Positions 1 to 64,000 of a stretch of DNA of 64,000 nucleotides are shown piece by piece. The notes beneath the pieces were generated by a model, which did no database searches, was not told the origin of the DNA, and saw only the letters and a program-made list of their open reading frames with translations. Within the stretch, counting starts at the first letter, position 1, and the number at the start of each line of letters is the position of its first letter. A program made the position numbers and the translations under genes. Location of the stretch: NCBI GenBank assembly GCA_963820525.1, contig CAWGAA010000001.1, forward strand, positions 704,001 to 768,000, written 5' to 3'. This stretch comes from an uncultured Spirochaetota bacterium. GTDB lineage: Bacteria; Spirochaetota; Spirochaetia; SZUA-6; Fen-1364.

Positions 1-16
1 AATTCAGCCAGGAGAG

Positions 17-132
17 ACATAACATGCTGTTGGAGCAGACCGCTTAGGCTACGCGTCGTTACTAATTCATACGTGTGCTAAAGTAATTGTACCTGTATGA
101 TGCTGCGCGGCTGCTCAACAGCGTCGTTATAT
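17..132 (+). repeat. attC site, GAGCAG/CTGCTC subtype (example)
   Basis: R'' ACATAAC at 17-23; L'' GTTGGAGCAG pairs with L' CTGCTCAAC leaving one extra G; R' GTT at 126. Identical to the attC at 17159-17270. Confidence 0.93.
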
Positions 133-415
133 CCATCTAGATTTATATTGATTAGCGAATAGACAACGAATTATTAATTCAATAATAGAAGATAAGACGC
201 TTTTCAATAGCTTTTTGCCCATGATGGCGTTGACATTGCTCCGTAAGGATGGCGGTGTTGTACTACATTGCTTGCTTTTCTTTAGTTTCAATACATGGCA
301 CGTCACCTCGTCTTGCCAACACCGATTGCATTCAACGGCTCGGATCAAGCTCCTTCAATTGATTCGATAGACCTTTTCTGCTTTCCTCAACGCCATCATA
401 CTGGATGGATATAAC
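126..415 (+). other. Family A gene-less cassette, representative copy
   Basis: Terminal IR GTTATATCCATC/GATGGATATAAC; internal IR ATGATGGCGTTG (221-232)/CAACGCCATCAT (388-399); no reading frame conserved across copies. Confidence 0.9.
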
Positions 416-523
416 ATGCTGTTGGAGTTGTCCGCCTAGGCTACGCGTCGTTACTTATAGCTACGTTTGCTAGGGTTCCTTCGGTTGCTGATTCGGGGCG
501 GCAACTCAACAGCGTCGTTATCT
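409..523 (+). repeat. attC site, GAGTTG/CAACTC subtype (most common; example)
   Basis: ATATAAC ATGCT GTTGGAGTTGTCCGCC...GGGGCGGCAACTCAAC AGCGTC GTT. Confidence 0.93.
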
Positions 524-800
524 CCATCTAGATTTATATTGATTAGCAATGAAGTTAAGAATTATTAATTAAATAATCTTGGATAAGACGCTTTTCAATT
601 TCATGTTTGCCCATGATGGCGTTGGCCTTTCTCTGGAAGGATGGCGGTGTTGTACTAGGTTGCACGCTTGTTTTTAGTTTCAATGCATGGCACGTCACCT
701 TGGCTTATTATCACCGATTACATTCAACGGCTCTAATCAAGCTCTTTCAATTGATTCGCTAGATCTTTTCTGCTTTCCTCAACGCCATCATACTGGATGG

Positions 801-914
801 AGATAACATGTCGTTGCAGCTGACCGCCCAAGCTACGCGTCGTCACTTGAAACTATGCGTGCTCAGCTATTTCCTTTTTTTGAGGCGGGGCGGCAGCTGA
901 ACTCCTTGTTATCT
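801..914 (+). repeat. attC site, CAGCTG/CAGCTG subtype (example)
   Basis: AGATAAC ATGTC GTTGCAGCTGACCGCCC...GGGGCGGCAGCTGAAC TCCTT GTT. Confidence 0.93.
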
Positions 915-1352
915 CCATCTCAATTTATCTTGATTAGAAATGAAGTAAAGAATTATTAATTCAATGATCTTTGATAAGACGTTTTTCAATAGCTTGTTTG
1001 CACATGATGGCGTTGGCATTGCTCTGGAAGGATGGCGATGTTGTACTACATTGCCTGCTTGTCTTTAGTTTCAATGCATGGCACGCCACCTTGGCTTATT
1101 ATCACCGATTACATTCTACGGCTTAGATCAAGCTCTTTCAAATGATTCGCTAGATCTTTTCTGCTTTCCTCAACGCCATCATACTGGATGGAGATAACAT
1201 GTCGTTGCAGCTGACCGCCCAAGTTACGCGTCGTCACTTGAAACTACGCGTTCTCAGGTATTTCATTTTCTTGAGGCGGGGCGGCAGCTGAACTCCTTGT
1301 TATCTCTCCCTAAGACTTGACTGTTGTGCATATTTTATGCATCATTGTGCAT

Positions 1353-1553
1353 ATGAGAACTACTCTTAACATCGACCCTACTCTCCTTAGAGAGGCAACA
1401 AGACTAACAGGGATATCCGAAAAGACTTCCCTTGTCCGTATGGGCCTTCAGGCCCTGATCTCCAAAGAAAGTTCTAAGCGTTTGGCTGAGCTTGGCGGAA
1501 CTGAAAAGAGTCTTCGTTCTATCCCAAGAAGACGACCTAAGAAGACAGCATGA
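1353..1553 (+). CDS. vapB: VapB-type antitoxin
   Basis: MRTTLNIDPTLL N-terminus typical of VapB; ATGA overlap with a PIN toxin. Start moved to ATG 1353. Confidence 0.85.
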   Translation: MRTTLNIDPTLLREATRLTGISEKTSLVRMGLQALISKESSKRLAELGGTEKSLRSIPRRRPKKTA

Positions 1554-1906
1554 TCCTAGTTGATACTTCTGTTTGGATAGATCATTTTCGAAATGACAAT
1601 GCAGAGCTGCGCAAGTTATTAAACAACAATGAAGTTATGACTCACCCTTTTATTATTGGTGAACTTGCTTGCGGACTCATACAAAATAGATCAGAAATAC
1701 TTAACCTTCTGGCCGAGTTGCCTGCTGTTATAACGGCAGATCATCAGGAAGTGCTAAAGCTCATCGAATCAAAGAAACTCTATGGTTCTGGAATTGGATT
1801 GATTGATGCACATTTAATTGCATCAGCGCTAATAACCAAAGTTGGAATCTTCACTCTTGATAAACCTTTGGCAAAAGCAACTTCATATCTTGGAATAAAC
1901 CAATAA
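1550..1906 (+). CDS. vapC: VapC PIN-domain toxin
   Basis: MILVDTSVWIDH...GELACG...IDAHLIASA...TLDK, PIN acidic motifs. Confidence 0.9.
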   Translation: MILVDTSVWIDHFRNDNAELRKLLNNNEVMTHPFIIGELACGLIQNRSEILNLLAELPAVITADHQEVLKLIESKKLYGSGIGLIDAHLIASALITKVGIFTLDKPLAKATSYLGINQ

Positions 1907-3035
1907 ATTTCATAGTTATCATAGGATGTTTCATTCAACTGTTGAGAATCTCTATATTCAGTATCCTCATAGAAGGTTATATTGACCCGTTTGGAATAAG
2001 TCATGCTTGGATATCAGTTTTCCAGCACATAAAACGAATTAATGAAAGGGAGAGATAACATGCTGTTGGAGTTGACCCCTTAGCCTACGTTTTGAAAGTG
2101 TAGCATGTGTTGCTAAACCGCCACTACCCTGCTTCGGGCGGCGGGGCAACTCAACAGCGTTGTTATCTCCATCTAGATTTATATTGATTAGCAAATAGGC
2201 GACAAATTCTTAATTCAAGAATATTGGATAAGACGTTTTTCAATAGCTTGCTTTCCCATGATGGCGTTGGCATTGAGCGGGAAGGATGGCGGTGTTGTAC
2301 TAGTTTGCCTGCTTGTTTTTAGGTTCAATACACTGCTCGTCACCTTGGCTTATTGTCACCGATTACACTATAGGGCTCGGATCAAGTTCTTTTAATTGAT
2401 TCGATTGCTCTTTTTCTGCTTTCCTCAACGCCATCATACTGGATGTAGATAACATGTCGTTGCAGCTGACCGCCCAAGCTACGCATCGTCACTTAAAACT
2501 ACGCGCGCTCAGGTATTTCTTTTTTTGATGCGGGGCGGCAGCTGAACTCCTCGTTATATCCAATCTAGATTTATATTGATTATCGAATAGGCAACGAATT
2601 AGTAATTCAATAAAAAGAGATAATACGTGTTTCAATAGCTTGTTTAACCATGATGGCGTTGGCATTGCTCTGGAAGGATGGCGGTGTTGTACTAATGTTG
2701 CTTGCTTGCTCTTAGTTTCAATACACTGCACGTCACCGTGGCTTAATGGTCAACGATTTCATTATAGGGCTCGGATCAAGCTCTTTCTCTTGAAACAACA
2801 ACTCTTTTCTGTTGTCCTCAACGCCATCATACTGGATGGATATAACATGCTGTTGGAGTTGTCCGCCTAGGCTACGCGTCGTTACTTATAGCTACGTTTG
2901 CTAGGGTTCCTTCGGTTGCTGATTCGGGGCGGCAACTCAACAGCGTCGTTGTGCGGGCTCTACGGCTCTGTGGGGGCGGCACCTTTCGTGAATGCTCGAG
3001 TGGTCATCGACCGTCCCTTCCCGAGGGAGGTAATC

Positions 3036-3560
3036 ATGATACGTCAGTCGCGGCCTGTTGATTTCGATGCGATCTACACGATCATCAACAATGCAGCAAT
3101 TGCCTACAAAGGTATCATTCCAGACGACAGATGGCACGATCCCTATATGACTCGGGCGGAGCTGCATGAGCAAATTGACGGCGGCGTAAAGTTCTCCTGC
3201 TACTGTGAAGATGATGAGGTTCTTGGCGTAATGGGGATCCAGGACAAGAATGACGTCTTTCTAATACGGCATGCATATGTTCTTACAACCAGCCGGAACA
3301 AGGGAATTGGAACAAAGCTCCTAAAGGAACTAACACGCAACTCGGAAAAACCTGTTTTGATCGGAACCTGGAAAGCCGCAACATGGGCAATTGGCTTCTA
3401 TCTTAAGAATGATTTCAAGCTTGTCACGGAAGAAGAGAAGGGAGTTCTGTTGAGGAAGTACTGGAGTATTCCGGAAAGGCAAGTTGAAACCTCAGTGGTT
3501 CTTGCAGATGGAAAGTATGAAAAGGCAAAAGCCAAGCTCTTATCGCCAGGTTCAGGCTGA
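3036..3560 (+). CDS. GNAT family N-acetyltransferase
   Basis: RHAYV..RNKGIGTKLL acetyl-CoA motif A and FYLKNDF. GGGAGG precedes ATG 3036; the longer ORF call runs through an attC. Confidence 0.88.
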   Translation: MIRQSRPVDFDAIYTIINNAAIAYKGIIPDDRWHDPYMTRAELHEQIDGGVKFSCYCEDDEVLGVMGIQDKNDVFLIRHAYVLTTSRNKGIGTKLLKELTRNSEKPVLIGTWKAATWAIGFYLKNDFKLVTEEEKGVLLRKYWSIPERQVETSVVLADGKYEKAKAKLLSPGSG

Positions 3561-3635
3561 AATGACCTTAGCAGGCATGATCGAATAGCCCTATCTATGT
3601 GGACATCGCCGTAGGATCAGGGCTTAAGGAGAGCC

Positions 3636-3751
3636 GCACAACAAGTCGTTGAAGCCGACCCCTTGACATCCGGCTGAAAGTGGGGCAGCGGATTCGTAAA
3701 AGCCGTCACGGTTGATCTGATGCGGCGGGGCGGCTTAACTCCATGTTATCT
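3636..3751 (+). repeat. attC site, AAGCCG/CGGCTT subtype (example; also ~9828, ~26471, ~49271)
   Basis: GCACAAC AAGTC GTTGAAGCCGACCCC...GGGGCGGCTTAAC TCCAT GTT. Confidence 0.92.
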
Positions 3752-3774
3752 CCATCTCAATTTATCTTGATTAG

Positions 3775-4339
3775 AGTCTCCTACGGGGAGAAACCCCCTC
3801 GTCTTTAGACGAAGACTTTAGTAGGCTTGCGGTACGATGAAGCAGTATCGAAAAGCGTCGCACTGCGTCTATGATTTGAAGTATCATATAGTGTGGATCA
3901 CCAAGTACCGCAAGCCAGTGTGGGGGAAAGAGATAGGAACCCGCGTAAGAGATCTGATACGAATGATTTGCGCGAGCCTGGACGTAGAGATCGTGAAAGG
4001 GAACATCAGCCGCGATCACGTGCATCTGCTGCTGAGCGTGCCGCCGACTCTATCGGTATCCAGGCTCGTGCAGCGCATGAAGGGGCTGACATCACGGAAG
4101 CTGCTCATGGAAAACAAAGGGTTGAACAAAACATTCTGGGGCAGGCATCTTTGGGCCCGCGGGTATTTCGTGGCGAGCACAGGGAACGTGACCGAAGAGA
4201 TGATCGCCCGCTACATCGAGAATCAGCAGGACACAGAGCGGGACCAAGATGCCGACTTCAAAGTAGAACCGTGATGTCGGCCCCAGTCGGCTTTAGCCGA
4301 CAAGCGCAAACCCCCCGACTTAAGTCGGGGGTGGTTTAG
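3775..4339 (+). mobile_element. IS200-like element (tnpA only) in a family A cassette
   Basis: Interrupts TTAG|AAATGAAG relative to the intact twin at 908. Subterminal hairpins TCGTCT-TT-AGACGA and CCCCCGACT-TA-AGTCGGGGG. Confidence 0.9.
3837..4274 (+). CDS. tnpA: IS200/IS605 Y1 (HUH) transposase
   Basis: YHIVWITKYR, DHVHLL (HUH), LWARGYF, RYIENQ. Confidence 0.95.
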   Translation: MKQYRKASHCVYDLKYHIVWITKYRKPVWGKEIGTRVRDLIRMICASLDVEIVKGNISRDHVHLLLSVPPTLSVSRLVQRMKGLTSRKLLMENKGLNKTFWGRHLWARGYFVASTGNVTEEMIARYIENQQDTERDQDADFKVEP

Positions 4340-4700
4340 AAATGAAGTAAAGAATTATTAATTCAATGATCTTTGATAAGACGTTTTTCAATAGCTTGTT
4401 TGCACATGATGGCGTTGGCATTGCTCTGGAAGGATGGCGATGTTGTACTACATTGCCTGCTTGTCTTTAGTTTCAATGCATGGCACGCCACCTTGGCTTA
4501 TTATCACCGATTACATTCTACGGCTTAGATCAAGCTCTTTCAAATGATTCGCTAGATCTTTTCTGCTTTCCTCAACGCCATCATACTGGATGGAGATAAC
4601 ATGTCGTTGCAGCTGACCGCCCAAGTTACGCGTCGTCACTTGAAACTACGCGTTCTCAGGTATTTCATTTTCTTGAGGCGGGGCGGCAGCTGAACTCCTT

Positions 4701-5020
4701 GTTACATCCACGCTAATAATTTCTTTGAGAGAATATTTTGCCTGTTCTGTTTTGAATTATTCAAAGCAAATAAAGAATTCGATTTAGCAATCTTGCAGGT
4801 TTTACTTTGGTGAATTCCTCTGATACTTTTGCGCGGGCCATGTAAGTTCCCATTGGAACAGCTCGCGCCCATTAGCTGAAAGGGCATTATCAACTTTTAA
4901 CATCATTTTCTTTCGCTATGCCCGAATTCTATCATCAATCAACTAACCTTATATTTTCTTCATATCGTGAAGCTTCTTTGCTGGCCCGCGCATATTGTTC
5001 TGTTTCCGCGTAGATGTAAC
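4701..5020 (+). other. Family B gene-less cassette, representative copy
   Basis: TGCGCGGGCCA 4830-4840, GCTCGCGC 4861-4868, TGGCCCGCGCA 4982-4992, and inner hairpin GTTCC-CATT-GGAAC. Confidence 0.9.
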
Positions 5021-6698
5021 ATGCGGTTGGAGCAGACCGCTTGGACTGCTCGTCGTTACTGATTCTTCCTCGTGTTAAATCAAATGAACCTATATGATGC
5101 GGCGCGGCTGCTCAACCGCGTCGTTATCTCCATCTAGATTTATATTGATTAGCAAATAAGCAACGAATTATCAATTCAAGAATATTTGATAAGACGTTTT
5201 TCAATATTTTGCTTTCCCATGATGGCGTTGGCATTGGGCGGGAAGGATGGCGGTGTTGTACTAGTTTGCCTGCTTGTTTTTAGGTTCAACACACTGCGCG
5301 TCACCTTGGCTTATTGTCACCGATTACACTATTGGGCTCGGATCAAGCTCCTTTAATTGATTCGATTGCTCTTTTTCTGCTTTCCTCAACGCCATCATAC
5401 CGGATGGAGATAACATGTCGTTGCAGCTGACCGCCCAAGCTACGCGCCGTTATTCGAAACTACGCGCGCTCAGGTATTTCCTCTTTTTGAGGCGGGGCGG
5501 CAGCTGAACTCCTTGTTATATCCAACCAGATTCATATTGATTAGTAATGATTTAAGAATCTTTAAATCAATAATCTTGGATAAGACGTTTTTCAATTAAT
5601 GGCTGTTACATGATGGCGTTGGCATTGTTCTGGAAGGATGGCGGTGTTGTACTACATTTGGTTGCTTTTTTTAGTTTCAATGTATAGCACGTCACCTTGG
5701 CCTATTGTCACCGATTACATTATAAGGCCCTGATCAAGTCATTTTGATTGATACGATGAATCTTCTTCTGCTTTCCTACAACGCCATCATACTTGGTGGA
5801 TATAACATGCTGTTGGAGTTGTCCGCCTTGGCTACGCTTCTTTACAAATAACTACGCACGGTAAAGCCGATTGTACTTGGATGATTCGGGGCGGCAACTC
5901 AACAGCGTCGTTATATCCAACCAGATTCATATTGATTAGCAATGATTTAAGGAATCCTTAATTCAATAATCTTGGATAAGATGTTTTTCAATTGATTGCT
6001 TTCCCATGATGGCGTTGGCATTGTTCTGGAAGGATGGCGGTGTTGTACTACATTTGGTTTCTTATTTTTAGTTTCAAAGTATGGCACGTCACCTTGGCTT
6101 ATTATCACCGATTACATTATAAGGCTCTGATCAAGTCATTTCGATTGATACGATGAATCTTCTTCTGCTTTCCTACAACGCCATCATACTTGGTGGATAT
6201 AACATGCTGTTGGAGTTGTCCGCCTAGGCTACGCTTCGTTACAAATAACTACGCACGGTAAAGCCGATTGTACTTGGATGATTCGGGGCGGCAACTCAAC
6301 AGCGTCGTTATCTCCATCTAGATTTATATTGATTAGCAAACAAGCAACGAATTATTAATTCAAGAATATTGGAGAAGACGTTTTTCAATAGCTTGCTTTC
6401 CCATGATGGCGTTGGCATTGGGCGGGAAGGATGGCTGTGTTGTACTAGTTTGCCTGCTTGTTTTTAGGTTCAATACTCTGCTCGTCACCTTTGCTTATTG
6501 TCACCGATTACATTATAGGGCTCGTATCAAGCTCTTTTAATTGATTCGATTACTCTTTTTCTGCTTTCCTCAACGCCATCATACTGGATGGAGATAACAT
6601 GTCGTTGCAGCTGACCGCCCAAGCTACGCGCCTTCACTTGAAACTACGCGCGCTCAGGTATTTCCTTTTTTTGAGTCGGGGCGGCAGCTGAACTCCTC

Positions 6699-7036
6699 GT
6701 TATATTCACGCATATTGAAGATTCTTAGATAATTTCAGTATTAGTTCCCTGTATACGTATGCTTGAGTATTGCTATCATAAAGGGCTTTTTTCCTATTTG
6801 AGTAATGTTGTGAGATTCACCTCTTTCATTTCTTTTCTTTCCTTTGCGCGGGCCCTGGTAGTCACTAGGTCAAAGCTCGCGCCACTCTTTTGGTAGCCTC
6901 TCTTACCTTTTAACCTTGTTTTCTTTCGTTCAAGGTTGAAGTCTAGATTCAACCTGTTGCGGTCAGCTTTTTTCACTCTCTTATAGTTCTCTGCATCGGC
7001 CCGCGCTAGTCTCTTATGTTTCCGCGTAAATATAAC
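6699..7036 (+). other. Divergent family-B-like gene-less cassette
   Basis: Body barely alignable to family B, but keeps GCGCGGGC 6846-6853, GCTCGCGC 6875-6882, GGCCCGCGC 6998-7006 and the TGTTTCCGCGTA..TAAC end. Confidence 0.85.
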
Positions 7037-7184
7037 AAGTCGTTGCAGCTGACCGCCTAGGCTACGCGTCGTTAGAAATAACTACGCTCGTTCAAGTATT
7101 TTTTCTTTCTTGATTCGGGGCGGCAGCTGAACTCCATGTTGGATGGCGCTTCGACAACAGGCCTTCTTGCGGTAGACTGATGCC

Positions 7185-8034
7185 ATGAAGAAAGCAAACG
7201 AAACAAGCGCTGCGGAAGCATTCGCTCTTGTTCTTTCAGCAATCAACAACAAGGTGTACCGTCTGCTCGATTCACCCGACGAGAAGAATAGGGTCACTTC
7301 CGACATTGATTATGTATATGCATCCGCCTCTGGCAGAGGGTCTCATGTGGCGGCTGAGCATACAATCGTTGAATCCTTTGAGGGACAGCTTGCTTACGTC
7401 AACCAATCTTTTGATGTCGCGGCCGAGATCAATACTATTTGCAAGGGCAAGATCCCCCCAGACCGATATTTCTTCCTGGCCATACCAGATCTCCTTGTTA
7501 GATCGCTAGACAGACCGAGACGAACCGCCTTTGTCGAACATATTTCTTCAGTCATTGCCAAGGAATGCTTGCATCTACAAGAGGACGGGCACACCAAAAT
7601 ACCGTTCAATGAACATGATATCTGGCTGATGTGCCGAGGCAGTCATCCAGAAATGAACGGGAATGTCTTTCGAATCCCCAAGGCGCCGGAAGAGGGAGAT
7701 ACCTTACAGCGCCAGAGACTTGCTCGCGCTCTTACGATGAAGTTGCCCAACCTATGCAAGTATAAGCTCAAGGGCTTCACAACGGCTCTGCTGCTTGAAG
7801 ATATTTCTGGGGGCCTCTCCAACATCGGTTTCCATGGCCGATCGATAAAAGTTCTGCATCGGATTGCGATACGGTTTTTCGTAAACTATGTCGTTGTCTT
7901 TGCATCCAACAATCAGCGTATGATAGTCGGCAATGTCTGGAAGGAAAACGGAAGGTGGTATGGAAACGTTCCCTATGCCTAGAAGATTCCATTTCACTTA
8001 CGATATAACTGGTAAAATGCAGATTGGCACTTAG
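7185..8034 (+). pseudogene. Hypothetical protein, copy with a +1 frameshift near the 3' end
   Basis: Identical to 11968-12816 except an extra C (TATGCCTAG vs TATGCTAG) that gives a stop at 7982. Could be a sequencing error. Confidence 0.7.
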
Positions 8035-9066
8035 GTATCAACAGAGCGGCCTTTCGGAGATGCGCCATCCAACAAGTCGTTGCAGCTGACGCCTAAGATT
8101 TCGTCTGAAAGATACAGCTCTGTTTCATAGAACCGTCGGGGCTGTGGTGACTCGGCGGCGCAGCTGAACTCTATGTTATATCCATCTAGATTTATATTGA
8201 TTAGCAAATAATCAACGAATTATTAATTCAAGAATAGAAGATAAGACGCCTTTCAATAGCTTGCTTGCCCATTATGGCGTTGGCATTGTTCTGCAAGGAT
8301 AGCGGTGTTGTACTACATTGGTTGCTTGTCTTTAGTTTCAATTTATGGCACGTCACCTTGGCTAATTGTCACCGATTACATTCAACGGCTCGGATCAAGC
8401 TCTTTTAATTGATTCGATAGATCTTTTCTGCTTTCCTCAACGCCATCATACTGGATGGATATAACATGCTGTTGGAGTTGACCGCCTAGGCTACGCTTCG
8501 TTACTAATAACTACGCTAGCTGAAGTATTTGTACTTGGCTGATTCGGGGCGGCAACTCAACAGCGTCGTTACATCCACGCTAATAATTTCTTTGAGAGAA
8601 TATTTTGCCTATTCTGTTTTGAATTATTCAAAGCAAATAAAGAATTCGATTTAACAATCTTGCAGGTTTTACTTTGTTGAATTCCTCTGATACTTTTGCG
8701 CGGGCCATGTAAGTTCCCATTGGAACAGCTCGCGCCCATTAGCTGAAAGGGCATTATCAACTTTTAACATCATTTTCTTTAGCTATGCCCGAATTCTATC
8801 ATCAATCAACTAACCTTATATTTTCTTCATATCGTGAAGCTTCTTTGCTGGCCCGCGCATATTGTTCTGTTTCCGCGTAGATGTAACATGCGGTTGGAGC
8901 AGACCGCTTGGACTGCTAGTCGTTACTGATTCTTCCTCGTGTTAAATCAAATGAACCTATATGATGCGGCGCGGCTGCTCAACCGCGTCGTTATGCATAC
9001 TTGAAAACTACTATAGGTGCTTTTATTTACACTATAGGTTGGCTTGAGGTATTGGAGGAACCGACA

Positions 9067-9804
9067 TTGTCCGCAACTGATAAGTATGCCGACGTCGCCG
9101 AACGGTATGGTGAAATGCTGCAGGATGACCCAAGCCGCGAGATGTTCTTCAAAAGAACATTTGATAAGTTTCATGCAAAGAGCATTTTGGATTGCGCATG
9201 CGGAACTGGAAAGGACTTATTGCTTTTCCACTCCATGGGCTACGTCGTAATCGGATCAGACCTCTCTGATTCTATGCTCAAAGTATCGCAAAAAGCCATT
9301 AGCGAACACCGGGCAAACATTATTCTGAGAAAGGGAGACTTCCAGAATCTAAGGGCAGTACATAGTGAGGTGTTTGATGCGGTACTATGCCTGAGCAATT
9401 CGATAAACGAAGCCGAGGTTGATCCAATTAGGGCATTAGAAAGTATGAAACAGGTACTCAAGCCCGACGGAATCATCATCCTGGACCAGGGCCAGACAGA
9501 TTTGTCGATGCAGGATCCGCCCTCTTATGTGCCAATAATGAACAATCAGAATCTGTCACGACTCTACACAATGACATACGACAAAGACATAATGACCGTG
9601 AACATTTTCGATTTCATCCATGATGAGAAAGCAAAGAAGTACGATTTTAGCCACAGCCAGTTCAAAATCTGCATCAGACTTTATGCAGATTGGAGAGCAA
9701 TTCTACAGAGGGCTAACCTGAAAGCAGAATTCTATGGAAATTGGGAAGGGGAAAAATACGATCCAAATAGAAGCAAAAGGTTGATCATCGTTGCTAGGAA
9801 ATGA
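9067..9804 (+). CDS. Class I SAM-dependent methyltransferase
   Basis: ILDCACGTG motif I, GSDLSDSML, LKPDGIIILD. GGAGG precedes TTG 9067. Confidence 0.88.
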   Translation: MSATDKYADVAERYGEMLQDDPSREMFFKRTFDKFHAKSILDCACGTGKDLLLFHSMGYVVIGSDLSDSMLKVSQKAISEHRANIILRKGDFQNLRAVHSEVFDAVLCLSNSINEAEVDPIRALESMKQVLKPDGIIILDQGQTDLSMQDPPSYVPIMNNQNLSRLYTMTYDKDIMTVNIFDFIHDEKAKKYDFSHSQFKICIRLYADWRAILQRANLKAEFYGNWEGEKYDPNRSKRLIIVARK

Positions 9805-11967
9805 AGTTAAGAGCAAATCGAAAGTATGCATAACAAGTCGTTGAAGCCGACCCCTTAAATTGCGTGTGGAGAGTGGGGCCTACGCTCCGTAAAAACGGCC
9901 AAGGCTGATTTTATTCGGCGGGGCGGCTTAACTCCATGTTATCTCCATCTAGATTTATATTGATTAGCAAATAAGCAACCAATTATTAATTCAAGAATAT
10001 TGGATAGGACGTTTTTCAATAGCATGCTTCCCCATGATGGCGTTGGCATTGGGCGGGAAGGATGGCTGTGTTGTACTAGTTTGCCTGCTTGTTTTTAGGT
10101 TCAATACACTGCGCGTCACCTTGGCTTATTGTCACCGATTACATTATAGGGCTCGGATTAAGCTCTTTTAATTGATTCGATTGCTCTTTTTCTGTTTTCC
10201 TCAACGCCATCATACTGGATGGAGATAACATGTCGTTGCAGCTGACCGCCCAAGCTACGCGCCTTCACTTGAAACTACGCGCGCTCAGGTATTTCCTTTT
10301 GTTGAGTCGGGGCGGCAGCTGAACTCCTCGTTATATCCATCTAGAATTATATTGATTAGTGAAGAAGCATCGGATTATTAATTCGATAATAATAAAATAC
10401 GTTTTTCAATTGCCTGTTTGCCTATGATGGCGTTGGCATTGCTCTGGAAGGATGGCGGTGTTGTACTACATTGCTTGCTTGTCTTTAGTTTCAAGGCATG
10501 GCACGTCACCTTGGCATATGTCACCGATTACATTCTACGGCTCGGATCAAGCTCTTTCAATTGATTCGATAGGTCTTTTCTGTTTTCCTCAACGCCATCA
10601 TACTGGATGGATATAACATGTCGTTGCAGCTGACCGCCCATGCTACGCGTCGTCACTTGAAATTACGCGTGCTCAAGTATTTCCTTTTGTTGAGTCGGGG
10701 CGGCAGCTGAACTCATTGTTATATCCATCTAGATTTATATTGATTAGCAAATAATCAACGAATTATTAATTCAAGAATAGAAGATAAGACGCCTTTCAAT
10801 AGCTTGCTTGCCCATTATGGCGTTGGCATTGTTCTGCAAGGATAGCGGTGTTGTACTACATTGGTTGCTTGTCTTTAGTTTCAATTTATGGCACGTCACC
10901 TTGGCTAATTGTCACCGATTACATTCAACGGCTCGGATCAAGCTCTTTTAATTGATTCGATAGATCTTTTCTGCTTTCCTCAACGCCATCATACTGGATG
11001 GATATAACATGCTGTTGGAGTTGACCGCCTAGGCTACGCTTCGTTACTAATAACTACGCTAGCTGAAGTATTTGTACTTGGCTGATTCGGGGCGGCAACT
11101 CAACAGCGTCGTTACATCCACGCTAATAATTTCTTTGAGAGAATATTTTGCCTATTCTGTTTTGAATTATTCAAAGCAAATAAAGAATTCGATTTAACAA
11201 TCTTGCAGGTTTTACTTTGTTGAATTCCTCTGATACTTTTGCGCGGGCCATGTAAGTTCCCATTGGAACAGCTCGCGCCCATTAGCTGAAAGGGCATTAT
11301 CAACTTTTAACATCATTTTCTTTAGCTATGCCCGAATTCTATCATCAATCAACTAACCTTATATTTTCTTCATATCGTGAAGCTTCTTTGCTGGCCCGCG
11401 CATATTGTTCTGTTTCCGCGTAGATGTAACATGCGGTTGGAGCAGACCGCTTGGACTGCTAGTCGTTACTGATTCTTCCTCGTGTTAAATCAAATGAACC
11501 TATATGATGCGGCGCGGCTGCTCAACCGCGTCGTTATATCCATCTAGAATTATATTGATTAGTGAAGAAGCATCGGATTATTAATTCGATAATAATAAAA
11601 TACGTTTTTCAATTGCCTGTTTGCCTATGATGGCGTTGGCATTGCTCTGGAAGGATGGCGGTGTTGTACTACATTGCTTGCTTGTCTTTAGTTTCAAGGC
11701 ATGGCACGTCACCTTGGCATATGTCACCGATTACATTCTACGGCTCGGATCAAGCTCTTTCAATTGATTCGATAGGTCTTTTCTGTTTTCCTCAACGCCA
11801 TCATACTGGATGGATATAACATGTCGTTGCAGCTGACCGCCCATGCTACGCGTCGTCACTTGAAATTACGCGTGCTCAAGTATTTCCTTTTGTTGAGTCG
11901 GGGCGGCAGCTGAACTCATTGTTGGATGGCGCTTCGACAACAGGCCTTCTTGCGGTAGACTGATGCC

Positions 11968-12816
11968 ATGAAGAAAGCAAACGAAACAAGCGCTGCGGAA
12001 GCATTCGCTCTTGTTCTTTCAGCAATCAACAACAAGGTGTACCGTCTGCTCGATTCACCCGACGAGAAGAATAGGGTCACTTCCGACATTGATTATGTAT
12101 ATGCATCCGCCTCTGGCAGAGGGTCTCATGTGGCGGCTGAGCATACAATCGTTGAATCCTTTGAGGGACAGCTTGCTTACGTCAACCAATCTTTTGATGT
12201 CGCGGCCGAGATCAATACTATTTGCAAGGGCAAGATCCCCCCAGACCGATATTTCTTCCTGGCCATACCAGATCTCCTTGTTAGATCGCTAGACAGACCG
12301 AGACGAACCGCCTTTGTCGAACATATTTCTTCAGTCATTGCCAAGGAATGCTTGCATCTACAAGAGGACGGGCACACCAAAATACCGTTCAATGAACATG
12401 ATATCTGGCTGATGTGCCGAGGCAGTCATCCAGAAATGAACGGGAATGTCTTTCGAATCCCCAAGGCGCCGGAAGAGGGAGATACCTTACAGCGCCAGAG
12501 ACTTGCTCGCGCTCTTACGATGAAGTTGCCCAACCTATGCAAGTATAAGCTCAAGGGCTTCACAACGGCTCTGCTGCTTGAAGATATTTCTGGGGGCCTC
12601 TCCAACATCGGTTTCCATGGCCGATCGATAAAAGTTCTGCATCGGATTGCGATACGGTTTTTCGTAAACTATGTCGTTGTCTTTGCATCCAACAATCAGC
12701 GTATGATAGTCGGCAATGTCTGGAAGGAAAACGGAAGGTGGTATGGAAACGTTCCCTATGCTAGAAGATTCCATTTCACTTACGATATAACTGGTAAAAT
12801 GCAGATTGGCACTTAG
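11968..12816 (+). CDS. Hypothetical protein (possible nuclease-like fold)
   Basis: 282-aa ORF filling cassette 11921-12855; duplicated at 7185. Confidence 0.75.
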   Translation: MKKANETSAAEAFALVLSAINNKVYRLLDSPDEKNRVTSDIDYVYASASGRGSHVAAEHTIVESFEGQLAYVNQSFDVAAEINTICKGKIPPDRYFFLAIPDLLVRSLDRPRRTAFVEHISSVIAKECLHLQEDGHTKIPFNEHDIWLMCRGSHPEMNGNVFRIPKAPEEGDTLQRQRLARALTMKLPNLCKYKLKGFTTALLLEDISGGLSNIGFHGRSIKVLHRIAIRFFVNYVVVFASNNQRMIVGNVWKENGRWYGNVPYARRFHFTYDITGKMQIGT

Positions 12817-12956
12817 GTATCAACAGAGCGGCCTTTCGGAGATGCGCCATCCAACAAGTCGTTGCAGCTGACGCCTAAGATTTCGTCTGAAAGATACAGC
12901 TCTGTTTCATAGAACCGTCGGGGCTGTGGTGACTCGGCGGCGCAGCTGAACTCCTT

Positions 12957-13128
12957 GTTAGGCGCAAGCATATTTGCTTATCAAGATATCTCTTTGATTG
13001 GAAAAAGGATTTTGCATAAGAAGACGTGGATAGGAGATATCAAAGAACGCGGGCCTTTCTGGCTTGCCCCTAGTAATCAGTAGATGCTACCACTCGCGTT
13101 CAGTCGGCCCGCTATGCTTCCGCCTAAC
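12957..13128 (+). other. Short (172 bp) gene-less cassette with the family-B motif triad
   Basis: GAACGCGGG 13045-13053, CTCGCGTTC 13093-13101, GGCCCGC 13106-13112; bounded by attC sites. Confidence 0.8.
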
Positions 13129-13278
13129 ATTTCGTTGCAGCTGACCGCCCAAGCTACGCGTCGTTACCGCAAACTACGCTCACTTACGGATTTGTTTATT
13201 CTCATGCGGGGCGGCAGCTGAACTCTGTGTTAGATGGCTTTTCTTTATTGTATTTAATTTCAACAATAGGATACATCC

Positions 13279-14403
13279 ATGATTATTAGTGATTTTTATT
13301 CATTACCACGTCATTTTATTAGTGATTTATATGATCTTTCAACTTTCATAACTTCACCACGTAGTTTTTTCCAAAAAATTAGCAAAGAATCCACTCCGTC
13401 AACAGTTCGTCGCCTCTTCCTCTATGGATTTACTTTTGACTTATTAATATTTGTATTTCTTTTCCCAATGCTTTATGGAAAATCAAGTATCTCAATTTAT
13501 CATATATTAATGCTTGGCACATTAGAAACTTTATTAGCTATTTTTCCAGGACTAATCTTTTATTTAGCAACCAGATTTCTTTCAATAAAACCTAGCCTTA
13601 AGGTTGTAATTTCTTGTGCAGTTACTTGTAAATTTTTGTTTCTTATTCCTACCGTTTTATTTTTTGTATTTTATATCTATAGCGAAAGTATATTAGTTTT
13701 AATCTTAAGAAGTATTTTCGCTGCTATTGGAGCATTGAGCATCCCTTTGGCATGCCCATTTCTCGTCTCTCCATCTTCAAAGAGAAGACTTTTAGTCGCA
13801 CTGTTATCTCTTCTGCTTCTTTTTGGTTTTCGTTTAGGATTTGCCTCTCTCTTAATTAATGGAAGATCATATATTGCTGAACGCTTAATGATATTTACAT
13901 TAGCATATGATCCAGTTGGAAATGAACTAGACAAATTACCTGCTAAAGATCTGCTAGAATCATATAATATGACAGATTTATTGTACTATCAGAAACAAGT
14001 TCTTGCATCATTACGTCAGGAAGGTTCTAAAGTTTATATTAATCAAAAGAATTATAATGATAGCAGCAAGAACCTAAATAATGAATATTCAAAAATCGAT
14101 AAATACGTTCAGGATAGAATATCTTCTCTAATGCAAAAAATTGCAGATGCTAAATTCATAACAACAATTGAGCTATTAAAAGCTGATGTATCTTCTCTAA
14201 AAACTCTATCTGATTTCAATAAATATAGAATCGTTGAGTCAATTACTGATGAAAGTGATCTGCTAAATTTGATGAAGAATATGAATAATGTACAAATCCA
14301 TCTACACGATTATTATGAATCAAATAAGGTTTTTCAATCTATCGTTTCTTCTTCAGTTTTGCCGAGATATCAACTCAGGAGAATAGGTTTAATTATTTGG
14401 TAA
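13279..14403 (+). CDS. Multi-pass membrane protein with helical C-terminal domain
   Basis: About five hydrophobic segments in the N-terminal half; fills cassette 13229-14413. Confidence 0.75.
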   Translation: MIISDFYSLPRHFISDLYDLSTFITSPRSFFQKISKESTPSTVRRLFLYGFTFDLLIFVFLFPMLYGKSSISIYHILMLGTLETLLAIFPGLIFYLATRFLSIKPSLKVVISCAVTCKFLFLIPTVLFFVFYIYSESILVLILRSIFAAIGALSIPLACPFLVSPSSKRRLLVALLSLLLLFGFRLGFASLLINGRSYIAERLMIFTLAYDPVGNELDKLPAKDLLESYNMTDLLYYQKQVLASLRQEGSKVYINQKNYNDSSKNLNNEYSKIDKYVQDRISSLMQKIADAKFITTIELLKADVSSLKTLSDFNKYRIVESITDESDLLNLMKNMNNVQIHLHDYYESNKVFQSIVSSSVLPRYQLRRIGLIIW

Positions 14404-16265
14404 GCCATCTAACATGCTGTTGGAGTTGACCCCTTAGGCTACGTTTGGAAAGTACAGCATATGTTGCTAAACCGCTGCTACCCTGCTTCGGGCGGTGGGG
14501 CAACTCAACAGCGTCGTTACATGCAACGCTAAGAAATATCTTATTGAAGATTCCATATGGCTGCTTAGGATTACTCAAGATAAATGAAGACTATTCGATT
14601 CAGCTGCATATGCTACCTTGTTGAATTCTTGTCTTACTTTTGCGCGGGCCATGTAAGTTCCTATTGGAACAGCTCGCGCCCATTAGCTGAAAGGGCATTA
14701 TTAACCTTTCCTGCATCATTTTCTTTCGCTTTGCCTGAATTCTATCATCAATCAACTAACCTTAGATTTCCTTCATATCTTGAAGCTTCTTTGTTGGCCC
14801 GCGCATATTGTTCTGTTTCCGCGTAGATGTAACATTCGGTTGGAGCAGACCGCTTAGCCTACGCTTCGTTACTTATTCCTACGTGTGTTAAAGCAATTGT
14901 ACCTGTATTATGCGGCGCGGCTGCTCAACCGGGCGTTATATCCAATCAGATTTATGGTGATTAGCAATGAATTAAAGAATTATTAATTCAATAATATTTG
15001 ATAAGAGGTTTTTCAATAACTTGCTTTCCCATGATGGCGTTGTCATTGCTCTGGAAGATTGGCGGTGTTGTACTACATTTCCTGCTTATTGCTAGCTTCA
15101 ATACACTGCACGTCACCTTGGCGTATTATCACCGATTACATTCAACGACTCGGATCAAGTTCATTTAATTGATTCGATAGCATTTTTTCTGCTTTCCTCA
15201 ACGCCATCATACTGGATGGATATAACATGCTGTTGGAGTTGTCCGCCTAGGTTACGCGTCGCTACTGATAGCTACGCGCGTTGAAGTTCTTGTACTTGGA
15301 TGATTCGGGGCGGCAACTCAACAGCGTCGTTATATCCACGCTAAAGAAATTCTTTGTGAGAATATTTTGCTTCTTCTGTTTTGAATTACTCAAAGCAAAT
15401 GAAGAATTCTCTTTCACAATCTTGCGGGTTTTACCTTGTTGAATTCTTTTGATACCTGTGCGCGGGCCATCTACGTTCCTGTTGGAACAGCTCGCGCATG
15501 TTAGCCAAAGGGGCATTAATTACCTTTTTTAGCATCACTTTCTTTCGCTTTTCCTGAATTCTATCATCAATCAACTAACCTGATATTTTATCCATATCGT
15601 GAAGCTTGTCCTTCGGCCCGCGCATATTGGTCTGTTTCCGCGTAGATATAACATGCTGTTGGAGTTGACCGCCTAGGCTACGCTTCATTACCAATAGCTA
15701 CGGGCGGTAAAGCATTTTGTACTTGGATGATTCGGGGCGGCAACTCAACAGCGTCGTTATATCCATCTTGATTTATATTGATTAGTGAAGAAGCATAGGA
15801 TTATTAATTCGATAATAATAAAAGACGTTTTTCAATTGCCTATTTGCCTATGATGGCGTTGACATTGCTCTGTAAGGATGGCGGTGTTGTACTACATTGC
15901 TTGCTTTTCTTTAGTTTCAATACATGGCACGTCACCTCGGCTTGCCAACACCGATTGCATTCAACGGCTCGGATCAAGCTCCTTCAATTGATTCGATAGA
16001 TCTTTTCTGCTATCCTCAACGCCATCATACTGGATGGATATAACATGCTGTTGGAGTTGTCCGCCTAGGCTACGCGTCGTTACCAATAGCTACGCGCATT
16101 GAAGTCTTGGTACTTGGATGATTCGGGGCGGCAACTCAACAGCGTCGTTATGTCTCTCTATTTTTGGATAACGGGCGCTGTAAGGTATACTCACTGGCAG
16201 CATCCCAGATTACCACTTGCAGAACATCAGTCGTGGTGGTAAGTTTATATTGAAAGGAGAGATCT

Positions 16266-17120
16266 GTGAGATTCAACATCGTTAGTCTATCAATCATTCT
16301 ATCAATCTTTGCAACATCCACATGGGCACAGACCAACGTTGAGACTTATGGGGTCACCTATAGGACAATAGATGGCAAAGAGCTTCAAATGGATATTCAG
16401 AGGCCTCAACCTGTGGGTGTTCCGAAACCAGTAATCGTATTTCTTTGCGGTAACGGCTGGGGATATGAGAGGACTATAAACCGCGAATCATTCTGGTATG
16501 CTCTGGACCTTGCTAATGAACATGGATATGTCGCAGTCACCGTAGACTACAGCTCATCAGCGCAGAACTCCAACGGCAGGCCAATTGGAACTTTTCCGTC
16601 CCAAATCTATGACGTTAAAAGTGCTATACGCTTTCTGAAGGCAAATGCAAAGCAGTACGATATCGATCCAACTCGGATTGGAGTCATTGGCTTCTCATCA
16701 GGAGGAAACTTGGCGCTGCTACTCGCGCTTACGCTTCCGGCAGATGGACTCGAGGGGCATGACGACTATCTCCAGTATTCCAGCTCAGTGCAAGCCGTTG
16801 TCAATCTTTCGGGGGCAACAGATCTAGTTAGTTGGAATAAAGAGCCATTTGTCAGTGCATATTTGGGAGGCTCTCTTCAGGCAAAGCCAGAACAATACAA
16901 GAGAGCTAGTCCCATCAACTATGTGAAGCCAGGCATGGCGCCGGTCTTAACCATCCATGGGGAAAAGGATATGATTGTCTCCCCCGATCAGGCACGGATG
17001 CTTGACGCGCGAATGAAAGAAGTGGGCGCGTCTCACACTTTGATTATTAAAAGTGACTTAGGTCATAATGATGAGATTGATCAGAATGTATGGGATTTCT
17101 TGGAGAAAGCTCTAAAATAA
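16266..17120 (+). CDS. Exported alpha/beta hydrolase (esterase/lipase)
   Basis: Signal peptide; GFSSGG nucleophile elbow; HGEKD and GH catalytic motifs; AAGGAG RBS. Confidence 0.88.
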   Translation: MRFNIVSLSIILSIFATSTWAQTNVETYGVTYRTIDGKELQMDIQRPQPVGVPKPVIVFLCGNGWGYERTINRESFWYALDLANEHGYVAVTVDYSSSAQNSNGRPIGTFPSQIYDVKSAIRFLKANAKQYDIDPTRIGVIGFSSGGNLALLLALTLPADGLEGHDDYLQYSSSVQAVVNLSGATDLVSWNKEPFVSAYLGGSLQAKPEQYKRASPINYVKPGMAPVLTIHGEKDMIVSPDQARMLDARMKEVGASHTLIIKSDLGHNDEIDQNVWDFLEKALK

Positions 17121-17795
17121 CTTATCGGCGTAAAAGGACGAAAATTCAGCCAGGAGAGACATAACATGCTGTTGGAGCAGACCGCTTAGGCTACGCGTCG
17201 TTACTAATTCATACGTGTGCTAAAGTAATTGTACCTGTATGATGCTGCGCGGCTGCTCAACAGCGTCGTTATATCCATCTCAATTTAAATTGATTATCAA
17301 TAAAGCATTGAATTATTAATTCAATAATATAGGATAAGACGCTTTTCAATTTCATATTTGCCCATGATGGCGTTGGCATTGTTCTGGAAGGATGGCGGTG
17401 TTGTACTACATTGCCTGCTTGTCTTTAGTTTTATTGCATGGCACGTCACCTTGGCTTATTGTCACCGATTACATTCTACGGCTCGGATCAAGCTCTTTCA
17501 ATTGATTCGATAGATCTTTTCTGCTTTCCTCAACGCCATCATACTGGATGGATATAACCAGTCGTTGCAGCTGACCGCCTAGGCTACGCGGCGTTAGTGA
17601 AAACTACGCGTGCTCAATCATCTGTTCTTTCCTGATTCGGGGCGGCAGCTGAACTCCATGTTATGTCTCTCTTTTATTGGCTATCAAGTTTTGCAATAAA
17701 TAATCATTCCTGTCGGCCGCGTTGACTACCGAGAAGACCGCTGATAGACTTCCTATACATCGCAGCCGCAGGCGTCCCAGGAAAAGGAGAGATGC

Positions 17796-18650
17796 ATGAA
17801 AACTATCATCATAGGCTTGGCTTTCATTCTGTCCATCTCGGTTGCCTCACTACAAGCGCAGTCCTATGTAGAAATGTATGGGGTCACTTACAGGAACATC
17901 AGTGGCAGAGAACTTCAAATGGACATTCAGAAACCTCAGCCCGTAGGCATTCCGAAGCCGGCAGTTGTGTTTCTTTGCGGGAATGGTTTTGGATACTATA
18001 GGACTTTGAACCGAGAGCAATTCTGGTACGCACTGGACCTGGCTAATGAACACGGATATGTCGCAATTACTGTTGACTATAGTTCGTCAATGCAGAACTC
18101 CAACGGCCGTCCTATCGGGACTTTCCCGGCCCAGATCTATGACGTAAAGAGCGCTATACGGTTTCTCAGGGCAAATGCAAGCGAGTATGACATTGATCCA
18201 ACGCGCATTACGGTCGTTGGCTTCTCATCGGGAGGAAGTTTGGCGTTGCTGCTCGGGCTTACGGTTCCGGCAGATGGACTTGAAGGGCAGGACGACAATC
18301 TCCAGTACTCCAGCTCGGTGAAAGCCGTTGTCAATCTGTCTGGGCCAACTGACTTCGTCAGCCTGAGCAAGGAGCCATATGTCATCGCGTATTTAGGTGG
18401 CTCTCTTCAGGCAAATCCAGAGCAGTACAAAGCGGCCAGTCCCATCAATTATGTCAAATCGGGTACACCACCGGTTCTAACTATGCATGGGCAAAACGAC
18501 ACTTTTGTCTCCCCTGATCAGGCACGGATTCTTGATGCACGAATGAAAGAAGTGGGAGCTACTCATACTTTGATAATTAAAAAAGGGCTTGGACATACTT
18601 ACGATATCGATCAAAACGTTTGGGATTTCTTGGAGAAAGCACTCAAGTGA
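17796..18650 (+). CDS. Exported alpha/beta hydrolase, paralogue of 16266-17120
   Basis: Same length and motifs (GFSSGG, HGQND, GH); AAGGAG RBS. Confidence 0.88.
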   Translation: MKTIIIGLAFILSISVASLQAQSYVEMYGVTYRNISGRELQMDIQKPQPVGIPKPAVVFLCGNGFGYYRTLNREQFWYALDLANEHGYVAITVDYSSSMQNSNGRPIGTFPAQIYDVKSAIRFLRANASEYDIDPTRITVVGFSSGGSLALLLGLTVPADGLEGQDDNLQYSSSVKAVVNLSGPTDFVSLSKEPYVIAYLGGSLQANPEQYKAASPINYVKSGTPPVLTMHGQNDTFVSPDQARILDARMKEVGATHTLIIKKGLGHTYDIDQNVWDFLEKALK

Positions 18651-20014
18651 TTGGTGGTGTAAAAAATCACAACTAGAGTGAGAGAGACATAACATGCGGT
18701 TGAAGTAGACCGCGAAGCTCCCTCTTATCAATTTCAACTGTATTCTGATTTCATTATAGTTGACTACTACATCGGCGCGGCTACTTAACCGCGTCGTTAT
18801 ATCCAACCAGATTCATATTGATTAGCAATGATTTAAGGAATCCTTAATTCAATAATCTTGGATAAGATGTTTTTCAATTGATTGCTTTCCCATGATGGCG
18901 TTGGCATTGTTCTGGAAGGATGGCGGTGTTGTACTACATTTGGTTTCTTATTTTTAGTTTCAAAGTATGGCACGTCACCTTGGCTTATTATCACCGATTA
19001 CATTATAAGGCTCTGATCAAGTCATTTCGATTGATACGATGAATCTTCTTCTGCTTTCCTACAACGCCATCATACTTGGTGGATATAACATGCTGTTGGA
19101 GTTGTCCGCCTAGGCTACGCTTCGTTACAAATAACTACGCACGGTAAAGCCGATTGTACTTGGATGATTCGGGGCGGCAACTCAACAGCGTCGTTATATC
19201 CATCTAGATTTATATTGATTAGCAAATATGGAACGAATTATTAATTCAAGAATAGAAGATAAGACGTTTTTCAATAGCTTGATTTCCCATGATGGCGTTG
19301 GTATTTGGCGGGAAGGTTGGCGGTGTTGTATTACCTTGCCTGCTTTTCTTTAGTTTCAATACATGGCGCGTCACCTTGGCTTTCTAACACCGATTACATT
19401 CAACGGCTCTGATCAAGCTCTTTCAATTGATACGATAGATCCTTTCTGTTTTCCTCAACGCCATCATACTGGATGGATATAACATGCGGTTGGAGTTGTC
19501 CGCCTAGGCTACGAGTCGTTACATTTTGCTTCACTTGCTAGGGTTCCTTCGGTTGCTGATTCGGGGCGGCAACTCAACCGCGTCGTTATCTCCATCTCAA
19601 TTTATCTTGATTAGAAATGAAGCAACGAATTAATAATTCAATAATATAGGATAAGATGTTTTTCAATTTCATGTTTGCCCATGATGGCGTTGGCATTGTT
19701 CTGGAAGGATGGCGGTGTTGTACTACATTTGGTTGCTTGTTTTTAATTTCAATGAATGGCACGTCACCTTGGCTTATTGTCACCGTTTACATTCAACGGC
19801 TCTGATCAAGCTCTTTCAATTGATTCGCTAAAATCTTTTCTGTTTTCCTCAACGCCATCATACTGGATGGAGATAACATGTCGTTGCAGCTGACCGCCCA
19901 GGCTACGCTTCGTCACTTTAATTACGCGTGCTCAAGTATTTGTTTTTTCTTGATTCGGGGCGGCAGCTGAACTCCTTGTTACGCGCTCATAAATTAAACA
20001 CATTGTGAAAATAG

Positions 20015-20707
20015 ATGAGTATTGCAATCTTTGCATTCATAAAAATAGACAATAATTTGAGCCATCTTGAGTTCTTTCAAGAAGGTCGTCTATTTATGCG
20101 GACGCTAAGGTATTTCAAGAATTATGAAGACAAATGCCTTCATGGTCGTGGTGATAAACTTGAAGGAAGTATAGGTGTTTTTCAGCCCTCTCAAGTTAAA
20201 TTAGAACTCAATGGAATTCCACTAAATTCATTTCAATTTCAGGATCAAATAATTGTTCATAGTGAAAGCCTTCTCGAAAAGCATACCTTTTGTCTTATAA
20301 CATCATATATAAATGACGAAAGTCCGATGATTTCAGATGAAAAGTCTAAACACTTCAAACTTGATTCTAAAAACTACAAATTTGGCGGGTGGCTTCTTAT
20401 CATCAGAGATCCACAAGAATTTCTTAACAGAGTAAAACAATCTTTTAAGCAGCAACATATCATTTATCGAATTGGAATGGTTAAATATTATAACTTCGTT
20501 GAAACTAATACAATGTTTGATGACATTGAGACAGGCTTTCAAAAACCGTTTGAGTTCAGCCATCAAAATGAATTCCGAATTTTAATAGACTCTCCTATTA
20601 TTGATGAACAGTGCATAATTGTAAAAATTCCCTCTATAAAGGATATATCACTGATCATAAAAACTGATGAATTGAATGATCATCTTCATCTAAATATGAA
20701 TCAGTGA
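20015..20707 (+). CDS. Hypothetical protein, homologue of 30986-31615
   Basis: Fills cassette 19978-20716. Shared motifs RGD, FG..L....PQEF.NR, K...F..Q.E.R. Confidence 0.75.
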   Translation: MSIAIFAFIKIDNNLSHLEFFQEGRLFMRTLRYFKNYEDKCLHGRGDKLEGSIGVFQPSQVKLELNGIPLNSFQFQDQIIVHSESLLEKHTFCLITSYINDESPMISDEKSKHFKLDSKNYKFGGWLLIIRDPQEFLNRVKQSFKQQHIIYRIGMVKYYNFVETNTMFDDIETGFQKPFEFSHQNEFRILIDSPIIDEQCIIVKIPSIKDISLIIKTDELNDHLHLNMNQ

Positions 20708-21721
20708 GCGCGTAACATGCTGTTGGAGTTGACCCCTAGAATCTTAGTTTGAACTGCTACTTCCCTCTCGGACTCTACTGTAGCTTGTCCCTTCGGGCGG
20801 CGGGGCAACTCAACAGCGTCGTTACATGCAACGCTAAGAAATATCTTATTGAAGATTCCATATGGCTGCTTAGGATTACTCAAGATAAATGAAGACTATT
20901 CGATTCAGCTGCATATGCTACCTTGTTGAATTCTTGTCTTACTTTTGCGCGGGCCATGTAAGTTCCTATTGGAACAGCTCGCGCCCATTAGCTGAAAGGG
21001 CATTATTAACCTTTCCTGCATCATTTTCTTTCGCTTTGCCTGAATTCTATCATCAATCAACTAACCTTAGATTTCCTTCATATCTTGAAGCTTCTTTGTT
21101 GGCCCGCGCATATTGTTCTGTTTCCGCGTAGATGTAACATTCGGTTGGAGCAGACCGCTTAGCCTACGCTTCGTTACTTATTCCTACGTGTGTTAAAGCA
21201 ATTGTACCTGTATTATGCGGCGCGGCTGCTCAACCGGGCGTTACATTCAACGCTAAGAATTCTTTTGTAGGAAGATTCCCTTTGTTTTTCTATTATAACT
21301 CAAGATAAATGAAGACTATTCAATTTAGCTATATTGCATATTTTACCTCGTTGAATTCTTGTCTTACTTTTACGCGGGCCATGTAAGTTCCCATTGGAAC
21401 AGCTCGCGCTCATTAGCTGAAAGGGCGTTATTAACCTTTCTGGAATCGTATTCTTTCGCTATTGGTTGAATTCTATCATCAATCAATCAACCTTGTATTT
21501 CGTTCATATCTTAGACTTCTCTGTTGGCCCGCGCATATTGTTTTGTTTCCGCGTGGATGTAACATTCGGTTGGAGCAGACCGCTTGGGCTACGCATCGTT
21601 ACTAATTGCTACGCTTGCTAAAATAATTGTACCTAGATGATTCGGCGCGGCTGCTCAACCGTGCGTTAGGTGGCTATATGCATTTCGATAGAGGGCTTGG
21701 TCAATTCGGCCTTGTGCCGTT

Positions 21722-22204
21722 ATGGAGGTAGGCATGCCTTTCAACAGTATTGTTGGGCAGTACCTAAAAAACTGCGTGAACGGTCAATTTGATTTTCTCC
21801 AGACCGACAGTCTTGCCAAGAAGAATGCCTTCCCTGATGACTATGGGGTCTACCTAATTCAGGATGCCATAAGCAAGCAATTCCTGTACGTTGGTAAGTC
21901 GGGCACAATCTACAACAACTACAATTGCGACAGTGGATTTGGCAACAAGTCTATCTTTGACCTCCCTAATCAAACGTTAAGGGCGCGCATTCAGGCAAAA
22001 CATTCAAAGTCGGAAACTCGCGAGCAGTTTTACAAAAGAATAATGAATCGTGATAAAATAGCAAAGCTCATCTTCATCTACTTCATCACGATGACAAAAG
22101 CCAGTCATCAAGGGATCAAGTATCCATTTGAGGCAGAGGCCGAGCTACTTTCAGCATTTATACGCCAGTTCGGAAACCTTCCGGAGTGGAACAAATCCGC
22201 ATAA
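21722..22204 (+). CDS. GIY-YIG-like nuclease domain protein
   Basis: YGVYLI...FLYVGKSG...LRARI...EAELL...LPEWN. Confidence 0.6.
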   Translation: MEVGMPFNSIVGQYLKNCVNGQFDFLQTDSLAKKNAFPDDYGVYLIQDAISKQFLYVGKSGTIYNNYNCDSGFGNKSIFDLPNQTLRARIQAKHSKSETREQFYKRIMNRDKIAKLIFIYFITMTKASHQGIKYPFEAEAELLSAFIRQFGNLPEWNKSA

Positions 22205-23966
22205 AACTATTTTGGAAGAGCAGACTGATTCTGATAGAAACCATTTTGAATCGTGATGGACGATAATGCACAAGCAGTTAGACTTGGAAAAGGTCAGAGC
22301 GTTTAAAACTAAAGGCATGCAGATTTTGAGCAAAATAGGTATTGCTTTGGATGCAATTCCCGTGGGAGCCCTGTTCTCATCATTAGATCATTAAGCCTTG
22401 GAATTTCTTTAGCATGCTCGAAGGGCACCAATGCTTTTGCTATATCGAAAAGAAAGCCACCTAACAAGTCGCTGCAGTTGACCCCTTAGAGGCCGGTTAA
22501 ATCGGAACATGCAGTTCCAAAGTCCGTGCAGCGCTGGCTTGATGCGGCGGGGCAACTGAGCTCAATGTTATATCCAATCTAGATTTATATTGATTATCGA
22601 ATAGGCAACGAATTATTAATTCAATAAAAAGAGATAATACGTGTTTCAATAGCTTGTTTAACCATGATGGCGTTGGCATTTCTCTGGAAGGATGGCGGTG
22701 TTGTACTAATGTTGCTTGCTTGCTCTTAGTTTCAATACACTGCACGTCACCGTGGCTTAATGGTCAACGATTTCATTATAGGGCTCGGATCAAGCTCTTT
22801 CGATTGATTCGATAGATCTTTTTCTGTTTTCCTCAACGCCATCATACTGGATGGATATAACATGCTGTTGGAGTTGTCCGCCTAGGCTACGCGTCGTGAC
22901 AAAAAGCTACGCGCGGCAAAGCCTTTTGTACTTGGATTATTCGGGGCGGCAACTCAACAGCGTCGTTATATCCACGCTAAAGAAATTCTTTGTGAGAATA
23001 TTTTGCTTCTTCTGTTTTGAATTACTCAAAGCAAATGAAGAATTCTCTTTCACAATCTTGCGGGTTTTACCTTGTTGAATTCTTTTGATACCTGTGCGCG
23101 GGCCATCTACGTTCCTGTTGGAACAGCTCGCGCATGTTAGCAAAAGGGGCATTAATTACCTTTTTTAGCATCACTTTCTTTCGCTTTTCCTGAATTCTAT
23201 CATCAATCAACTAACCTGATATTTTATCCATATCGTGAAGCTTGTCCTTCGGCCCGCGCATATTGGTCTGTTTCCGCGTAGATATAACATGCTGTTGGAG
23301 TTGACCGCCTAGGCTACGCTTCATTACCAATAGCTACGGGCGGTAAAGCATTTTGTACTTGGATGATTCGGGGCGGCAACTCAACAGCGTCGTTATATCC
23401 ATCTAGATTTATATTGATTAGCAAATAAGCAACGAATTATTAATTCAAGAATAGAATATAAGAAGCTTTTCAATAGCTTTATTTCCCATGATGGCGTTGG
23501 CATTGTTCTGGAAGGATGGTGGTGTTGTACTAGTTTGCCTGCTTGTTTTTAGTTTCAAGGCATGGCGCGTCACCTTGCCTTATTATCACCGATTACATTC
23601 TACGGCTCAGATCAAGCTCTTTCAATTGATTCGATAGATCTTTTCTGCCTTCCTCAACGCCATCATACTGGATGGACATAACATGCGGTTGGAGTTGACC
23701 GCCCAGGCTACGCTCCGTGACTTATTGTTATGCGCGCTAGAGTCTTTTGTTCTTGGATGATTCGGGGCGGCAACTCAACAGCGTCGTTAGCTCCCCTCTG
23801 AAATGCACTTTATTTATTTTCCTTAATGATTTTTCATATTAATGGCTTTCAAACATAATGTGGGCTATGTTATTCGTATTGCAGTAGTCCTTTCTATTCC
23901 CGTCCTAATTTATGTTTGACAAATTGGTATTATTTGTCAACATTTTACTAATGTAAGGAGAGAACA

Positions 23967-24272
23967 ATGGCAGACTACACTTTTGATGGCAAAGCCTTAA
24001 GGAAAAGCACTGGACAAAAAATGGGAGAGGTTGATAGAACCTCTATAAGATCTTGGAATAGTGCTCGGCTTGGTGAAATTCAGGGTAAGAATATTCGTGA
24101 TGCTCATGGCAAAAAGGTTTTGGAATTTGATGGCAAGAATGTAAAGGATGACATGGGCAAGAAACTTATGACAATTCAAGATATTCAAAAGATTATAGAT
24201 GGAGAAGCTGGAATATCTTTAGTCGCAGCATGGTACTTTTTAGTTAAGAGTCAGCAATCGAATATGACATAA
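23967..24272 (+). CDS. Small hypothetical protein with internal D/G-K repeats
   Basis: AAGGAG RBS; repeated units such as DGKALRKSTGQK, GKNIRDAHGKK, DGKNVKDDMGKK. Confidence 0.75.
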   Translation: MADYTFDGKALRKSTGQKMGEVDRTSIRSWNSARLGEIQGKNIRDAHGKKVLEFDGKNVKDDMGKKLMTIQDIQKIIDGEAGISLVAAWYFLVKSQQSNMT

Positions 24273-24739
24273 ATTGTAGAAAATAAGGTCCGACCTTACC
24301 GATTTGATGGAATCTTCATTTACTTTCCTCATAACCTCTCGGTGCTTACAGAAGGTAGACGTCTCGCTGCAACCCTGAGAGTTCTCCTGTTGAAAGACAT
24401 CTTTCCGTTTTATACACATAAACCATGATGAAATAGTTCAAAGACTATAGCCCTGTTTTAGCAAAACATATTATGAATAAAGTAAAATAAATATATAAAG
24501 AAAAAAGGGGAGCTAACATGCTGTTGGAGTTGTCCGCCTAGGCTACGCTTCGTTACCAGTAGCTACGCTAGCTGAAGTCTTTGTACTTGGATGATTCGGG
24601 GCGGCAACTCAACAGCGTCGTTATGTTGTCATAAAGCGAGCGCGTCAGTGATGACGAATTTAGCGAGTGACGGAGGCATTACGAACACTGCAGAATGCCG
24701 TAAGATGTCTTGAGGTGGATCCATAGAAAGGACTCTCCA

Positions 24740-25324
24740 ATGAGCAAGGTGCTGCTAATTGATTACGAAAACGTTCAGGGGATTAACCTTGGGCAGATAG
24801 TAGGAACGGACTATAGAGTGTGTATATTCACTGGAAGTTCTCAAAGTAAGATACCAATTGACCTAGTCAGTTCCACTCAGGCCTTGGGCAATAGACTGGA
24901 ATGGATCAGAATTGATGGCAATGGACCGAATGCACTGGACTTTCACATTGCATATTACCTCGGTTCGCATATCGCTAAGTTTCCTAGCAATGAGTACTTT
25001 GTATTGTCCAAGGACAAGGGATTTGATCCTTTGATGAAACACATTGCAAAGGAGAATTTGACCTGCAAGAGAATAACAAATATATCGGAACTCCTCTCAA
25101 ACAAAAAAGTAAAGGGGCCAGATGGAGACTATGAAAAAGTACTTTTGAACTTAAAGAAGATTGAGAAAAGCAAACGACCCAAGAATACAAAGACCCTCAA
25201 GCAGCATATGAAAACGATAGTTGGTAGAACTCAAACTGAGGATAGACTCAATCGCATAGTTGAACAACTCTTCGCTTCTAAGGTGATAATTGAACAAGAC
25301 GGCAGACTGATGTACAAGACTTGA
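24740..25324 (+). CDS. PIN/NYN-like domain protein
   Basis: LLIDYENV...GPNALDFHIAYYLG...VLSKDKGFDPL; AAGGA precedes ATG 24740. Confidence 0.8.
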   Translation: MSKVLLIDYENVQGINLGQIVGTDYRVCIFTGSSQSKIPIDLVSSTQALGNRLEWIRIDGNGPNALDFHIAYYLGSHIAKFPSNEYFVLSKDKGFDPLMKHIAKENLTCKRITNISELLSNKKVKGPDGDYEKVLLNLKKIEKSKRPKNTKTLKQHMKTIVGRTQTEDRLNRIVEQLFASKVIIEQDGRLMYKT

Positions 25325-25474
25325 CAACATAACATGCTGTTGGAGTTGACCGCCTAGGCTACGCTTCGTGACTCATAACTACGCGCGGTAAAGCCTTTTG
25401 TACTTGGATGATTCGGGGCGGCAACTCAACAGCGTCGTTATGCGTGTCTGTGAAACTAACCTAGCCTGAAGTAA

Positions 25475-26458
25475 GTGAGGCACCTAATGTATCCCTATGA
25501 AGATCTCGGGAAAATCCTCTCAAGGCAACTGAAGGCAATGTCAGCTATCCCAGACTTGTCGAAATCATTGCAGCTCCTAAGGCAGCCCTTACTTCCGAAC
25601 GGCTTGATAGAGGCTGTAAAGGCAATTAGCTCCCAAAACATGTCATCAATCTTCAAGCTTTCCCAAGATATGAACCGCATTACTGGCATTACATCCGGAT
25701 TGTACCAGACCTTTGCCAGAATGAACTGGCCCGCCGTCCAAACAGCAATCGCTTTGAGAGACTTCTATTCGCCATCCTTCAAAGCCATAGAAGCAATCCA
25801 AAAGAGTATTGCCTCTACCGCGTTTCCCTTGATCTCGATGAATGAGGTTAGAAGCTTATCAGGCGCGGCCAACATCTACAAGGACTTAGCGTCGGCTGCA
25901 GACTTGGCAGCAAATTCCCACAGTTTCATCCACGAAGAATTGGCCACGATAAGCGAAGTCGAAGATTTCAGTGACGATGCTGAGGTTGAAGAAGGATTCA
26001 GAAAGATAGAGACGTCCATCGTAGAACAGATTCGGAAGACACCTGCTATCCGAATATCTTTCGAAGGATGGGTTAGCCTGCTGCTTACGCTGTTCATCTT
26101 TCTCTATGGAAAGATATCATCAGATGAATTCCAAGCGCGAATTGAAGCTAAGGCCGATTCGCTCGAAAGGCTTGACAACAGGATTATAGAGTCACAGAAG
26201 AAGATATACGATGCCTTGGTTCAGCACATGATCAGCAGTGAGGCAGGGGGAACTGCATACGTTGTTACAAGGGAAGTAACCCTAAGAGCAAGACCATCAT
26301 CAAGAGCACAGGCCGTTGCGCGTTTATTTCCAAATCAGATCTTAAAACTTGATTCCCGAAAAGGAAAATGGATTCGCGTAACCTTTTTCGACTACGTTGC
26401 TGCCAGTGTTCGGACCGGATGGGTCCTCAAGAAATATACCAAACGAATAGCCAAATAG
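25475..26458 (+). CDS. Protein with one TM segment and a C-terminal SH3b-like domain
   Basis: VTLRARPSSRAQAVARL...KGKWIRV...GWVLKKY. Confidence 0.75.
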   Translation: MRHLMYPYEDLGKILSRQLKAMSAIPDLSKSLQLLRQPLLPNGLIEAVKAISSQNMSSIFKLSQDMNRITGITSGLYQTFARMNWPAVQTAIALRDFYSPSFKAIEAIQKSIASTAFPLISMNEVRSLSGAANIYKDLASAADLAANSHSFIHEELATISEVEDFSDDAEVEEGFRKIETSIVEQIRKTPAIRISFEGWVSLLLTLFIFLYGKISSDEFQARIEAKADSLERLDNRIIESQKKIYDALVQHMISSEAGGTAYVVTREVTLRARPSSRAQAVARLFPNQILKLDSRKGKWIRVTFFDYVAASVRTGWVLKKYTKRIAK

Positions 26459-27193
26459 GATCTGAGACACGCATAACAAGTCGTTGAAGCCGACGCCTTA
26501 ACTTCAGACTGTTTCGTAGAGACTTCTTCCGCAATGCTTCACAAGGTCTGATTCGGCGGCGCGGCTTAACTCTATGTTATCTCCATCTAGATTTATAGTG
26601 ATTAGCAAATAAGCAACGAATTATTAATTCAAGAATATTGGATAAGACGTTTTTTAATAGCTTGCTTTCCCATGATGGCGTTGGCATTGAGCGGGAAGGA
26701 TGGCTGTGTTGTACTAGTTTGCCTGCTTGTTTTTAGGTTCAATACACTGCTCGTCACCTTGGCTTATTGTCACCGATTACATTATAGGGCTCGGATCAAG
26801 CTCTTTTAATTGATTCGATTGCTCTTTTTCTGTTTTCCTCAACGCCATCATACTGGATGGAGATAACATGTCGTTGCAGCTGACCGCCCAAGCTACGCGC
26901 CTTTACTTGAAACTACGCGTGCTCAGGTATTTCCTTTTCTTGAGGCGGGGCGGCAGCTGAACTCCTCGTTATATCCACGCTAAAGAAATTCTTTGGGAGA
27001 ATGTTCTGCTTCTTCTGTTTTGAATTACTCAAAGCAAATTAAGAATTCTATTTCGCAATCTTGCAGGTTTTACCTTGTTGAATTCTTCTGATACCTTTGC
27101 GCGGGCGTAACCGTCAAATAAACCCCACCTTGCGGCCGGCATAAAAAGCCGCGATCCTGAGCCCACTCAATTCAGGGAATCAGGAGGCCGTAG

Positions 27194-27535
27194 ATGGAGT
27201 CAAGACAGGAGAATCGAAAACAACCACGCAGAAACGCAGAGAAATGGAGCGAGCTCATCACCGCGTGGCGATCAAGCGGGAAGACGAGAAAGGCATGGTG
27301 CCAGGAACAAGGGATACCCTACGAATCCCTGAGGCGATGGGTGAAGCGATTGCGCGGCTCCGCCGACGGATTGTCATTTGTAGGAATCCGCGACACATCC
27401 CAAGCCCTGGATGCTGCGGAGCAGGCGCGCGTGAGAGTAAGCAGAGATGGAGATATTGAACTGTATGGAAACATCGGCGAGGAGCTTCTGCGCAGAGTGC
27501 TGCGCGTGATGCGGGAGACGGCTGATGTTCATTGA
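27194..27535 (+). CDS. tnpA: IS66 accessory protein TnpA
   Basis: W...WRSSGKTRKAWC...LRRW HTH; first ORF of the element. Confidence 0.85.
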   Translation: MESRQENRKQPRRNAEKWSELITAWRSSGKTRKAWCQEQGIPYESLRRWVKRLRGSADGLSFVGIRDTSQALDAAEQARVRVSRDGDIELYGNIGEELLRRVLRVMRETADVH

Positions 27536-27872
27536 ATGGAGCAACGTCAAGATATTTGTTCGTCCGGGCGCGACGGATTTGAGAAAACAGATAAACGGAC
27601 TGGCCATCCTGGTACAGACGGCGATGGGCAAAGATCCGCTTTCCGGACACCTCTACCTTTTCAGCAATCATGAGAAACGTCTCCTGAAGGTCCTGTACTG
27701 GGATCGAAACGGGTTCTGCATGTGGCAGAAAAGGCTGGAGCGGGATCGCTTCCCCTGGCCAAGAACGGAAGAGGCAGCGCGGGAGATCAGCTTGGAGCAG
27801 CTTCGGATGCTGCTTTCGGGAATCGACTTCTGGAACGCGCACCAGAGCCTCGCGTATACCGCGGTCGTATAA
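27525..27872 (+). CDS. tnpB: IS66 accessory protein TnpB
   Basis: TDLRKQINGL...LKVLYWDRNGFCMWQKRLE..RFPWP. Confidence 0.93.
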   Translation: MFIEWSNVKIFVRPGATDLRKQINGLAILVQTAMGKDPLSGHLYLFSNHEKRLLKVLYWDRNGFCMWQKRLERDRFPWPRTEEAAREISLEQLRMLLSGIDFWNAHQSLAYTAVV

Positions 27873-27911
27873 AAACATCTAGATTTTAAGGCCCCATCAT
27901 GGTATTCTCAT

Positions 27912-29558
27912 GTGGTGAACGAAAAACTGGGAGAACTACCGAACAACGTCGAACAGCTGCACGAGCTGGTTCGACGGATTGTCAGGGAGCACGATGAAGA
28001 GCTCGCTCGACTGCAGGCCGAGTTGGAGAAGGAGCGCAGCGAACGAATCGAGCACCAAAACAAGGCCATAGAGCATTTCGAAGAGCTGCAGCTTCTGCGG
28101 CGCAAGCTCTTTGGCCGCAGCGCCGAGAAGCTATCCGAGGAGGAGCAAAAGCAGCTTCTTCTTTTCAACGAGGCGGAGGATATCGTATTCAGCCAACAAC
28201 AGGAGCCTGCCGCCGAGGAGCGCATTGAGGTAAGGGCGCACACGCGGGTGAAGCGGGGCAGAAAGCCGCTGCCGCCTGAGCTTCCCCGTGTGGAGATGGT
28301 CCACGACATAAGTGAAGAAGACAAGAAATGTGCCTGCGGACAGGAGCTTACACGTATCGGAGAGGAAAGCCTCGAGAAACTTGAGGTCATCCCGCCCCAG
28401 ATACGGGTACGGCGGCACCTGAGACCCCAGTACGCCTGCAAGGCCTGCGAAGGCTCCGGGGATGAGGACCGTCCCGCGGTGCGGATCGCCCCGGCGGTGA
28501 GGCAGCTTCTTCCCAAGAGCATCGCCTCACCGGCACTGGTGGCCTACATAATGACGGCGAAGTTCTGCGACGCCCTGCCGTTCTACCGCCAAGAGAAGCA
28601 GTTTCAGCGCATCGGAGTAGATATCAGCCGCCAGGACATGGCCAACTGGAGCATCGCGGTATTCCATAGGCTTGCGCCGGTTATCGAGCTACTTCGAGCA
28701 GAGATTCGAAGAGGCCCGCATGTAGGAATCGACGAGACGACCCTTCAGGTGATGGGGGAGCCGGATCGCCCCAATACTTCAAAGTCGTATATGTGGGTGT
28801 TCCTGGGAGGCAGTCCGAAAAGACCCGTGGTTGAGTTTCAGTATCATCCCACACGATCCGGTAAGGTTCCCCTTGAGGCTCTGCGGGGTTACAACGGCTT
28901 CATCCAGACTGATGGCTATGACGGATATAACGAAGTGGGAAGCCAACCCGGAGTCATTCACGCGACCTGTTGGGCGCACTCGCGTAGAAAGTTCTTCGAG
29001 GCCAAGGAGGCATCCAAGCAGGCGGGAAGTGTCGATGAGGCCCTGGCACGAATCGATGCTCTGTTCAGGATCGAGCGGACCTTAAGAGCTCAAGAGCTTT
29101 CACCGCAGGAGTTCGTCCGCCAACGGCGAGAGCAGGCCGAACCCGTGTTGGAAAAGCTCAAGGCGTGGCTTCACAAGCGTCAGGGGCAGGTTCCCCCGTC
29201 TCTGCTTCTGGGCAAAGCGATCGCCTACACCATCGAGCAGTGGCCCAAGATGATTCGGTACCTGGACAGTCCCGATTTGGGTCCGAGTAATAACGCGGTC
29301 GAGCAGGCGATACGGCCGTTTGTGGTGGGAAGAAAAAATTGGATGCTATCTGGGAGCCCCGCGGGCGCCGAAGCCAGTGCGGGGTGGTACAGTATCATCG
29401 AGACGGCCAAACTGAACGGCGTGGAGCCCTACCTATATCTTCGCTACATTCTCTCGCGGCTTCCTGAGAGCGACAACCCTGAGGATTATCGTGAGCTGCT
29501 TCCCTGGAATGTTCCACGCGAGTCTCTGCTGAACTTTGATTCCGGTCATTTGTTCTGA
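27912..29558 (+). CDS. tnpC: IS66 DDE transposase TnpC
   Basis: Coiled coil, zinc finger, IDETT, QTDGYDGY, CWAHSRRKF, NNAVEQAIR. Confidence 0.95.
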   Translation: MVNEKLGELPNNVEQLHELVRRIVREHDEELARLQAELEKERSERIEHQNKAIEHFEELQLLRRKLFGRSAEKLSEEEQKQLLLFNEAEDIVFSQQQEPAAEERIEVRAHTRVKRGRKPLPPELPRVEMVHDISEEDKKCACGQELTRIGEESLEKLEVIPPQIRVRRHLRPQYACKACEGSGDEDRPAVRIAPAVRQLLPKSIASPALVAYIMTAKFCDALPFYRQEKQFQRIGVDISRQDMANWSIAVFHRLAPVIELLRAEIRRGPHVGIDETTLQVMGEPDRPNTSKSYMWVFLGGSPKRPVVEFQYHPTRSGKVPLEALRGYNGFIQTDGYDGYNEVGSQPGVIHATCWAHSRRKFFEAKEASKQAGSVDEALARIDALFRIERTLRAQELSPQEFVRQRREQAEPVLEKLKAWLHKRQGQVPPSLLLGKAIAYTIEQWPKMIRYLDSPDLGPSNNAVEQAIRPFVVGRKNWMLSGSPAGAEASAGWYSIIETAKLNGVEPYLYLRYILSRLPESDNPEDYRELLPWNVPRESLLNFDSGHLF

Positions 29559-29997
29559 ATAAAGCAGGAGCGCACCCCCTCGGCGTCCGAATTCAGGGGT
29601 GGGGTTTATTTGACGGTTACGCGCGGGCCATCTACGTTCCTGTTGGAACAGCTCGCGCACGTTAGCTAAAGGGGCATTAATTACCTTTTTTAGCATCACT
29701 TTCTTTCGCTTTGCTTGAATTCTATCATCAATCAACTAACCTGATATTTGCTCCATATCGTTAGGCTTGTCTTTTGGCCCGCGCATATTGGTCTGTTTCC
29801 GCGTAGATATAACATGCTGTTGGAGTTGACCGCCTAGGCTACGCGTCGTTACTTATAGCTACGCGTATTAAAGCTCTTGTACTTGGATGATTCGGGGCGG
29901 CAACTCAACAGCGTCGTTAGATTTCTTAAAGATAGAGAAACTATTTGCTGACCACAAATGCTGTTAGAAACGCTCGTCGCTTTCCTGTGGAGATAGC

Positions 29998-30744
29998 ATG
30001 ATAGTCAAATTTCTTGGAACTGGTGGTTTTATCAACAGAGGAATACCATACAATTCCTTCCTGATTGATAATGTCCACCTTATCGAAGCTCCACCAGACC
30101 TTATGATTTCCCTATATAATAATGGAATACATTGTCACCAGCTCAATAGTATTTTTCTCTCTCACTTTCATGGTGACCATTATTTCGGAATGCCTTTCTT
30201 CATCCTAAATCTGTTCAATTATTACCTTGAATATGATAAGCCAATCAAAAGGATTAATCTAATTGGCCCAAAAGGTATTAGAGACAATATAATTGAGTTA
30301 CAGAAGGTTGCGGTTGCTCCAGACAATCCATCTGTTTCCTGGATAGACGACGTATTTGATTTCGTTGAAATCGATCAATTCTTTAAAGTTCAATTTAGCG
30401 ATTCAAGCGAAATGATCTTTCACCGAATGAACCATACCATGGAAACATACGGCTTTTCCATTATAGATCAGGGCAAGTATAAACTCACTTATTTGGCTGA
30501 CACTAAATGGGATGCTTCCTTCAGTCAGATTTTATTGAAAAAGCCTCAAGTTGTTATTTGTGACCTCAACAGTAACTCTTTTGATAAAATAAAAGCACAT
30601 ATGTCGGAATCTGATATTATCGAGAAGGCTATGCGTATAACTGGAAAGGATACTCAATATATAGGAACACACTTAAGAGATAATCAATCCATTGATAGAG
30701 AGAATCTTCAGTATGCCCAAACGGGAAAAGAATATCAAATATAA
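29998..30744 (+). CDS. Metallo-beta-lactamase-fold hydrolase (RNase Z-like)
   Basis: FLGTGG start, SHFHGDH metal motif, YLADT. Confidence 0.85.
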   Translation: MIVKFLGTGGFINRGIPYNSFLIDNVHLIEAPPDLMISLYNNGIHCHQLNSIFLSHFHGDHYFGMPFFILNLFNYYLEYDKPIKRINLIGPKGIRDNIIELQKVAVAPDNPSVSWIDDVFDFVEIDQFFKVQFSDSSEMIFHRMNHTMETYGFSIIDQGKYKLTYLADTKWDASFSQILLKKPQVVICDLNSNSFDKIKAHMSESDIIEKAMRITGKDTQYIGTHLRDNQSIDRENLQYAQTGKEYQI

Positions 30745-30985
30745 GAAATCTAACATGCTGTTGGAGTTGACCGCCTAGGCTACGCGTCGTGACAAAAAGC
30801 TACGCGCGGCAAAGCCTTTTGTACTTGTATGATTCGGGGCGGCAACTCAACAGCGTCGTTATATGCCATTTTTCCTATAGGCCTTCTTTTGCTCTCCTTG
30901 GCATTATATTTTTCACTACTAGTCTGCCTTTAAGGTTTTTCTTTGAAAAGTGCCAAATTCGTACAGTTCTTTGGAGATTATATCG

Positions 30986-31615
30986 ATGGGTGAACATGCA
31001 ACACTGATAAAATTTGGCGATAGCCAGCATCTTTTAGAGCTACAAGAAGATGGTCTTCTGTATATGAATAATCTTCCATATTTCTGGCATATAGAGGATA
31101 GCTTCCTTCGCGGAGATTCAGAAGATAGTGTTGCTGAAGTCCATAGAGGATCTATCGGATCTGTAACATTTAACGATGGCACAGTATTGAACATTTCTGA
31201 TTGGAACCTGCTACTACCTCCATCTTACCCAGAAAAGATTAACATTTTCTGCATGTATGCATTACGTCCTTTTGCCTATAGTTTTCCTGTCAATGAACAA
31301 AACTACATGTTCGGAGATACCGCACTAGTTCTGCTACAGCCTCAAGAATTCATAAATAGGATACATTCCTTTCTCCAAGACAGGAGTATTCCGCATCACG
31401 CAGCCTTGGTAGCATATGTAAATACTGATAACCAAGGTAGAATGGGCCCATTTGTTAAACGAAATAATTTCATCTATCAATCTGAATGGAGATTGGTTTG
31501 CTATGAAGGTCCGGGCAATGCACGAACTGACATCAGAATTGGAAGCATAAGAGATATTTCCAAAATCATCCCTAGCAAAGAAATCAATAATCAAATTAAG
31601 ATAAATGGCATATAA
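30986..31615 (+). CDS. Hypothetical protein, homologue of 20015-20707
   Basis: GGAG precedes ATG 30986; stop codon lies in R''. Confidence 0.72.
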   Translation: MGEHATLIKFGDSQHLLELQEDGLLYMNNLPYFWHIEDSFLRGDSEDSVAEVHRGSIGSVTFNDGTVLNISDWNLLLPPSYPEKINIFCMYALRPFAYSFPVNEQNYMFGDTALVLLQPQEFINRIHSFLQDRSIPHHAALVAYVNTDNQGRMGPFVKRNNFIYQSEWRLVCYEGPGNARTDIRIGSIRDISKIIPSKEINNQIKINGI

Positions 31616-32190
31616 CATGCTGTTGGAGCAGACCGCTTAAGCTACGCTTCGTTACCAATGACTACGCGCGGCAAAGCCTATTGTATTTAGCTGATGCGGC
31701 GCGGCTGCTCAACAGCGTCGTTACATCCACGCTAATAATTTCTTTGATAGAATATTTTGCCTGTTCTGTTTTGAATTATTCAAAGCAAATAAAGAATTCG
31801 ATTTAGCAATCTTGCAGGTTTTACTTTGGTGAATTCCTCTGATACTTTTGCGCGGGCCATGTAAGTTCCCATTGGAACAGCTCGCGCCCATTAGCTGAAA
31901 GGGCATCATCAACTTTTAACATCATTTTCTTTCGCTATGCCCGAATTCTATCATCAATCAATTAACCTTATATTTTCTTCATATCGTGAAGCTTCTTTGC
32001 TGTCCCGCGCATATTGTTCTGTTTCCGCGTAGATGTAACATGCGGTTGGAGCAGACCGCTTGAACTACGCATCGTTACTTATAGCTACGCGTGTTAAAAC
32101 CAATTGTACCTGGATGATGCGGCGCGGCTGCTCAACCGCGTCGTTAGGCTTTTTCAAGGCTATTCTATCAAATTTAAGAAGGAGGTTTTT

Positions 32191-33027
32191 ATGGCTACAT
32201 GTAAGTATTGCGGAAAAAAGGCTGGTTTTCTGCGAAGTGCCCATAAACAGTGCAGGCAAGCTAACGAGCAAGGAATCATCCAAATTATTCAATTAATCAC
32301 CGATAATTCGACAAAAGATTCCGCTTCTTCAATTAAAGATTCTATTCTAACACTTGCACAAGCATCACATATTGATAAAGCCGCTTTTACGGCTGCTTGC
32401 ATTAAAGGATGGGAAAATGCTGTATCTAAGGCACTTGAAGATGATGTTCTCACAGCTGAAGAGGAGCAGTCACTCGTTCAAGTTAAGGATGCACTTGAAC
32501 TCAGCCAGGAACAGCTGGATAAAAATGGCGCCTACTTGAAATTGGTTAAAGCAACAATCATTAGGGAATTGCTTGAAGGTAAGATACCGCAAGTTGCTAA
32601 AATAGATGGTAACATTCCTTTTAATCTTCAAAAAAACGAGCAGATAGTATGGCTTTTCAATGATGCAAAATACTACGAGGAAAGGACGTACACCAGATAC
32701 GGTGGCGCATATAGTGGTGTTAGCATCCGAGTTATGAAAGGCGTTTACTATAGGACAGGTGCTTTTAAAGGTAATCCTGTTGTCACTTCAAATATTGTTC
32801 ATATTGATGATGGACAAGTTGCAATAACTGATAAGCATATTTATTTCGCTGGTTCAAAAAAGGCATTTCGTGTTCCATATAATAAGATAGTTGCTTTCAA
32901 GCCGTATAATGATGGACTAGGAATCCAGAGAGATGCGCAGTCAGCAAAACCTCAAATCTTTGTTGTTGATGATGGATGGTTTATTCATAATCTAGTAGTG
33001 AACCTTTCAAAATTGGAAAAAGCCTAA
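32191..33027 (+). CDS. Hypothetical protein with N-terminal CxxC...HxxC zinc-binding motif
   Basis: AAGGAGG precedes ATG 32191 (MATCKYCGKKAGFL..HKQC); stop codon lies in R''. Confidence 0.78.
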   Translation: MATCKYCGKKAGFLRSAHKQCRQANEQGIIQIIQLITDNSTKDSASSIKDSILTLAQASHIDKAAFTAACIKGWENAVSKALEDDVLTAEEEQSLVQVKDALELSQEQLDKNGAYLKLVKATIIRELLEGKIPQVAKIDGNIPFNLQKNEQIVWLFNDAKYYEERTYTRYGGAYSGVSIRVMKGVYYRTGAFKGNPVVTSNIVHIDDGQVAITDKHIYFAGSKKAFRVPYNKIVAFKPYNDGLGIQRDAQSAKPQIFVVDDGWFIHNLVVNLSKLEKA

Positions 33028-33210
33028 CATGCTGTTGGAGTTGACCCCTTAGCCTACGTTTGGAAAGTCATAGCTTACGTTGTTAAACCTCCACTACTCT
33101 GCTTCGGGCGGCGGGGCAACTCAACAGCGTCGTTATAGCGCTTCAAGAACTCTGCTTCATAATCATTTTGATAATGACTATAAATATTACTTCTCCTAAA
33201 AAGGAAACCT

Positions 33211-33708
33211 ATGAATGCAATCAGCTTCAATGTGAATGACAAAGTACTTCGAGACGATTTCCTAAACAGCCATCTTCCAAATGCTATTCTCTCTCTCAAA
33301 GAAGATACTCAAGCTCTCTGGGGCAAGATGACACCACAACAAATGGTAGAGCATTTGATATGGTCTTTAAAATTATCAAATGGAATAACCTTTGTACAGT
33401 GTGTACTTCCTACTCATCTAGCAAATAGATCTAAATCATTCATAAACAATAACCAACATACTCCGCACGATTTCATGAACCCATATTTGAAAGAAGGCCT
33501 TCCACCGCTAGAACATACAAGCTTACACGAAGCACGTACTTCACTGCTAGAGCAGATTAGGATTTCTATTAGGCAATACTCTGAATCTCCAGATTCAATT
33601 CGTGTACATCCTCTTTTTGGGTAATTGAATCTCGAAGAATGGTCCCGGGTCCATTTCAAACATTCTTACCACCATCTATTACAATTTGGCCTAATCAAAG
33701 AGGAATAA
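33211..33708 (+). pseudogene. DinB/DUF1569-like protein with an in-frame premature stop
   Basis: WGKMTPQQMVEHL...HPLFG*LNLEEWSRVHFKHSYHHLLQFGLIKEE*; TAA at 33622-33624. Confidence 0.8.
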
Positions 33709-34358
33709 ATATTTTTCAAAGACTAACTTATCAATAATATTGTTCTTGCTTTCCTGAATTGCTTACTTTGCACATTTATAGCTTTAAAGAAAGCGCTATA
33801 ACATGCTGTTGGAGTTGACCGCCTGGGCTACTCTTCGTTAGCAATAATCACTTGCGTTGAACCTTTGCACCTGGATGATTCGGGCCGGCAACTCAACAGC
33901 GTCGTTATATCCATCTAGATTTATATTGATTAGCAAATAAGCAACGAATTATTAATTCAAGAATAGAAGATAAGAAGCTTTTCAATATCTTTATTTCCCA
34001 TGATGGCGTTGGCATTGTTCTGGAAGTATGGTGGTGTTGTACTAGTTTGCCAGCCTGTTTTTAGTTTCAAGGCATGGCACGTCACCTTGCCTTATTATCA
34101 CCGATTACACTCTACGGCTTAGATCAAGCTCTTTCAATTGATTCGATAGATCTTTTCTGCTTTCCTCAACGCCATCATACTTGATGGATATAACATGCTG
34201 TTGGAGTTGACCCCTTAACACACGTTTGGAAACGTGCAGCATATGTTGTTAAACCGCCGCTACCCTGCTTCGGGCGGCGGGGCAACTCAACAGCGTCGTT
34301 ATGCGTATTTTAAATATTCCATTATGCTAAGATGATACCTTAATTAAAGGGGTGATTT

Positions 34359-35075
34359 ATGGAATACAGTTCTAAGAAAAAATGCTTTGTATTAATGCCA
34401 TTTGAGGTAAAATATGTCGAAATTTATTCAGAAGTATATAAGTCAGTTTGCGAAAGCAATGGTGTTTCCTGCTGGCGTGTTGACGAAATATCTCGTCCTG
34501 GTTCAATAACAAAAGATATTGTTGATGGAATTCTTGATGCAGATTTAATTATTGCAGATTTAACTAGCAGAAATCCTAATGTTTTTTATGAATTGGGTAT
34601 TGCTCATAGTACAGGAAATAAGACAATAATGACATCCCAGAATAAGGGAGATGTTCCTTTCGATATATCAAATTATAGAATTATTTTCTATGAACAGTCA
34701 ATTCTAGGAAGTAAAAAGTTATTTCGTGATCTCGATCATGCGATAAAAGAATTGCTTAAAAGTCTTTTAAATACAAACAACCCTGTTCAAGAAGTATTAT
34801 CTAACCGTTCAATAATTGGCCTGCGAAAGAGAATTCCAATAATGAGTGTTATTAGTCCCAAAAGGACATATAATCAGATTAGACAATTAATTATCAAAGA
34901 AAATATCCAATACGTTGATGAATTAAAGAGATTAAACCTAGAAGGAATTAAAAGAAAATATAAAATGGGACCAATAATAATGGGTACTCTTGTTCGGGTA
35001 ATGCTAGATAACGATGCTTATGATGATTTATCAGAATTACAAAAGTTTATTTTAAAATACAATCTTGATACCTAA
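34359..35075 (+). CDS. Nucleoside 2-deoxyribosyltransferase/TIR-like domain protein
   Basis: CFVLMPF...RVDE...ADLIIADLTSRNPNVFYELGIAH...VPFDI. Confidence 0.75.
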   Translation: MEYSSKKKCFVLMPFEVKYVEIYSEVYKSVCESNGVSCWRVDEISRPGSITKDIVDGILDADLIIADLTSRNPNVFYELGIAHSTGNKTIMTSQNKGDVPFDISNYRIIFYEQSILGSKKLFRDLDHAIKELLKSLLNTNNPVQEVLSNRSIIGLRKRIPIMSVISPKRTYNQIRQLIIKENIQYVDELKRLNLEGIKRKYKMGPIIMGTLVRVMLDNDAYDDLSELQKFILKYNLDT

Positions 35076-36066
35076 ATATCAAAATACGCATAACATGCTG
35101 TTGGAGTTGACCGCCTAGGCTACGCGTCGTGACTGATAGCTATGCGCGCTTAAGTCTTTGTACTTGGATGATTCGGGGCGGCAACTCAACAGCGTCGTTA
35201 CATCCACGCTAATAATTTCTTTGAGAGAATATTTTGCCTGTTCTGTTTTGAATTATTCAAAGCAAATAAAGAATTCGATTTAGCAATCTTGCAGGTTTTA
35301 CTTTGGTGAATTCCTCTGATACTTTTGCGCGGGCCATGTAAGTTCCCATTGGAACAGCTCGCGCTCATTAGCTGAAAGGGCGTTATTAACCTTTCTGGAA
35401 TCGTATTCTTTCGCTATTGGTTGAATTCTATCATCAATCAACTAACCTTATATTTTTTTCATATCGTGAAGCTTCTTTGCTGGCCCGCGCATATTGTTCT
35501 GTTTCCGCGTAGATGTAACATGCGGTTGGAGCAGACCGCTTTGACTACGCATCGTTACTGATAGCTACGCGTGTTAAAACCAATTGTACCTTGATGATGC
35601 GGCGCGGCTGCTCAACCGCGTCGTTACATCCAACGCTAAGAAATATCTTATTGAAGATTCCATATGGCTGCTTAGGATTACTCAAGATAAATGAAGACTA
35701 TTCGATTCAGCTGCATATGCTACCTTGTTGAATTCTTGTCTTACTTTTGCGCGGGCCATGTAAGTTCCTATTGGAACAGCTCTCGCCCATTAGCTGAAAG
35801 GGCATTATTAACCTTTCCTGCATCATTTTCTTTCGCTTTGCCTGAATTCTATCATCAATCAACTAACCTTAGATTTCCTTCATATCTTGAAGCTTCTTTG
35901 TTGGCCCGCGCATATTGTTCTGTTTCCGCGTAGATGTAACATTCGGTTGGAGCAGACCGCTTAGCCTACGCTTCGTTACTTATTCCTACGTGTGTTAAAG
36001 CAATTGTACCTGTATTATGCGGAGCGGCTGCTCAACCGGGCGTTATGCGGCTTTAAGGGGCAATAA

Positions 36067-36687
36067 TTGAAGCGTTTATTAACACCACTATTCATCTTCA
36101 TATTATTCATGAATAGACTTGCAGCACAGGATATTCGCATAGAAGGAATTTCATTTCATGCAAAGCTGAAATCTCAAAATCTCGATCTCATTGTTAAAAA
36201 AGACGTTGGTGTTTTCAAATTGATGAAGTTTGTTGTTTCGCCTATGCATTCAATCGAGTGTATTTCTTCACAATTCATTTTAAGTGATCAACTTCGGCAA
36301 CTTCATCGCGAATGGGGTATAGATCAGGTTAAAGAAGACAAGGCTTTTCATGATTCTATCGAAAAGCAATTAGCATTCTGGCAGAAAGAACTTGAGAATT
36401 CTATCTTTTCAGTTTTTGGAATCCAAGAAGCCCTTAATCTATACATAATCAGCCGTTCCACTTTTAATGACCGTGACTATATAATTTATCAATATAGCGG
36501 CAGTGACGCTATCTATGGCGGTTACCTTGCATTTCTAGATAAAAAAGGAATGCTTTTAGAAAATATTCCACTCGTCGAGGATCAAGCTCGTGAAACGATC
36601 GGTACTGCATTTTTGATAGATGAACATTCAGTACTTGTATTACGGCAAGGCCTTAATATGATATTTATTTACCTGGAGTATTTTTAG
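36067..36687 (+). CDS. Hypothetical exported protein
   Basis: Signal-peptide-like N-terminus; fills cassette 36042-36729. Confidence 0.7.
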   Translation: MKRLLTPLFIFILFMNRLAAQDIRIEGISFHAKLKSQNLDLIVKKDVGVFKLMKFVVSPMHSIECISSQFILSDQLRQLHREWGIDQVKEDKAFHDSIEKQLAFWQKELENSIFSVFGIQEALNLYIISRSTFNDRDYIIYQYSGSDAIYGGYLAFLDKKGMLLENIPLVEDQARETIGTAFLIDEHSVLVLRQGLNMIFIYLEYF

Positions 36688-39366
36688 TATTCTTTGTACT
36701 ATTTATCAAGCATATAGTAGCCGCATAACATGCTGTTGGAGTTGACCGCCTAGGCTACGCTTCGTCACCAATAACGACGCGCGCTAAAGCCTTTGTACTT
36801 GGATGATTCGGGGCGGCAACTCAACAGCGTCGTTACATTCAACGCTAAGATAGATCTTTTGGAATATTCCCTATATTCTGCGTAGAATCACTCAAGATAA
36901 AGAAGACTATACGATTTAGCTTTATATGTTACTTTGTCGAATTCTTGTTTTACTTTTGCGCGGGCCATGTAAGTTCCCATTGGAACAGCTCGCGCTCATT
37001 AGCTTAAAGGGCATTATTACCTTTTAAAATCCTTTTATTTCACTATTGCTTGAATTCTATCTTCAATCAACCAACCTTGTATTTTGTTCCTATCTTAGAC
37101 TTCTCTGTCGGCCCGCGCATATTGTTCTGTTTCCGCGTAAATGTAACAAGTCGTTGCAGCTGACCGCCTGGGCTACGCGTCGTTACAAATAATTACGCGT
37201 GCTGTAGCATATACACTTTTCCTGATTCGGGGCGGCAGCTGAACTCCATGTTACATTCAACGCTAAGAATTTGTAGGAAGATTCCCTTTGTTTTTCTATT
37301 ATAACTCAAGATAAATGAAGACTATTCAATTTAGCTATATTGCATATTTTACCTCGTTGAATTCTTGTCTTACTTTTGCGCGGGCCATGTAAGTTCCCAT
37401 TGGAACAGCTCGCGCTCATTAGCTGAAAGGGCGTTATTAACCTTTCTGGAATCGTATTCTTTCGCTATTGGTTGAATTCTATCATCAATCAATCAACCTT
37501 GTATTTCGTTCATATCTTAGACTTCTCTGTTGGCCCGCGCATATTGTTCTGTTTCCGCGTAGATGTAACATTCGGTTGGAGCAGACCGCTTAGCCTACGC
37601 TTCGTTACTTATTCCTAGGTGTGTTAAAGCAATTGTACCTGTATTATGCGGCACGGCTGCTCAACCGGGCGTTACATCCACGCTAATAATTTCTTTGAGA
37701 GAATATTTTGCCTGTTCTGTTTTGAATTATTCAAAGCAAATAAAGAATTCGATTTAGCAATCTTGCAGGTTTTACTTTGGTGAATTCCTCTGATACTTTT
37801 GCGCGGGCCATGTAAGTTCCCATTGGAACAGCTCGCGCCCATTAGCTTAAAGGGCATTATTAACCTTTTTAGAATCGTATTCTTTCGCTATTGGTTGAAT
37901 TCTATCATCAATCAACTAACCTTGTATTTCATTCATATCTTAGACTTCTCTGTTGGCCCGCGCATATTGTTTTGTTTCCGCGTAAATGTAACATTCGGTT
38001 GGAGCAGACCGCTTAGCCTACGCGTCGTTACTGATTGTTACGCTTGCTAAAATAATTGTACCTGGATGATGCGGCGCGGCTGCTCAACCGTGCGTTACAT
38101 TCAACGCTAAGAATTCTTTTATAGGAAGATTCCCTTTGTTTTTCTATTATAACTCAAGATAGATGAAGACTATTTAATTTAGCTATATTGCATATTTTAC
38201 CTCGTTGAATTCTTGTCTTACTTTTGCGCGGGCCATGTAAGTTCCCATTGGAACAGCTCGCGCTCATTAGCTGAAAGGGCGTTATTAACCTTTCTGGAAT
38301 CTTATTCTTTCGCTATTGGTTGAATTCTATCATCAATCAATCAACCTTGTATTTCGTTCATATCTTAGACTTCTCTGTTGGCCCGCGCATATTGTTTTGT
38401 TTCCGCGTAAATGTAACATTCGGTTGGAGCAGACCGCTTGGGCTACGCATCGTTACTAATTGCTACGCTTGCTAAAATAATTGTACCTAGATGATTCGGC
38501 GCGGCTGCTCAACCGTGCGTTATATCCAATCTAGATTTATATTGATTATCGAATAGGCAACGAATTAGTAATTCAATAAAAAGAGATAATACGTGTTTCA
38601 ATAGCTTGTTTAACCATGATGGCGTTGGCATTGCTCTGGAAGGATGGCGGTGTTGTACTAATGTTGCTTGCTTGCTCTTAGTTTCAATACACTGCACGTC
38701 ACCGTGGCTTAATGGTCAACGATTTCATTATAGGGCTCGGATCAAGCTCTTTCTCTTGAAACAACAACTCTTTTCTGTTGTCCTCAACGCCATCATACTG
38801 GATGGATATAACATGCTGTTGGAGTTGTCCGCCTAGGCTACGCGTCGTTACTTATAGCTACGTTTGCTAGGGTTCCTTCGGTTGCTGATTCGGGGCGGCA
38901 ACTCAACAGCGTCGTTATATCCGATCAAATTTATGGTGATTAGCAATGAATTAAATAATTATTAATTCAATAATATTGGAGAAGAGGTTTTTCAATAACT
39001 TGCTTTTCCATGATGGCGTTGTCATTTCTCTGGAAGATTGGCGGTGTTGTACTACATTTCCTGCTTATTGCTAGCTTCAATACCCTGCACGTCACCTTGG
39101 CGTATTATCACCGATTACATTCAACGGCTCGGATCAAGTTCATTTTATTGATTCGATAGCATTTTTTCTGCTTTCCTCAACGCCATCATACTTGATGGAT
39201 ATAACATGCTGTTGGAGTTGTCCGCCTAGGCTACGCGTCGTGACTTATAGCTACGCGCTGTAAAGCCTTTGTACTTGGATGAATCGGGGCGGCAACTCAA
39301 CAGCGTCGTTATCTCCATCTAAAATTATGCTTATTAGCAATGAAACAATGAATTATACATAGCGTC

Positions 39367-39909
39367 CTAAGTAATTGCGCATAGACGACGTAATGTTTCA
39401 TTTGGAGCCTCCCACTGAGCGAAGCGGTCTTCAACCGCGGACGTGACATCGCTCATAGTAGGGAAGTATCTGTTATGCAGACAGAGCCGTCTGGTGAGCT
39501 TCCACATCCTTTCGATTGGGTTCAGATCGGGACTATACGGCGGCAGATAATCGAGTATGAAAGATGCACTGTGCTCCTCGCGCCACTGCTTGTGGAGCTT
39601 TGCATGGTGGTATCTAGCATTATCAGTGATCACGACGATGCGCCTTTGACTCTTTGAAGTTCTGAAGCGCAATTGCTTCATGAACACGAAGAATGTATTC
39701 GCGTCGAAACTATCCTCTTCGCGTTTGAAGAAGAATTTGCCGTCGCGCAGACGAACGGCACCGAAGTATCCCACGCTCTTTCGCCCGGGATAATGTAACA
39801 GTACCGGATCTTTGACTTCGGGTGGAACCCACATTCGGCATCGTGAGCCGTACTGCTGAAAGTGTACCTCATCCGTCGCCCACAAATCTATCTCTTCATC
39901 CAGCATCAA
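39367..39909 (-). CDS. IS630 transposase, DDE part
   Basis: TDEVHF, ITDNARYH, LPPYSPDLNPIERMW. Confidence 0.9.
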   Translation of the reverse strand: MMLDEEIDLWATDEVHFQQYGSRCRMWVPPEVKDPVLLHYPGRKSVGYFGAVRLRDGKFFFKREEDSFDANTFFVFMKQLRFRTSKSQRRIVVITDNARYHHAKLHKQWREEHSASFILDYLPPYSPDLNPIERMWKLTRRLCLHNRYFPTMSDVTSAVEDRFAQWEAPNETLRRLCAIT

Positions 39910-40304
39910 CGCCTTGAGTTTTTTTTATAATCGGTCTGGCGAGCCGGATCGGCTCGCGCAATTATTGGGCGAGGCTTGCGTAGTCGGAAGTTGAGTTGTC
40001 GAAAGACGCGTTGACATTGACGTACACCCAATCTGACTTTATAGCGCTGTACAATGAAGGCGGAGAGTGTCTTTCCATCCCATAGGTTACCAGACAATCC
40101 AGCAGCAGTTGGTGATTGTCGAAGAGCGCGGCTTACTTCTTGTATTTGCTCAGGTTTGAGGCGTGTGGGTCGTCCAGTTCGGTCGCCTTCAACAATGCCC
40201 GCGAGTCCCTCCGCCTCGAAGCGGCGAATCCAATACTGCACGGTTCGGGGTGCATCGCCAAGAAAATGCGCAACCTCAATACAGCTCATTCCCTGGGCTA
40301 CTAG

Positions 40305-42033
40305 CCCGGATTTCTCATACTCCTACTATTAAAAAGCCTTTCGCCCTGGTATAATTGCTTTGCAAACAACAAAATACACCAGAACAGAAAGGCTTCAAGA
40401 TGCAAACAGACTGTATTCCAAACCTCTTCGGATTTCAAGACCTCGGGGACAGAAAAGTCATCACAAGCTTCGACGGCGGAATGATCAGTTCGGATGCAGG
40501 GGCACTACTCCTTCGTGAAGTCGCACTGACAACGGACTATTTGCGTCAGTTCGCAGACTGTTTCTGTGATTTCCGTAATCAGCGGTTCGTCGAGCACAGC
40601 GTGCGGGAGTTGGTGAGCCAGAAGGTGATCGGGTTGTGCCTGGGCTATGAGGACACCAACGATCAGGACATGCTGCGCCACGATCCGCTTTTCGCCACCC
40701 TTTGCGGCAAGGCCGATCCCAGCGGGCAGGATAGAAGTCATGCCAGGGACAAGGGCAAGGCATGTGCGGGGAAAAGCACGCTCAACCGGCTTGAAACCTG
40801 TGAGGGGTTTTGGAAGATCACAGGGGCGAAAAAGATCGTTAGCGATGAGACAATGATCGAGAAGTTCTTCGTGAAGTCCTTCCTGAAAAGCTACCCGGGG
40901 CGACCCAAGCAAATCGTGCTGGACCTGGATGTGACGAACAACGAGCTTCACGGCAAGCAGGAGGGGCGGTTCTTCCATGGACACTACGATTGCTACTGCT
41001 ATCTGCCGCTGTACATCTTCTGCGGGGATTACCTGTTGTGCGCGAAGCTGCGCACGGCTGACGTGGACCCTGCCAAGGGAGTGACGAAGGAGCTGGAACG
41101 TATCGTGGGCATGATCCGCTCGCGGTGGAAGCAGGTTCGAATCATCATCCGTGGGGACAGTGGCTTCTGCCGGGATGAGCTGATGAGCTGGTGCGAGAAG
41201 CATGGCCTTTTCTATGTCATTGGCCTGGCGAGAAATACGCGACTTGTCCAGCGGATCAAGAAACAGCTTCGACTGGCTTGTGTGGAGCACGTACGCACGG
41301 GAAAGCCGGCTCGCCGCTTCAGCAGTTTCGGGTATCGTACCCGAAAGACCTGGAGCCGTACCCGACGGATTGTGGCCAAAGCGGAGTACACCGAGGGCAA
41401 GGAGAATCCGCGTTTTATAGTGACCAATCTCCCGGCTGAGCTCCATGATCCCGGGGAGCTCTACGAGGATGTCTATTGTGCTCGCGGCGAGATGGAAAAC
41501 CGCATCAAGGAGCAGCAGCTCTACCTTTTCGCGGACCGTAGCTCATGCTCGCTGATGAAGGCGAACCAGCTTCGACTTTGGTTCTCTGCCGTTGGATATG
41601 TGCTGATGAGTGAGTTCCGTCGACGTGCTTTGCGCGGCACGGAACTTGCCAACGCGACCTGCCAGACGATCCGGTTAAAGCTTTTCAAGATAGGCGCCCT
41701 GGTGAGAGTGAGTGTTCGCCGTGTGCTTATAAGTATGTCGACAGGATATCCGTATCGAGAACTTTTTCTGACGGCATATCGCGCACTTCAAGCCTCGCCT
41801 CCGTTATTGAACTGAAGGAACAGGAGGGTACCGCTTGCAATGCCAAGGCAGAGGTCTGTCCTGGAAATATGAAAACTGCCTGGCAGGAGGCGTATCAGGC
41901 GGAAAGCGCACATTCGCCAGGGATTCTGCCGGGCTTTTTGCTTCGGTAAATAGACGTTTCTCTGGTAACAAGAATATTTACCCGTTTCTATCGCAAACCG
42001 GCTAAAACCGGTGAGGGGTATGAGAAATCCGGG
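40305..42033 (+). mobile_element. IS1380 family element nested in IS630
   Basis: 16-bp TIR CCCGGATTTCTCATAC; CTAG TSD at 40301-04 and 42034-37. Confidence 0.93.
40400..41815 (+). CDS. IS1380 family transposase
   Basis: FDGGMISSDAGALLL, LDLD, RGDSGF, YCARGEMENRIKEQQ. Start taken as ATG 40400. Confidence 0.93.
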   Translation: MQTDCIPNLFGFQDLGDRKVITSFDGGMISSDAGALLLREVALTTDYLRQFADCFCDFRNQRFVEHSVRELVSQKVIGLCLGYEDTNDQDMLRHDPLFATLCGKADPSGQDRSHARDKGKACAGKSTLNRLETCEGFWKITGAKKIVSDETMIEKFFVKSFLKSYPGRPKQIVLDLDVTNNELHGKQEGRFFHGHYDCYCYLPLYIFCGDYLLCAKLRTADVDPAKGVTKELERIVGMIRSRWKQVRIIIRGDSGFCRDELMSWCEKHGLFYVIGLARNTRLVQRIKKQLRLACVEHVRTGKPARRFSSFGYRTRKTWSRTRRIVAKAEYTEGKENPRFIVTNLPAELHDPGELYEDVYCARGEMENRIKEQQLYLFADRSSCSLMKANQLRLWFSAVGYVLMSEFRRRALRGTELANATCQTIRLKLFKIGALVRVSVRRVLISMSTGYPYRELFLTAYRALQASPPLLN

Positions 42034-43035
42034 CTAGCAGAATGCCATGAAGTCGATGATCATAGCGGGATTCCTGTGAACGACGGATTTCGTCTTGCAG
42101 TCCAAGGATGATAGTGGGGGCATCCGCGATAATCAGTTGTTTCATTCCTATATAAAATCACATTATGCAATTATGCGCAATTACTTAAGACGCTCTGTAT
42201 AATAATTCAATAATATAGGATAAGACGTTTTTCAATTTCATGTTTGCCCATGATGGCGTTGGCATTGCTCTGGAAGGATGGCGGTGTTGTACTACATTGC
42301 CTGCTTGTCTTTAATTTCAATGCATGGCACGTCACCTTGGCTTATTATCACCGATTACATTCTACGGCTCGGATCAAGCTCTTTCAATTGATTCGATAGA
42401 TCTTTTCTGCTTTCCTCAACGCCATCATACTGGATGGAGATAACATGTCGTTGCAGCTGACCGCCCAAGCTACGCGTCGTTACCGTAAACTACGCTCACT
42501 CAAGCATTTGTTTATTCTTATGCGGGGCGGCAGCTGAACTCATCGTTACATCCACGCTAATAATTTCTTTGAGAGAATATTTTGCCTGTTCTGTTTTGAA
42601 TTATTCAAAGCAAATAAAGAATTCTATTTAGCAATCTTGCAGGTTTTACTTTGGTGAATTCCTCTGATACTTTTGCGCGGGCCATGTAAGTTCCCATTGG
42701 AACAGCTCGCGCCCATTAGCTGAAAGGGTATCATCAACTTTTAACATCATTTTCTTTCGCTATGCCCGAATTCTATCATCAATCAATTAACCTTATATTT
42801 TCTTTATATCGTGAAGCTTCTTTGCTGGCCCGCGCATATTGTTCTGTTTCCGCGTAGATGTAACATGCTGTTGGAGTTGTCCGCCTAGGCTACGCGTCGT
42901 TACTGATAGCTACGCGTGTTGAAGTATTTGTACTTAGATGATTCGGGGCGGCAACTCAACAGCGTCGTTACACGGCTCTAAAAAACTATATTTACAGAAG
43001 TATCTCATTCTCTGCAATAAGAGGATTAAGCAAAC

Positions 43036-43761
43036 GTGATCAAACTAGTAACAGAATATAGTGATGTTGGCGATGCTAGAATTGCATATAGACAAAATGG
43101 AACTGGGCCTGTCTTGTTTCTACTACATGGAAACTCCGCTAGCAAGAAAGAGTTTACAAAGTATCAACTAGATTATTTCAAGGACTTCAATACAATCGCT
43201 TTAGACTCTAGAGGACATGGTGAAACTATCTCTACTGATACAGAATATACCTTTGATAAATATAGTGATGACGTTATCGCTTTTTGTGCTAGCAAGCAAA
43301 TCTCTAATGCATATATTATCGGTTATAGTGATGGAGGGAATCTAGCACTGCATCTAGCTAAAAAAGCTCCACACATATTTAAAAAGATTATTGCAATATC
43401 TCCTAACTATTTAGCTGATGGACTTAAAGAAAAGTTTAGTAATAACCTCAAGAAAATTATGAAAGTATTATCATTCCTTAGGCAAATAGGAATTCCAACA
43501 AAAATAATTATGATGCGCTTTGAATTAATGACAAATGATATTGGCTTAACAGAAGACGATTTGAAAGGTATTAATACTAGTGTAAAGATCTTATATGCCG
43601 AAAATGATTTAATTAAGGAACAACATATTATTAAATTAGCATGCTTAATTCCGGAGTCCATTGTGAACAAGATAATGAAGTCAAATCATTTGACAATATT
43701 CTATAAGAAAGAAACTATAGAATGCATTCGAGAATATCTAAAGGCTGAAAGAGCCGTGTAA
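43036..43761 (+). CDS. Alpha/beta fold hydrolase
   Basis: LLHGN, DSRGHG, GYSDGG; stop codon lies in R''. Confidence 0.88.
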   Translation: MIKLVTEYSDVGDARIAYRQNGTGPVLFLLHGNSASKKEFTKYQLDYFKDFNTIALDSRGHGETISTDTEYTFDKYSDDVIAFCASKQISNAYIIGYSDGGNLALHLAKKAPHIFKKIIAISPNYLADGLKEKFSNNLKKIMKVLSFLRQIGIPTKIIMMRFELMTNDIGLTEDDLKGINTSVKILYAENDLIKEQHIIKLACLIPESIVNKIMKSNHLTIFYKKETIECIREYLKAERAV

Positions 43762-44470
43762 CATGCTGTTGGAGTTGACCGCCTAGGCTACGCTTCGTCA
43801 CTGATAGCTACGCTCATTGGAGCCTTTGTACTTGGATGATTCGGGGCGGCAACTCAACAGCGTCGTTACATCCACGCTAATAATTTCTTTGAGAGAATAT
43901 TTTGCCTATTCTGTTTTGAATTATTCAAAGCAAATAAAGAATTCGATTTAGCAATCTTGCAGGTTTTACTTTGTTGAATTCCTCTGATACTTTTGCGCGG
44001 GCCATGTAAGTTCCCATTGGAACAGCTTGCGCCCATTAGCTGAAAGGGCATCATCAACTTTTAACATCATTTTCTTTCGCTATGCCCGAATTCTATCATC
44101 AATCAACTAACCTTATATTTTCTTCATATCGTGAAGCTTCTTTGCTGGCCCGCGCATATTGTTCTGTTTCCGCGTAGATGTAACATGCGGTTGGAGCAGA
44201 CCGCTTGGACTACGCGTCGTTACTGATTGCTACGCAAGTTAAAGTAATTGTACCTGTATGATACGGCGCGGCTGCTCAACCGCGTCGTTAGACGCTTAAA
44301 AGTAAAGGCGCCAAGTATCAGCAGACCGGACAGGTAGTTTCTTTTCAGCGGACGAATTGGCTCGCTAAGATTCCGATCATCCGAGGCTTTAGCTTATGAT
44401 GCCTGAGTAGAGGGCATAGCCTTATGGCTGAACTATGGATTGAGGAACGTTTTTGGCGTAGGATCCAACC

Positions 44471-44941
44471 ATGAGCCGAAAGCAATCAAACACGCAGTAC
44501 CTACTGAAGGTAAACCTGAAAGGGGCAAAAAGGATCTGGCGTTTAATAGCCCTGCGAGGTGACCAGACTCTTAATGATCTGCACGAAACGATTTATAGCG
44601 CATTCGACCGGGACGATGAACACCTATATTCGTTTTACTTTCCAAAGGCATTAACTGGCAGGGAAAGACATACATTTAGATCAAAGGAATATACGTCTCC
44701 AATTGCGCTACAGGAACCAAATCCACTTTCGGATGAGAGGCCATTTAACGCGGCTCGTACAAGGCTTGATGATTTACATCTCCACGTAGGGCAAACATTC
44801 GAATACCTATTTGATTTTGGAGATATGTGGTGGCACGAACTAAAGATTGTTGCCATAAAACCCGTGGAAACTAATGAGAATCTGCCAAAGGTATTAGAGA
44901 GTCATGGCGACTCCCCACAACAATATCCCTCTAACGAATAG
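44471..44941 (+). CDS. Plasmid pRiA4b ORF-3-like protein
   Basis: IWR.I......TL.DLH..I..AF....EHLYSF...YLFDFGDMWWHE. Confidence 0.85.
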   Translation: MSRKQSNTQYLLKVNLKGAKRIWRLIALRGDQTLNDLHETIYSAFDRDDEHLYSFYFPKALTGRERHTFRSKEYTSPIALQEPNPLSDERPFNAARTRLDDLHLHVGQTFEYLFDFGDMWWHELKIVAIKPVETNENLPKVLESHGDSPQQYPSNE

Positions 44942-45678
44942 TGATGCCGAAAGAAAGGAGAAAGTTACTATAGTGCATTCTTGCCACATTATTTCCGAGT
45001 TAAAGTAAATAATATATTATTATTAGAAGCTATTACTAGGAATAGAAATTAAAGTTACGCGTCTAACATGCTGTTGGAGTTGACCCCTTAGCCTACGTTT
45101 GTAAAGTGCAGCATATGTTGCTAAACCGCCGCTACCCTGCTTCGGGCGGCGGGGCAACTCAACAGCGTCGTTATCTCCATCTCAATTTATCTTGATTAGA
45201 AATGAAGTAAAGAATTATTAATTCAATGATCTTTGATAAGACGTTTTTCAATAGCTTGTTTGCACATGATGGCGTTGGCATTGCTCTGGAAGGATGGCGG
45301 TGTTGTACTACATTGGTTGCTTGTTTTTAGTTTCAATGTATGGCACGTCACCTTGGCTTATTGTCACCGATTACATTCAACGGCTCGTATCAAGCTCTTT
45401 CAATTGATTCGATAGATCTCTTCTGCTTTCCTCAACGCCATCATACTGGATGGACATAACATGCGGTTGGAGTTGTCCGCCTAGGTTACGCGTCGTTACC
45501 GATTGTTACGCTTGCTATGGTTCCTTCGGTTGCTGATTCGGGGCGGCAACTCAACCGCGTCGTTATAGCTCATAAGAATGGTGGAGAGTTATTCTGTTGC
45601 TGTTCGATTCTTTAGCTTGACAAGTTGTATCAAATGGTAAAGGGTTGCTCCCATAATAATCCTTATTGGAGGCTCAAA

Positions 45679-46248
45679 GTGAAACTGGCTCTATATGCAT
45701 TAATCTTTTCTATAGTCACTCTTGAAGGTTGTATTTCATTTCGCAATGGTGACATGTCTCAGGCGGAAAGCCAAGAAAATGTTACTTATCAAAAGAAAAG
45801 CTGCAATTATGAACTTGTATTAGACTATCCTTCCGATACCGGTGCCTTATCGAAGAATGAAATAATCAAACTCACAAATTCCCTTCTTATACATTCTGGA
45901 TACTTCTCCAATGTTAAGGAATCTAAGGACCCGGCTGATCTCAATCTAATAATAAGAATAAATGTAATGCTTTCAAGAAGTGCGGTCAGTCTTTCTGCGA
46001 TAATATCCGGCGCAACCCTCGGACTTATTCCATCTTGGTTTTCTCAAGATATTGAGGTTTATATAGATGCTAATAATGCAGCAATAAATAAGAAGTCGTA
46101 TATTTATAGGGAACGTGCAACAACCGTAGCATGGCTGCCCTTTTTAATCGTTTCTCCCTTTTTTACTGTTGAAAATATGCGCAACGAACTCATTAAAAAT
46201 ATGTTCAATCATCTAATAATTGATATGAAAGGGGATAATATATTATAA
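45679..46248 (+). CDS. Putative lipoprotein
   Basis: GGAGG precedes GTG 45679; MKLALYALIFSIVTLEG-C lipobox-like signal; ATLGLIP motif. Confidence 0.7.
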   Translation: MKLALYALIFSIVTLEGCISFRNGDMSQAESQENVTYQKKSCNYELVLDYPSDTGALSKNEIIKLTNSLLIHSGYFSNVKESKDPADLNLIIRINVMLSRSAVSLSAIISGATLGLIPSWFSQDIEVYIDANNAAINKKSYIYRERATTVAWLPFLIVSPFFTVENMRNELIKNMFNHLIIDMKGDNIL

Positions 46249-46619
46249 CCCTGCCGGGGACTATTGCCTTGCTTGCTCTTTGATTTTGCTATAAGAAACT
46301 ACATATAGGTCAATATTAAAATATGAGCTATAACAAGTCGTTGCAGCTGACCGCCTAGGCGACGCGTCATTACCAAATAGTTACGCGTGCTCATGTATTT
46401 GTTCTTTCTTGATTCGGGGCGGCAGCTGAACTCCATGTTATCTCTCTCAAAGATCTTCTAATAGATAGGCCTTATTGATACTTTTAGCTGCATCTTGCGA
46501 ATTCTATATATCTGAGATATCCTAGCCACGCCTTCTGGGATTTCTTTTCAAACTGTCAGATGTAGGGCTGACGATTACGCTCAAACTGTTGGATTTGTAG
46601 GCCAACTGTAAACCACCAA

Positions 46620-47171
46620 ATGGAGCATGATATGGATTTCTCCAAAGTAGCCACGCCCGAAAAGGGCAATTTTCTAATCGCGTTCATAGATATCCAAAAT
46701 TTCTTGGTCATTTCAAAAGCGCTGCCAGATCCAGTACAGCTATTTGAGCTCTTAAACTCTTGGGCCAATGTCATCATCAAGGAAATTGATAAGACTCCAG
46801 GCCGAGTACTTAAGTTTATCGGTGACGCATGTCTTATCATTTTTCCAGATGATTCAGTTGATTTAGGAGTACTGTCTTTGCTATCAATAAAGGATCAAGC
46901 CGAGAAGCACTTAAAAAACAATGGTTTTCACAACAAAATACGTATTACAGCTCACTTCGGAGAAGCTGCCATAGGTCAATTTGGCACTGGACTCACAAAA
47001 ATAATAGATATAATCGGAGATACAGTGAATGTAGCTGCTTCCTTGTCGCGAGGGGATCATCGCGGCAGGCTCATTATCTCACCACAGGTTTTCCGAAAGT
47101 TGGCTGCATCAACAAGGAAGTTATTCCACAAGTACACACCGCCTGTTGTGTACTTAGCTCTAGAGAATTGA
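46620..47171 (+). CDS. Class III adenylate/guanylate cyclase domain protein
   Basis: AFIDIQNF, VLKFIGDACL, IIGDTVNVAASL. Confidence 0.85.
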   Translation: MEHDMDFSKVATPEKGNFLIAFIDIQNFLVISKALPDPVQLFELLNSWANVIIKEIDKTPGRVLKFIGDACLIIFPDDSVDLGVLSLLSIKDQAEKHLKNNGFHNKIRITAHFGEAAIGQFGTGLTKIIDIIGDTVNVAASLSRGDHRGRLIISPQVFRKLAASTRKLFHKYTPPVVYLALEN

Positions 47172-47486
47172 TTTTACTGTAATCCCCAAGGCTAGCAATA
47201 GAAATAAAGCAAAGGCTAATCATCGAATTAGAAGGAATGAGTGAAATGCCATTTTTTAAAACTGGAGAGAGATAACAAGTCGTTGCAGCTGACCGCCCAG
47301 GCTTCGTTTCGTTACAGATAACTACGCGTGTTTGAAGTTTTTGTTCTTTCATGATTCGGGGCGGCAGCTGAACTCCATGTTAAACGGCCATAGAAGGTTT
47401 CACATAGCGGATGTACACAAACATCAGTTGCAATAGAGATTGAGCTCTGAGAAGTAAAGTCACTATACCGTCAGAAAAGGGGAAGG

Positions 47487-48236
47487 GTGATGAGCATTAC
47501 GGATCAAATACAATTTGGTAGGAATGTGTTGAGGCCTATTTGGAAAGATATTGACTTTAATCATACAGATCAGGCAATGGGTATTCCTGTTCCGGAAAAG
47601 GTAAAGCCGGCACAAGATTGTGCGCTAAAAATCGACCTCGTGCCTAAGGAAAAGTGGGTTTATGGCAACATATCAATGCTTCAGGCCATTCTCCAACGTG
47701 AGAGTAGAAGGCATTACTCTTCAGATTCACTGAGTCTAGATGAATTGTCGTTATTACTTTATTGCACTCAAGGAATCCGCCGAATAGCCGAGAAGGGAAG
47801 CTTTCGCACAGTGCCCTCAGCAGGTGCACGTCATAGCTTTGAAACCTATCTGTATATTGACAGGGTGCAAAATGTTGGAAAGGGTTTATATAGATATTTG
47901 CCAGATCAAAATAAAATCTGCCTTCATGAAAACTACAGACCAAATATGGAAAATGAATTAAATCAGGCCATGCAGGAGCAATTGTACAGTGCGGCTATAT
48001 GCTTCATTTGGACGGCCATCCCATATAGAATGGAGTGGCGTTATTCGACAGCATCGGCTAAGCTTATAGCAATTGATGTTGGGCATGTATGCGAGAATCT
48101 CTATCTTGCATGTGAAACAATTAAGGCTGGTACATGCGCCATCGGGGCATATGAGCAAGCCGAAATCGACAGATTTTTAGGAATAGACGGATTTGATGAG
48201 TTTGTAATCTATATGGCTACAGTTGGTAAACTGTAA
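47487..48236 (+). CDS. SagB/ThcOx family dehydrogenase (nitroreductase fold)
   Basis: RESRRHY, FRTVPSAGARH, DVGHVCENLYL, CAIGAY. Confidence 0.9.
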   Translation: MMSITDQIQFGRNVLRPIWKDIDFNHTDQAMGIPVPEKVKPAQDCALKIDLVPKEKWVYGNISMLQAILQRESRRHYSSDSLSLDELSLLLYCTQGIRRIAEKGSFRTVPSAGARHSFETYLYIDRVQNVGKGLYRYLPDQNKICLHENYRPNMENELNQAMQEQLYSAAICFIWTAIPYRMEWRYSTASAKLIAIDVGHVCENLYLACETIKAGTCAIGAYEQAEIDRFLGIDGFDEFVIYMATVGKL

Positions 48237-48442
48237 TAATAGGGCAACTAAGCGTTTAATTAATATTAAGGATGGCCGCTTAACATGCTGTTGGAGTTGA
48301 CCCCTTAAGTTACGTCCTGAAAGTGCGACATACGCTCGCTAAACCTTCACTACCCTGCTTCGGGCGGCGGGGCAACTCAACAGCGTCGTTATGCGTGGCT
48401 AGGAGGACGGTCTCTATCCGTTGTTGATAGGAAAAGCAGTCA

Positions 48443-49276
48443 ATGACTCGCGAAGAGATTCTTGACTTGGACGACTTCATCATGTCAGAGAAGTTGCCTT
48501 CTCCGCTCGTGCAGCTGCATAGAGGGGCTATCGGCTGCCCATTCAAGAAGACTATGGCTGCATTGGTATCCCTGAGCGATGCAGCTTCATTCTTAAAGAC
48601 TGGTGTTTTCACCAGCACGGACAATGAGGATCCGTATAGCGCGGGCATCCTTGTACGGTCCATCATTGAGCACTTTCTCCTGCATAGTCTGGTCTTTTTT
48701 CAGTTCATTGAACGCAGAAATGATACTCCTGGCGAAGACTTTGCTGCACTTGCAGACATCAAGGAAACGATTGAGTTCTCAAGGGCTTTGGGCAAAAGCC
48801 TAAAGATGTTTAGGGGGATAGAACAGCCAAAGAACCTAAAGGAAGCTGTATTCAAGCAATACCCGAAATATGAGTCACTCACCACAAAGGAATTCGAGCA
48901 AAAAGCCGCGGAATACTCGGTCACCAATATGATTAGATTCCTTTGGTCCTTCCTCAAGACGGATGATGCTGCACCTAAGCTAGTTGAGTCTCTTCCCCTA
49001 GACTATTCGGACTTGTCGTTGAGGGTACACGGAGGGCCATATGCAAGTAAGCTCATGCTTTGGTGGTCTACACACGAACAGGAGAAACAAGCTGAGCTTC
49101 AGGCTCTATGCATGAAGGCATTCTTTTTCTCTACCACTATGGTAATGCAAACCTTTATCGCGGCAAGTCAATATGACGGCGCTTTTGAACCCGTCATAGC
49201 TGGACTGAAGGGCATATTGCAGAACGTCACGATCGAAACTCCTGAGCAGAATCAATCAAAACCGGGCCACGCATAA
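48443..49276 (+). CDS. Hypothetical protein (DUF5677/HEPN-like)
   Basis: LVRSIIE and YSDLSLRVHG motifs; stop codon lies in R''. Confidence 0.6.
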   Translation: MTREEILDLDDFIMSEKLPSPLVQLHRGAIGCPFKKTMAALVSLSDAASFLKTGVFTSTDNEDPYSAGILVRSIIEHFLLHSLVFFQFIERRNDTPGEDFAALADIKETIEFSRALGKSLKMFRGIEQPKNLKEAVFKQYPKYESLTTKEFEQKAAEYSVTNMIRFLWSFLKTDDAAPKLVESLPLDYSDLSLRVHGGPYASKLMLWWSTHEQEKQAELQALCMKAFFFSTTMVMQTFIAASQYDGAFEPVIAGLKGILQNVTIETPEQNQSKPGHA

Positions 49277-49575
49277 CAAGTCGTTGAAGCCGACCCCTTA
49301 AGTTGCGCACGGAAAGTGGGGCGTAAGCTCCGTATAAGCCATCACGGCTGTGATGATGCGGCGGGGCGGCTTAACTCCATGTTATCTCCATCTAAAATTA
49401 TGCTTATTATACAGAGCGTCTTAAGTAATTGCGCATAATTGCATAATGTGATTTTATATAGGAATGAAACAACTGATTATCGCGGATGCCCCCACTATCA
49501 TCCTTGGACTGCAAGACGAAATCCGTCGTTCACAGGAATCCCGCTATGATCATCGACTTCATGGCATTCTGCTAG

Positions 49576-51303
49576 CCCGGATTTCTCATACCCCTCACCG
49601 GTTTTAGCCGGTTTGCGATAGAAACGGGTAAATATTCTTGTTACCAGAGAAACGTCTATTTACCGAAGCAAAAAGCCCGGCAGAATCCCTGGCGAATGTG
49701 CGCTTTCCGCCTGATACGCCTCCTGCCAGGCAGTTTTCATATTTCCAGGACAGACCTCTGCCTTGGCATTGCAAGCGGTACCCTCCTGTTCCTTCAGTTC
49801 AATAACGGAGGCGAGGCTTGAAGTGCGCGATATGCCGTCAGAAAAAGTTCTCGATACGGATATCCTGTCGACATACTTATAAGCACACGGCGAACACTCA
49901 CTCTCACCAGGGCGCCTATCTTGAAAAGCTTTAACCGGATCGTCTGGCAGGTCGCGTTGGCAAGTTCCGTGCCGCGCAAAGCACGTCGACGGAACTCACT
50001 CATCAGCACATATCCAACGGCAGAGAACCAAAGTCGAAGCTGGTTCGCCTTCATCAGCGAGCATGAGCTACGGTCCGCGAAAAGGTAGAGCTGCTGCTCC
50101 TTGATGCGGTTTTCCATCTCGCCGCGAGCACAATAGACATCCTCGTAGAGCTCCCCGGGATCATGGAGTCAGCCGGGAGATTGGTCACTATAAAACGCGG
50201 ATTCTCCTTGCCCTCGGTGTACTCCGCTTTGGCCACAATCCGTCGGGTACGGCTCCAGGTCTTTCGGGTACGATACCCGAAACTGCTGAAGCGGCGAGCC
50301 GGCTTTCCCGTGCGTACGTGCTCCACACAAGCCAGTCGAAGCTGTTTCTTGATCCGCTGGACAAGTCGCGTATTTCTCGCCAGGCCAATGACATAGAAAA
50401 GGCCATGCTTCTCGCACCAGCTCATCAGCTCATCCCGGCAGAAGCCACTGTCCCCACGGATGATGATTCGAACCTGCTTCCACCGCGAGCGGATCATGCC
50501 CACGATACGTTCCAGCTCCTTCGTCACTCCCTTGGCAGGGTCCACGTCAGCCGTGCGCAGCTTCGCGCACAACAGGTAATCCCCGCAGAAGATGTACAGC
50601 GGCAGATAGCAGTAGCAATCGTAGTGTCCATGGAAGAACCGCCCCTCCTGCTTGCCGTGAAGCTCGTTGTTCGTCACATCCAGGTCCAGCACGATTTGCT
50701 TGGGTCGCCCCGGGTAGCTTTTCAGGAAGGACTTCACGAAGAACTTCTCGATCATTGTCTCATCGCTAACGATCTTTTTCGCCCCTGTGATCTTCCAAAA
50801 CCCCTCACAGGTTTCAAGCCGGTTGAGCGTGCTTTTCCCCGCACATGCCTTGCCCTTGTCCCTGGCATGACTTCTATCCTGCCCGCTGGGATCGGCCTTG
50901 CCGCAAAGGGTGGCGAAAAGCGGATCGTGGCGCAGCATGTCCTGATCGTTGGTGTCCTCATAGCCCAGGCACAACCCGATCACCTTCTGGCTCACCAACT
51001 CCCGCACGCTGTGCTCGACGAACCGCTGATTACGGAAATCACAGAAACAGTCTGCGAACTGACGCAAATAGTCCGTTGTCAGTGCGACTTCACGAAGGAG
51101 TAGTGCCCCTGCATCCGAACTGATCATTCCGCCGTCGAAGCTTGTGATGACTTTTCTGTCCCCGAGGTCTTGAAATCCGAAGAGGTTTGGAATACAGTCT
51201 GTTTGCATCTTGAAGCCTTTCTGTTCTGGTGTATTTTGTTGTTTGCAAAGCAATTATACCAGGGCGAAAGGCTTTTTAATAGTAGGAGTATGAGAAATCC
51301 GGG
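49576..51303 (-). mobile_element. IS1380 family element nested in IS630
   Basis: Same TIRs and CTAG TSD as 40305-42033. Confidence 0.93.
49794..51208 (-). pseudogene. IS1380 transposase with a 1-bp deletion near 50168
   Basis: Split into ORFs 50054-51253 and 49794-50117; CATGGAGTCAG here vs CATGGAGCTCAG in the other copy. Confidence 0.8.
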
Positions 51304-51698
51304 CTAGTAGCCCAGGGAATGAGCTGTATTGAGGTTGCGCATTTTCTTGGCGATGCACCCCGAACCGTGCAGTATTGGATTCGCCGCTTCGAGGCGGAGG
51401 GACTCGCGGGCATTGTTGAAGGCGACCGAACTGGACGACCCACACGCCTCAAACCTGAGCAAATACAAGAAGTAAGCCGCGCTCTTCGACAATCACCAAC
51501 TGCTGCTGGATTGTCTGGTAACCTATGGGATGGAAAGACACTCTCCGCCTTCATTGTACAGCGCTATAAAGTCAGATTGGGTGTACGTCAATGTCAACGC
51601 GTCTTTCGACAACTCAACTTCCGACTACGCAAGCCTCGCCCAATAATTGCGCGAGCCGATCCGGCTCGCCAGACCGATTATAAAAAAAACTCAAGGCG

Positions 51699-52241
51699 TT
51701 GATGCTGGATGAAGAGATAGATTTGTGGGCGACGGATGAGGTACACTTTCAGCAGTACGGCTCACGATGCCGAATGTGGGTTCCACCCGAAGTCAAAGAT
51801 CCGGTACTGTTACATTATCCCGGGCGAAAGAGCGTGGGATACTTCGGTGCCGTTCGTCTGCGCGACGGCAAATTCTTCTTCAAACGCGAAGAGGATAGTT
51901 TCGACGCGAATACATTCTTCGTGTTCATGAAGCAATTGCGCTTCAGAACTTCAAAGAGTCAAAGGCGCATCGTCGTGATCACTGATAATGCTAGATACCA
52001 CCATGCAAAGCTCCACAAGCAGTGGCGCGAGGAGCACAGTGCATCTTTCATACTCGATTATCTGCCGCCGTATAGTCCCGATCTGAACCCAATCGAAAGG
52101 ATGTGGAAGCTCACCAGACGGCTCTGTCTGCATAACAGATACTTCCCTACTATGAGCGATGTCACGTCCGCGGTTGAAGACCGCTTCGCTCAGTGGGAGG
52201 CTCCAAATGAAACATTACGTCGTCTATGCGCAATTACTTAG
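51699..52241 (+). CDS. IS630 transposase, DDE part
   Basis: Same protein as 39367-39909. Confidence 0.9.
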   Translation: MMLDEEIDLWATDEVHFQQYGSRCRMWVPPEVKDPVLLHYPGRKSVGYFGAVRLRDGKFFFKREEDSFDANTFFVFMKQLRFRTSKSQRRIVVITDNARYHHAKLHKQWREEHSASFILDYLPPYSPDLNPIERMWKLTRRLCLHNRYFPTMSDVTSAVEDRFAQWEAPNETLRRLCAIT

Positions 52242-53111
52242 GACGCTATGTATAGCAATGAAACAATGAATTAATAATTCAATAATATAGGATAAGACGT
52301 TTTTCAATTTCATGTTTGCCCATGATGGCGTTGGCATTGCTCTGGAAGGATGGCGGTGTTGTACTACATTGCCTGCTTGTCTTTAATTTCAATGCATGGC
52401 ACGTCACCTTGGCTTATTATCACCGATTACATTCTACGGCTCGGATCAAGCTCTTTCAATTGATTCGATAGATCTTTTCTGCTTTCCTCAACGCCATCAT
52501 ACTGGATGGAGATAACATGTCGTTGCAGCTGACCGCCCAAGCTACGCGTCGTTACCGTAAACTACGCTCACTCAAGCATTTGTTTATTCTTATGCGGGGC
52601 GGCAGCTGAACTCATCGTTATCTCCATCTAGATTTATATTGATTAGCAAATAAGCAACGAATTATCAATTCAAGAATATTTGATAAGACGTTTTTCAATA
52701 TTTTGCTTTCCCATGATGGCGTTGGCATTGGGCGGGAAGGATGGCGGTGTTGTACTAGTTTGCCTGCTTGTTTTTAGGTTCAACACACTGCGCGTCACCT
52801 TGGCTTATTGTCACCGATTACACTATTGGGCTCGGATCAAGCTCCTTTAATTGATTCGATTGCTCTTTTTCTGCTTTCCTCAACGCCATCATACCGGATG
52901 GAGATAACATGTCGTTGCAGCTGACCGCCCAAGCTACGCGCCGTTATTCGAAACTACGCGCGCTCAGGTATTTCCTCTTTTTGAGGCGGGGCGGCAGCTG
53001 AACTCCTTGTTATCCCGCTTCGGACATAAAATACTTCGGTATTTTATGGCATGCAATTGCATTTCTCAAATAGAACAATCCTTGTCCAGATTGAAAGACA
53101 TCGAAACTACC

Positions 53112-53438
53112 TTACTCTATTCCCAAAGCAATTGCTAAAGCTTTGTCCAGTTCCCAAACCTTACCTGGGTTGAGACGGCCAACGAAATCCGTTAAAGCTG
53201 ATTTCGGAATACTGATCAACTCATCACAGTGAATCGAACTCGCATGTTTGAGACCAACCTCAATCCCAATAGGAACCTGTGTAGACAAGCCATCATAGGA
53301 GGTGTAGATCGGGGCGCATGTTACAGAAGAAAACTGGGAATCAATCAGAACTTGACGACTGACAATTACGAAAACACGAGAACGGCGTGGATCGTTACGA
53401 TTCCCCTTATAGACCCGATAAAGCTCCGCTCTCTTCAA
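53112..53438 (-). CDS. mazF: MazF/PemK family toxin
   Basis: MKRAELY...RVFVIVSR...VTCAPI...[14 protein letters not shown]...VGRL. Confidence 0.88.
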
Positions 53439-53671
53439 CCTCGGAACTCCACCTGGTACCCGAGTACATCCTCTGCCTCTTTATTCAGTTTCGCAGACAG
53501 TTTGTTGATCGTCTGGAGATCCGTATTGTCCCTCTTTCTTCTCTTGAGTATTTCAAGGTACGTCCGAACAGCTAACTCTATGAAGGCAGAACGGTTGTTC
53601 TCACCTTCTGAATGCTGATCGATCAAAGCGATAATATTCTTAGAAAGCGTAACGGATGTCTTTACCTTCAT
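53435..53671 (-). CDS. Ribbon-helix-helix antitoxin
   Basis: [10 protein letters not shown]...[10 protein letters not shown]; overlaps the toxin start. Confidence 0.82.
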
Positions 53672-53677
53672 ACCACC

Positions 53678-53706
53678 ATTGTACCACCAGTACTTATTAA
53701 AGTCAA
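53678..53706 (-). promoter_or_regulatory. Sigma70-like promoter of the MazEF cassette (probably leaderless)
   Basis: TTGACT-N17-TACAAT, 6 nt before the antitoxin ATG. Confidence 0.75.
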
Positions 53707-54320
53707 TAGCTGGATACAATGATAGAAAAAAAGAGCGGGATAACAAGTCGTTGCAGTTGACCGCCTGGGTTCAGCCTTTCACGGAGGAACGACGTCCGTC
53801 GAACTGGCGCATAATCATCTGATTCGGGGCGGCAACTGAACTCTATGTTATATCCACGCTAAAGAAATTCTTTGTGAGAATATTTTGCTTCTTCTGTTTT
53901 GAATTACTCAAAGCAAATGAAGAATTCTCTTTCACAATCTTGCGGGTTTTACCTTGTTGAATTCTTTTGATACCTGTGCGCGGGCCATCTACGTTCCTGT
54001 TGGAACAGCTCGCGCATGTTAGCAAAAGGGGCATTAATTACCTTTTTTAGCATCACTTTCTTTCGCTTTTCCTGAATTCTATCATCAATCAACTAACCTG
54101 ATATTTTATCCATATCGTGAAGCTTGTCCTTCGGCCCGCGCATATTGGTCTGTTTCCACGTAGATATAACATGCTGTTGGAGTTGACCGCCTAGGCTACG
54201 CTTCATTACCAATAGCTACGGGCGGTAAAGCATTTTGTACTTGGATGATTCGGGGCGGCAACTCAACAGCGTCGTTATGACGCCCAAATTTTCAGTAGCT
54301 TGAATTGCTAATCTGATGAC

Positions 54321-54349
54321 TTGACTTCATGCCTATTGATCGATAAGAT
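54321..54349 (+). promoter_or_regulatory. Sigma70-like promoter of a TA cassette
   Basis: TTGACT-N17-TAAGAT. Confidence 0.65.
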
Positions 54350-54386
54350 TATAGTTGTACGTAGAACTTATCGATCGGAGGCTACT

Positions 54387-54593
54387 ATGGCTACAGTAAC
54401 CATATCCCCTAAGTTTCAAGTTGTGATTCCTAAGGATGTCAGACAGAAACTTGGACTTACTCCTGGCCAGAAAGTGCAGACCATCCTTTTTGAAGATCGA
54501 ATTGAACTAATTCCCGTGAAGGCCATTAAAAAGATGAAAGGTTTCCTTAAAGGAATTGATACTCATATTCCTAGAGAATCTGATAGAATATGA
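54387..54593 (+). CDS. AbrB/MazE-type antitoxin
   Basis: VTISPKFQVVIPKDVRQKLGL; GGAGG RBS. Confidence 0.88.
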   Translation: MATVTISPKFQVVIPKDVRQKLGLTPGQKVQTILFEDRIELIPVKAIKKMKGFLKGIDTHIPRESDRI

Positions 54594-54967
54594 ATGTTGT
54601 TGATTCTAGCGCTTGGCTTGAATATTTAGCTGCTGGTCCAAATGCTTCATTCTTCTCTGAACCAATTGAGAATATAGCTGAACTAATAGTTCCTACTATT
54701 AGTTTATATGAAGTATTCAAGCGCATAGTCCAACAAAGATCAGAGAATGAAGCTCTTCAAGTAATAGCTGTCATGCAACAAGGCAGGCTAGCAGAATTGG
54801 ATCAAAGAACTGCATTAAGCGCAGCTCGTATAAGTATAGATCATCAATTACCCATGGCAGACAGCATAATATTGGCAACAGCAAGAATAAATAATGCAAT
54901 TCTATGGACTCAAGATTCTCATTTTAAAGGAATTCAAAATGTAAAATATGCTAAATCACAAACCTAA
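54590..54967 (+). CDS. vapC: VapC PIN-domain toxin
   Basis: VVDSSAWLEY...EV...MADSIILATA...TQDSHF. Confidence 0.88.
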   Translation: MNVVDSSAWLEYLAAGPNASFFSEPIENIAELIVPTISLYEVFKRIVQQRSENEALQVIAVMQQGRLAELDQRTALSAARISIDHQLPMADSIILATARINNAILWTQDSHFKGIQNVKYAKSQT

Positions 54968-55532
54968 TATTTAATAGTTTTTAATTATAAGATTTTTCGG
55001 GGGCGTCATAACATGCTGTTGGAGTTGACCGCCTAGCCTACGTGTCGTGACTTAGAGCTACGCGCGGTAGAGCCTTTTGTACTTGGATGACTCGGGGCGG
55101 CAACTCAACAGCGTCGTTATATCCATCTAGATTTATATTGAGTAGCAAATAAGCAACGAATCATTAATTCAATAATAGAATATAAGACGCTTTTCAATGG
55201 CTTTTTTGCCCATGATGGCGTTGGCATTGTTCTGGAAGGATGGCGGTGTTGTACTACATTTGGTTGCTTGTTTTTAGTTTCAATGTATGGCACGTCACCT
55301 TGGCTTATTGTCACCGATTACATTCGACGGCTCGTATCTAGCTCTTTCAATTGATTCGATAGATCTTTTCTGCTTTCCTCAACTCCATCATACTGGATGG
55401 ACATAACATGCGGTTGGAGTTGTCCGCCTAGGTTACGCGTCGTTACTGATTGTTACGCTTGCTATGGTTCCTTCGGTTGCTGATTCGGGGCGGCAACTCA
55501 ACCGCGTCGTTACACGGCGCTAATTCAATCGC

Positions 55533-55561
55533 TTGACTTCCAAATCAAACTGGTATATATT
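55533..55561 (+). promoter_or_regulatory. Sigma70-like promoter of a vapBC cassette
   Basis: TTGACT-N17-TATATT. Confidence 0.65.
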
Positions 55562-55586
55562 ACGATATATACCTTTGGAGGGAATT

Positions 55587-55823
55587 ATGGATACTGCAAA
55601 GCTTTTCAAGAACGGCCGCAGTCAAGCCGTGCGTCTCCCAAAAGAATACTCGTTTCCGGGAGATGAGGTTTATGTTCGTAAAATAGATGGGGTTGTCATT
55701 CTAATTCCAAAGGATGAAGATCCATGGCAGCCACTTATAGATAGCCTTAACAAATTTACAGATGACTTCTTTACATTTCCAAGAGAACAAGGCTTACCTG
55801 AAAAGCGTACAGATATTGAATGA
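55587..55823 (+). CDS. vapB: VapB antitoxin (AbrB-like)
   Basis: AKLFKNGRSQAVRLPKEY; GGAGG RBS. Confidence 0.9.
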   Translation: MDTAKLFKNGRSQAVRLPKEYSFPGDEVYVRKIDGVVILIPKDEDPWQPLIDSLNKFTDDFFTFPREQGLPEKRTDIE

Positions 55824-55862
55824 CTTACCTATTGGATACAAATATATGTATTTACCTCATTA

Positions 55863-56973
55863 TACATAGCGTCCTAAGTAATTGCGCATAGACGACGTAA
55901 TGTTTCATTTGGAGCCTCCCACTGAGCGAAGCGGTCTTCAACCGCGGACGTGACATCGCTCATAGTAGGGAAGTATCTGTTATGCAGACAGAGCCGTCTG
56001 GTGAGCTTCCACATCCTTTCGATTGGGTTCAGATCGGGACTATACGGCGGCAGATAATCGAGTATGAAAGATGCACTGTGCTCCTCGCGCCACTGCTTGT
56101 GGAGCTTTGCATGGTGGTATCTAGCATTATCAGTGATCACGACGATGCGCCTTTGACTCTTTGAAGTTCTGAAGCGCAATTGCTTCATGAACACGAAGAA
56201 TGTATTCGCGTCGAAACTATCCTCTTCGCGTTTGAAGAAGAATTTGCCGTCGCGCAGACGAACGGCACCGAAGTATCCCACGCTCTTTCGCCCGGGATAA
56301 TGTAACAGTACCGGATCTTTGACTTCGGGTGGAACCCACATTCGGCATCGTGAGCCGTACTGCTGAAAGTGTACCTCATCCGTCGCCCACAAATCTATCT
56401 CTTCATCCAGCATCAACGCCTTGAGTTTTTTTTATAATCGGTCTGGCGAGCCGGATCGGCTCGCGCAATTATTGGGCGAGGCTTGCGTAGTCGGAAGTTG
56501 AGTTGTCGAAAGACGCGTTGACATTGACGTACACCCAATCTGACTTTATAGCGCTGTACAATGAAGGCGGAGAGTGTCTTTCCATCCCATAGGTTACCAG
56601 ACAATCCAGCAGCAGTTGGTGATTGTCGAAGAGCGCGGCTTACTTCTTGTATTTGCTCAGGTTTGAGGCGTGTGGGTCGTCCAGTTCGGTCGCCTTCAAC
56701 AATGCCCGCGAGTCCCTCCGCCTCGAAGCGGCGAATCCAATACTGCACGGTTCGGGGTGCATCGCCGAGAAAATGCGCAACCTCAATACAGCTCATTCCC
56801 TGGGCTACTAGCAGAATGCCATGAAGTCGATGATCATAGCGGGATTCCTGTGAACGACGGATTTCGTCTTGCAGTCCAAGGATGATAGTGGGGGCATCCG
56901 CGATAATCAGTTGTTTCATTCCTATATAAAATCACATTATGCAATTATGCGCAATTACTTAAGACGCTCTGTA
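55863..56973 (-). mobile_element. IS630 family element, uninterrupted copy
   Basis: Same TIRs as the composites; TA duplication at 55861-62 and 56974-75. Confidence 0.95.
55874..56919 (-). CDS. IS630 transposase (ORFs 56413-56919 and 55874-56416, probably joined by a -1 frameshift)
   Basis: HTH ORF and DDE ORF overlap near an A8-C run that is present in all three copies. Confidence 0.88.
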
Positions 56974-57534
56974 TAACAAGAAACCGCCTATAGTTCTTGA
57001 TCATATTCGTTCAAAACGCCCAGATGAGGTAGCAATCTCAGCCATTACAATAGCAGAATTAGAATATGGAGTCTTGCGTAGCAAATATCCAGATCAAAAT
57101 AGAATAGCGCTTCTTGAATTCTTGGTTCCTTTTTCAATTATAGACTTTGACCAAATCTCCGCTACTCAGTATGGATACATTCGCAAGGAATTAGAATCTA
57201 AAGGAAAACCAATTGGACCAATGGATTTACTGCTTGCAGCTCAGGCTATATCGAGAAACCTGATCTTTGTAACAAATAATGAAAAGGAATTTCTAAGGAT
57301 AAAAAATCTAAGAACTGAAAATTGGGCTAAGAAATAATGGATAAATAATGCGCCGTGTAACATGCTGTTGGAGTTGACCCCTTAGACTACGTTCGGAAAG
57401 TGCAGCATACGCACGCTAAACCTCCGCTGCCCTGCTTCGGGCGGCGGGGCAACTCAACAGCGTCGTTAGGCAGACACAAGAGAGCTATTTCATATATCCT
57501 TGAGTTTCTCTTCTCACGTTTCCGGGTAGAATAG

Positions 57535-58017
57535 ATGAATATTGCTCTTGAATCACTTGCAGAATTCCTTGTTAAAGCAAAACAAATAACCTATGCCTCA
57601 GGCGGCTCGAATAGCTCTTACACTGTCCCTCCCCTTTTCAAAGATTCTCATCAACTCGAGTATACGATCGATGATCTTCATTATGAAGATGTCTATTTTG
57701 GACAATCACATTTTGCTGGACAAGAAGTAGTTTTTTTCAAAGATAAATGTATCTGGTCAATGTGCTATTCGGGCGGATGGACTGATCTGTTGACCGATAA
57801 GAATGAAATACTTTCAATTGCTTCCGTCCTTCAAGCTTCTCTTCGCCAAGTACCTTCTGAAATCCCATTCCGAGGTCCAAAGTTCTTGAACCTCACGCCT
57901 TACACATATAATAATCACGTCATTGGAGATATAAGATTATTTCAAGGAATAGAAGATATTCAGAGAGATAATATCATTTTGTATAAGCTTTCATATTCTG
58001 GCGGACTAATAGATTAG
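57535..58017 (+). CDS. DUF5680-like protein
   Basis: FLVKAK..TYA...Y.D.YFG...FAGQEVV...WSMCY.G...PFRGP...YSGGLI. Confidence 0.75.
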   Translation: MNIALESLAEFLVKAKQITYASGGSNSSYTVPPLFKDSHQLEYTIDDLHYEDVYFGQSHFAGQEVVFFKDKCIWSMCYSGGWTDLLTDKNEILSIASVLQASLRQVPSEIPFRGPKFLNLTPYTYNNHVIGDIRLFQGIEDIQRDNIILYKLSYSGGLID

Positions 58018-58076
58018 AAGATTTCTGGTTTGAAGAGAAAGAAAAGAAGGAATTATTGTTAAGAAAATAGTGTCTG

Positions 58077-59162
58077 CCTGAATTCAACCTCGAAGTGCAA
58101 CGATTCTTATTTTTCATGATACACCTCCTGGAGCGTTCTGTAGCCGTGCCGTTTTCTAGGCCTTGAGTTTAGGCTAAAGGCAATCTGCTCGCATAGAGCT
58201 TGAGTGACATCCCTCATGCAGGTTTTCTTTGGAAGATACTGACGGATCAAACCGTTTAGGTTCTCGTTGCTGCCTCGCTCCCAGGAATGATAAGGCGTTG
58301 CAAAGTAGCATTTCAGTTCGGAATGATCCTCCAGGGGCCTGTAGTCATGGAATTCTGTACCGTTGTCCAAGGTGAGTGTCTTGAAGTTGGCTACGTTCTC
58401 CCTAATAGCCGGCAGTGCTGCCTCTGTTACTGAGGCTGCTGTTCTTGAGCTCATTTTCCTTATGATAGCAAATCCCGACTTTCGTTCCACCAGAGTGAGG
58501 ATGCAGTGATGAAGGTCCCTGCCCATGACGGTGTCGCCCTCCCAATGACCCAATTCTTTACGAGTTTCAACCTCTGGAGGCCTCGTTGAAATATGGCGTT
58601 TTCCTGGGAGAATTCCTCTTGAATCCCTTGAATTGTAACGTTTTCGCCGCAGTTTCGGCATGATTCGAAGGTTCTTAAATAGCGTTCCTCCATGTTTCTT
58701 ATCGTTCAGGATGTACTTGTAGATGGTCTCGTGACTGATTGTGAATGATCCATTCTTCTTCTGGTAAGCAGATATCTGTTCAGGGCTCCATTTCTCTTTC
58801 AAAAGAACAGTTACTTGCTGCATTTGTTCTGGGCTGAAGCGCGAACCGCGCCTTTCACGTCGCCGTCTTGCAGTTGAATAGCTTTGGGCAAGCTCAGCTC
58901 GGTACCTCAAGTCATGGTTAGTTCGGTTTCGATGAAGTTCCCTGCTGATCGTGCTAGCTGAGCGACCTAGCTCACGTGCAATGTCAGCTTTAGATCTTCG
59001 GCTTACTAAAAAAGCTGTTATGGTGTATCTTTCTTCTCGAGAGAGTTGGTGATAGTTATTCATGTATGAATCCCCTTTCTTGGCGGAAAATGGAGGCATA
59101 CAATAATATCTCAGCTCTCTCATTTTTAATCCATATCGTTGCGCTTACTATTTGAACCTGCG
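58077..59162 (-). mobile_element. IS30 family element beside an attC R'' box
   Basis: Imperfect IR TTCAA.....AAG(T/C)GCAACGAT; CTG duplicated at 58074-76 and 59163-65 (ends +/-1 bp). Confidence 0.85.
58107..59063 (-). CDS. IS30 family transposase
   Basis: YHQLSREER HTH, WSPEQI, SHETIY, GHWEGDT, DNGTEF, WERGSNENLNGLIRQY. Confidence 0.94.
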   Translation of the reverse strand: MNNYHQLSREERYTITAFLVSRRSKADIARELGRSASTISRELHRNRTNHDLRYRAELAQSYSTARRRRERRGSRFSPEQMQQVTVLLKEKWSPEQISAYQKKNGSFTISHETIYKYILNDKKHGGTLFKNLRIMPKLRRKRYNSRDSRGILPGKRHISTRPPEVETRKELGHWEGDTVMGRDLHHCILTLVERKSGFAIIRKMSSRTAASVTEAALPAIRENVANFKTLTLDNGTEFHDYRPLEDHSELKCYFATPYHSWERGSNENLNGLIRQYLPKKTCMRDVTQALCEQIAFSLNSRPRKRHGYRTLQEVYHEK

Positions 59163-60597
59163 CTGCCTAACATGCTGTTGGAGTTGACCGCCAAGGTTAC
59201 GCTTCGTGACTTTTAACTACGCGCGCTAAAGCCTTTTGTACTTAGATGATTCGGGGCGGCAACTCAACAGCGTCGTTATATCCATCTTGATTTATATTGA
59301 TTAGTGAAGAAGCATAGGATTATTAATTCGATAATAATAAAAGACGTTTTTCAATTGCCTATTTGCCTATGATGGCGTTGACATTGCTCTGTAAGGATGG
59401 CGGTGTTGTACTACATTGCTTGCTTTTCTTTAGTTTCAATACATGGCACGTCACCTCGGCTTGCCAACACCGATTGCATTCAACGGCTCGGATCAAGCTC
59501 CTTCAATTGATTCGATAGATCTTTTCTGCTATCCTCAACGCCATCATACTGGATGGATATAACATGCTGTTGGAGTTGTCCGCCTAGGCTACGCGTCGTT
59601 ACCAATAGCTACGCGCATTGAAGTCTTGGTACTTGGATGATTCGGGGCGGCAACTCAACAGCGTCGTTACATCCACGCTAATAATTTCTTTGAGAGAATA
59701 TTTTGCCTGTTCTGTTTTGAATTATTCAAAGCAAATAAAGAATTCTATTTAGCAATCTTGCAGGTTTTACTTTGGTGAATTCCTCTGATACTTTTGCGCG
59801 GGCCATGTAAGTTCCCATTGGAACAGCTCGCGCCCATTAGCTGAAAGGGTATCATCAACTTTTAACATCATTTTCTTTCGCTATGCCCGAATTCTATCAT
59901 CAATCAATTAACCTTATATTTTCTTTATATCGTGAAGCTTCTTTGCTGGCCCGCGCATATTGTTCTGTTTCCGCGTAGATGTAACATGCTGTTGGAGTTG
60001 TCCGCCTAGGCTACGCGTCGTTACTGATAGCTACGCGTGTTGAAGTATTTGTACTTAGATGATTCGGGGCGGCAACTCAACAGCGTCGTTATATCCATCT
60101 AGATTTATATTGATTAGCAAATAAGCAACGAATTATTAATTCAATAATAGAAGATAAGACGCTTTTCAATAGCTTTTTGCCCATGATGGCGTTGGCATTG
60201 TTCTGGAAGGATGGCGGTGTTGTACTACATTTGGTTGCTTGTTTTTAGTTTCAATGTATGGCACGTCACCTTGGCTTATTATCACCGATTACATTCAACG
60301 GCTCGTATCAAGCTCTTTCAATTGATTCGATAGATCTTTCCTGCTTTCCTCAACGCCATCATACTGGATGGACATAACATGCGGTTGGAGTTGTCCGCCT
60401 AGGTTACGCGTCGTTACTGATTGTTACGCTTGCTATGGTTCCTTCGGTTGCTGATTCGGGGCGGCAACTCAACCGCGTCGTTATACGTTTTAGAAATCGA
60501 AAGCAAAACATTATATTTCAATTTATAAGGTATTTTGTTGACTCCAATCATTTTAAAGCACATCCTATAGTCAGACCTAAACCTTTGCTTAAGTGTT

Positions 60598-61131
60598 ATG
60601 AAATGTTCTGTTTTCATAGCAACAAGCCTTGACGGCTGCATATCACGTGCAAACGGAAACATTGACTGGCTAATTAGCATATCTGATGCAAAAGAAGACT
60701 ATGGATACAATGCTTTTTACCAATCCACAGATTGTCTAGTAATTGGGCGCAAAACATATGAAACAGCCCTGTCATTTGGACAATGGCCTTACGAAAACAA
60801 AAAGGTCATAGTACTCACATCTAATCCGAGTACCATAAACAAGAGATTGGGTTTAGATGTTCAAACGATGTCTTTATCTCCTTTAGAGATTTTAAAAACA
60901 CTAGAATCAAACGGATATAAGCATGCGTATATTGATGGAGGAAAAACAATACAATCCTTTTTAAATGAAGGCCTTATCAATGAAATCACAATTACCTTTA
61001 TACCAATACTAATAGGAGACGGGATCCGATTATTTGGTCCTCTGAATTCCGATATAATACTCAAACACATTGAAACCAAAACTTATTCAAATGGCTTTGT
61101 ACAAATCAAATACGCATTATCAATTTTTTAA
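60598..61131 (+). CDS. Dihydrofolate reductase/RibD C-terminal family protein
   Basis: FIATSLDGCI...IDWL...GRKTYE...IDGG...IPILIGDGIRLF. Confidence 0.88.
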   Translation: MKCSVFIATSLDGCISRANGNIDWLISISDAKEDYGYNAFYQSTDCLVIGRKTYETALSFGQWPYENKKVIVLTSNPSTINKRLGLDVQTMSLSPLEILKTLESNGYKHAYIDGGKTIQSFLNEGLINEITITFIPILIGDGIRLFGPLNSDIILKHIETKTYSNGFVQIKYALSIF

Positions 61132-61629
61132 ATGACTATAATTTATCAGTATTCATAATTTTAAAACAAAGGAAAACGTATAACATGCTGTTGGAGCAGA
61201 CCGCTTAAGCTACGCGTCGTGACTTATTACTACGCGTGCTAAATTAATTGTTCCTGGTTGATGCGGCGCGGCTGCTCAACTCATTGTTACATCCACGCTA
61301 ATAATTTCTTTGAGAGAATATTTTGCCTGTTCTGTTTTGAATTATTCAAAGCAAATAAAGAATTCTATTTAGCAATCTTGCAGGTTTTACTTTGGTGAAT
61401 TCCTCTGATACTTTTGCTCGGGCCATGTAAGTTCCCATTGGAACAGCTCGCGCCCATTAGCTGAAAGGGCATCATCAACTTTTAACATCATTTTCTTTCG
61501 CTATGCCCGAATTCTATCATCAATCAATTAACCTTATATTTTCTTTATATCGTGAAGCTTCTTTGCTGGCCCGCGCATATTGTTCTGTTTCCGCGTAGAT
61601 GTAACATGCTGTTGGAGTTGACCGCCTAG

Positions 61630-63371
61630 CCCGCATTTCTCACAAACGGCACTCTGCGCAGTCTAATCATCATGAGGCGGGGCTCAACTTTGAAAAACGG
61701 TCTATTCCTTGCTGTCAGCCCCTACACGTAGATCGATTTCGTGACCCGAGTCAGTTCAATCGCCCGATTGAGCGCACTTTACAGTTCATAAGGGAAGATT
61801 CGGCGACTTCAGGACAGTCTTCTCCCAATAAACTACTCAAGACAAGGCTCAATACACGCTAACCCGATTGAAGGGAGAGTTCGTGAATACTCAGAATCAC
61901 CTGACGGAAAAGCTCTTGATATGGATAACCGCTTGCGAAGCTCACATAGATCCGGCGCACACTGACGCGCACCTGTGCGCCAATCTTCAATAGCTTCAAA
62001 CGAATCGTGTCGCACTGTGCCGAGGCCAGCTCTGTCCCCTTCAAAGCGGTCCTTCTGAGGGCACTCATGATTACGTAGGCCGCAGAGGAGAACCACAACC
62101 GAAGCTGATTCGCCCTCATCGTGGCGGAACTGGTTCGATCTGCAAAAAGGTAAAGCTGCTGTTCTTTGATACGATTCTCCATGTCTCCGCGAGCACAATA
62201 GAGCTGCTCGTACAGCTGCTGGCCAGGGAAGCGGTCCTGCATAAGTGAAGTCACCACAAACCGAGGGTTCTCTCCCTTGCGCAGATACTCCGCCTTGGCG
62301 ACAACACGTCTGCTTTTCGACCATGTCTTTTTCGTCCGATAGATCAGCTCCGCGTACTTTCGCGACGGCTCACCAGTGGACAGATACTGCCTGCGGGCTT
62401 CTGAAAGCTCCTTGCGGATCTTGCGTAAGAGGCGTGCGTTTTTCGCGATTCCGAACAGGAAATCCACGTCGTTGGACTCGCACCACACCATGATCGCTTC
62501 CCGGCAGAACCCGCTGTCGGCCCGCACAACAATACGTACCTGCGGCCATCGCTCACGGATCTGCGCAACGATCCTCGCCAACTCCTTCTCGGCACCCGAA
62601 CATGCGTCTATATTGGAGGGACGTAGCTTCGCACATAAAAGATGATCCCCGCAGAAGATGTACAACGGCAGGTAGCAATAACAATCATAATAGCCATGAA
62701 AGAACCTGCCCTCTTGATTGCCGTGCAGAGGGTCGTCGGTTGCATCCAGATCCAACACGATTTCTTCAGGAGCTTGCTCATAACTGGCCAGGAATGTGTT
62801 CACCAGGAACATCCCAACCATTGTTTCGTTCACCGTGATTTTCTTGTATCGATGCGTAGAGAGGCTTGCCCCGCCGGCGGTCTCAAGCCGATTCAGCGTG
62901 CTTTTTCCGGCAAGGGCTTTGCCTCTGTCCCGTTTCTGCCTCCTCGTTTCCCCGTTGACATCGAGTTTCCCGCAAACGGCAGCCAGAACGGGATCTTTGC
63001 GCAGCTGGTCGTGATCGTTGAGGTCTTCGTATCCCAGGCAAATGCCGAATACCCTTTGGCTTATCAATTGCTCGATGGAATGCTCGATATAGCCTTTCTC
63101 TCGATAGTCTGTGAAACAGCCCGCGAATGCTTTGATGATGCCTGTGGCGCGTTCGACCTCTCGAAGAATGAGAGCGCCGGCATCGGAACTGATCGCGCCT
63201 CCGTCGAAGTTTCCGACTACCTTTTTCTTGCCAAGGTCTTGAAAGCTAAACAGGGATGGTGTACAGTCTGTTTGCATCGTATAGCCTTTCTGTTCTGGTT
63301 TATTTTGTTTGTTGCAAAGCAATTATACCAGAGCGAAAGGCTTTTTCATATCCATTTGTGAGAAATGCGGG
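61630..63371 (-). mobile_element. Second IS1380 family element, inserted inside an attC site
   Basis: 17-bp TIR CCCGCATTTCTCACAAA; CTAG TSD at 61626-29 and 63372-75 within ACCGCCTAGGCTACG. Confidence 0.94.
61859..63277 (-). CDS. IS1380 family transposase
   Basis: FDGGAISSDAG, LDLDATDD, RADSGF, YCARGDMENRIKEQQ; related to, but distinct from, 40400-41815. Confidence 0.93.
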   Translation of the reverse strand: MQTDCTPSLFSFQDLGKKKVVGNFDGGAISSDAGALILREVERATGIIKAFAGCFTDYREKGYIEHSIEQLISQRVFGICLGYEDLNDHDQLRKDPVLAAVCGKLDVNGETRRQKRDRGKALAGKSTLNRLETAGGASLSTHRYKKITVNETMVGMFLVNTFLASYEQAPEEIVLDLDATDDPLHGNQEGRFFHGYYDCYCYLPLYIFCGDHLLCAKLRPSNIDACSGAEKELARIVAQIRERWPQVRIVVRADSGFCREAIMVWCESNDVDFLFGIAKNARLLRKIRKELSEARRQYLSTGEPSRKYAELIYRTKKTWSKSRRVVAKAEYLRKGENPRFVVTSLMQDRFPGQQLYEQLYCARGDMENRIKEQQLYLFADRTSSATMRANQLRLWFSSAAYVIMSALRRTALKGTELASAQCDTIRLKLLKIGAQVRVSVRRIYVSFASGYPYQELFRQVILSIHELSLQSG

Positions 63372-64000
63372 CTAGGCTACGCGTCGTTACTGATAGCTAC
63401 GCGTGTTGAAGTATTTGTACTTAGATGATTCGGGGCGGCAACTCAACAGCGTCGTTATCTCCATCTCAATTTATCTTGATTAGAAATGAAGTAAAGAATT
63501 ATTAATTCAATGATCTTTGATAAGACGTTTTTCAATAGCTTGTTTGCACATGATGGCGTTGGCATTGCTCTGGAAGGATGGCGATGTTGTACTACATTGC
63601 CTGCTTGTCTTTAGTTTCAATGCATGGCACGCCACCTTGGCTTATTATCACCGATTACATTCTACGGCTTAGATCAAGCTCTTTCAAATGATTCGCTAGA
63701 TCTTTTCTGCTTTCCTCAACGCCATCATACTGGATGGAGATAACATGTCGTTGCAGCTGACCGCCCAAGTTACGCGTCGTCACTTGAAACTACGCGTTCT
63801 CAGGTATTTCATTTTCTTGAGGCGGGGCGGCAGCTGAACTCCTTGTTATATCCAATCAAATTTATGATGATTAGAAATGATGTAAAGAATTATAATTCAA
63901 TAATATTGGATAGGAGGTTTTTCAATAGATTGCTTTCCCATGATGGCGTTGACATTGCTCTGGAAGGATGGCGGTGTTGTACTACTTTTCATGCTTGTCT

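Follow-up and report, generated by a model that had tools for sequence, protein, structure and literature searches.

The 64,000-nt stretch of DNA analysed here (the window, positions 1..64000) is enclosed by a 140-kb sedentary chromosomal integron array, which spans contig positions 683478-824370 and holds 174 cassettes, all on the + strand. The intI gene lies on the - strand, 21 kb to the left of the window, and its product scores 410 bits against TIGR02249 (cut-off 265), identifying it as a bona fide integrase. An attC profile trained on the window recovered 87 sites on the + strand and no credible attC on the - strand. Two further sites, at ~3638-3750 and ~26472-26581, came from a full-length attC profile. 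The resulting 89 sites delimit 88 complete cassettes and one cut at the window end, the number originally predicted. Over the whole array 172-179 attC matches were found, on the + strand only. The cassettes have 42% GC in a genome of 60% GC. Judged from the dnaA position and GC skew (the skew is weak and the assembly consists of four contigs), the canonical bottom strand is the lagging-strand template.

Two amplified families of gene-less cassettes

As predicted, 59 cassettes in the window lack an ORF, and 57-58 of them (57 in the prediction) come from two families, A and B; a single ORF-less 272-bp cassette at 12958..13229 (+) belongs to neither. Family A occupies the 36 places originally counted, and the 21 places of family B become 22 with a divergent cassette, B' (6700..7138). 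The whole array holds 66 A and 40 B cassettes, together 106/174 (~60-61%), and no copy is found elsewhere in the 5.05-Mb genome. All copies have one orientation (+), and each is delimited by the canonical G/TT crossover points of functional-looking attC sites.

The reference A cassette, at 127..517, consists of an AT-rich 5' part, a 3' domain and its own attC (R'' at ~409), with the crossover G/TT (G, then TT) at 517/518. It is followed by further intact A copies at 518..908, 909..1299, 2163..2553, 2554..2948, 5124..5515, 5516..5910, 5911..6307, 6308..6699, 8176..8568, 9939..10330, 10331..10718, 10719..11111, 11534..11921, 14936..15329, 15757..16147, 17269..17660, 18797..19193, 19194..19585, 19586..19978, 22568..22965, 23393..23786, 26577..26968 (whose upstream attC at ~26472-26581 was found by the full-length profile only), 33905..34298, 38520..38914, 38915..39308, 45171..45562, 52618..53009, 55117..55509, 59276..59666, 60089..60480 and 63455..63845, making 32 in all. 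Three more carry insertions: ~570 bp past the first ~23 nt at 3746..4701, and IS630-type plus IS1380-type transposase genes near position 25 of the cassettes at 39309..42545 and, in the opposite orientation, 49382..52617. The last copy, 63846..64000, is cut by the window end.

The reference B cassette lies at 4702..5123, also with its own attC (R'' at ~5014). Others are found at 8569..8990, 11112..11533, 14517..14935, 15330..15756, 20822..21240, 21241..21665, 22966..23392, 31721..32143, 35198..35623, 35624..36042, 36833..37250, 37251..37671, 37672..38094 (a mosaic of two B subtypes), 38095..38519, 42546..42967, 43866..44287, 53848..54274 and 59667..60088. The copy at 26969..29916 is interrupted by an IS66-family element, and an IS1380-type element (transposase on the - strand, 61859-63322) divides the attC of the one at 61287..63454.

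The expectation that the copies would diverge by substitutions and 1-bp indels at a maintained length also held. Pairwise identity averages 85% (74-99.7%) among 42 distinct A bodies and 78% (55-99.7%) among 28 distinct B bodies, and 13/15 distinct gap runs in A and 12/19 in B are 1 bp long; cassette lengths stay within 388-398 bp (~392) for A and 418-427 bp (~422) for B, with 439 bp for B'. The interleaving with gene cassettes extends over the whole array in near-random order: among its 173 transitions, A-A, B-B and gene-gene neighbours number 28, 11 and 27, against ~25, 9 and 26 expected.

Amplification appears to have proceeded cassette by cassette, since near-identical copies almost never have common neighbours: of the 74 A/B pairs at >=99% identity, 72 share no neighbour and none shares both. 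Such a twin exists for 60/96 intact A/B cassettes compared with 14/67 gene-size cassettes, and an exactly identical one for 41/96. One body family is joined to at least four attC classes, the largest of which is common to gene cassettes, and mosaic copies point to exchange between copies. Such scattering of near-identical copies fits copy-and-paste by IntI. Mobilisation of A and B by the integron integrase, as originally proposed, is supported by the presence of IntI, by an A cassette in the first slot directly after attI (six consecutive A cassettes adjoin attI) and by twins in differing contexts.

Coding potential and distribution

The two families look non-coding, as the original prediction had it. 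Stop-free windows of A and B have dN/dS values of 0.6-2.2, no frame combines few stops with a low dN/dS, and third-position periodicity of variation is absent from both. A conserved small ORF with synonymous-site bias, raised originally as a sign to the contrary, was not found in the A/B frames. Searches of Pfam and NCBIfam gave no meaningful match for any of the six longest ORFs; among 5.8 billion proteins, A retrieved only the genome's own call and B retrieved nothing.

The commonest ORF of A starts at the ATGATGGCG box on the + strand (MMALAL..., 40-60 aa). Most copies in the window keep it open, and it has the usual orientation of a cassette gene, so that A could be taken for a small-protein or pseudogene cassette encoding, for example, a membrane peptide or toxin. 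The predicted peptide is partly hydrophobic. We consider this reading very improbable. The ORF has a dN/dS of at least 1 (0.8-1.7 over the frame), its variation is not focused on third positions, and it is broken in several copies, with 1-bp indels breaking or shifting the frame in several subfamilies. As read from the sequence, a Shine-Dalgarno-like purine run is absent ahead of it; the ORF has neither a family match nor relatives in the protein database, and the B subtypes have no ORF in common.

Neither family has a BLASTN match in 40 relatives or a match in public contig collections, and neither was found in eight stretches flanking intI genes of relatives, where 59 homologous attC matches occur. 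The Rfam comparison suggested originally gave no matches at gathering scores in the window and none at E<=1 for one A and one B cassette. On sequence evidence, A and B look like lineage-specific non-coding cassette families.

Invariant boxes and predicted folds

In each family, invariant GC-rich boxes bound a domain of ~170-190 nt adjoining attC. In A, the near-invariant H1a (ATGATGGCGTTG, 221..232) is perfectly complementary to H1b (CAACGCCATCAT, 388..399), which precedes the extended R'' of attC by ~9 nt. In B, Box1 (GCGCGGGCC, 4831..4839) is followed by a small hairpin, GTTCC-CATT-GGAAC (4846..4859), and by Box2 (GCTCGCGC, 4861..4868), an alternative Box1 partner with eight pairs, one of them G-U on the + strand; Box3 (GGCCCGCGC, 4983..4991), the perfect complement of Box1, lies ~20 nt before the extended R''.

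The predicted complementary boxes were confirmed by comparing the last 45 nt of each body with the upstream body for the longest perfect complement, with shuffled sequences as control. This complement was 9-13 nt in 54/61 A copies (the A figures being shortened by body trimming) and 9-11 nt in 32/35 B copies, against ~6 nt in shuffles, which is far above chance; in 65/67 gene cassettes it was at most 9 nt, and comparable boxes are absent there.

These boxes also bear on whether the families are neutral debris, i.e. functionless passengers multiplied by chance, whose similarity reflects recent duplication and gene conversion. The exactly identical twins and the mosaics described above are what such a process would leave. 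However, change is very unevenly spread: of the 540 parsimony changes counted across the 283 sites of family A (an average of 1.91 for each), only 5 fall in the 24 box sites, where ~46 would be expected, which speaks against box conservation by recent duplication alone, a possibility raised originally. Moreover, B' retains every box, identical to those of B, at ~55% identity elsewhere, and length is maintained despite numerous 1-bp indels. We therefore regard debris as improbable.

What the boxes do is less easily read. Mutated copies are few and carry no compensating change; because the boxes never covary, their pairing is deduced only from the perfect complementarity of invariant sequences, and invariant, uncompensated boxes would fit sequence-specific recognition as well as structure. 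Covariation, suggested originally as a check, is present in the attC stem and the R'/R'' termini and finds no support in the rest of the body (term only -2.74 kcal/mol). Nine of 47 pairs change on both sides, five in the attC stem, two in the R-box termini and two in small body hairpins, one between Box1 and Box2 and the other just before Box3.

Whole cassettes fold with z-scores of -2.8 to -5.9, and bodies alone at about -2, compared with ~0 for gene-cassette controls. In A the advantage depends on H1: with it, the mean z is only -2.1 for the + strand and -1.1 for the - strand; bodies lacking H1b average -0.2, no better than shuffles, which leaves the inner helices of A unsupported. B has a z of -2.3 on both strands. 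Such folds would suit a structured sense-strand RNA, made when the array is transcribed and acting in cis as a shield of untranslated RNA against Rho or RNases, as an insulator between neighbouring cassettes or, in B, as a Box1:Box2/Box1:Box3 switch, or in trans as a small RNA. The + strand of A folds ~12 kcal/mol more stably, via G-U pairs, than the recombinogenic bottom strand, favouring sense RNA over bottom-strand DNA for this family. Box1 is predicted to pair with Box3 in the minimum-energy fold of B and with Box2 in that of B', and its invariance would follow from such a double pairing constraint; the small hairpin between Box1 and Box2 is replaced in B' by a different one (CG to AU at the aligned pair). 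Against an RNA stand the lack of Rfam matches, the small covariation term with both-sided changes mostly in the attC stem and R-box termini, and closing helices that are purely Watson-Crick in both families, as for DNA-level repeats; a search for the A/B sequence in RNA runs found none. On balance an RNA function seems rather unlikely.

A proposed explanation and its relation to known systems

The reading we favour, tentatively and with a probability of about 0.4, is that A and B are self-propagating non-coding cassettes, non-autonomous selfish passengers of IntI in which a copy-promoting fold is under selection. IntI would excise an A or B cassette as a circle and re-insert it at attI, while the replicated sister would retain the original. 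In both body plans, a variable AT-rich 5' part would precede the ~170-190-nt domain closed against attC by a GC-rich helix (ATGATGGCGTTG/CAACGCCATCAT in A, GCGCGGGCC/GGCCCGCGC in B), and selection would act to preserve this fold. In the single-stranded array it may compact the body and so shorten the effective distance between the flanking attC hairpins, whose own folding it may stabilise as well. Through the one effect or the other, excision and re-insertion would become more frequent, and the copy number would rise accordingly. In the predicted bottom-strand DNA fold of an A example with both flanking attCs, both attC hairpins and H1 form. Cassette excision is reported to be frequent and length-dependent when the bottom strand lies in the lagging-strand template, with a length effect that is consistent for very long cassettes only (Loot 2017, PMC5371416). 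The ~95-nt 5' part remains outside the H1 fold, so the gain in proximity would be modest.

Alternatively, the AT-rich bodies could be promoter or regulatory cassettes whose promoters, in sense or antisense direction or in both, switch neighbours far from Pc on or off, and which were retained and multiplied for their benefit to array expression. There is precedent: most of 29 gene-less cassettes from four Vibrio SCIs are described as having sense-strand promoter activity, although according to the authors these promoters are not predictable in silico (Blanco 2024, PMC11014356), and ORF-less cassettes of Treponema integrons are reported to work as promoters (Tansirichaiya 2019, PMC6557892). An antisense TTGAAA-N17-TAGAAT-like site occurs in 28/61 A copies, and cassettes of 42% GC in a 60% GC genome make AT-rich promoter-like stretches plentiful. 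However, a consensus scan found no conserved sense-strand sigma-70-like site in either family, a 2.6-kb sample contained eight promoter-like sites against 5.4 +/- 2.1 in shuffles, and conservation is best in the GC-rich boxes rather than in promoter hexamers; the run of six A cassettes beside attI and the near-random order also fit poorly with a module required ahead of genes. We give this explanation a real but minor chance. The AT-rich part probably has incidental promoter activity, but in our view this does not explain why A and B are so abundant. As against the selfish reading favoured above, their high copy number could also be positively selected.

Like the cassettes of Vibrionaceae and Treponema (also a spirochaete), A and B are short, lack a credible ORF, reside in a large chromosomal array and may affect neighbouring cassettes. 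The gene-less cassettes described in those reports (PMC11014356, PMC6557892) occur for the most part singly or in few copies (V. cholerae N16961 has 9 and V. vulnificus 13) and are promoters by experiment, whereas A and B are massively amplified, known from sequence and devoid of a visible conserved promoter; set against these integrons, intI here is oriented divergently from its array, as is usual. MITEs and REP/BIME elements are likewise short, non-coding and highly repeated, with conserved inverted repeats and an enzyme encoded elsewhere. Unlike them, the 106 A/B copies all lie in the integron array, in the same orientation and bounded by attC, and no target-site duplications are seen in the sequence around their inner inverted repeats, which argues for mobilisation by IntI and not by a transposase.

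Amplified non-coding cassettes as a kind are already known from Vibrio, so the suggestion that the phenomenon is near-unprecedented does not stand. As described by Boucher in 2006 (PMC1382264), Vibrio arrays are 6-49% non-coding (107/219 cassettes in V. vulnificus CMCP6), paralogous non-coding families make up as much as 49% of an array, and a single family reaches 45 copies in one strain and 34 in another; the hypotheses offered there were selfish elements or promoters helping the integron. The families here resemble those of that account in being ORF-less, in carrying their own attC (59-be), in being highly paralogous within an array and confined to close relatives, and in having conserved sequence with no synonymous-site pattern. 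They differ in host, an uncultured spirochaete, and share no sequence similarity with them. Long-range invariant GC-rich closing helices by attC are described here for A and B. Relative to the Vibrio figures, the share of the array is higher (~106-107/174, 61%) and the copy numbers, 66 and 40, are larger.

The integron and its attachment sites

In layout the array is an ordinary sedentary chromosomal integron. It lies on contig 1 (C1) of a 5.05-Mb host genome in four contigs, which encodes the spirochaete flagellar sheath protein FlaA (241 bits; found in 0 of 14 control genomes). The integrase, IntI, is a 411-aa ORF (L003:1459-2694, minus strand, L003 being a fetched stretch) that scores 410.1 bits against TIGR02249, with a cut-off of 265. 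It is located at C1:682092-683030 on the minus strand, divergent from the array and 21 kb left of the window. The TIGR02249 match spans residues 99-411 and is preceded by ~95 extra N-terminal residues; open frames of 430-540 aa around the IntI matches of relatives suggest that this extension is common to them. At 150 bp from the intI start, ...AAATG meets TTATATCC in an attI-like junction, and the first cassette after it is an A; a TATAAT just upstream is a candidate for Pc. Between this junction and C1:824370 we delimited 174 cassettes.

With a profile of the left-half palindrome, 87 attC sites were found in the window, on the plus strand only, and 105-110 nt downstream of each lies a partner arm that ends in GTT. 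The full-length profile added two further diverged sites (window ~3638-3750 and ~26472-26581), bringing the total to 89. Across the array there are 172-179 attC matches of 104-112 nt, again on the plus strand only, with R'' (..AAC) and R' (GTT..) end boxes, cassette boundaries between G and TT, and compensatory changes in the stem. The first bases of a cassette are complementary to its own R'' region over 12-14 nt, and this complementarity covaries (columns 4/340 and 7/337). Since it is also present in ordinary cassettes, such as cassette 4 (start TTATCTCTCCC, end GGGAGAGATAAC), it is an extended R box of these attC sites and not a trait of families A and B. When attC sites such as window 409-519 were read by hand by the Nivina 2016 rule, the unpaired bases fell on the AAC-bearing arm of the plus strand, a placement that fits the plus strand being the attC top strand. 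The extrahelical bases are G and T/A on the plus strand and would hence be C and A/T on the bottom strand, compared with the usual G and T.

The longest ORF is on the plus strand in 30 of the 34 window intervals of at least 445 bp (two of which proved to hold two cassettes each), and the remaining four contain transposase genes. Among 45 scanned ORFs, 29 match Pfam families of cassette cargo (VapBC, GNAT, methyltransferase, BD-FAE esterases, PIN7, nitroreductase and RibD_C), while others match transposases of the IS66, IS630, IS1380 and IS30 types. GC content is ~42% throughout (42.3% in A, 41.5% in B, 42.5% in gene-size cassettes) against 60.4% for the genome, a gap of 18 points compared with 3-6 points in the Vibrio arrays described by Boucher 2006 (PMC1382264); the arrays of relatives have 49-63% GC. 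A second integron is located at G000:C1:1954228-1963800 of the same genome, with IntI on the minus strand (448.6 bits) and at least four attC matches at 1956604-1963662, and contains no A or B.

Families A and B and their coding potential

The original prediction held that 59 of the 89 cassettes in the window lack a credible ORF, and that 36 belong to family A and 21 to family B. These counts were reproduced: the window has 36 A (~392 bp), 22 B (~422 bp; 21 plus one of the divergent subtype B') and one other ORF-less cassette. Our profile for A gave 67 matches, 62 of full length and 42 distinct, and that for B gave 42 matches, 28 distinct, with the B' subtype and insertion-split halves counted in. 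In a genome-wide search all of these were confined to the array (C1:683-818 kb) and to the plus strand. In cassettes, the array amounts to 66 of family A, of which 61 are intact, 40 of family B, of which 35 are intact, 67 of gene size and a single further small one. Types follow one another in near-random order: among 173 transitions there are 28 A-A, 11 B-B and 27 between gene-size cassettes, with ~25, 9 and 26 expected. Similarity between A and B is limited to one 14-nt motif. A MITE or other transposase-mobilised repeat was considered and rejected, as the copies are confined to the array and to one strand and the boxes, as read from the alignment, have no flanking duplications. The bodies of A and B (cassettes without attC) are not degenerate versions of attC, as the attC profile did not match the consensus of either.

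The absence of genes, as first proposed, was supported by several measures. Gaps of 1 bp make up 13 of 15 distinct gap runs in A and 12 of 19 in B, and the per-column entropy of the two alignments has no period-three signal. Sliding Nei-Gojobori dN/dS with stop counts, a cruder method than RNAcode, detected no stop-free window of low dN/dS in any of the six frames; stop-free windows had values of 0.6-2.2, and the lowest values (0.28-0.5) occurred in frames with at least one stop per window. No credible match in Pfam or NCBIfam was obtained for six of the longest A/B ORFs, and among 5.8 billion proteins searched, the only one recovered was the A call made in this genome, with none for B. Conservation extends over the full length of the paralogues and follows no synonymous-site pattern.

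That the families encode small proteins is very improbable. The best case for it is the most persistent ORF of A, which is on the plus strand, begins MMALAL..., encodes 40-60 aa and has its start at the conserved ATGATGGCG box. Most window copies keep it open; it has a dN/dS of 0.8-1.7, and in several subfamilies the frame is broken or shifted. The longest start-to-stop ORF per window copy is mostly 37-65 aa, with a few copies at 73-83 aa, so that some A/B copies exceed the limits used for gene-less cassettes, an ORF of 150 bp (Boucher 2006) or of 210 bp/70 aa (Blanco 2024). We conclude that A and B both appear to be non-coding; a fast-evolving micro-peptide would be beyond the reach of such tests.

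Several copies are interrupted by inserted DNA. Four A copies are disrupted at one place, ~position 24-26, between ...TTGAT and TAG... (window 39309-42545, 49382-52617 and 3746-4701, and G000:C1:788031-789439), and two of them carry the same combination of IS630-type and IS1380-type elements, in opposite orientations. A GC-rich insert of ~570 bp in an A cassette (window ~3771-4339) has ends rich in hairpins and an ORF of 148 aa that matches no Pfam family. In one metagenome run it forms a contig of its own, 570 nt long, and it may represent a small mobile element. Four attC sites are interrupted after one and the same left-arm sequence, ...GTTGACCGCCTA (window 61640-63440; C1:~802741, ~805134 and ~813579). 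At the interrupted site in the window, the insert includes an IS1380-type transposase gene (DDE_Tnp_1_4, 536 bits) and may be an attC-targeting insertion sequence.

Conserved boxes, folding and multiplication of copies

Both families carry complementary GC-rich boxes that are real, family-specific and under constraint. On a tree of 42 distinct A bodies, with 540 parsimony changes over 283 sites, the boxes ATGATGGCGTTG and CAACGCCATCAT (H1a and H1b, which would form helix H1) have five changes over 24 sites compared with ~46 expected, none of them compensated. The B boxes, GCGCGGGCC (Box1), GCTCGCGC (Box2) and GGCCCGCGC (Box3), are unchanged in B', the remainder of which is only ~55% identical to B. 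Box1 is perfectly complementary to Box3, and Box2 is an alternative partner for it, the pairing then including one G-U on the plus strand; the predicted minimum-energy fold uses Box1:Box3 in B and Box1:Box2 in B'. As a control, the final 45 nt of each body were compared with the body upstream of them for their longest perfect complement. It is 9-13 nt in 54 of 61 A copies (lengths reduced by trimming) and 9-11 nt in 32 of 35 B copies, compared with ~6 nt in shuffles and at most 9 nt in 65 of 67 gene cassettes. It is the few changes together with these control lengths that identify the boxes as a constrained property of A and B. The conservation thus exceeds what recent duplication alone would leave, an explanation that had been set against the original prediction, and it makes neutral debris, to which the excess of near-identical copies might otherwise point, quite improbable.

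The boxes gained no support from covariation, as two-sided changes lie elsewhere. Here attC was delimited with custom profiles and pairs were counted with RNAalifold, a cruder approach than IntegronFinder and R-scape. For 26 distinct B cassettes the covariation term was only -2.74 kcal/mol; nine of 47 pairs had two-sided changes, five in the attC stem, two between the cassette start and its own R'', and two in small body hairpins, located respectively between Box1 and Box2 and immediately before Box3. Custom pair counts for A gave the same picture. Folds of whole cassettes have z-scores of -2.8 to -5.9 relative to shuffles, much of that from attC. For bodies only, the mean z is -2.1 (plus strand) and -1.1 (minus strand) in A and -2.3 on both strands in B, with gene-cassette pieces at ~0. 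A bodies without H1b have a mean z of -0.2; nearly all of the extra stability therefore comes from H1, with no support left for the inner helices of A. A structured RNA acting from the sense strand, as the stronger plus-strand fold of A might suggest, is unlikely: beside the uncompensated boxes, Rfam 15 gave no match at gathering scores over the window and none at E<=1 over window 4600-5620, so that the Rfam comparison, too, connected the cassettes with no described RNA family.

How the copies multiplied can be read from their neighbours. Among 74 A/B pairs at least 99% identical over full length, 72 have no common neighbour, two have one and none has both; such pairs in unlike contexts argue against segmental duplication as the main route. 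A twin at this identity exists for 60 of 96 intact A/B cassettes compared with 14 of 67 gene-size cassettes, and 41 A/B cassettes have an exact twin. The slot adjoining attI, where IntI inserts, is occupied by an A copy. A bodies are joined to at least four attC classes, as are B bodies, and the largest class (46 sites) is distributed over 17 A, 9 B and 20 gene cassettes. A special attC is thus no explanation of their success; body and attC have been re-assorted. Copies also include mosaics of subtypes, for example at window 37672-38094. Mobilisation by the integron integrase, as first proposed, is consistent with the presence of IntI, the A copy next to attI and the twins with unlike neighbours. 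Separately, the two ends of the array (C1:683-704 kb and 806-824 kb) have seven gene cassettes and several A copies in common at 99% identity or more, in roughly mirrored order and unchanged orientation, which may reflect cassette shuffling or, in so repetitive a region, faulty assembly.

We favour, with a probability of about 0.4, the reading that A and B are self-propagating cassettes whose conserved fold aids their own recombination. Copy-and-paste by IntI, supported by the twins and their contexts, would multiply them one by one, and the predicted closing helices, made of the boxes, abut attC. Being purely Watson-Crick, these helices could function on either DNA strand, and in a predicted bottom-strand DNA fold of an A example both flanking attC hairpins and H1 form. 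The gene dnaA (C1:2616238-2617554) marks the minimum of the cumulative GC skew (2.62 Mb), which falls from a maximum at 0.22 Mb; dnaA and skew together would place the ORF-complementary (attC bottom) strand on the lagging-strand template, with cassette ORFs head-on to replication. As reported by Loot 2017 (PMC5371416), a bottom strand on the lagging template leads to more excision, dependent on attC-attC distance, and large arrays are normally oriented the opposite way, so that the inferred orientation would be unusual for an array of 174 cassettes.

A more specific version, in which the invariant closing helices are cis-acting recombination helpers that zip up the single-stranded body beside attC and create hyper-mobile IntI substrates, is rather unlikely. 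If true, it would define a new class of integron parasite, set apart by its fold and not by a gene. Against the favoured reading as a whole, A folds better in its sense strand than in its bottom strand, the gain in proximity from H1 is modest, the effect of length reported by Loot 2017 (PMC5371416) is consistent for very long cassettes only, and the strand assignment draws on a weak GC skew in an unclosed genome.

Distribution and known precedents

BLASTN against 40 relatives retrieved neither A nor B (0/40 each), many of these genomes being incomplete and arrays assembling poorly. IntI scored above its cut-off in 25 of 41 genomes of the family and order, the host included, and eight stretches beside the intI of relatives contained 59 attC matches and no A or B. 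One relative (G005, stretch L076, G005:C6:49485-69484) has a repeated cassette of its own, of 448-450 bp, in four of 21 cassettes with 91-99% identity, and without a stable frame between the two copies compared. Lineage-specific short cassette families may be common in this spirochaete group.

Contig collections were scanned for exact boxes, a demand that diverged relatives would escape. The A boxes retrieved one locus among genome contigs, on a Gemmatimonadaceae contig of 63% GC without similarity to A, B or attC, and the B boxes retrieved 34 loci of 63-75% GC among metagenome contigs, none of which match the A, B or attC profiles; GC-rich loci without profile similarity are chance matches. 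In public runs, window 4702-14516 was found, among the matches listed (20 rows, 14 studies), in DNA metagenomes only, and runs with parts of the stretch come from freshwater sediment, wetland and soil. Contigs of four runs cover A, B and gene cassettes of window 1-20000 at 90-100% identity, with joints at cassette borders (for example, 7137 to 14935 and 2552 to 1299). Strain rearrangement was rejected as a reading of these joints, since the same junction types (such as B' then A) occur elsewhere in the array and repeat contigs are unreliable.

The usual picture of large chromosomal integrons is that of gene banks; within the spirochaete phylum, Treponema integrons are to our knowledge the only ones studied. 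In this array ~60% of 174 slots are taken by two gene-free families, which widens the observation from Vibrio that non-coding cassettes can dominate arrays. It also provides a test case for the question, raised in 2006, of whether such cassettes parasitise the integrase or serve the integron as regulatory parts, with two independent families that each have a simple, mutable pair of complementary boxes beside attC. If the boxes raise recombination, the success of a cassette would hinge on DNA folding beyond attC. We found no description of invariant closing helices beside attC in gene-less cassettes in the portions of the literature searched.

According to Boucher 2006 (PMC1382264), 6-49% of Vibrio arrays is non-coding, with 107 of 219 cassettes in V. 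vulnificus CMCP6. These cassettes are typically paralogous (one family has 45 and 34 copies), occur in close relatives only and are under apparent purifying selection, and selfish elements or promoters were proposed (Boucher 2006, PMC1382264). Promoter modules are possible for A and B, if on the unlikely side: most of the 29 gene-less Vibrio cassettes reported by Blanco 2024 (PMC11014356) have sense-strand promoter activity, and ORF-less Treponema cassettes in Tansirichaiya 2019 (PMC6557892) have promoter activity as well; promoter and terminator consensus scans of A and B detected no enrichment, and the promoters of gene-less Vibrio cassettes are unpredictable in silico (Blanco 2024, PMC11014356). 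The original prediction is supported as to non-coding cassettes mobilised by IntI, and the RNA, promoter and selfish functions that it offered are not told apart. Altogether, the Vibrio and Treponema precedents make this array a rather extreme case of an already known phenomenon.

Follow-up and report, generated by a model that had tools for sequence, protein, structure and literature searches.

A conserved long-range inverted repeat in a gene-less cassette family of a Spirochaetota chromosomal integron

Family A, a repeated element of an uncultured Spirochaetota bacterium, is the ~285-nt cargo of an ORF-less integron cassette whose whole unit, attC site included, measures 391 nt. Highly paralogous non-coding cassettes are already known from Vibrio, and the most conserved feature of the cassettes described here is an internal closing stem, made of two complementary 12-nt arms. 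We tentatively propose, with more doubt than conviction, that the arms form a closing stem in the single-stranded DNA or RNA of a selfishly amplified non-coding cassette and matter for its persistence or copying. The stretch of DNA analyzed, which we call the window, is 64,000 nt long (C1:704001-768000) and lies wholly inside the integron array.

Family A belongs to a large chromosomal integron

The array occupies C1:683478-824382 (~141 kb, ~174 cassettes), directly downstream of an integron integrase gene, and its GC content is 43.8% against 60% for the 5.05-Mb genome. The integrase gene (C1:682092-683030, minus strand) matches TIGR02249 at 410.7 bits (cut-off 265), and the Atlas neighbours of the integrase are integron integrases. 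Its open reading frame spans 411 amino acids (C1:682089-683324, minus strand) and, as the TIGR02249 match begins ~100 residues in, an N-terminal extension seems to be present. The sites that identify the cassettes are the attC sites, folded single-stranded hairpins that are recognized by IntI. An nhmmer profile made from the repeats that follow family A places 90 of 91 matches in the window, and 179 of 180 in C1:683758-824382, on the plus strand. Of the 85 distinct attC sites listed, 48 were aligned (A2); they show the canonical R''-L''...L'-R' layout with AAC and GTT invariant, and by eye the L-box words co-vary (GTTGGAG with CTCAAC, GTTGCAG with CTGAAC, GTTGAAG with CTTAAC); a covariance model, R1, was built from these window sites. 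Neighbouring-cassette genes with Pfam matches (GNAT, methyltransferase, BD-FAE hydrolase) are on the plus strand, which is thus the top strand. The units are integron cassettes by their adjacency to an integrase gene and attI, by the single orientation of their attC sites and by a crossover that falls between the G and the TT of GTT (G/TT).

Clustering of the 174 cassettes places 61 in family A, 30 in family B, 8 in C and 5 in D, with 44 singletons among the rest, and the gene-less families A, B and D together hold 96 of the 174 positions. The first cassette, which begins at C1:683478 next to attI, where ...AAATG is followed by TTATATCC, is a family A member, and the first ten positions read A.AAAAAA.A. 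The cassette next after a family A member is itself of family A in 24 of 60 cases, close to the 35% expected from the frequency of the family.

Several features of the wider array and genome were also recorded. A second integron integrase gene (C1:1954228-1955157, 448.6 bits) is accompanied by a short run of attC-like matches (1956603-1963662), and no family A copy is found in that region (C1:1954228-1963662). From the positions of dnaA (C1:2616238-2617554) and of the cumulative GC-skew extremes (minimum at ~2.5-2.6 Mb, maximum at ~0.25 Mb), replication forks should traverse the array (0.68-0.82 Mb) leftwards, in which case the attC bottom (minus) strand would serve as lagging-strand template. 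Loot et al. 2017, in the portion of that paper available, report such an orientation only for arrays of at most 22 cassettes. The array's own GC skew is slightly positive, opposite to that of its flanks, which could reflect a recent inversion or an assembly error. Insertion sequences of several kinds are present in the array (IS200-like Y1 transposase, IS630-like DDE_3, DDE_Tnp_1_4, IS66 and IS30-like), with spans in the window at 3837-4274, 27912-29558, 39367-40289, 40355-41815, 58107-59123 and 61859-63322, and in three family A copies, those with left arms at 4406, 42250 and 52322, such insertions have cut short the AT-rich 5' part. One 6.8-kb "cassette" (C1:800192-806984) contains a 1,697-nt perfect inverted repeat, probably two inverted insertion-sequence copies.

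Anatomy of one family A cassette

One family A cassette of the window occupies positions 127-517 on the plus strand, a span given by a tandem period of 391, by the attC borders and by identical copies that end there; Tandem Repeats Finder returns periods of 390-397 wherever family A copies adjoin. It is preceded by the attC of its neighbour (17-132, plus strand; R'' ACATAAC at 17-23, R' GTTATAT at 126-132, crossover between G126 and T127), which R1 scores at 134.7 bits over 13-139 (E 2e-32) and which nhmmer also matches. Its own attC follows (409-523, plus strand; R'' at 409-415, L'' GTTGGAG, L' CTCAAC, R' at 517-523), is included in A2 and scores 124.1 bits over 405-530 (E 9e-30). A first, sequence-only reading of the window had taken 126-415 as the family A unit. 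The repeated span is real, but it starts at the G of the preceding R' and ends with the final base of the R'' that belongs to the cassette itself, and it is therefore the cargo of a 391-nt cassette and no independent repeat unit; the integron context had been missed.

Three self-complementary elements can be recognized in the cargo. The left arm (ATGATGGCGTTG, 221-232) and the right arm (CAACGCCATCAT, 388-399), both given on the plus strand, are discussed below. Outside them, the R' box with a 5-nt extension (GTTATATCCATC, 126-137, plus strand) makes 12 pairs with the R'' box and its own 5-nt extension (GATGGATATAAC, 404-415, plus strand), which lies 4 nt past the right arm. In 8 of 26 distinct alignment rows the A-T pair at position 6 of this outer stem has become C-G, both sides having changed. 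By eye, cassettes throughout the array show extended complementarity of their first bases to those that precede their own R'', and the outer stem thus belongs to the attC system and not to family A. The third element is an AT-rich palindrome in the 5' region (GAATTATTAATTC, 168-180), whose symmetry persists while its sequence changes: a perfect stem of at least 6 bp within a 34-nt window occurs in 47 of 61 copies, compared with 8.3% of shuffles, in several sequences and registers. Some subfamilies have GAATTATTAATTC swapped for other perfect palindromes (TTAAGGA-A-TCCTTAA, TGATTTAA...TTAAATCA or ATTGAATTA-T-TAATTCAAT).

Protein coding was rejected as an explanation for the cargo. The open reading frames that start at the two ATGATG words are cut differently among copies (4-49 codons) by indels of 1-3 nt and stops: of 35 window copies, 12 have a left-arm frame of 49 codons and the others one of 21-46, and the minus-strand frame at the right arm has 4-32. 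There is no 3-base periodicity, and substitutions by codon phase in the longest indel-free block are 2.64, 2.18 and 2.40 per site. With no conserved ORF, no codon pattern, conservation along the whole length and 61 copies, family A is an ORF-less paralogous cassette family.

Single cassettes are copied within the array

BLAST finds 66 family A copies, 62 of them full-length, all on the plus strand, all within C1:683478-818155 and all in the same cassette frame, with none elsewhere in the genome. The copying is recent: the median best identity of a family A copy to another is 99.2%, and 26 pairs are 100% identical over the whole unit. In these pairs the identity stops 1-6 nt upstream of G/TT in 22 of 26 cases and 2-9 nt downstream of it in 24 of 26, and among pairs that are at least 99% identical the flanking cassettes differ on both sides in 40 of 41. 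Fully identical pairs are also present in family B (eight, with identity likewise ending within a few bases of G/TT) and, one each, in D, E, F, K and L. Because whole-unit identity ends at the integrase crossover point, we conclude that single cassettes are copied by site-specific recombination; compared with integrase-type copying, gene conversion that merely happened to stop at exact cassette borders is far less likely.

Other records of sequence exchange and change in the family were noted. Family A copies are mosaics, with identity breakpoints that cluster, as judged without a null model, beside conserved blocks including the arms. Contigs from four DNA runs (three studies) carry family A pieces together with neighbouring cassettes, but the joints at the borders have sides of <30 nt, which makes such read-contig joints unreliable. 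Substitutions in the cargo are strand-asymmetric on the plus strand (77 G>T against 33 C>A; 59 T>G against 33 A>C).

The arms are the most conserved 12-mers of the cargo

The sequence itself confirms the inverted repeat that had been reported, ATGATGGCGTTG at 221-232 and its exact complement at 388-399. A search of the window with at most one mismatch returns 71 arm matches, compared with 0.33 expected from shuffles: 36 left arms on the plus strand and 35 right arms, the 36th right arm lying beyond the window end. The start-to-start spacing is 166-170 in all 35 pairs. The arms had been described as near-invariant with a single exception, and while their invariance stands and the exception is found (CAACTCCATCAT, 55380-55391), the window holds three exceptions, as the left arms at 8271 and 10814 both read ATTATGGCGTTG. 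Among the 61 unique copies genome-wide, the left arm has its consensus sequence in 57 and the right arm in 58. One arm is changed in seven of the 61, which corresponds to five mutation events, and none is compensated in the other arm. All five events fall on a G of the plus strand; two of the five are transitions, both of which would keep a G-T pair on the minus strand, numbers too few to use. Two of the events are each present in two identical cassettes with cassette-exact borders (691036 and 759117; 712176 and 714719), which shows that one mismatch does not stop copying.

Conservation was assessed on a maximum-likelihood tree of the 61 unique copies with a length of 4.14 substitutions per site. 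The arms are the two 12-column windows of the cargo with the fewest changes, three parsimony changes on the left and two on the right, where the cargo mean is 2.03 changes per column (291 columns). Two non-overlapping 12-mers with at most three changes each arise in 0.2% of 20,000 column permutations (P 0.002), and the arms are therefore kept better than the rest of the cargo. The ~155 nt that they enclose, which had been thought to vary freely, do not: the interior has 2.03 changes per site against 2.96 in the 5' region. Overall, 109 of the 291 cargo columns (37%) never change and mean column identity is 89%, with the invariant columns arranged in blocks that are parted by variable linkers.

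The arms are predicted to pair, with no compensatory changes

In minimum free energy predictions the arms pair with each other in 51 (RNA, plus strand), 54 (RNA, minus strand), 57 (DNA, plus strand) and 57 (DNA, minus strand) of the 61 copies, and the mean pair probability of the arms is 0.85-0.92 across RNA and DNA parameters and both strands. For one near-consensus copy the fold z-scores are -4.46, -4.25 and -4.39, values that distinguish neither strand nor molecule type. The available text of Weinberg et al. 2017 (PMC5737381) holds that single-stranded DNA and RNA motifs are bioinformatically indistinguishable, and this applies to the family A stem too. A closing stem, one of the readings first offered for the arms, is thus thermodynamically plausible, but evolution lends it no support: across 26 distinct rows of the cargo alignment, 10 of the 12 arm pairs never vary and the other two depart through unpaired cells only, and in the 61 unique copies seven one-sided changes stand against no compensated ones. 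It is the sequence identity of the arms itself that seems to be constrained. The consensus RNA fold consists approximately of the two stems, with a covariation term of only -0.95 kcal/mol; both-sided changes are confined to the R-box stem and one other pair, and no helix with covariation support was found inside the 155-nt interior.

The near-copy of the left arm that had been placed ~27 nt downstream is present (GATGGCGGTGTTG, 248-260). This box 2 (GGATGGCGGTGTTG, 247-260, plus strand) resembles a left arm into which 3 nt have been inserted; 43 of 61 unique copies keep it unchanged, and it has taken 14 parsimony changes over its 14 nt. As a competing second arm it fares poorly. The alternative helix of box 2 with the right arm has 6 + 4 bp around a 3-nt bulge, its equilibrium probability is ~1% and exceeds 0.3 in just one of 61 copies, and it shows no covariation. 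A switch-like RNA or single-stranded DNA, with two exclusive helices of comparable stability, is therefore not supported at equilibrium.

We also modeled the bottom strand of family A DNA together with attC. In a circular model, run on 12 of the 61 copies (every fifth) with 15 shuffles each, pairing of the attC R and L boxes is equal for natural, cargo-shuffled and arm-reversed cassettes, and help from the arms in attC folding was rejected for these 12 copies. In linear models of five array stretches, arm reversal raises the mean R-box pairing probability in two (from ~0.49 to 0.75 and from 0.48 to 0.87), lowers it in two (from 0.68 to 0.43 and from 0.63 to 0.45) and leaves one flat (0.15 and 0.14), and reversal of a control 12-mer, done in four of the five, has little effect in three and a smaller effect in the fourth. 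As the sign of the effect varies, the arms have no consistent influence on attC in the folding models.

A cis-acting fold as the tentative explanation

Our tentative proposal combines these observations as follows. Family A spreads inside one sedentary chromosomal integron through integrase-mediated copying of single cassettes. When a cassette is single-stranded, whether as the attC bottom strand at replication, as an excised circle or as a transcript, its arms would pair and close a hairpin domain of ~180 nt, with 4 nt between the 3' arm and the extended R''/R' stem of the same cassette's attC. The fold may be a cis-acting feature that is required for continued copying or keeping, and copies that lose it would cease to propagate, leaving the arms near-invariant. 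The data show the cassette nature of family A, its recent copying, the conservation of the arms and their thermodynamic pairing; that such a fold forms in vivo, on one of these molecules, and that it matters we infer. In favour of the proposal are the integron context, the recent copying, the non-coding cargo, the conservation and predicted pairing of the arms, the 5' palindrome and the like layout of families B and D described below. Against it are the uncompensated arm changes, the copying of cassettes with one arm mismatch, the attC models and an interior in which no helix covaries.

The proposal has a partial parallel in attC itself, an imperfectly related idea, in that complementary arms fold in single-stranded DNA in attC and would do so in family A. 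By eye, the family A arms contain GTTGG...CTCAAC, words of the array's L''/L' boxes, and 4 nt separate the right arm from the R'' extension. In contrast to attC, the family A stem is perfect and lacks both extrahelical bases and an unpaired spacer, its loop is ~155 nt long, and the polarity of GTT and AAC relative to the loop is reversed. That the arms are a vestigial attC was rejected: with filters off over positions 1-2900, the best R1 score near an arm is 5.6 bits (E 2.4), whereas six whole true attC sites in the same stretch score 106.6-134.7 bits and a seventh, truncated where that stretch ends, scores 21.9 bits.

Unrelated gene-less families share the layout

Families B (30 copies; in the window at 36836-37261 and ~19 further places) and D (five copies, e.g. 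439-440 nt) are gene-less cassettes of ~420-440 nt. They are homologous to one another (local score 42 against a null of 20.6 +/- 2.6) and have no detectable relation to family A (18 against 19.1 +/- 2.4). Both contain a GC-rich repeat, GCGCGGGCC/GGCCCGCGC, whose arms are 152-155 nt apart and whose right arm ends 22-23 nt before R''; the two arms are present in 27 and 29 of 30 B copies and in all five D copies. An interior near-copy of the right arm, CTCGCGCC, is exact in 11 of 30 B copies and in five of five D copies. B and D have thus kept the arms and the interior near-copy, while much else has diverged until it can barely be aligned. Of the 77 cassettes that belong to none of A, B and D, nine have a perfect repeat of at least 10 nt that ends in the last 45 nt of cargo, and these comprise seven A or B copies interrupted by insertion sequences, one A/T run and one inverted insertion-sequence pair. 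A GC-rich repeat that closes the cargo is therefore a property of the amplified gene-less families and not of cassettes generally, those that bear genes having none. It is conceivable, although we consider it improbable, that A and B/D are integron parasites in which a private GC-rich closing stem by attC compacts the single-stranded cassette and raises its own integrase-mediated copying; on this view they have come to fill over half of the array's positions.

The comparison also bears on the alternative first offered for the three boxes, namely that they are binding sites for one protein. Invariance of the arms without compensation fits that idea, but in the unrelated B/D families the same architecture is built from other arm sequences, which favours a structural reading over one box-binding protein.

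Possible protein-binding sites or promoter parts

The best-surviving rival, which we rate as rather doubtful, is that the arms and box 2 are recognized as duplex DNA by a sequence-specific protein, be it the integrase, a host factor or a repressor, or belong to promoters, making family A a promoter or operator cassette. The arms are near-invariant in sequence with no compensated changes, and two antisense sites resemble promoters. An interior site of the TTGAAA-17-TAGAAT class (330-358, minus strand, a consensus match alone, present in this cassette as the weaker TTGAAG-17-TTGAAT) keeps its 17-nt spacer in 61 of 61 copies and passes the consensus rule in 24 of 61, as does ACGACA-16-TATGAT, whose -10 overlaps the outer end of the right arm. 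At its outer end each arm has a -10-like hexamer, which reads TATGAT (minus strand) in the right arm and CATGAT (plus strand) in the left; by eye, the left arm has no usable -35. A consensus scan finds no sense-strand site common to at least four of 61 copies, and promoter-like matches in positions 1-1320 are at chance level (three against 2.8 expected).

Gene-less cassettes with promoter activity are on record. The accessible text of Blanco et al. 2024 (NAR, PMC11014356) reports such activity for most of the gene-less cassettes tested in Vibrio, and that of Tansirichaiya et al. 2019 (Sci Rep, PMC6557892) describes sense, antisense or two-way promoters in ORF-less cassettes of Treponema. Family A resembles these promoter cassettes, as far as the two texts describe them, in being short, gene-less and part of a large array and in having promoter-like hexamers, here mainly antisense; it differs in being known by consensus matches alone and in having no sense-strand consensus site. 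A section heading of Blanco et al. 2024 states that the promoters of gene-less cassettes cannot be identified in silico, which weighs against calling them here. Since the first cassette after attI is a family A member, an antisense promoter there would read towards intI, and both the text available of Tansirichaiya et al. 2019 and a review (PMC8876359) suggest that integrase expression could rise through an antisense promoter placed in the first cassette. Successive family A cassettes, as in 24 of 60 cases, would nevertheless be redundant as promoters, and a second protein would be needed to account for the different arms that B and D have in the same layout. Outside the array the arm 12-mer occurs just five times, never as a pair, and a role for these five sites as targets in trans was rejected, as none is at a credible gene start.

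A possible structured RNA

It is unlikely, in our estimate, that the cargo is an RNA gene or a structured leader whose transcription starts at Pc or an internal promoter. In that case the arms would form the terminal stem of a ~180-nt RNA, the conserved blocks of the interior would be its functional sequence, and it would perhaps act on integron or cassette expression. The arrangement of about one third of the cargo columns in invariant blocks with variable linkers would suit such an RNA, as would the terminal 12-bp stem that is predicted for RNA on both strands and one predicted interior helix in which the variable positions are transitions that keep G-U on the plus strand. For a Xanthomonas integron, the text available of PMC8876359 and PMC6557892 cites an ORF-less cassette that encodes a trans-acting sRNA. 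Against these points, Rfam 15 gives no match at gathering score in the 64 kb and none at E up to 5 in positions 1-1320, and both the small covariation term and the restriction of both-sided changes to the R-box stem and one other pair speak against a conserved RNA fold. Furthermore, an RNA of benefit to the host would not need 61 diverged intact copies.

A possible mobile-element relic

Correia/NEMIS, ERIC and MITEs are small foldback repeats with terminal inverted repeats, and family A is like them in having a non-coding multicopy unit of ~180 bp, short perfect inverted repeats and possible promoter hexamers. The unit, however, is confined to one cassette family with constant flanks, no target duplication is evident by eye, and its movement is that of the cassette that holds it, through integrase crossover at G/TT. 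A MITE or foldback transposon as such was rejected, since all 66 BLAST copies are in the array and in the same cassette frame. We think it very improbable that the arms are a functionless relic, such as the terminal inverted repeats of a foldback or MITE-like element made uniform by recent amplification and gene conversion: many copies are indeed very recent, the mosaic breakpoints beside conserved blocks are what recombination among copies would give, and gene conversion was proposed for paralogous non-coding cassettes in the text available of Boucher 2006 (PMC1382264), yet the arms are kept in all subfamilies across a tree of 4.1 substitutions per site, their conservation is rare among column permutations, the arm-to-arm segment is never found outside family A cassettes, and B and D are barely alignable while sharing the same arms with one another.

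Relation to known non-coding cassettes

BLAST finds family A in none of 40 related genomes, and it has no hit in viral contigs and no match in plasmids, sets from which its own genome is possibly masked. An exact-arm pattern search of 185,579 species genomes, in which the same masking may apply, returned one match, in GC-rich DNA with no other resemblance by eye. The JGI metagenomes yielded one further true family A copy, on a 1,011-nt contig.

The closest parallel is in Vibrio, where, in the available text of Boucher et al. 2006 (BMC Evol Biol 6:3, PMC1382264), non-coding cassettes make up 6-49% of arrays, are conserved along their whole length and have no homologues outside vibrios, and one V. 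vulnificus family has 45 and 34 copies in two strains. Family A likewise is ORF-less with its own attC and has its paralogues in one array (61 here, 45 in V. vulnificus CMCP6); it too is conserved along its whole length, shows no codon-like pattern and has no homologues outside close relatives. The hypotheses that the same text raises for the Vibrio cassettes, selfish elements or a promoter or RNA function, are those considered here. There are also differences. The host of family A has a 60% GC genome from freshwater or wetland metagenomes, and no sequence relation was seen; identical copies with exact borders here reveal an ongoing copying of single cassettes; and an internal long-range inverted repeat is not mentioned in the part of the Vibrio account available. 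The terms "inverted repeat" and "secondary structure" are absent from the main texts of PMC11014356 and PMC6557892, "hairpin" is absent from that of PMC6557892, and one supplementary text file of PMC11014356 contains neither arm 12-mer. In the literature apart from subscription journals and most supplements, we came upon no account of a long-range repeat that is conserved within non-coding cassettes, and the internal stem appears to be undescribed so far.

Implications

Large chromosomal integrons are viewed as gene banks, whereas in this array 96 of 174 positions are gene-less and are still being copied. If the arms are instead promoter or operator parts, family A would be a new type among the known promoter cassettes. 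If closing stems do act in cis, cargo, beyond attC, can tune recombination, and selfish cassettes could shape the arrays that contain them. The stem would then provide a mutable feature that bears on the question raised in 2006 of whether paralogous non-coding cassettes are selfish or useful.

Follow-up and report, generated by a model that had tools for sequence, protein, structure and literature searches.

Large chromosomal integrons are seen as gene banks. In Vibrio arrays up to 49% of the cassettes are non-coding and these lack homologues outside the lineage; paralogous non-coding cassettes number 45 in one V. vulnificus strain and 34 in another, the proposed cause being purifying selection or gene conversion (Boucher et al. 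2006, PMC1382264; cited from passages of the paper). Of 29 gene-less Vibrio cassettes tested, most showed promoter activity, chiefly from the sense strand (Blanco et al. 2024, PMC11014356; cited from excerpts), and ORF-less cassettes of Treponema are promoter-active as well (Tansirichaiya et al. 2019, PMC6557892; cited from excerpts). An ORF-less integron cassette of X. campestris is the source of sRNA-Xcc1, a trans-acting sRNA (Chen et al. 2011, as cited in an excerpt of PMC8876359). The attC sites are structure-specific bottom-strand hairpins whose folding probability governs excision, and cargo helices are not mentioned in the parts of that paper cited here (Loot et al. 2017, PMC5371416). 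No description of a cargo helix in gene-less cassettes was found among the titles and abstract openings that literature searches listed, which is not proof of absence. Here we describe Family B, a new family of amplified gene-less integron cassettes, a kind known from Vibrio and Treponema.

The window, i.e. the whole stretch of DNA that was analysed, comprises 64,000 nucleotides from an uncultured Spirochaetota bacterium. The integron integrase is encoded by a 411-aa ORF (C1:682089-683324, minus strand) that scored 410 bits with TIGR02249 (cut-off 265), and the closest integrases (57-58% identity) come from Spirochaetia MAGs. The gene is located at the left edge of a low-GC island on C1 (~682-832 kb, ~43% GC; the genome is 60% GC and 5.05 Mb) and is divergent from the cassette array, as in classical integrons. 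The array runs rightward of the integrase for ~140 kb. Using sequence reading and folding to recognise attC sites, we found 164 to 171 attC (R') ends, the count depending on the search pattern, all in a single orientation. The resulting string of at least 163 cassette intervals was made up as follows.

Family A (about 391 bp): 56 of 163 intervals
Family B, intact: 31 of 163 intervals
B2, a sister family of B: 3 of 163 intervals
B3, a second sister family: 1 of 163 intervals
Long intervals with a B or B2 core: 5 of 163, at least 2 of which contain an IS
Other long intervals: 67 of 163

It is nearly certain from these data that the array is a sedentary chromosomal integron. Gene-less cassettes fill ~59% of its intervals and are scattered among the gene cassettes. 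A long cassette comes next after Family B in 18 cases compared to 15.1 expected (P = 0.17), so the placement of Family B in the array looks random.

Family B had been noticed in a sequence-only reading, at positions 4701-5020, as a repeated element with one arm and two mutually exclusive pairing partners, but had not been recognised as an integron cassette. Because the two ends of this region (4702-4713 and 5008-5020) pair as an attC stem, both are parts of recombination sites. The unit is a cassette with the following features, its boundaries being read in the sequence.

4702..5123, + strand: focal Family B cassette, 422 bp, starting with the T that follows the upstream crossover base G4701 and ending with the crossover base G5123
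4702..4713, + strand: cassette 5' end TTACATCCACGC, the distal part of the upstream R' box, which pairs with 5008-5019
4714..4829, + strand: 5' cargo segment that diverges rapidly among five subtypes
4830..4840, + strand: Box1 TGCGCGGGCCA, the 5' arm of both proposed helices
4846..4859, + strand: inner hairpin GTTCC-NNNN-GGAAC with a variable loop, CATT in the focal copy
4861..4868, + strand: Box2 GCTCGCGC, the local partner of Box1 (8 bp, one G-T)
4925..4966, + strand: 42-nt G-less tract, the first part of which (GAATTCTATCATCAATCAA) is nearly invariant among B subtypes
4982..4992, + strand: Box3 TGGCCCGCGCA, the long-range partner of Box1 (11 bp, perfect)
5008..5020, + strand: R'' box with extension GCGTAGATGTAAC
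5016..5123, + strand: attC of the focal cassette, comprising R'' GTAAC (5016-5020), the L'' arm, a variable centre, the L' arm and the crossover G

Family B cassettes are 418-427 bp long, with a cargo of ~300 nt and attC sites of ~115 nt. An integron cassette is expected to lie in an array next to the gene for an IntI with its specific extra domain, and Family B does so; each copy is bounded by attC sites, which are imperfect inverted repeats in the order R''-L''...L'-R', with crossover at G/TT and in one orientation. The first 12 nt of the cassette form a stem with 5008-5019 in which compensatory CG/UA changes occur at two pairs. Pairing of a cassette with its own end over ~12-13 nt is general in the array: gene-carrying cassettes had 11.5/16 matches, as opposed to 8.0/16 with the start of the next cassette. 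As gene-carrying cassettes show it too, own-end pairing does not set Family B apart. When the end stems were used as a test of strand, the two wobble types were counted 27 vs 23 times.

Exact and fuzzy searches over the whole genome were used to define membership of the family. The two-arm core (allowing up to 2 mismatches) was found at 21 places in the window, all on the + strand, when 0.02 were expected from 100 shuffles; the copy number in the sequence-only reading was therefore correct. Genome-wide there were 34 copies, all on the C1 + strand between 692445 and 795609. The 32 copies that were compared comprised 24 distinct sequences, and mosaic copies reflect exchange between Family B subtypes. 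Apart from the focal cassette, the copies in the window are as follows.

8569..8990, + strand: Family B cassette
11112..11533, + strand: Family B cassette
14517..14935, + strand: Family B cassette, TATT-loop subtype
15330..15756, + strand: Family B cassette, TGTT-loop subtype
20822..21240, + strand: Family B cassette, TATT loop
21241..21665, + strand: Family B cassette
22966..23392, + strand: Family B cassette, TGTT loop
26969..29916, + strand: Family B cassette interrupted at 27107-29620 by an IS66-family element
31721..32143, + strand: Family B cassette
35198..35623, + strand: Family B cassette, subtype mosaic
35624..36042, + strand: Family B cassette, TATT loop, Box2 mutated
36833..38519, + strand: four tandem Family B cassettes (36833, 37251, 37672, 38095)
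42546..42967, + strand: Family B cassette
43866..44287, + strand: Family B cassette with Box2 GCTTGCGC (GC to GT)
53848..54274, + strand: Family B cassette, TGTT loop
59667..60088, + strand: Family B cassette
61287..63454, + strand: Family B cassette, attC interrupted by an insertion that encodes a PF13701 DDE transposase (61859-63322, minus strand)

The core at 29621, one of the 21, belongs to the copy split by the IS66-family element, and the 8-bp target duplication of this element, GCGCGGGC (27099-27106 and 29621-29628), is Box1 itself. Duplicate B copies were used to identify the unit that moves. Identity began within 5 nt of the upstream G/TT in 6 of 9 pairs; in 8 of the 9 it ended no more than 4 nt away from the following crossover G. 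The copies diverged directly outside the crossover points. As duplicates are identical from one crossover point to the next, we conclude that Family B moves as cassettes. Contigs from two metagenome runs join position 5120 to 4701, a junction compatible with either a B-B tandem or a circle. It is nearly certain that Family B is the protein-free cargo of a small mobile integron cassette that was copied by the integron integrase at least 34 times, and nearly certain that the copies total 41 when the sister families B2 and B3 are counted.

These properties resemble those of the Vibrio paralogues in the cited passages of Boucher et al. (PMC1382264): the cassettes are gene-less, carry their own attC, are conserved over their full length and lack homologues beyond the close lineage. 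The scale is also similar, with 45 and 34 copies there vs 34 here, and a share of up to 49% there vs ~59% of intervals here. Our array differs in that it belongs to another phylum and shows no sequence similarity, three GC-rich boxes persist across three diverged sister families, and a second, unrelated family carries an invariant inverted repeat next to attC, which those passages do not describe. The promoter-bearing gene-less cassettes, as presented in the excerpts of PMC11014356 and PMC6557892, are likewise scattered in a long array, in part from a spirochaete (Treponema), and may regulate their neighbours; they are 491-666 bp long compared to 418-427 bp here, where the scan detected no consensus promoter that is conserved.

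Several searches were carried out to establish what the cargo might encode. No frame was open across all subtypes. A 63-aa minus-strand ORF in the commonest subtype was stopped in three others; as protein it was about half identical where the DNA was 84% identical (translations were read by eye), and no protein homologues of it were found. Insertions and deletions of 1, 2, 4 and 5 nt separate the subtypes. A coding cargo was rejected on this basis, i.e. no frame is conserved and the 63-aa ORF is interrupted and poorly kept as protein. The longest ORF in intact copies (up to 427 bp) was 37 to 83 aa on either strand, read-through into attC included. Gene-less cassettes are defined by having no ORF above a limit of 150 bp (Boucher 2006) or 210 bp (Blanco 2024) and no protein match. 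ORFs of Family B mostly lie below the 210-bp limit, with the TATT-loop copies (80 aa) and the copy at 37672 (83 aa) above it, and most exceed 150 bp; NCBIfam gave no match to the cargo, and the family was rated gene-less. No tRNA genes were found. With Rfam 15, no family reached its gathering score in the window, and matches at E up to 10 in 4300-5500 were at chance level.

If the cargo does not encode a protein, it could still supply transcription starts or stops for neighbours that are far from the Pc promoter, acting as a promoter or insulator cassette. The reported activity of gene-less Vibrio and Treponema cassettes (excerpts of PMC11014356 and PMC6557892) speaks for this explanation, as do the AT-rich cargo and the scattering of gene-less cassettes over ~59% of the intervals, among gene cassettes. 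Within the invariant block, TGATAGAAT resembles a minus-strand extended -10 by eye. The 42-nt tract without G on the + strand would presumably suit a Rho loading site, which we count in favour of the same explanation. A consensus scan found no sigma-70-type promoter or intrinsic terminator conserved among the subtypes, however, and promoter-like sites in B cassettes were fewer than in shuffles (1 vs 4.0 and 1 vs 3.0). The negative scan is weak evidence because such promoters are stated to be undetectable in silico (Blanco et al., excerpt of PMC11014356). In addition, Family B is not enriched upstream of gene cassettes, and a promoter would leave the three conserved GC boxes unaccounted for. 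We therefore regard a promoter or insulator function as unlikely.

Homologues of Family B were looked for outside this genome. The exact inner-hairpin pattern was absent from 185,579 species genomes and from JGI metagenomes, and blastn detected Family B in 0 of 40 relatives. In 400 genomes of the phylum, blastn returned six short AT-rich matches (E 2e-4 to 9e-4) that we read as chance. An nhmmer profile gave nothing below E = 1 against 80 integrase-related loci. The pattern of all three boxes matched once in 80 integron loci, in GC-rich DNA and by chance, and at 120 or more loci in 31 of 64 parts of the metagenome contigs; among the matches listed, all were at least 66% GC and none was family-like, and these too were read as chance. 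Metagenome contigs from four DNA runs (X1, X4, X5 and X7; three studies) do hold pieces of Family B, and no new core variants were seen among the differences listed for these four runs; none of the runs listed for a 9.9-kb stretch was an RNA run. Within the collections searched, Family B thus appears to have no relatives outside this organism's populations.

We then considered which parts of the cargo are conserved. Mean pairwise identity among five subtypes was 0.53-0.70 over most of the 5' third, about 0.8 at 4757-4776 and 0.91-0.93 over 4824-4873, in agreement with the earlier claim of a diverged 5' third next to a constant core. When 11-nt windows of the Family B cargo are ranked by conservation, Box1 and Box3 lie in two of the top five. 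The pairings proposed by the sequence-only reading are also present as described: GCGCGGGC (4831-4838) can form 8 bp with GCTCGCGC (4861-4868), one of them a G-T on the + strand, and TGCGCGGGCCA (4830-4840) matches the reverse complement of TGGCCCGCGCA (4982-4992) at all 11 nt. Box2 amounts to a weaker version of Box3. All three loops were seen within GTTCC-NNNN-GGAAC, CATT, TGTT and TATT occurring in 14, 4 and 3 of the 21 window copies and in 24, 7 and 3 of the 34 genome copies. Four core positions carried a minor letter in at least 7 of 34 copies, all of them unpaired in the local hairpin. Five stem positions varied, each in 1 to 3 of 34 copies; one of these changes was GC to GU and four were pair-breaking. 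The GC-to-GU change was present in 3 copies with identical cargo across the 313 nt compared. The long-range repeat was complete in 25 of 34 copies; the outer A-T pair was lost in 7, the repeat was mutated in 1, and one interrupted copy had no 3' arm in place.

The sister families retain these boxes.

6700..7138, + strand: sister family B2 cassette with the same three boxes and inner hairpin CCTGG-TAGTCA-CTAGG
12958..13229, + strand: sister family B3 cassette, short, with CGCGGGCC, CTCGCG and GGCCCGC in the same order

B2 has 6 genome copies with an interior ~40-60% identical to that of B; its Box1, Box2 and Box3 are identical to those of B, the span from Box1 to Box3 is 163 nt in both families, and its inner hairpin carries a G-T on the + strand. 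B3 has a single genome copy with a 165-nt cargo, in which no likeness to B is recognisable beyond the boxes and the attC-proximal end. All three families share the box order and the same G-T position. Judging from these comparisons, the three GC boxes are probably constrained, and the view that the GC arms exceed the signal of shared ancestry is supported by the retention of box order and G-T position in B2 and B3. All comparative evidence comes from paralogues of one genome that recombine with each other.

Family A, which is gene-less and unrelated to B, has 56 copies with 41 distinct sequences. The two 11-nt windows that are best conserved in it, TGATGGCGTTG and CGCCATCATAC, are reverse complements of each other, and only 1 nt separates the 3' arm from the R'' extension. 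As in the boxes of Family B, compensatory changes are lacking. That the best-kept inverted repeats lie next to attC in two unrelated gene-less families points to a putative structural role.

Other origins for the boxes were examined. Within the AT-rich DNA of this genome, every match to the triple-box pattern falls in the array and on its + strand; its minus strand has none. A MITE was rejected given that the triple-box units are confined to the array and to the + strand and that the flanks of Box1 and Box3 have no direct repeat. The cargo was likewise rejected as a relic attC, for which 19/27 identities were counted by eye and a local alignment did no better than shuffles (19 compared to 16.3 ± 2.3). 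A covarying hairpin presenting TTCTTTCG was judged unconvincing, since the position of its 5' arm differs from subtype to subtype and the arm is missing from one of them.

The conserved blocks could instead be those of a functionless cargo, a selfish or neutral passenger with a well-recombining attC, in which conservation reflects recent copying and gene conversion and the GC boxes serve as crossover points between modules. Many near-identical copies (24 distinct among 32), mosaics between subtypes and the seemingly random placement in the array are all consistent with such a passenger, as is a family unknown outside this organism's populations; the changes in the boxes are all single and uncompensated, and gene conversion was raised for non-coding Vibrio paralogues (Boucher et al., passages of PMC1382264). 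This explanation does not account for survival of the boxes in B2 and B3, where the flanking homology available for conversion is low or absent, and neutral decay does not predict that the most conserved blocks of two unrelated families are mutually reverse-complementary. On balance, we consider a functionless cargo somewhat unlikely.

The two proposed helices were assessed for covariation in an alignment of 16 window copies and B2. Of the 8 pairs in the local helix, 4 were invariant, 1 changed from GC to GU and 3 showed only breaking changes; 7 of the 11 long-range pairs were invariant and 4 showed only breaking changes. In the inner hairpin, the entry with both sides changed stems from B2, whose hairpin is out of register. 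The structure chosen by RNAalifold comprised the end stem, the inner hairpin and the long-range helix; its covariation term was only -0.67 kcal/mol. Among the proposed and expected helices, compensatory changes in several sequences were confined to the attC end stem. The sequence-only reading had looked to covariation as a check on its helices, and this alignment of 16 window copies and B2 provides none for either. As compensatory change is entirely absent, the structural role of the boxes is one that we infer.

Folding energies were calculated for B, B2 and B3 on both strands with each state forced. The long-range fold was better than the local fold in each case, the margin being 5-14 kcal/mol for RNA and 0.4-6.3 kcal/mol for DNA, and it was the predicted optimum on both strands as either RNA or DNA. 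Because long-range pairing is 5-14 kcal/mol more stable than local pairing, the two states are not balanced. The whole cargo folded little better than shuffles (z-scores of -1.8 and -1.4).

These results bear on the possibility that Family B specifies a structured small RNA from the + strand, in which Box1 pairs with either Box2 (local hairpin) or Box3 (closing helix) in a two-state manner. The invariant Box1:Box2 G-T, which is tolerated on the + strand only and kept in B, B2 and B3, is in keeping with such an RNA, and so are the GC-to-GT change in 3 copies and the confinement of common substitutions to loops. Segments of 163 nt from Box1 to Box3, chosen for their complementary ends, gave z = -3.6 (B) and -3.8 (B2); a weak -35/extended -10-like motif, noticed by eye and not flagged by the scan, would start transcription at Box1; and integron-encoded sRNA-Xcc1 of Xanthomonas is a precedent (excerpt of PMC8876359). 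Like sRNA-Xcc1, an RNA from Family B would be the non-coding product of an ORF-less cassette, but no Rfam match or target was found here. A trans target was rejected, as complementarity in the genome amounted to chance matches of 13-16 nt. Covariation, a conserved promoter or terminator consensus and a fixed downstream gene are all missing, and the states are unbalanced by 5-14 kcal/mol. Two-state RNA leaders such as riboswitch platforms and attenuators share with Family B an arm with two exclusive partners; they differ from it in that Family B shows no covariation, no aptamer-like core in common with other organisms, no terminator and no fixed downstream gene, and its states have unequal energies. 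A structured RNA of this kind would be expected to have states of comparable stability and an output, for example a terminator or masking of a ribosome site; here the energies are unequal, and neither a terminator nor a fixed downstream gene was found. A two-state small RNA, for which one wobble pair is the positive support, is improbable in our judgement.

The earlier claim of a structured element fared better in part: the arms are kept in B2 and B3 and common substitutions avoid the stems, whereas the two-state reading is not supported, covariation being absent and the energies unequal. The sequence-only reading also took the G-U pair to favour a + strand RNA. This argument comes down to one invariant G-T and one GC-to-GT change, which fit + strand DNA equally. 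The boxes lie in an integron cassette, and folding of single-stranded DNA is therefore an equally natural setting for them.

The explanation that we prefer, tentatively and as possible rather than probable, is that the single-stranded cassette is closed by a fold acting in cis, as opposed to a riboswitch-like RNA. It draws on the probable constraint on the boxes, on the same design in the unrelated Family A, on the predicted preference for the long-range fold and on the model of the linear array described below. The GC boxes would be the arms of a conserved helix within the cassette, and in the single-stranded form the dominant fold would pair Box1 with Box3 over 11 bp. Together with own-end pairing over 12-13 bp, Box1:Box3 would close the cargo as a compact unit next to the attC hairpin. 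The fold would act in cis on the mobile DNA unit at the single-stranded steps of integron recombination, and would set the balance between a cassette-closing and a recombinogenic attC conformation. The start of the cassette is 116 nt away from the 5' arm, so Box1:Box3 does not simply extend the attC stem. The proposed fold shares with attC sites, as presented in the cited parts of PMC5371416, the folding of single-stranded DNA, and the cassette ends covary as an R'/R'' stem. It differs in that Box1 to Box3 belong to the cargo instead of the R and L boxes and are without the GTTRRRY core; any binding of integrase to them would be hypothetical. Box2 and the invariant G-less block are left without explanation by a cassette-closing fold.

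Single-stranded DNA was modelled with equilibrium nearest-neighbour methods, which ignore kinetics and proteins such as SSB. For the bottom strand of the excised circle, the recombinogenic fold of the focal attC had P = 0.41, and the value was the same (0.41) when Box1 was blocked. The idea that Box1:Box3 assists attC folding within the excised circle was rejected, since blocking Box1 had no effect in the model. A linear array was modelled with the bottom strand of 4590-5260, in which the downstream neighbour is a Family A cassette. With Box1 intact, the own-end stem had P = 0.94 and the recombinogenic attC fold P = 1.5e-5; when Box1 was blocked, the corresponding values were 0.93 and 3.2e-3, an increase of ~200-fold in the attC fold. 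For a Family A copy between two A copies, attC had P = 0.8 whether or not the box was blocked. As the A copy among A copies shows no effect, the modelled effect of Box1 depends on the neighbours. These models provide a lead, namely that Box1:Box3 might tip the balance between the cassette-closing and attC folds, only where the neighbours are unlike.

Several points count against a closing fold: there is no covariation, with all changes in the helix arms breaking pairs; blocking Box1 leaves attC of the excised circle unchanged; the A copy among A copies is unaffected by a block; the models leave out kinetics and proteins; gene-carrying cassettes share the own-end pairing; the 5' arm is remote from the cassette start; Box2 and the G-less block stay unexplained; and the comparisons are confined to recombining paralogues of one genome. 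That the helix forms in vivo, the molecule in which it does so and its effect on recombination are points that we infer. A broader proposal is that a dedicated closing helix in the gene-less cassettes of the array (Box1:Box3 in Family B, the invariant 12-bp repeat abutting R'' in Family A) folds the single-stranded cassette onto itself together with own-end pairing, controls whether the flanking attC sites can become recombinogenic, and so regulates their own excision and re-insertion in cis, which we regard as unlikely.

More than half of the slots in this array are taken up by two families of empty cassettes, and a cassette-closing helix, if true, would help to explain how empty cassettes fill more than half of a large array. 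If the repeats tune folding of the recombination site, cassettes would carry their own mobility controls, with consequences for growth and stability of the array. If they instead act as promoters or RNAs, they would set which of the stored genes are expressed. A raw sequence that looks like a switching RNA can prove to be what a mobile cassette carries as its body, and the three sister families provide a clean set of natural variants.

All cassettes of the array begin with 12–13 nt that are complementary to the 12–13 nt ending in their own R'' core (R'' being an outer box of attC, the recombination site bounding each cassette). This end complementarity is much longer than the 7 bp of the classical core site, and its sequence varies between cassette families. 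As the end sequences are family-specific, R stems would be shorter at in-array attC sites between unlike cassettes than in excised circles. In metagenome contigs of DNA runs X4 and X5, window position 5120 was joined to 4701 with a single C between them. This joint fits either two tandem cassettes of Family B, a gene-less family of the array, or a circular cassette.

The second gene-less family of the array, Family A, is unrelated to Family B.

Window 518–908 and 55 further places in the array: Family A cassette, gene-less, ~391 bp.

The 56 copies, 41 of them distinct, carry an invariant CATGATGGCGTTGG ~85 nt from the cassette start, which pairs with an equally invariant CAACGCCATCAT located 1 nt before the R'' extension. 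Although ATG-ATG is contained in the Family A box, 1-nt indels further downstream speak against a conserved ORF. On the minus strand, Family A contains a strong promoter-like site, TTGAAA-17-TAGAAT (window 4543..4515).

Cassettes of both families have been interrupted or truncated by insertions.

Window 3837–4274: IS200/IS605-family TnpA gene (NF033573, 153 bits).
Window 27107–29620: IS66-family element (Pfam TnpB_IS66 and DDE_Tnp_IS66) within a Family B copy.
Window 61859–63322, minus strand: DDE transposase of 487 aa (PF13701, 536 bits).
C1:771300–772480 (same contig, outside the window): Family B copy with a ~1.1-kb insertion.

The 8-bp target duplication of the IS66-family element is exactly Box1 (GCGCGGGC), a conserved GC box of Family B. 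The IS200/IS605-family element, the end of which is a GC hairpin near 4311–4335, truncates a Family A cassette. The PF13701 transposase is encoded within the attC of a Family B cassette, the one starting at 61287, and an ORF of the same size is present in the array at C1:696489–699228. In the copy at C1:771300 the break falls ~30 nt past Box2, another conserved GC box, and the 3' part picks up at ~C1:772480.

A repeated cassette family was also found in the integron of another Spirochaetia MAG.

L024:5600–9900 (MAG chromosome), beside its integrase: repeated cassette family, ~578 bp.

These cassettes are tandem repeats adjoining attI and contain internal repeats, and their ends are again self-complementary (GTTATATAC / GTATATAAC).

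The integron of the genome under study is very large.

C1:682089–832000: whole integron, integrase and array; the window covers C1:704001–768000.

The array spans ~140 kb with at least 163 cassette intervals. GC content of the integron is ~43% compared to 60% for the genome, and the integrase gene is likewise low in GC. Its closest relatives are integrases of Spirochaetia MAGs, with only 57–58% identity. Treponema was the sole genus of the phylum with known integrons according to a 2013 abstract (PMC3607928). The integron described here resembles an island that is either old or foreign.
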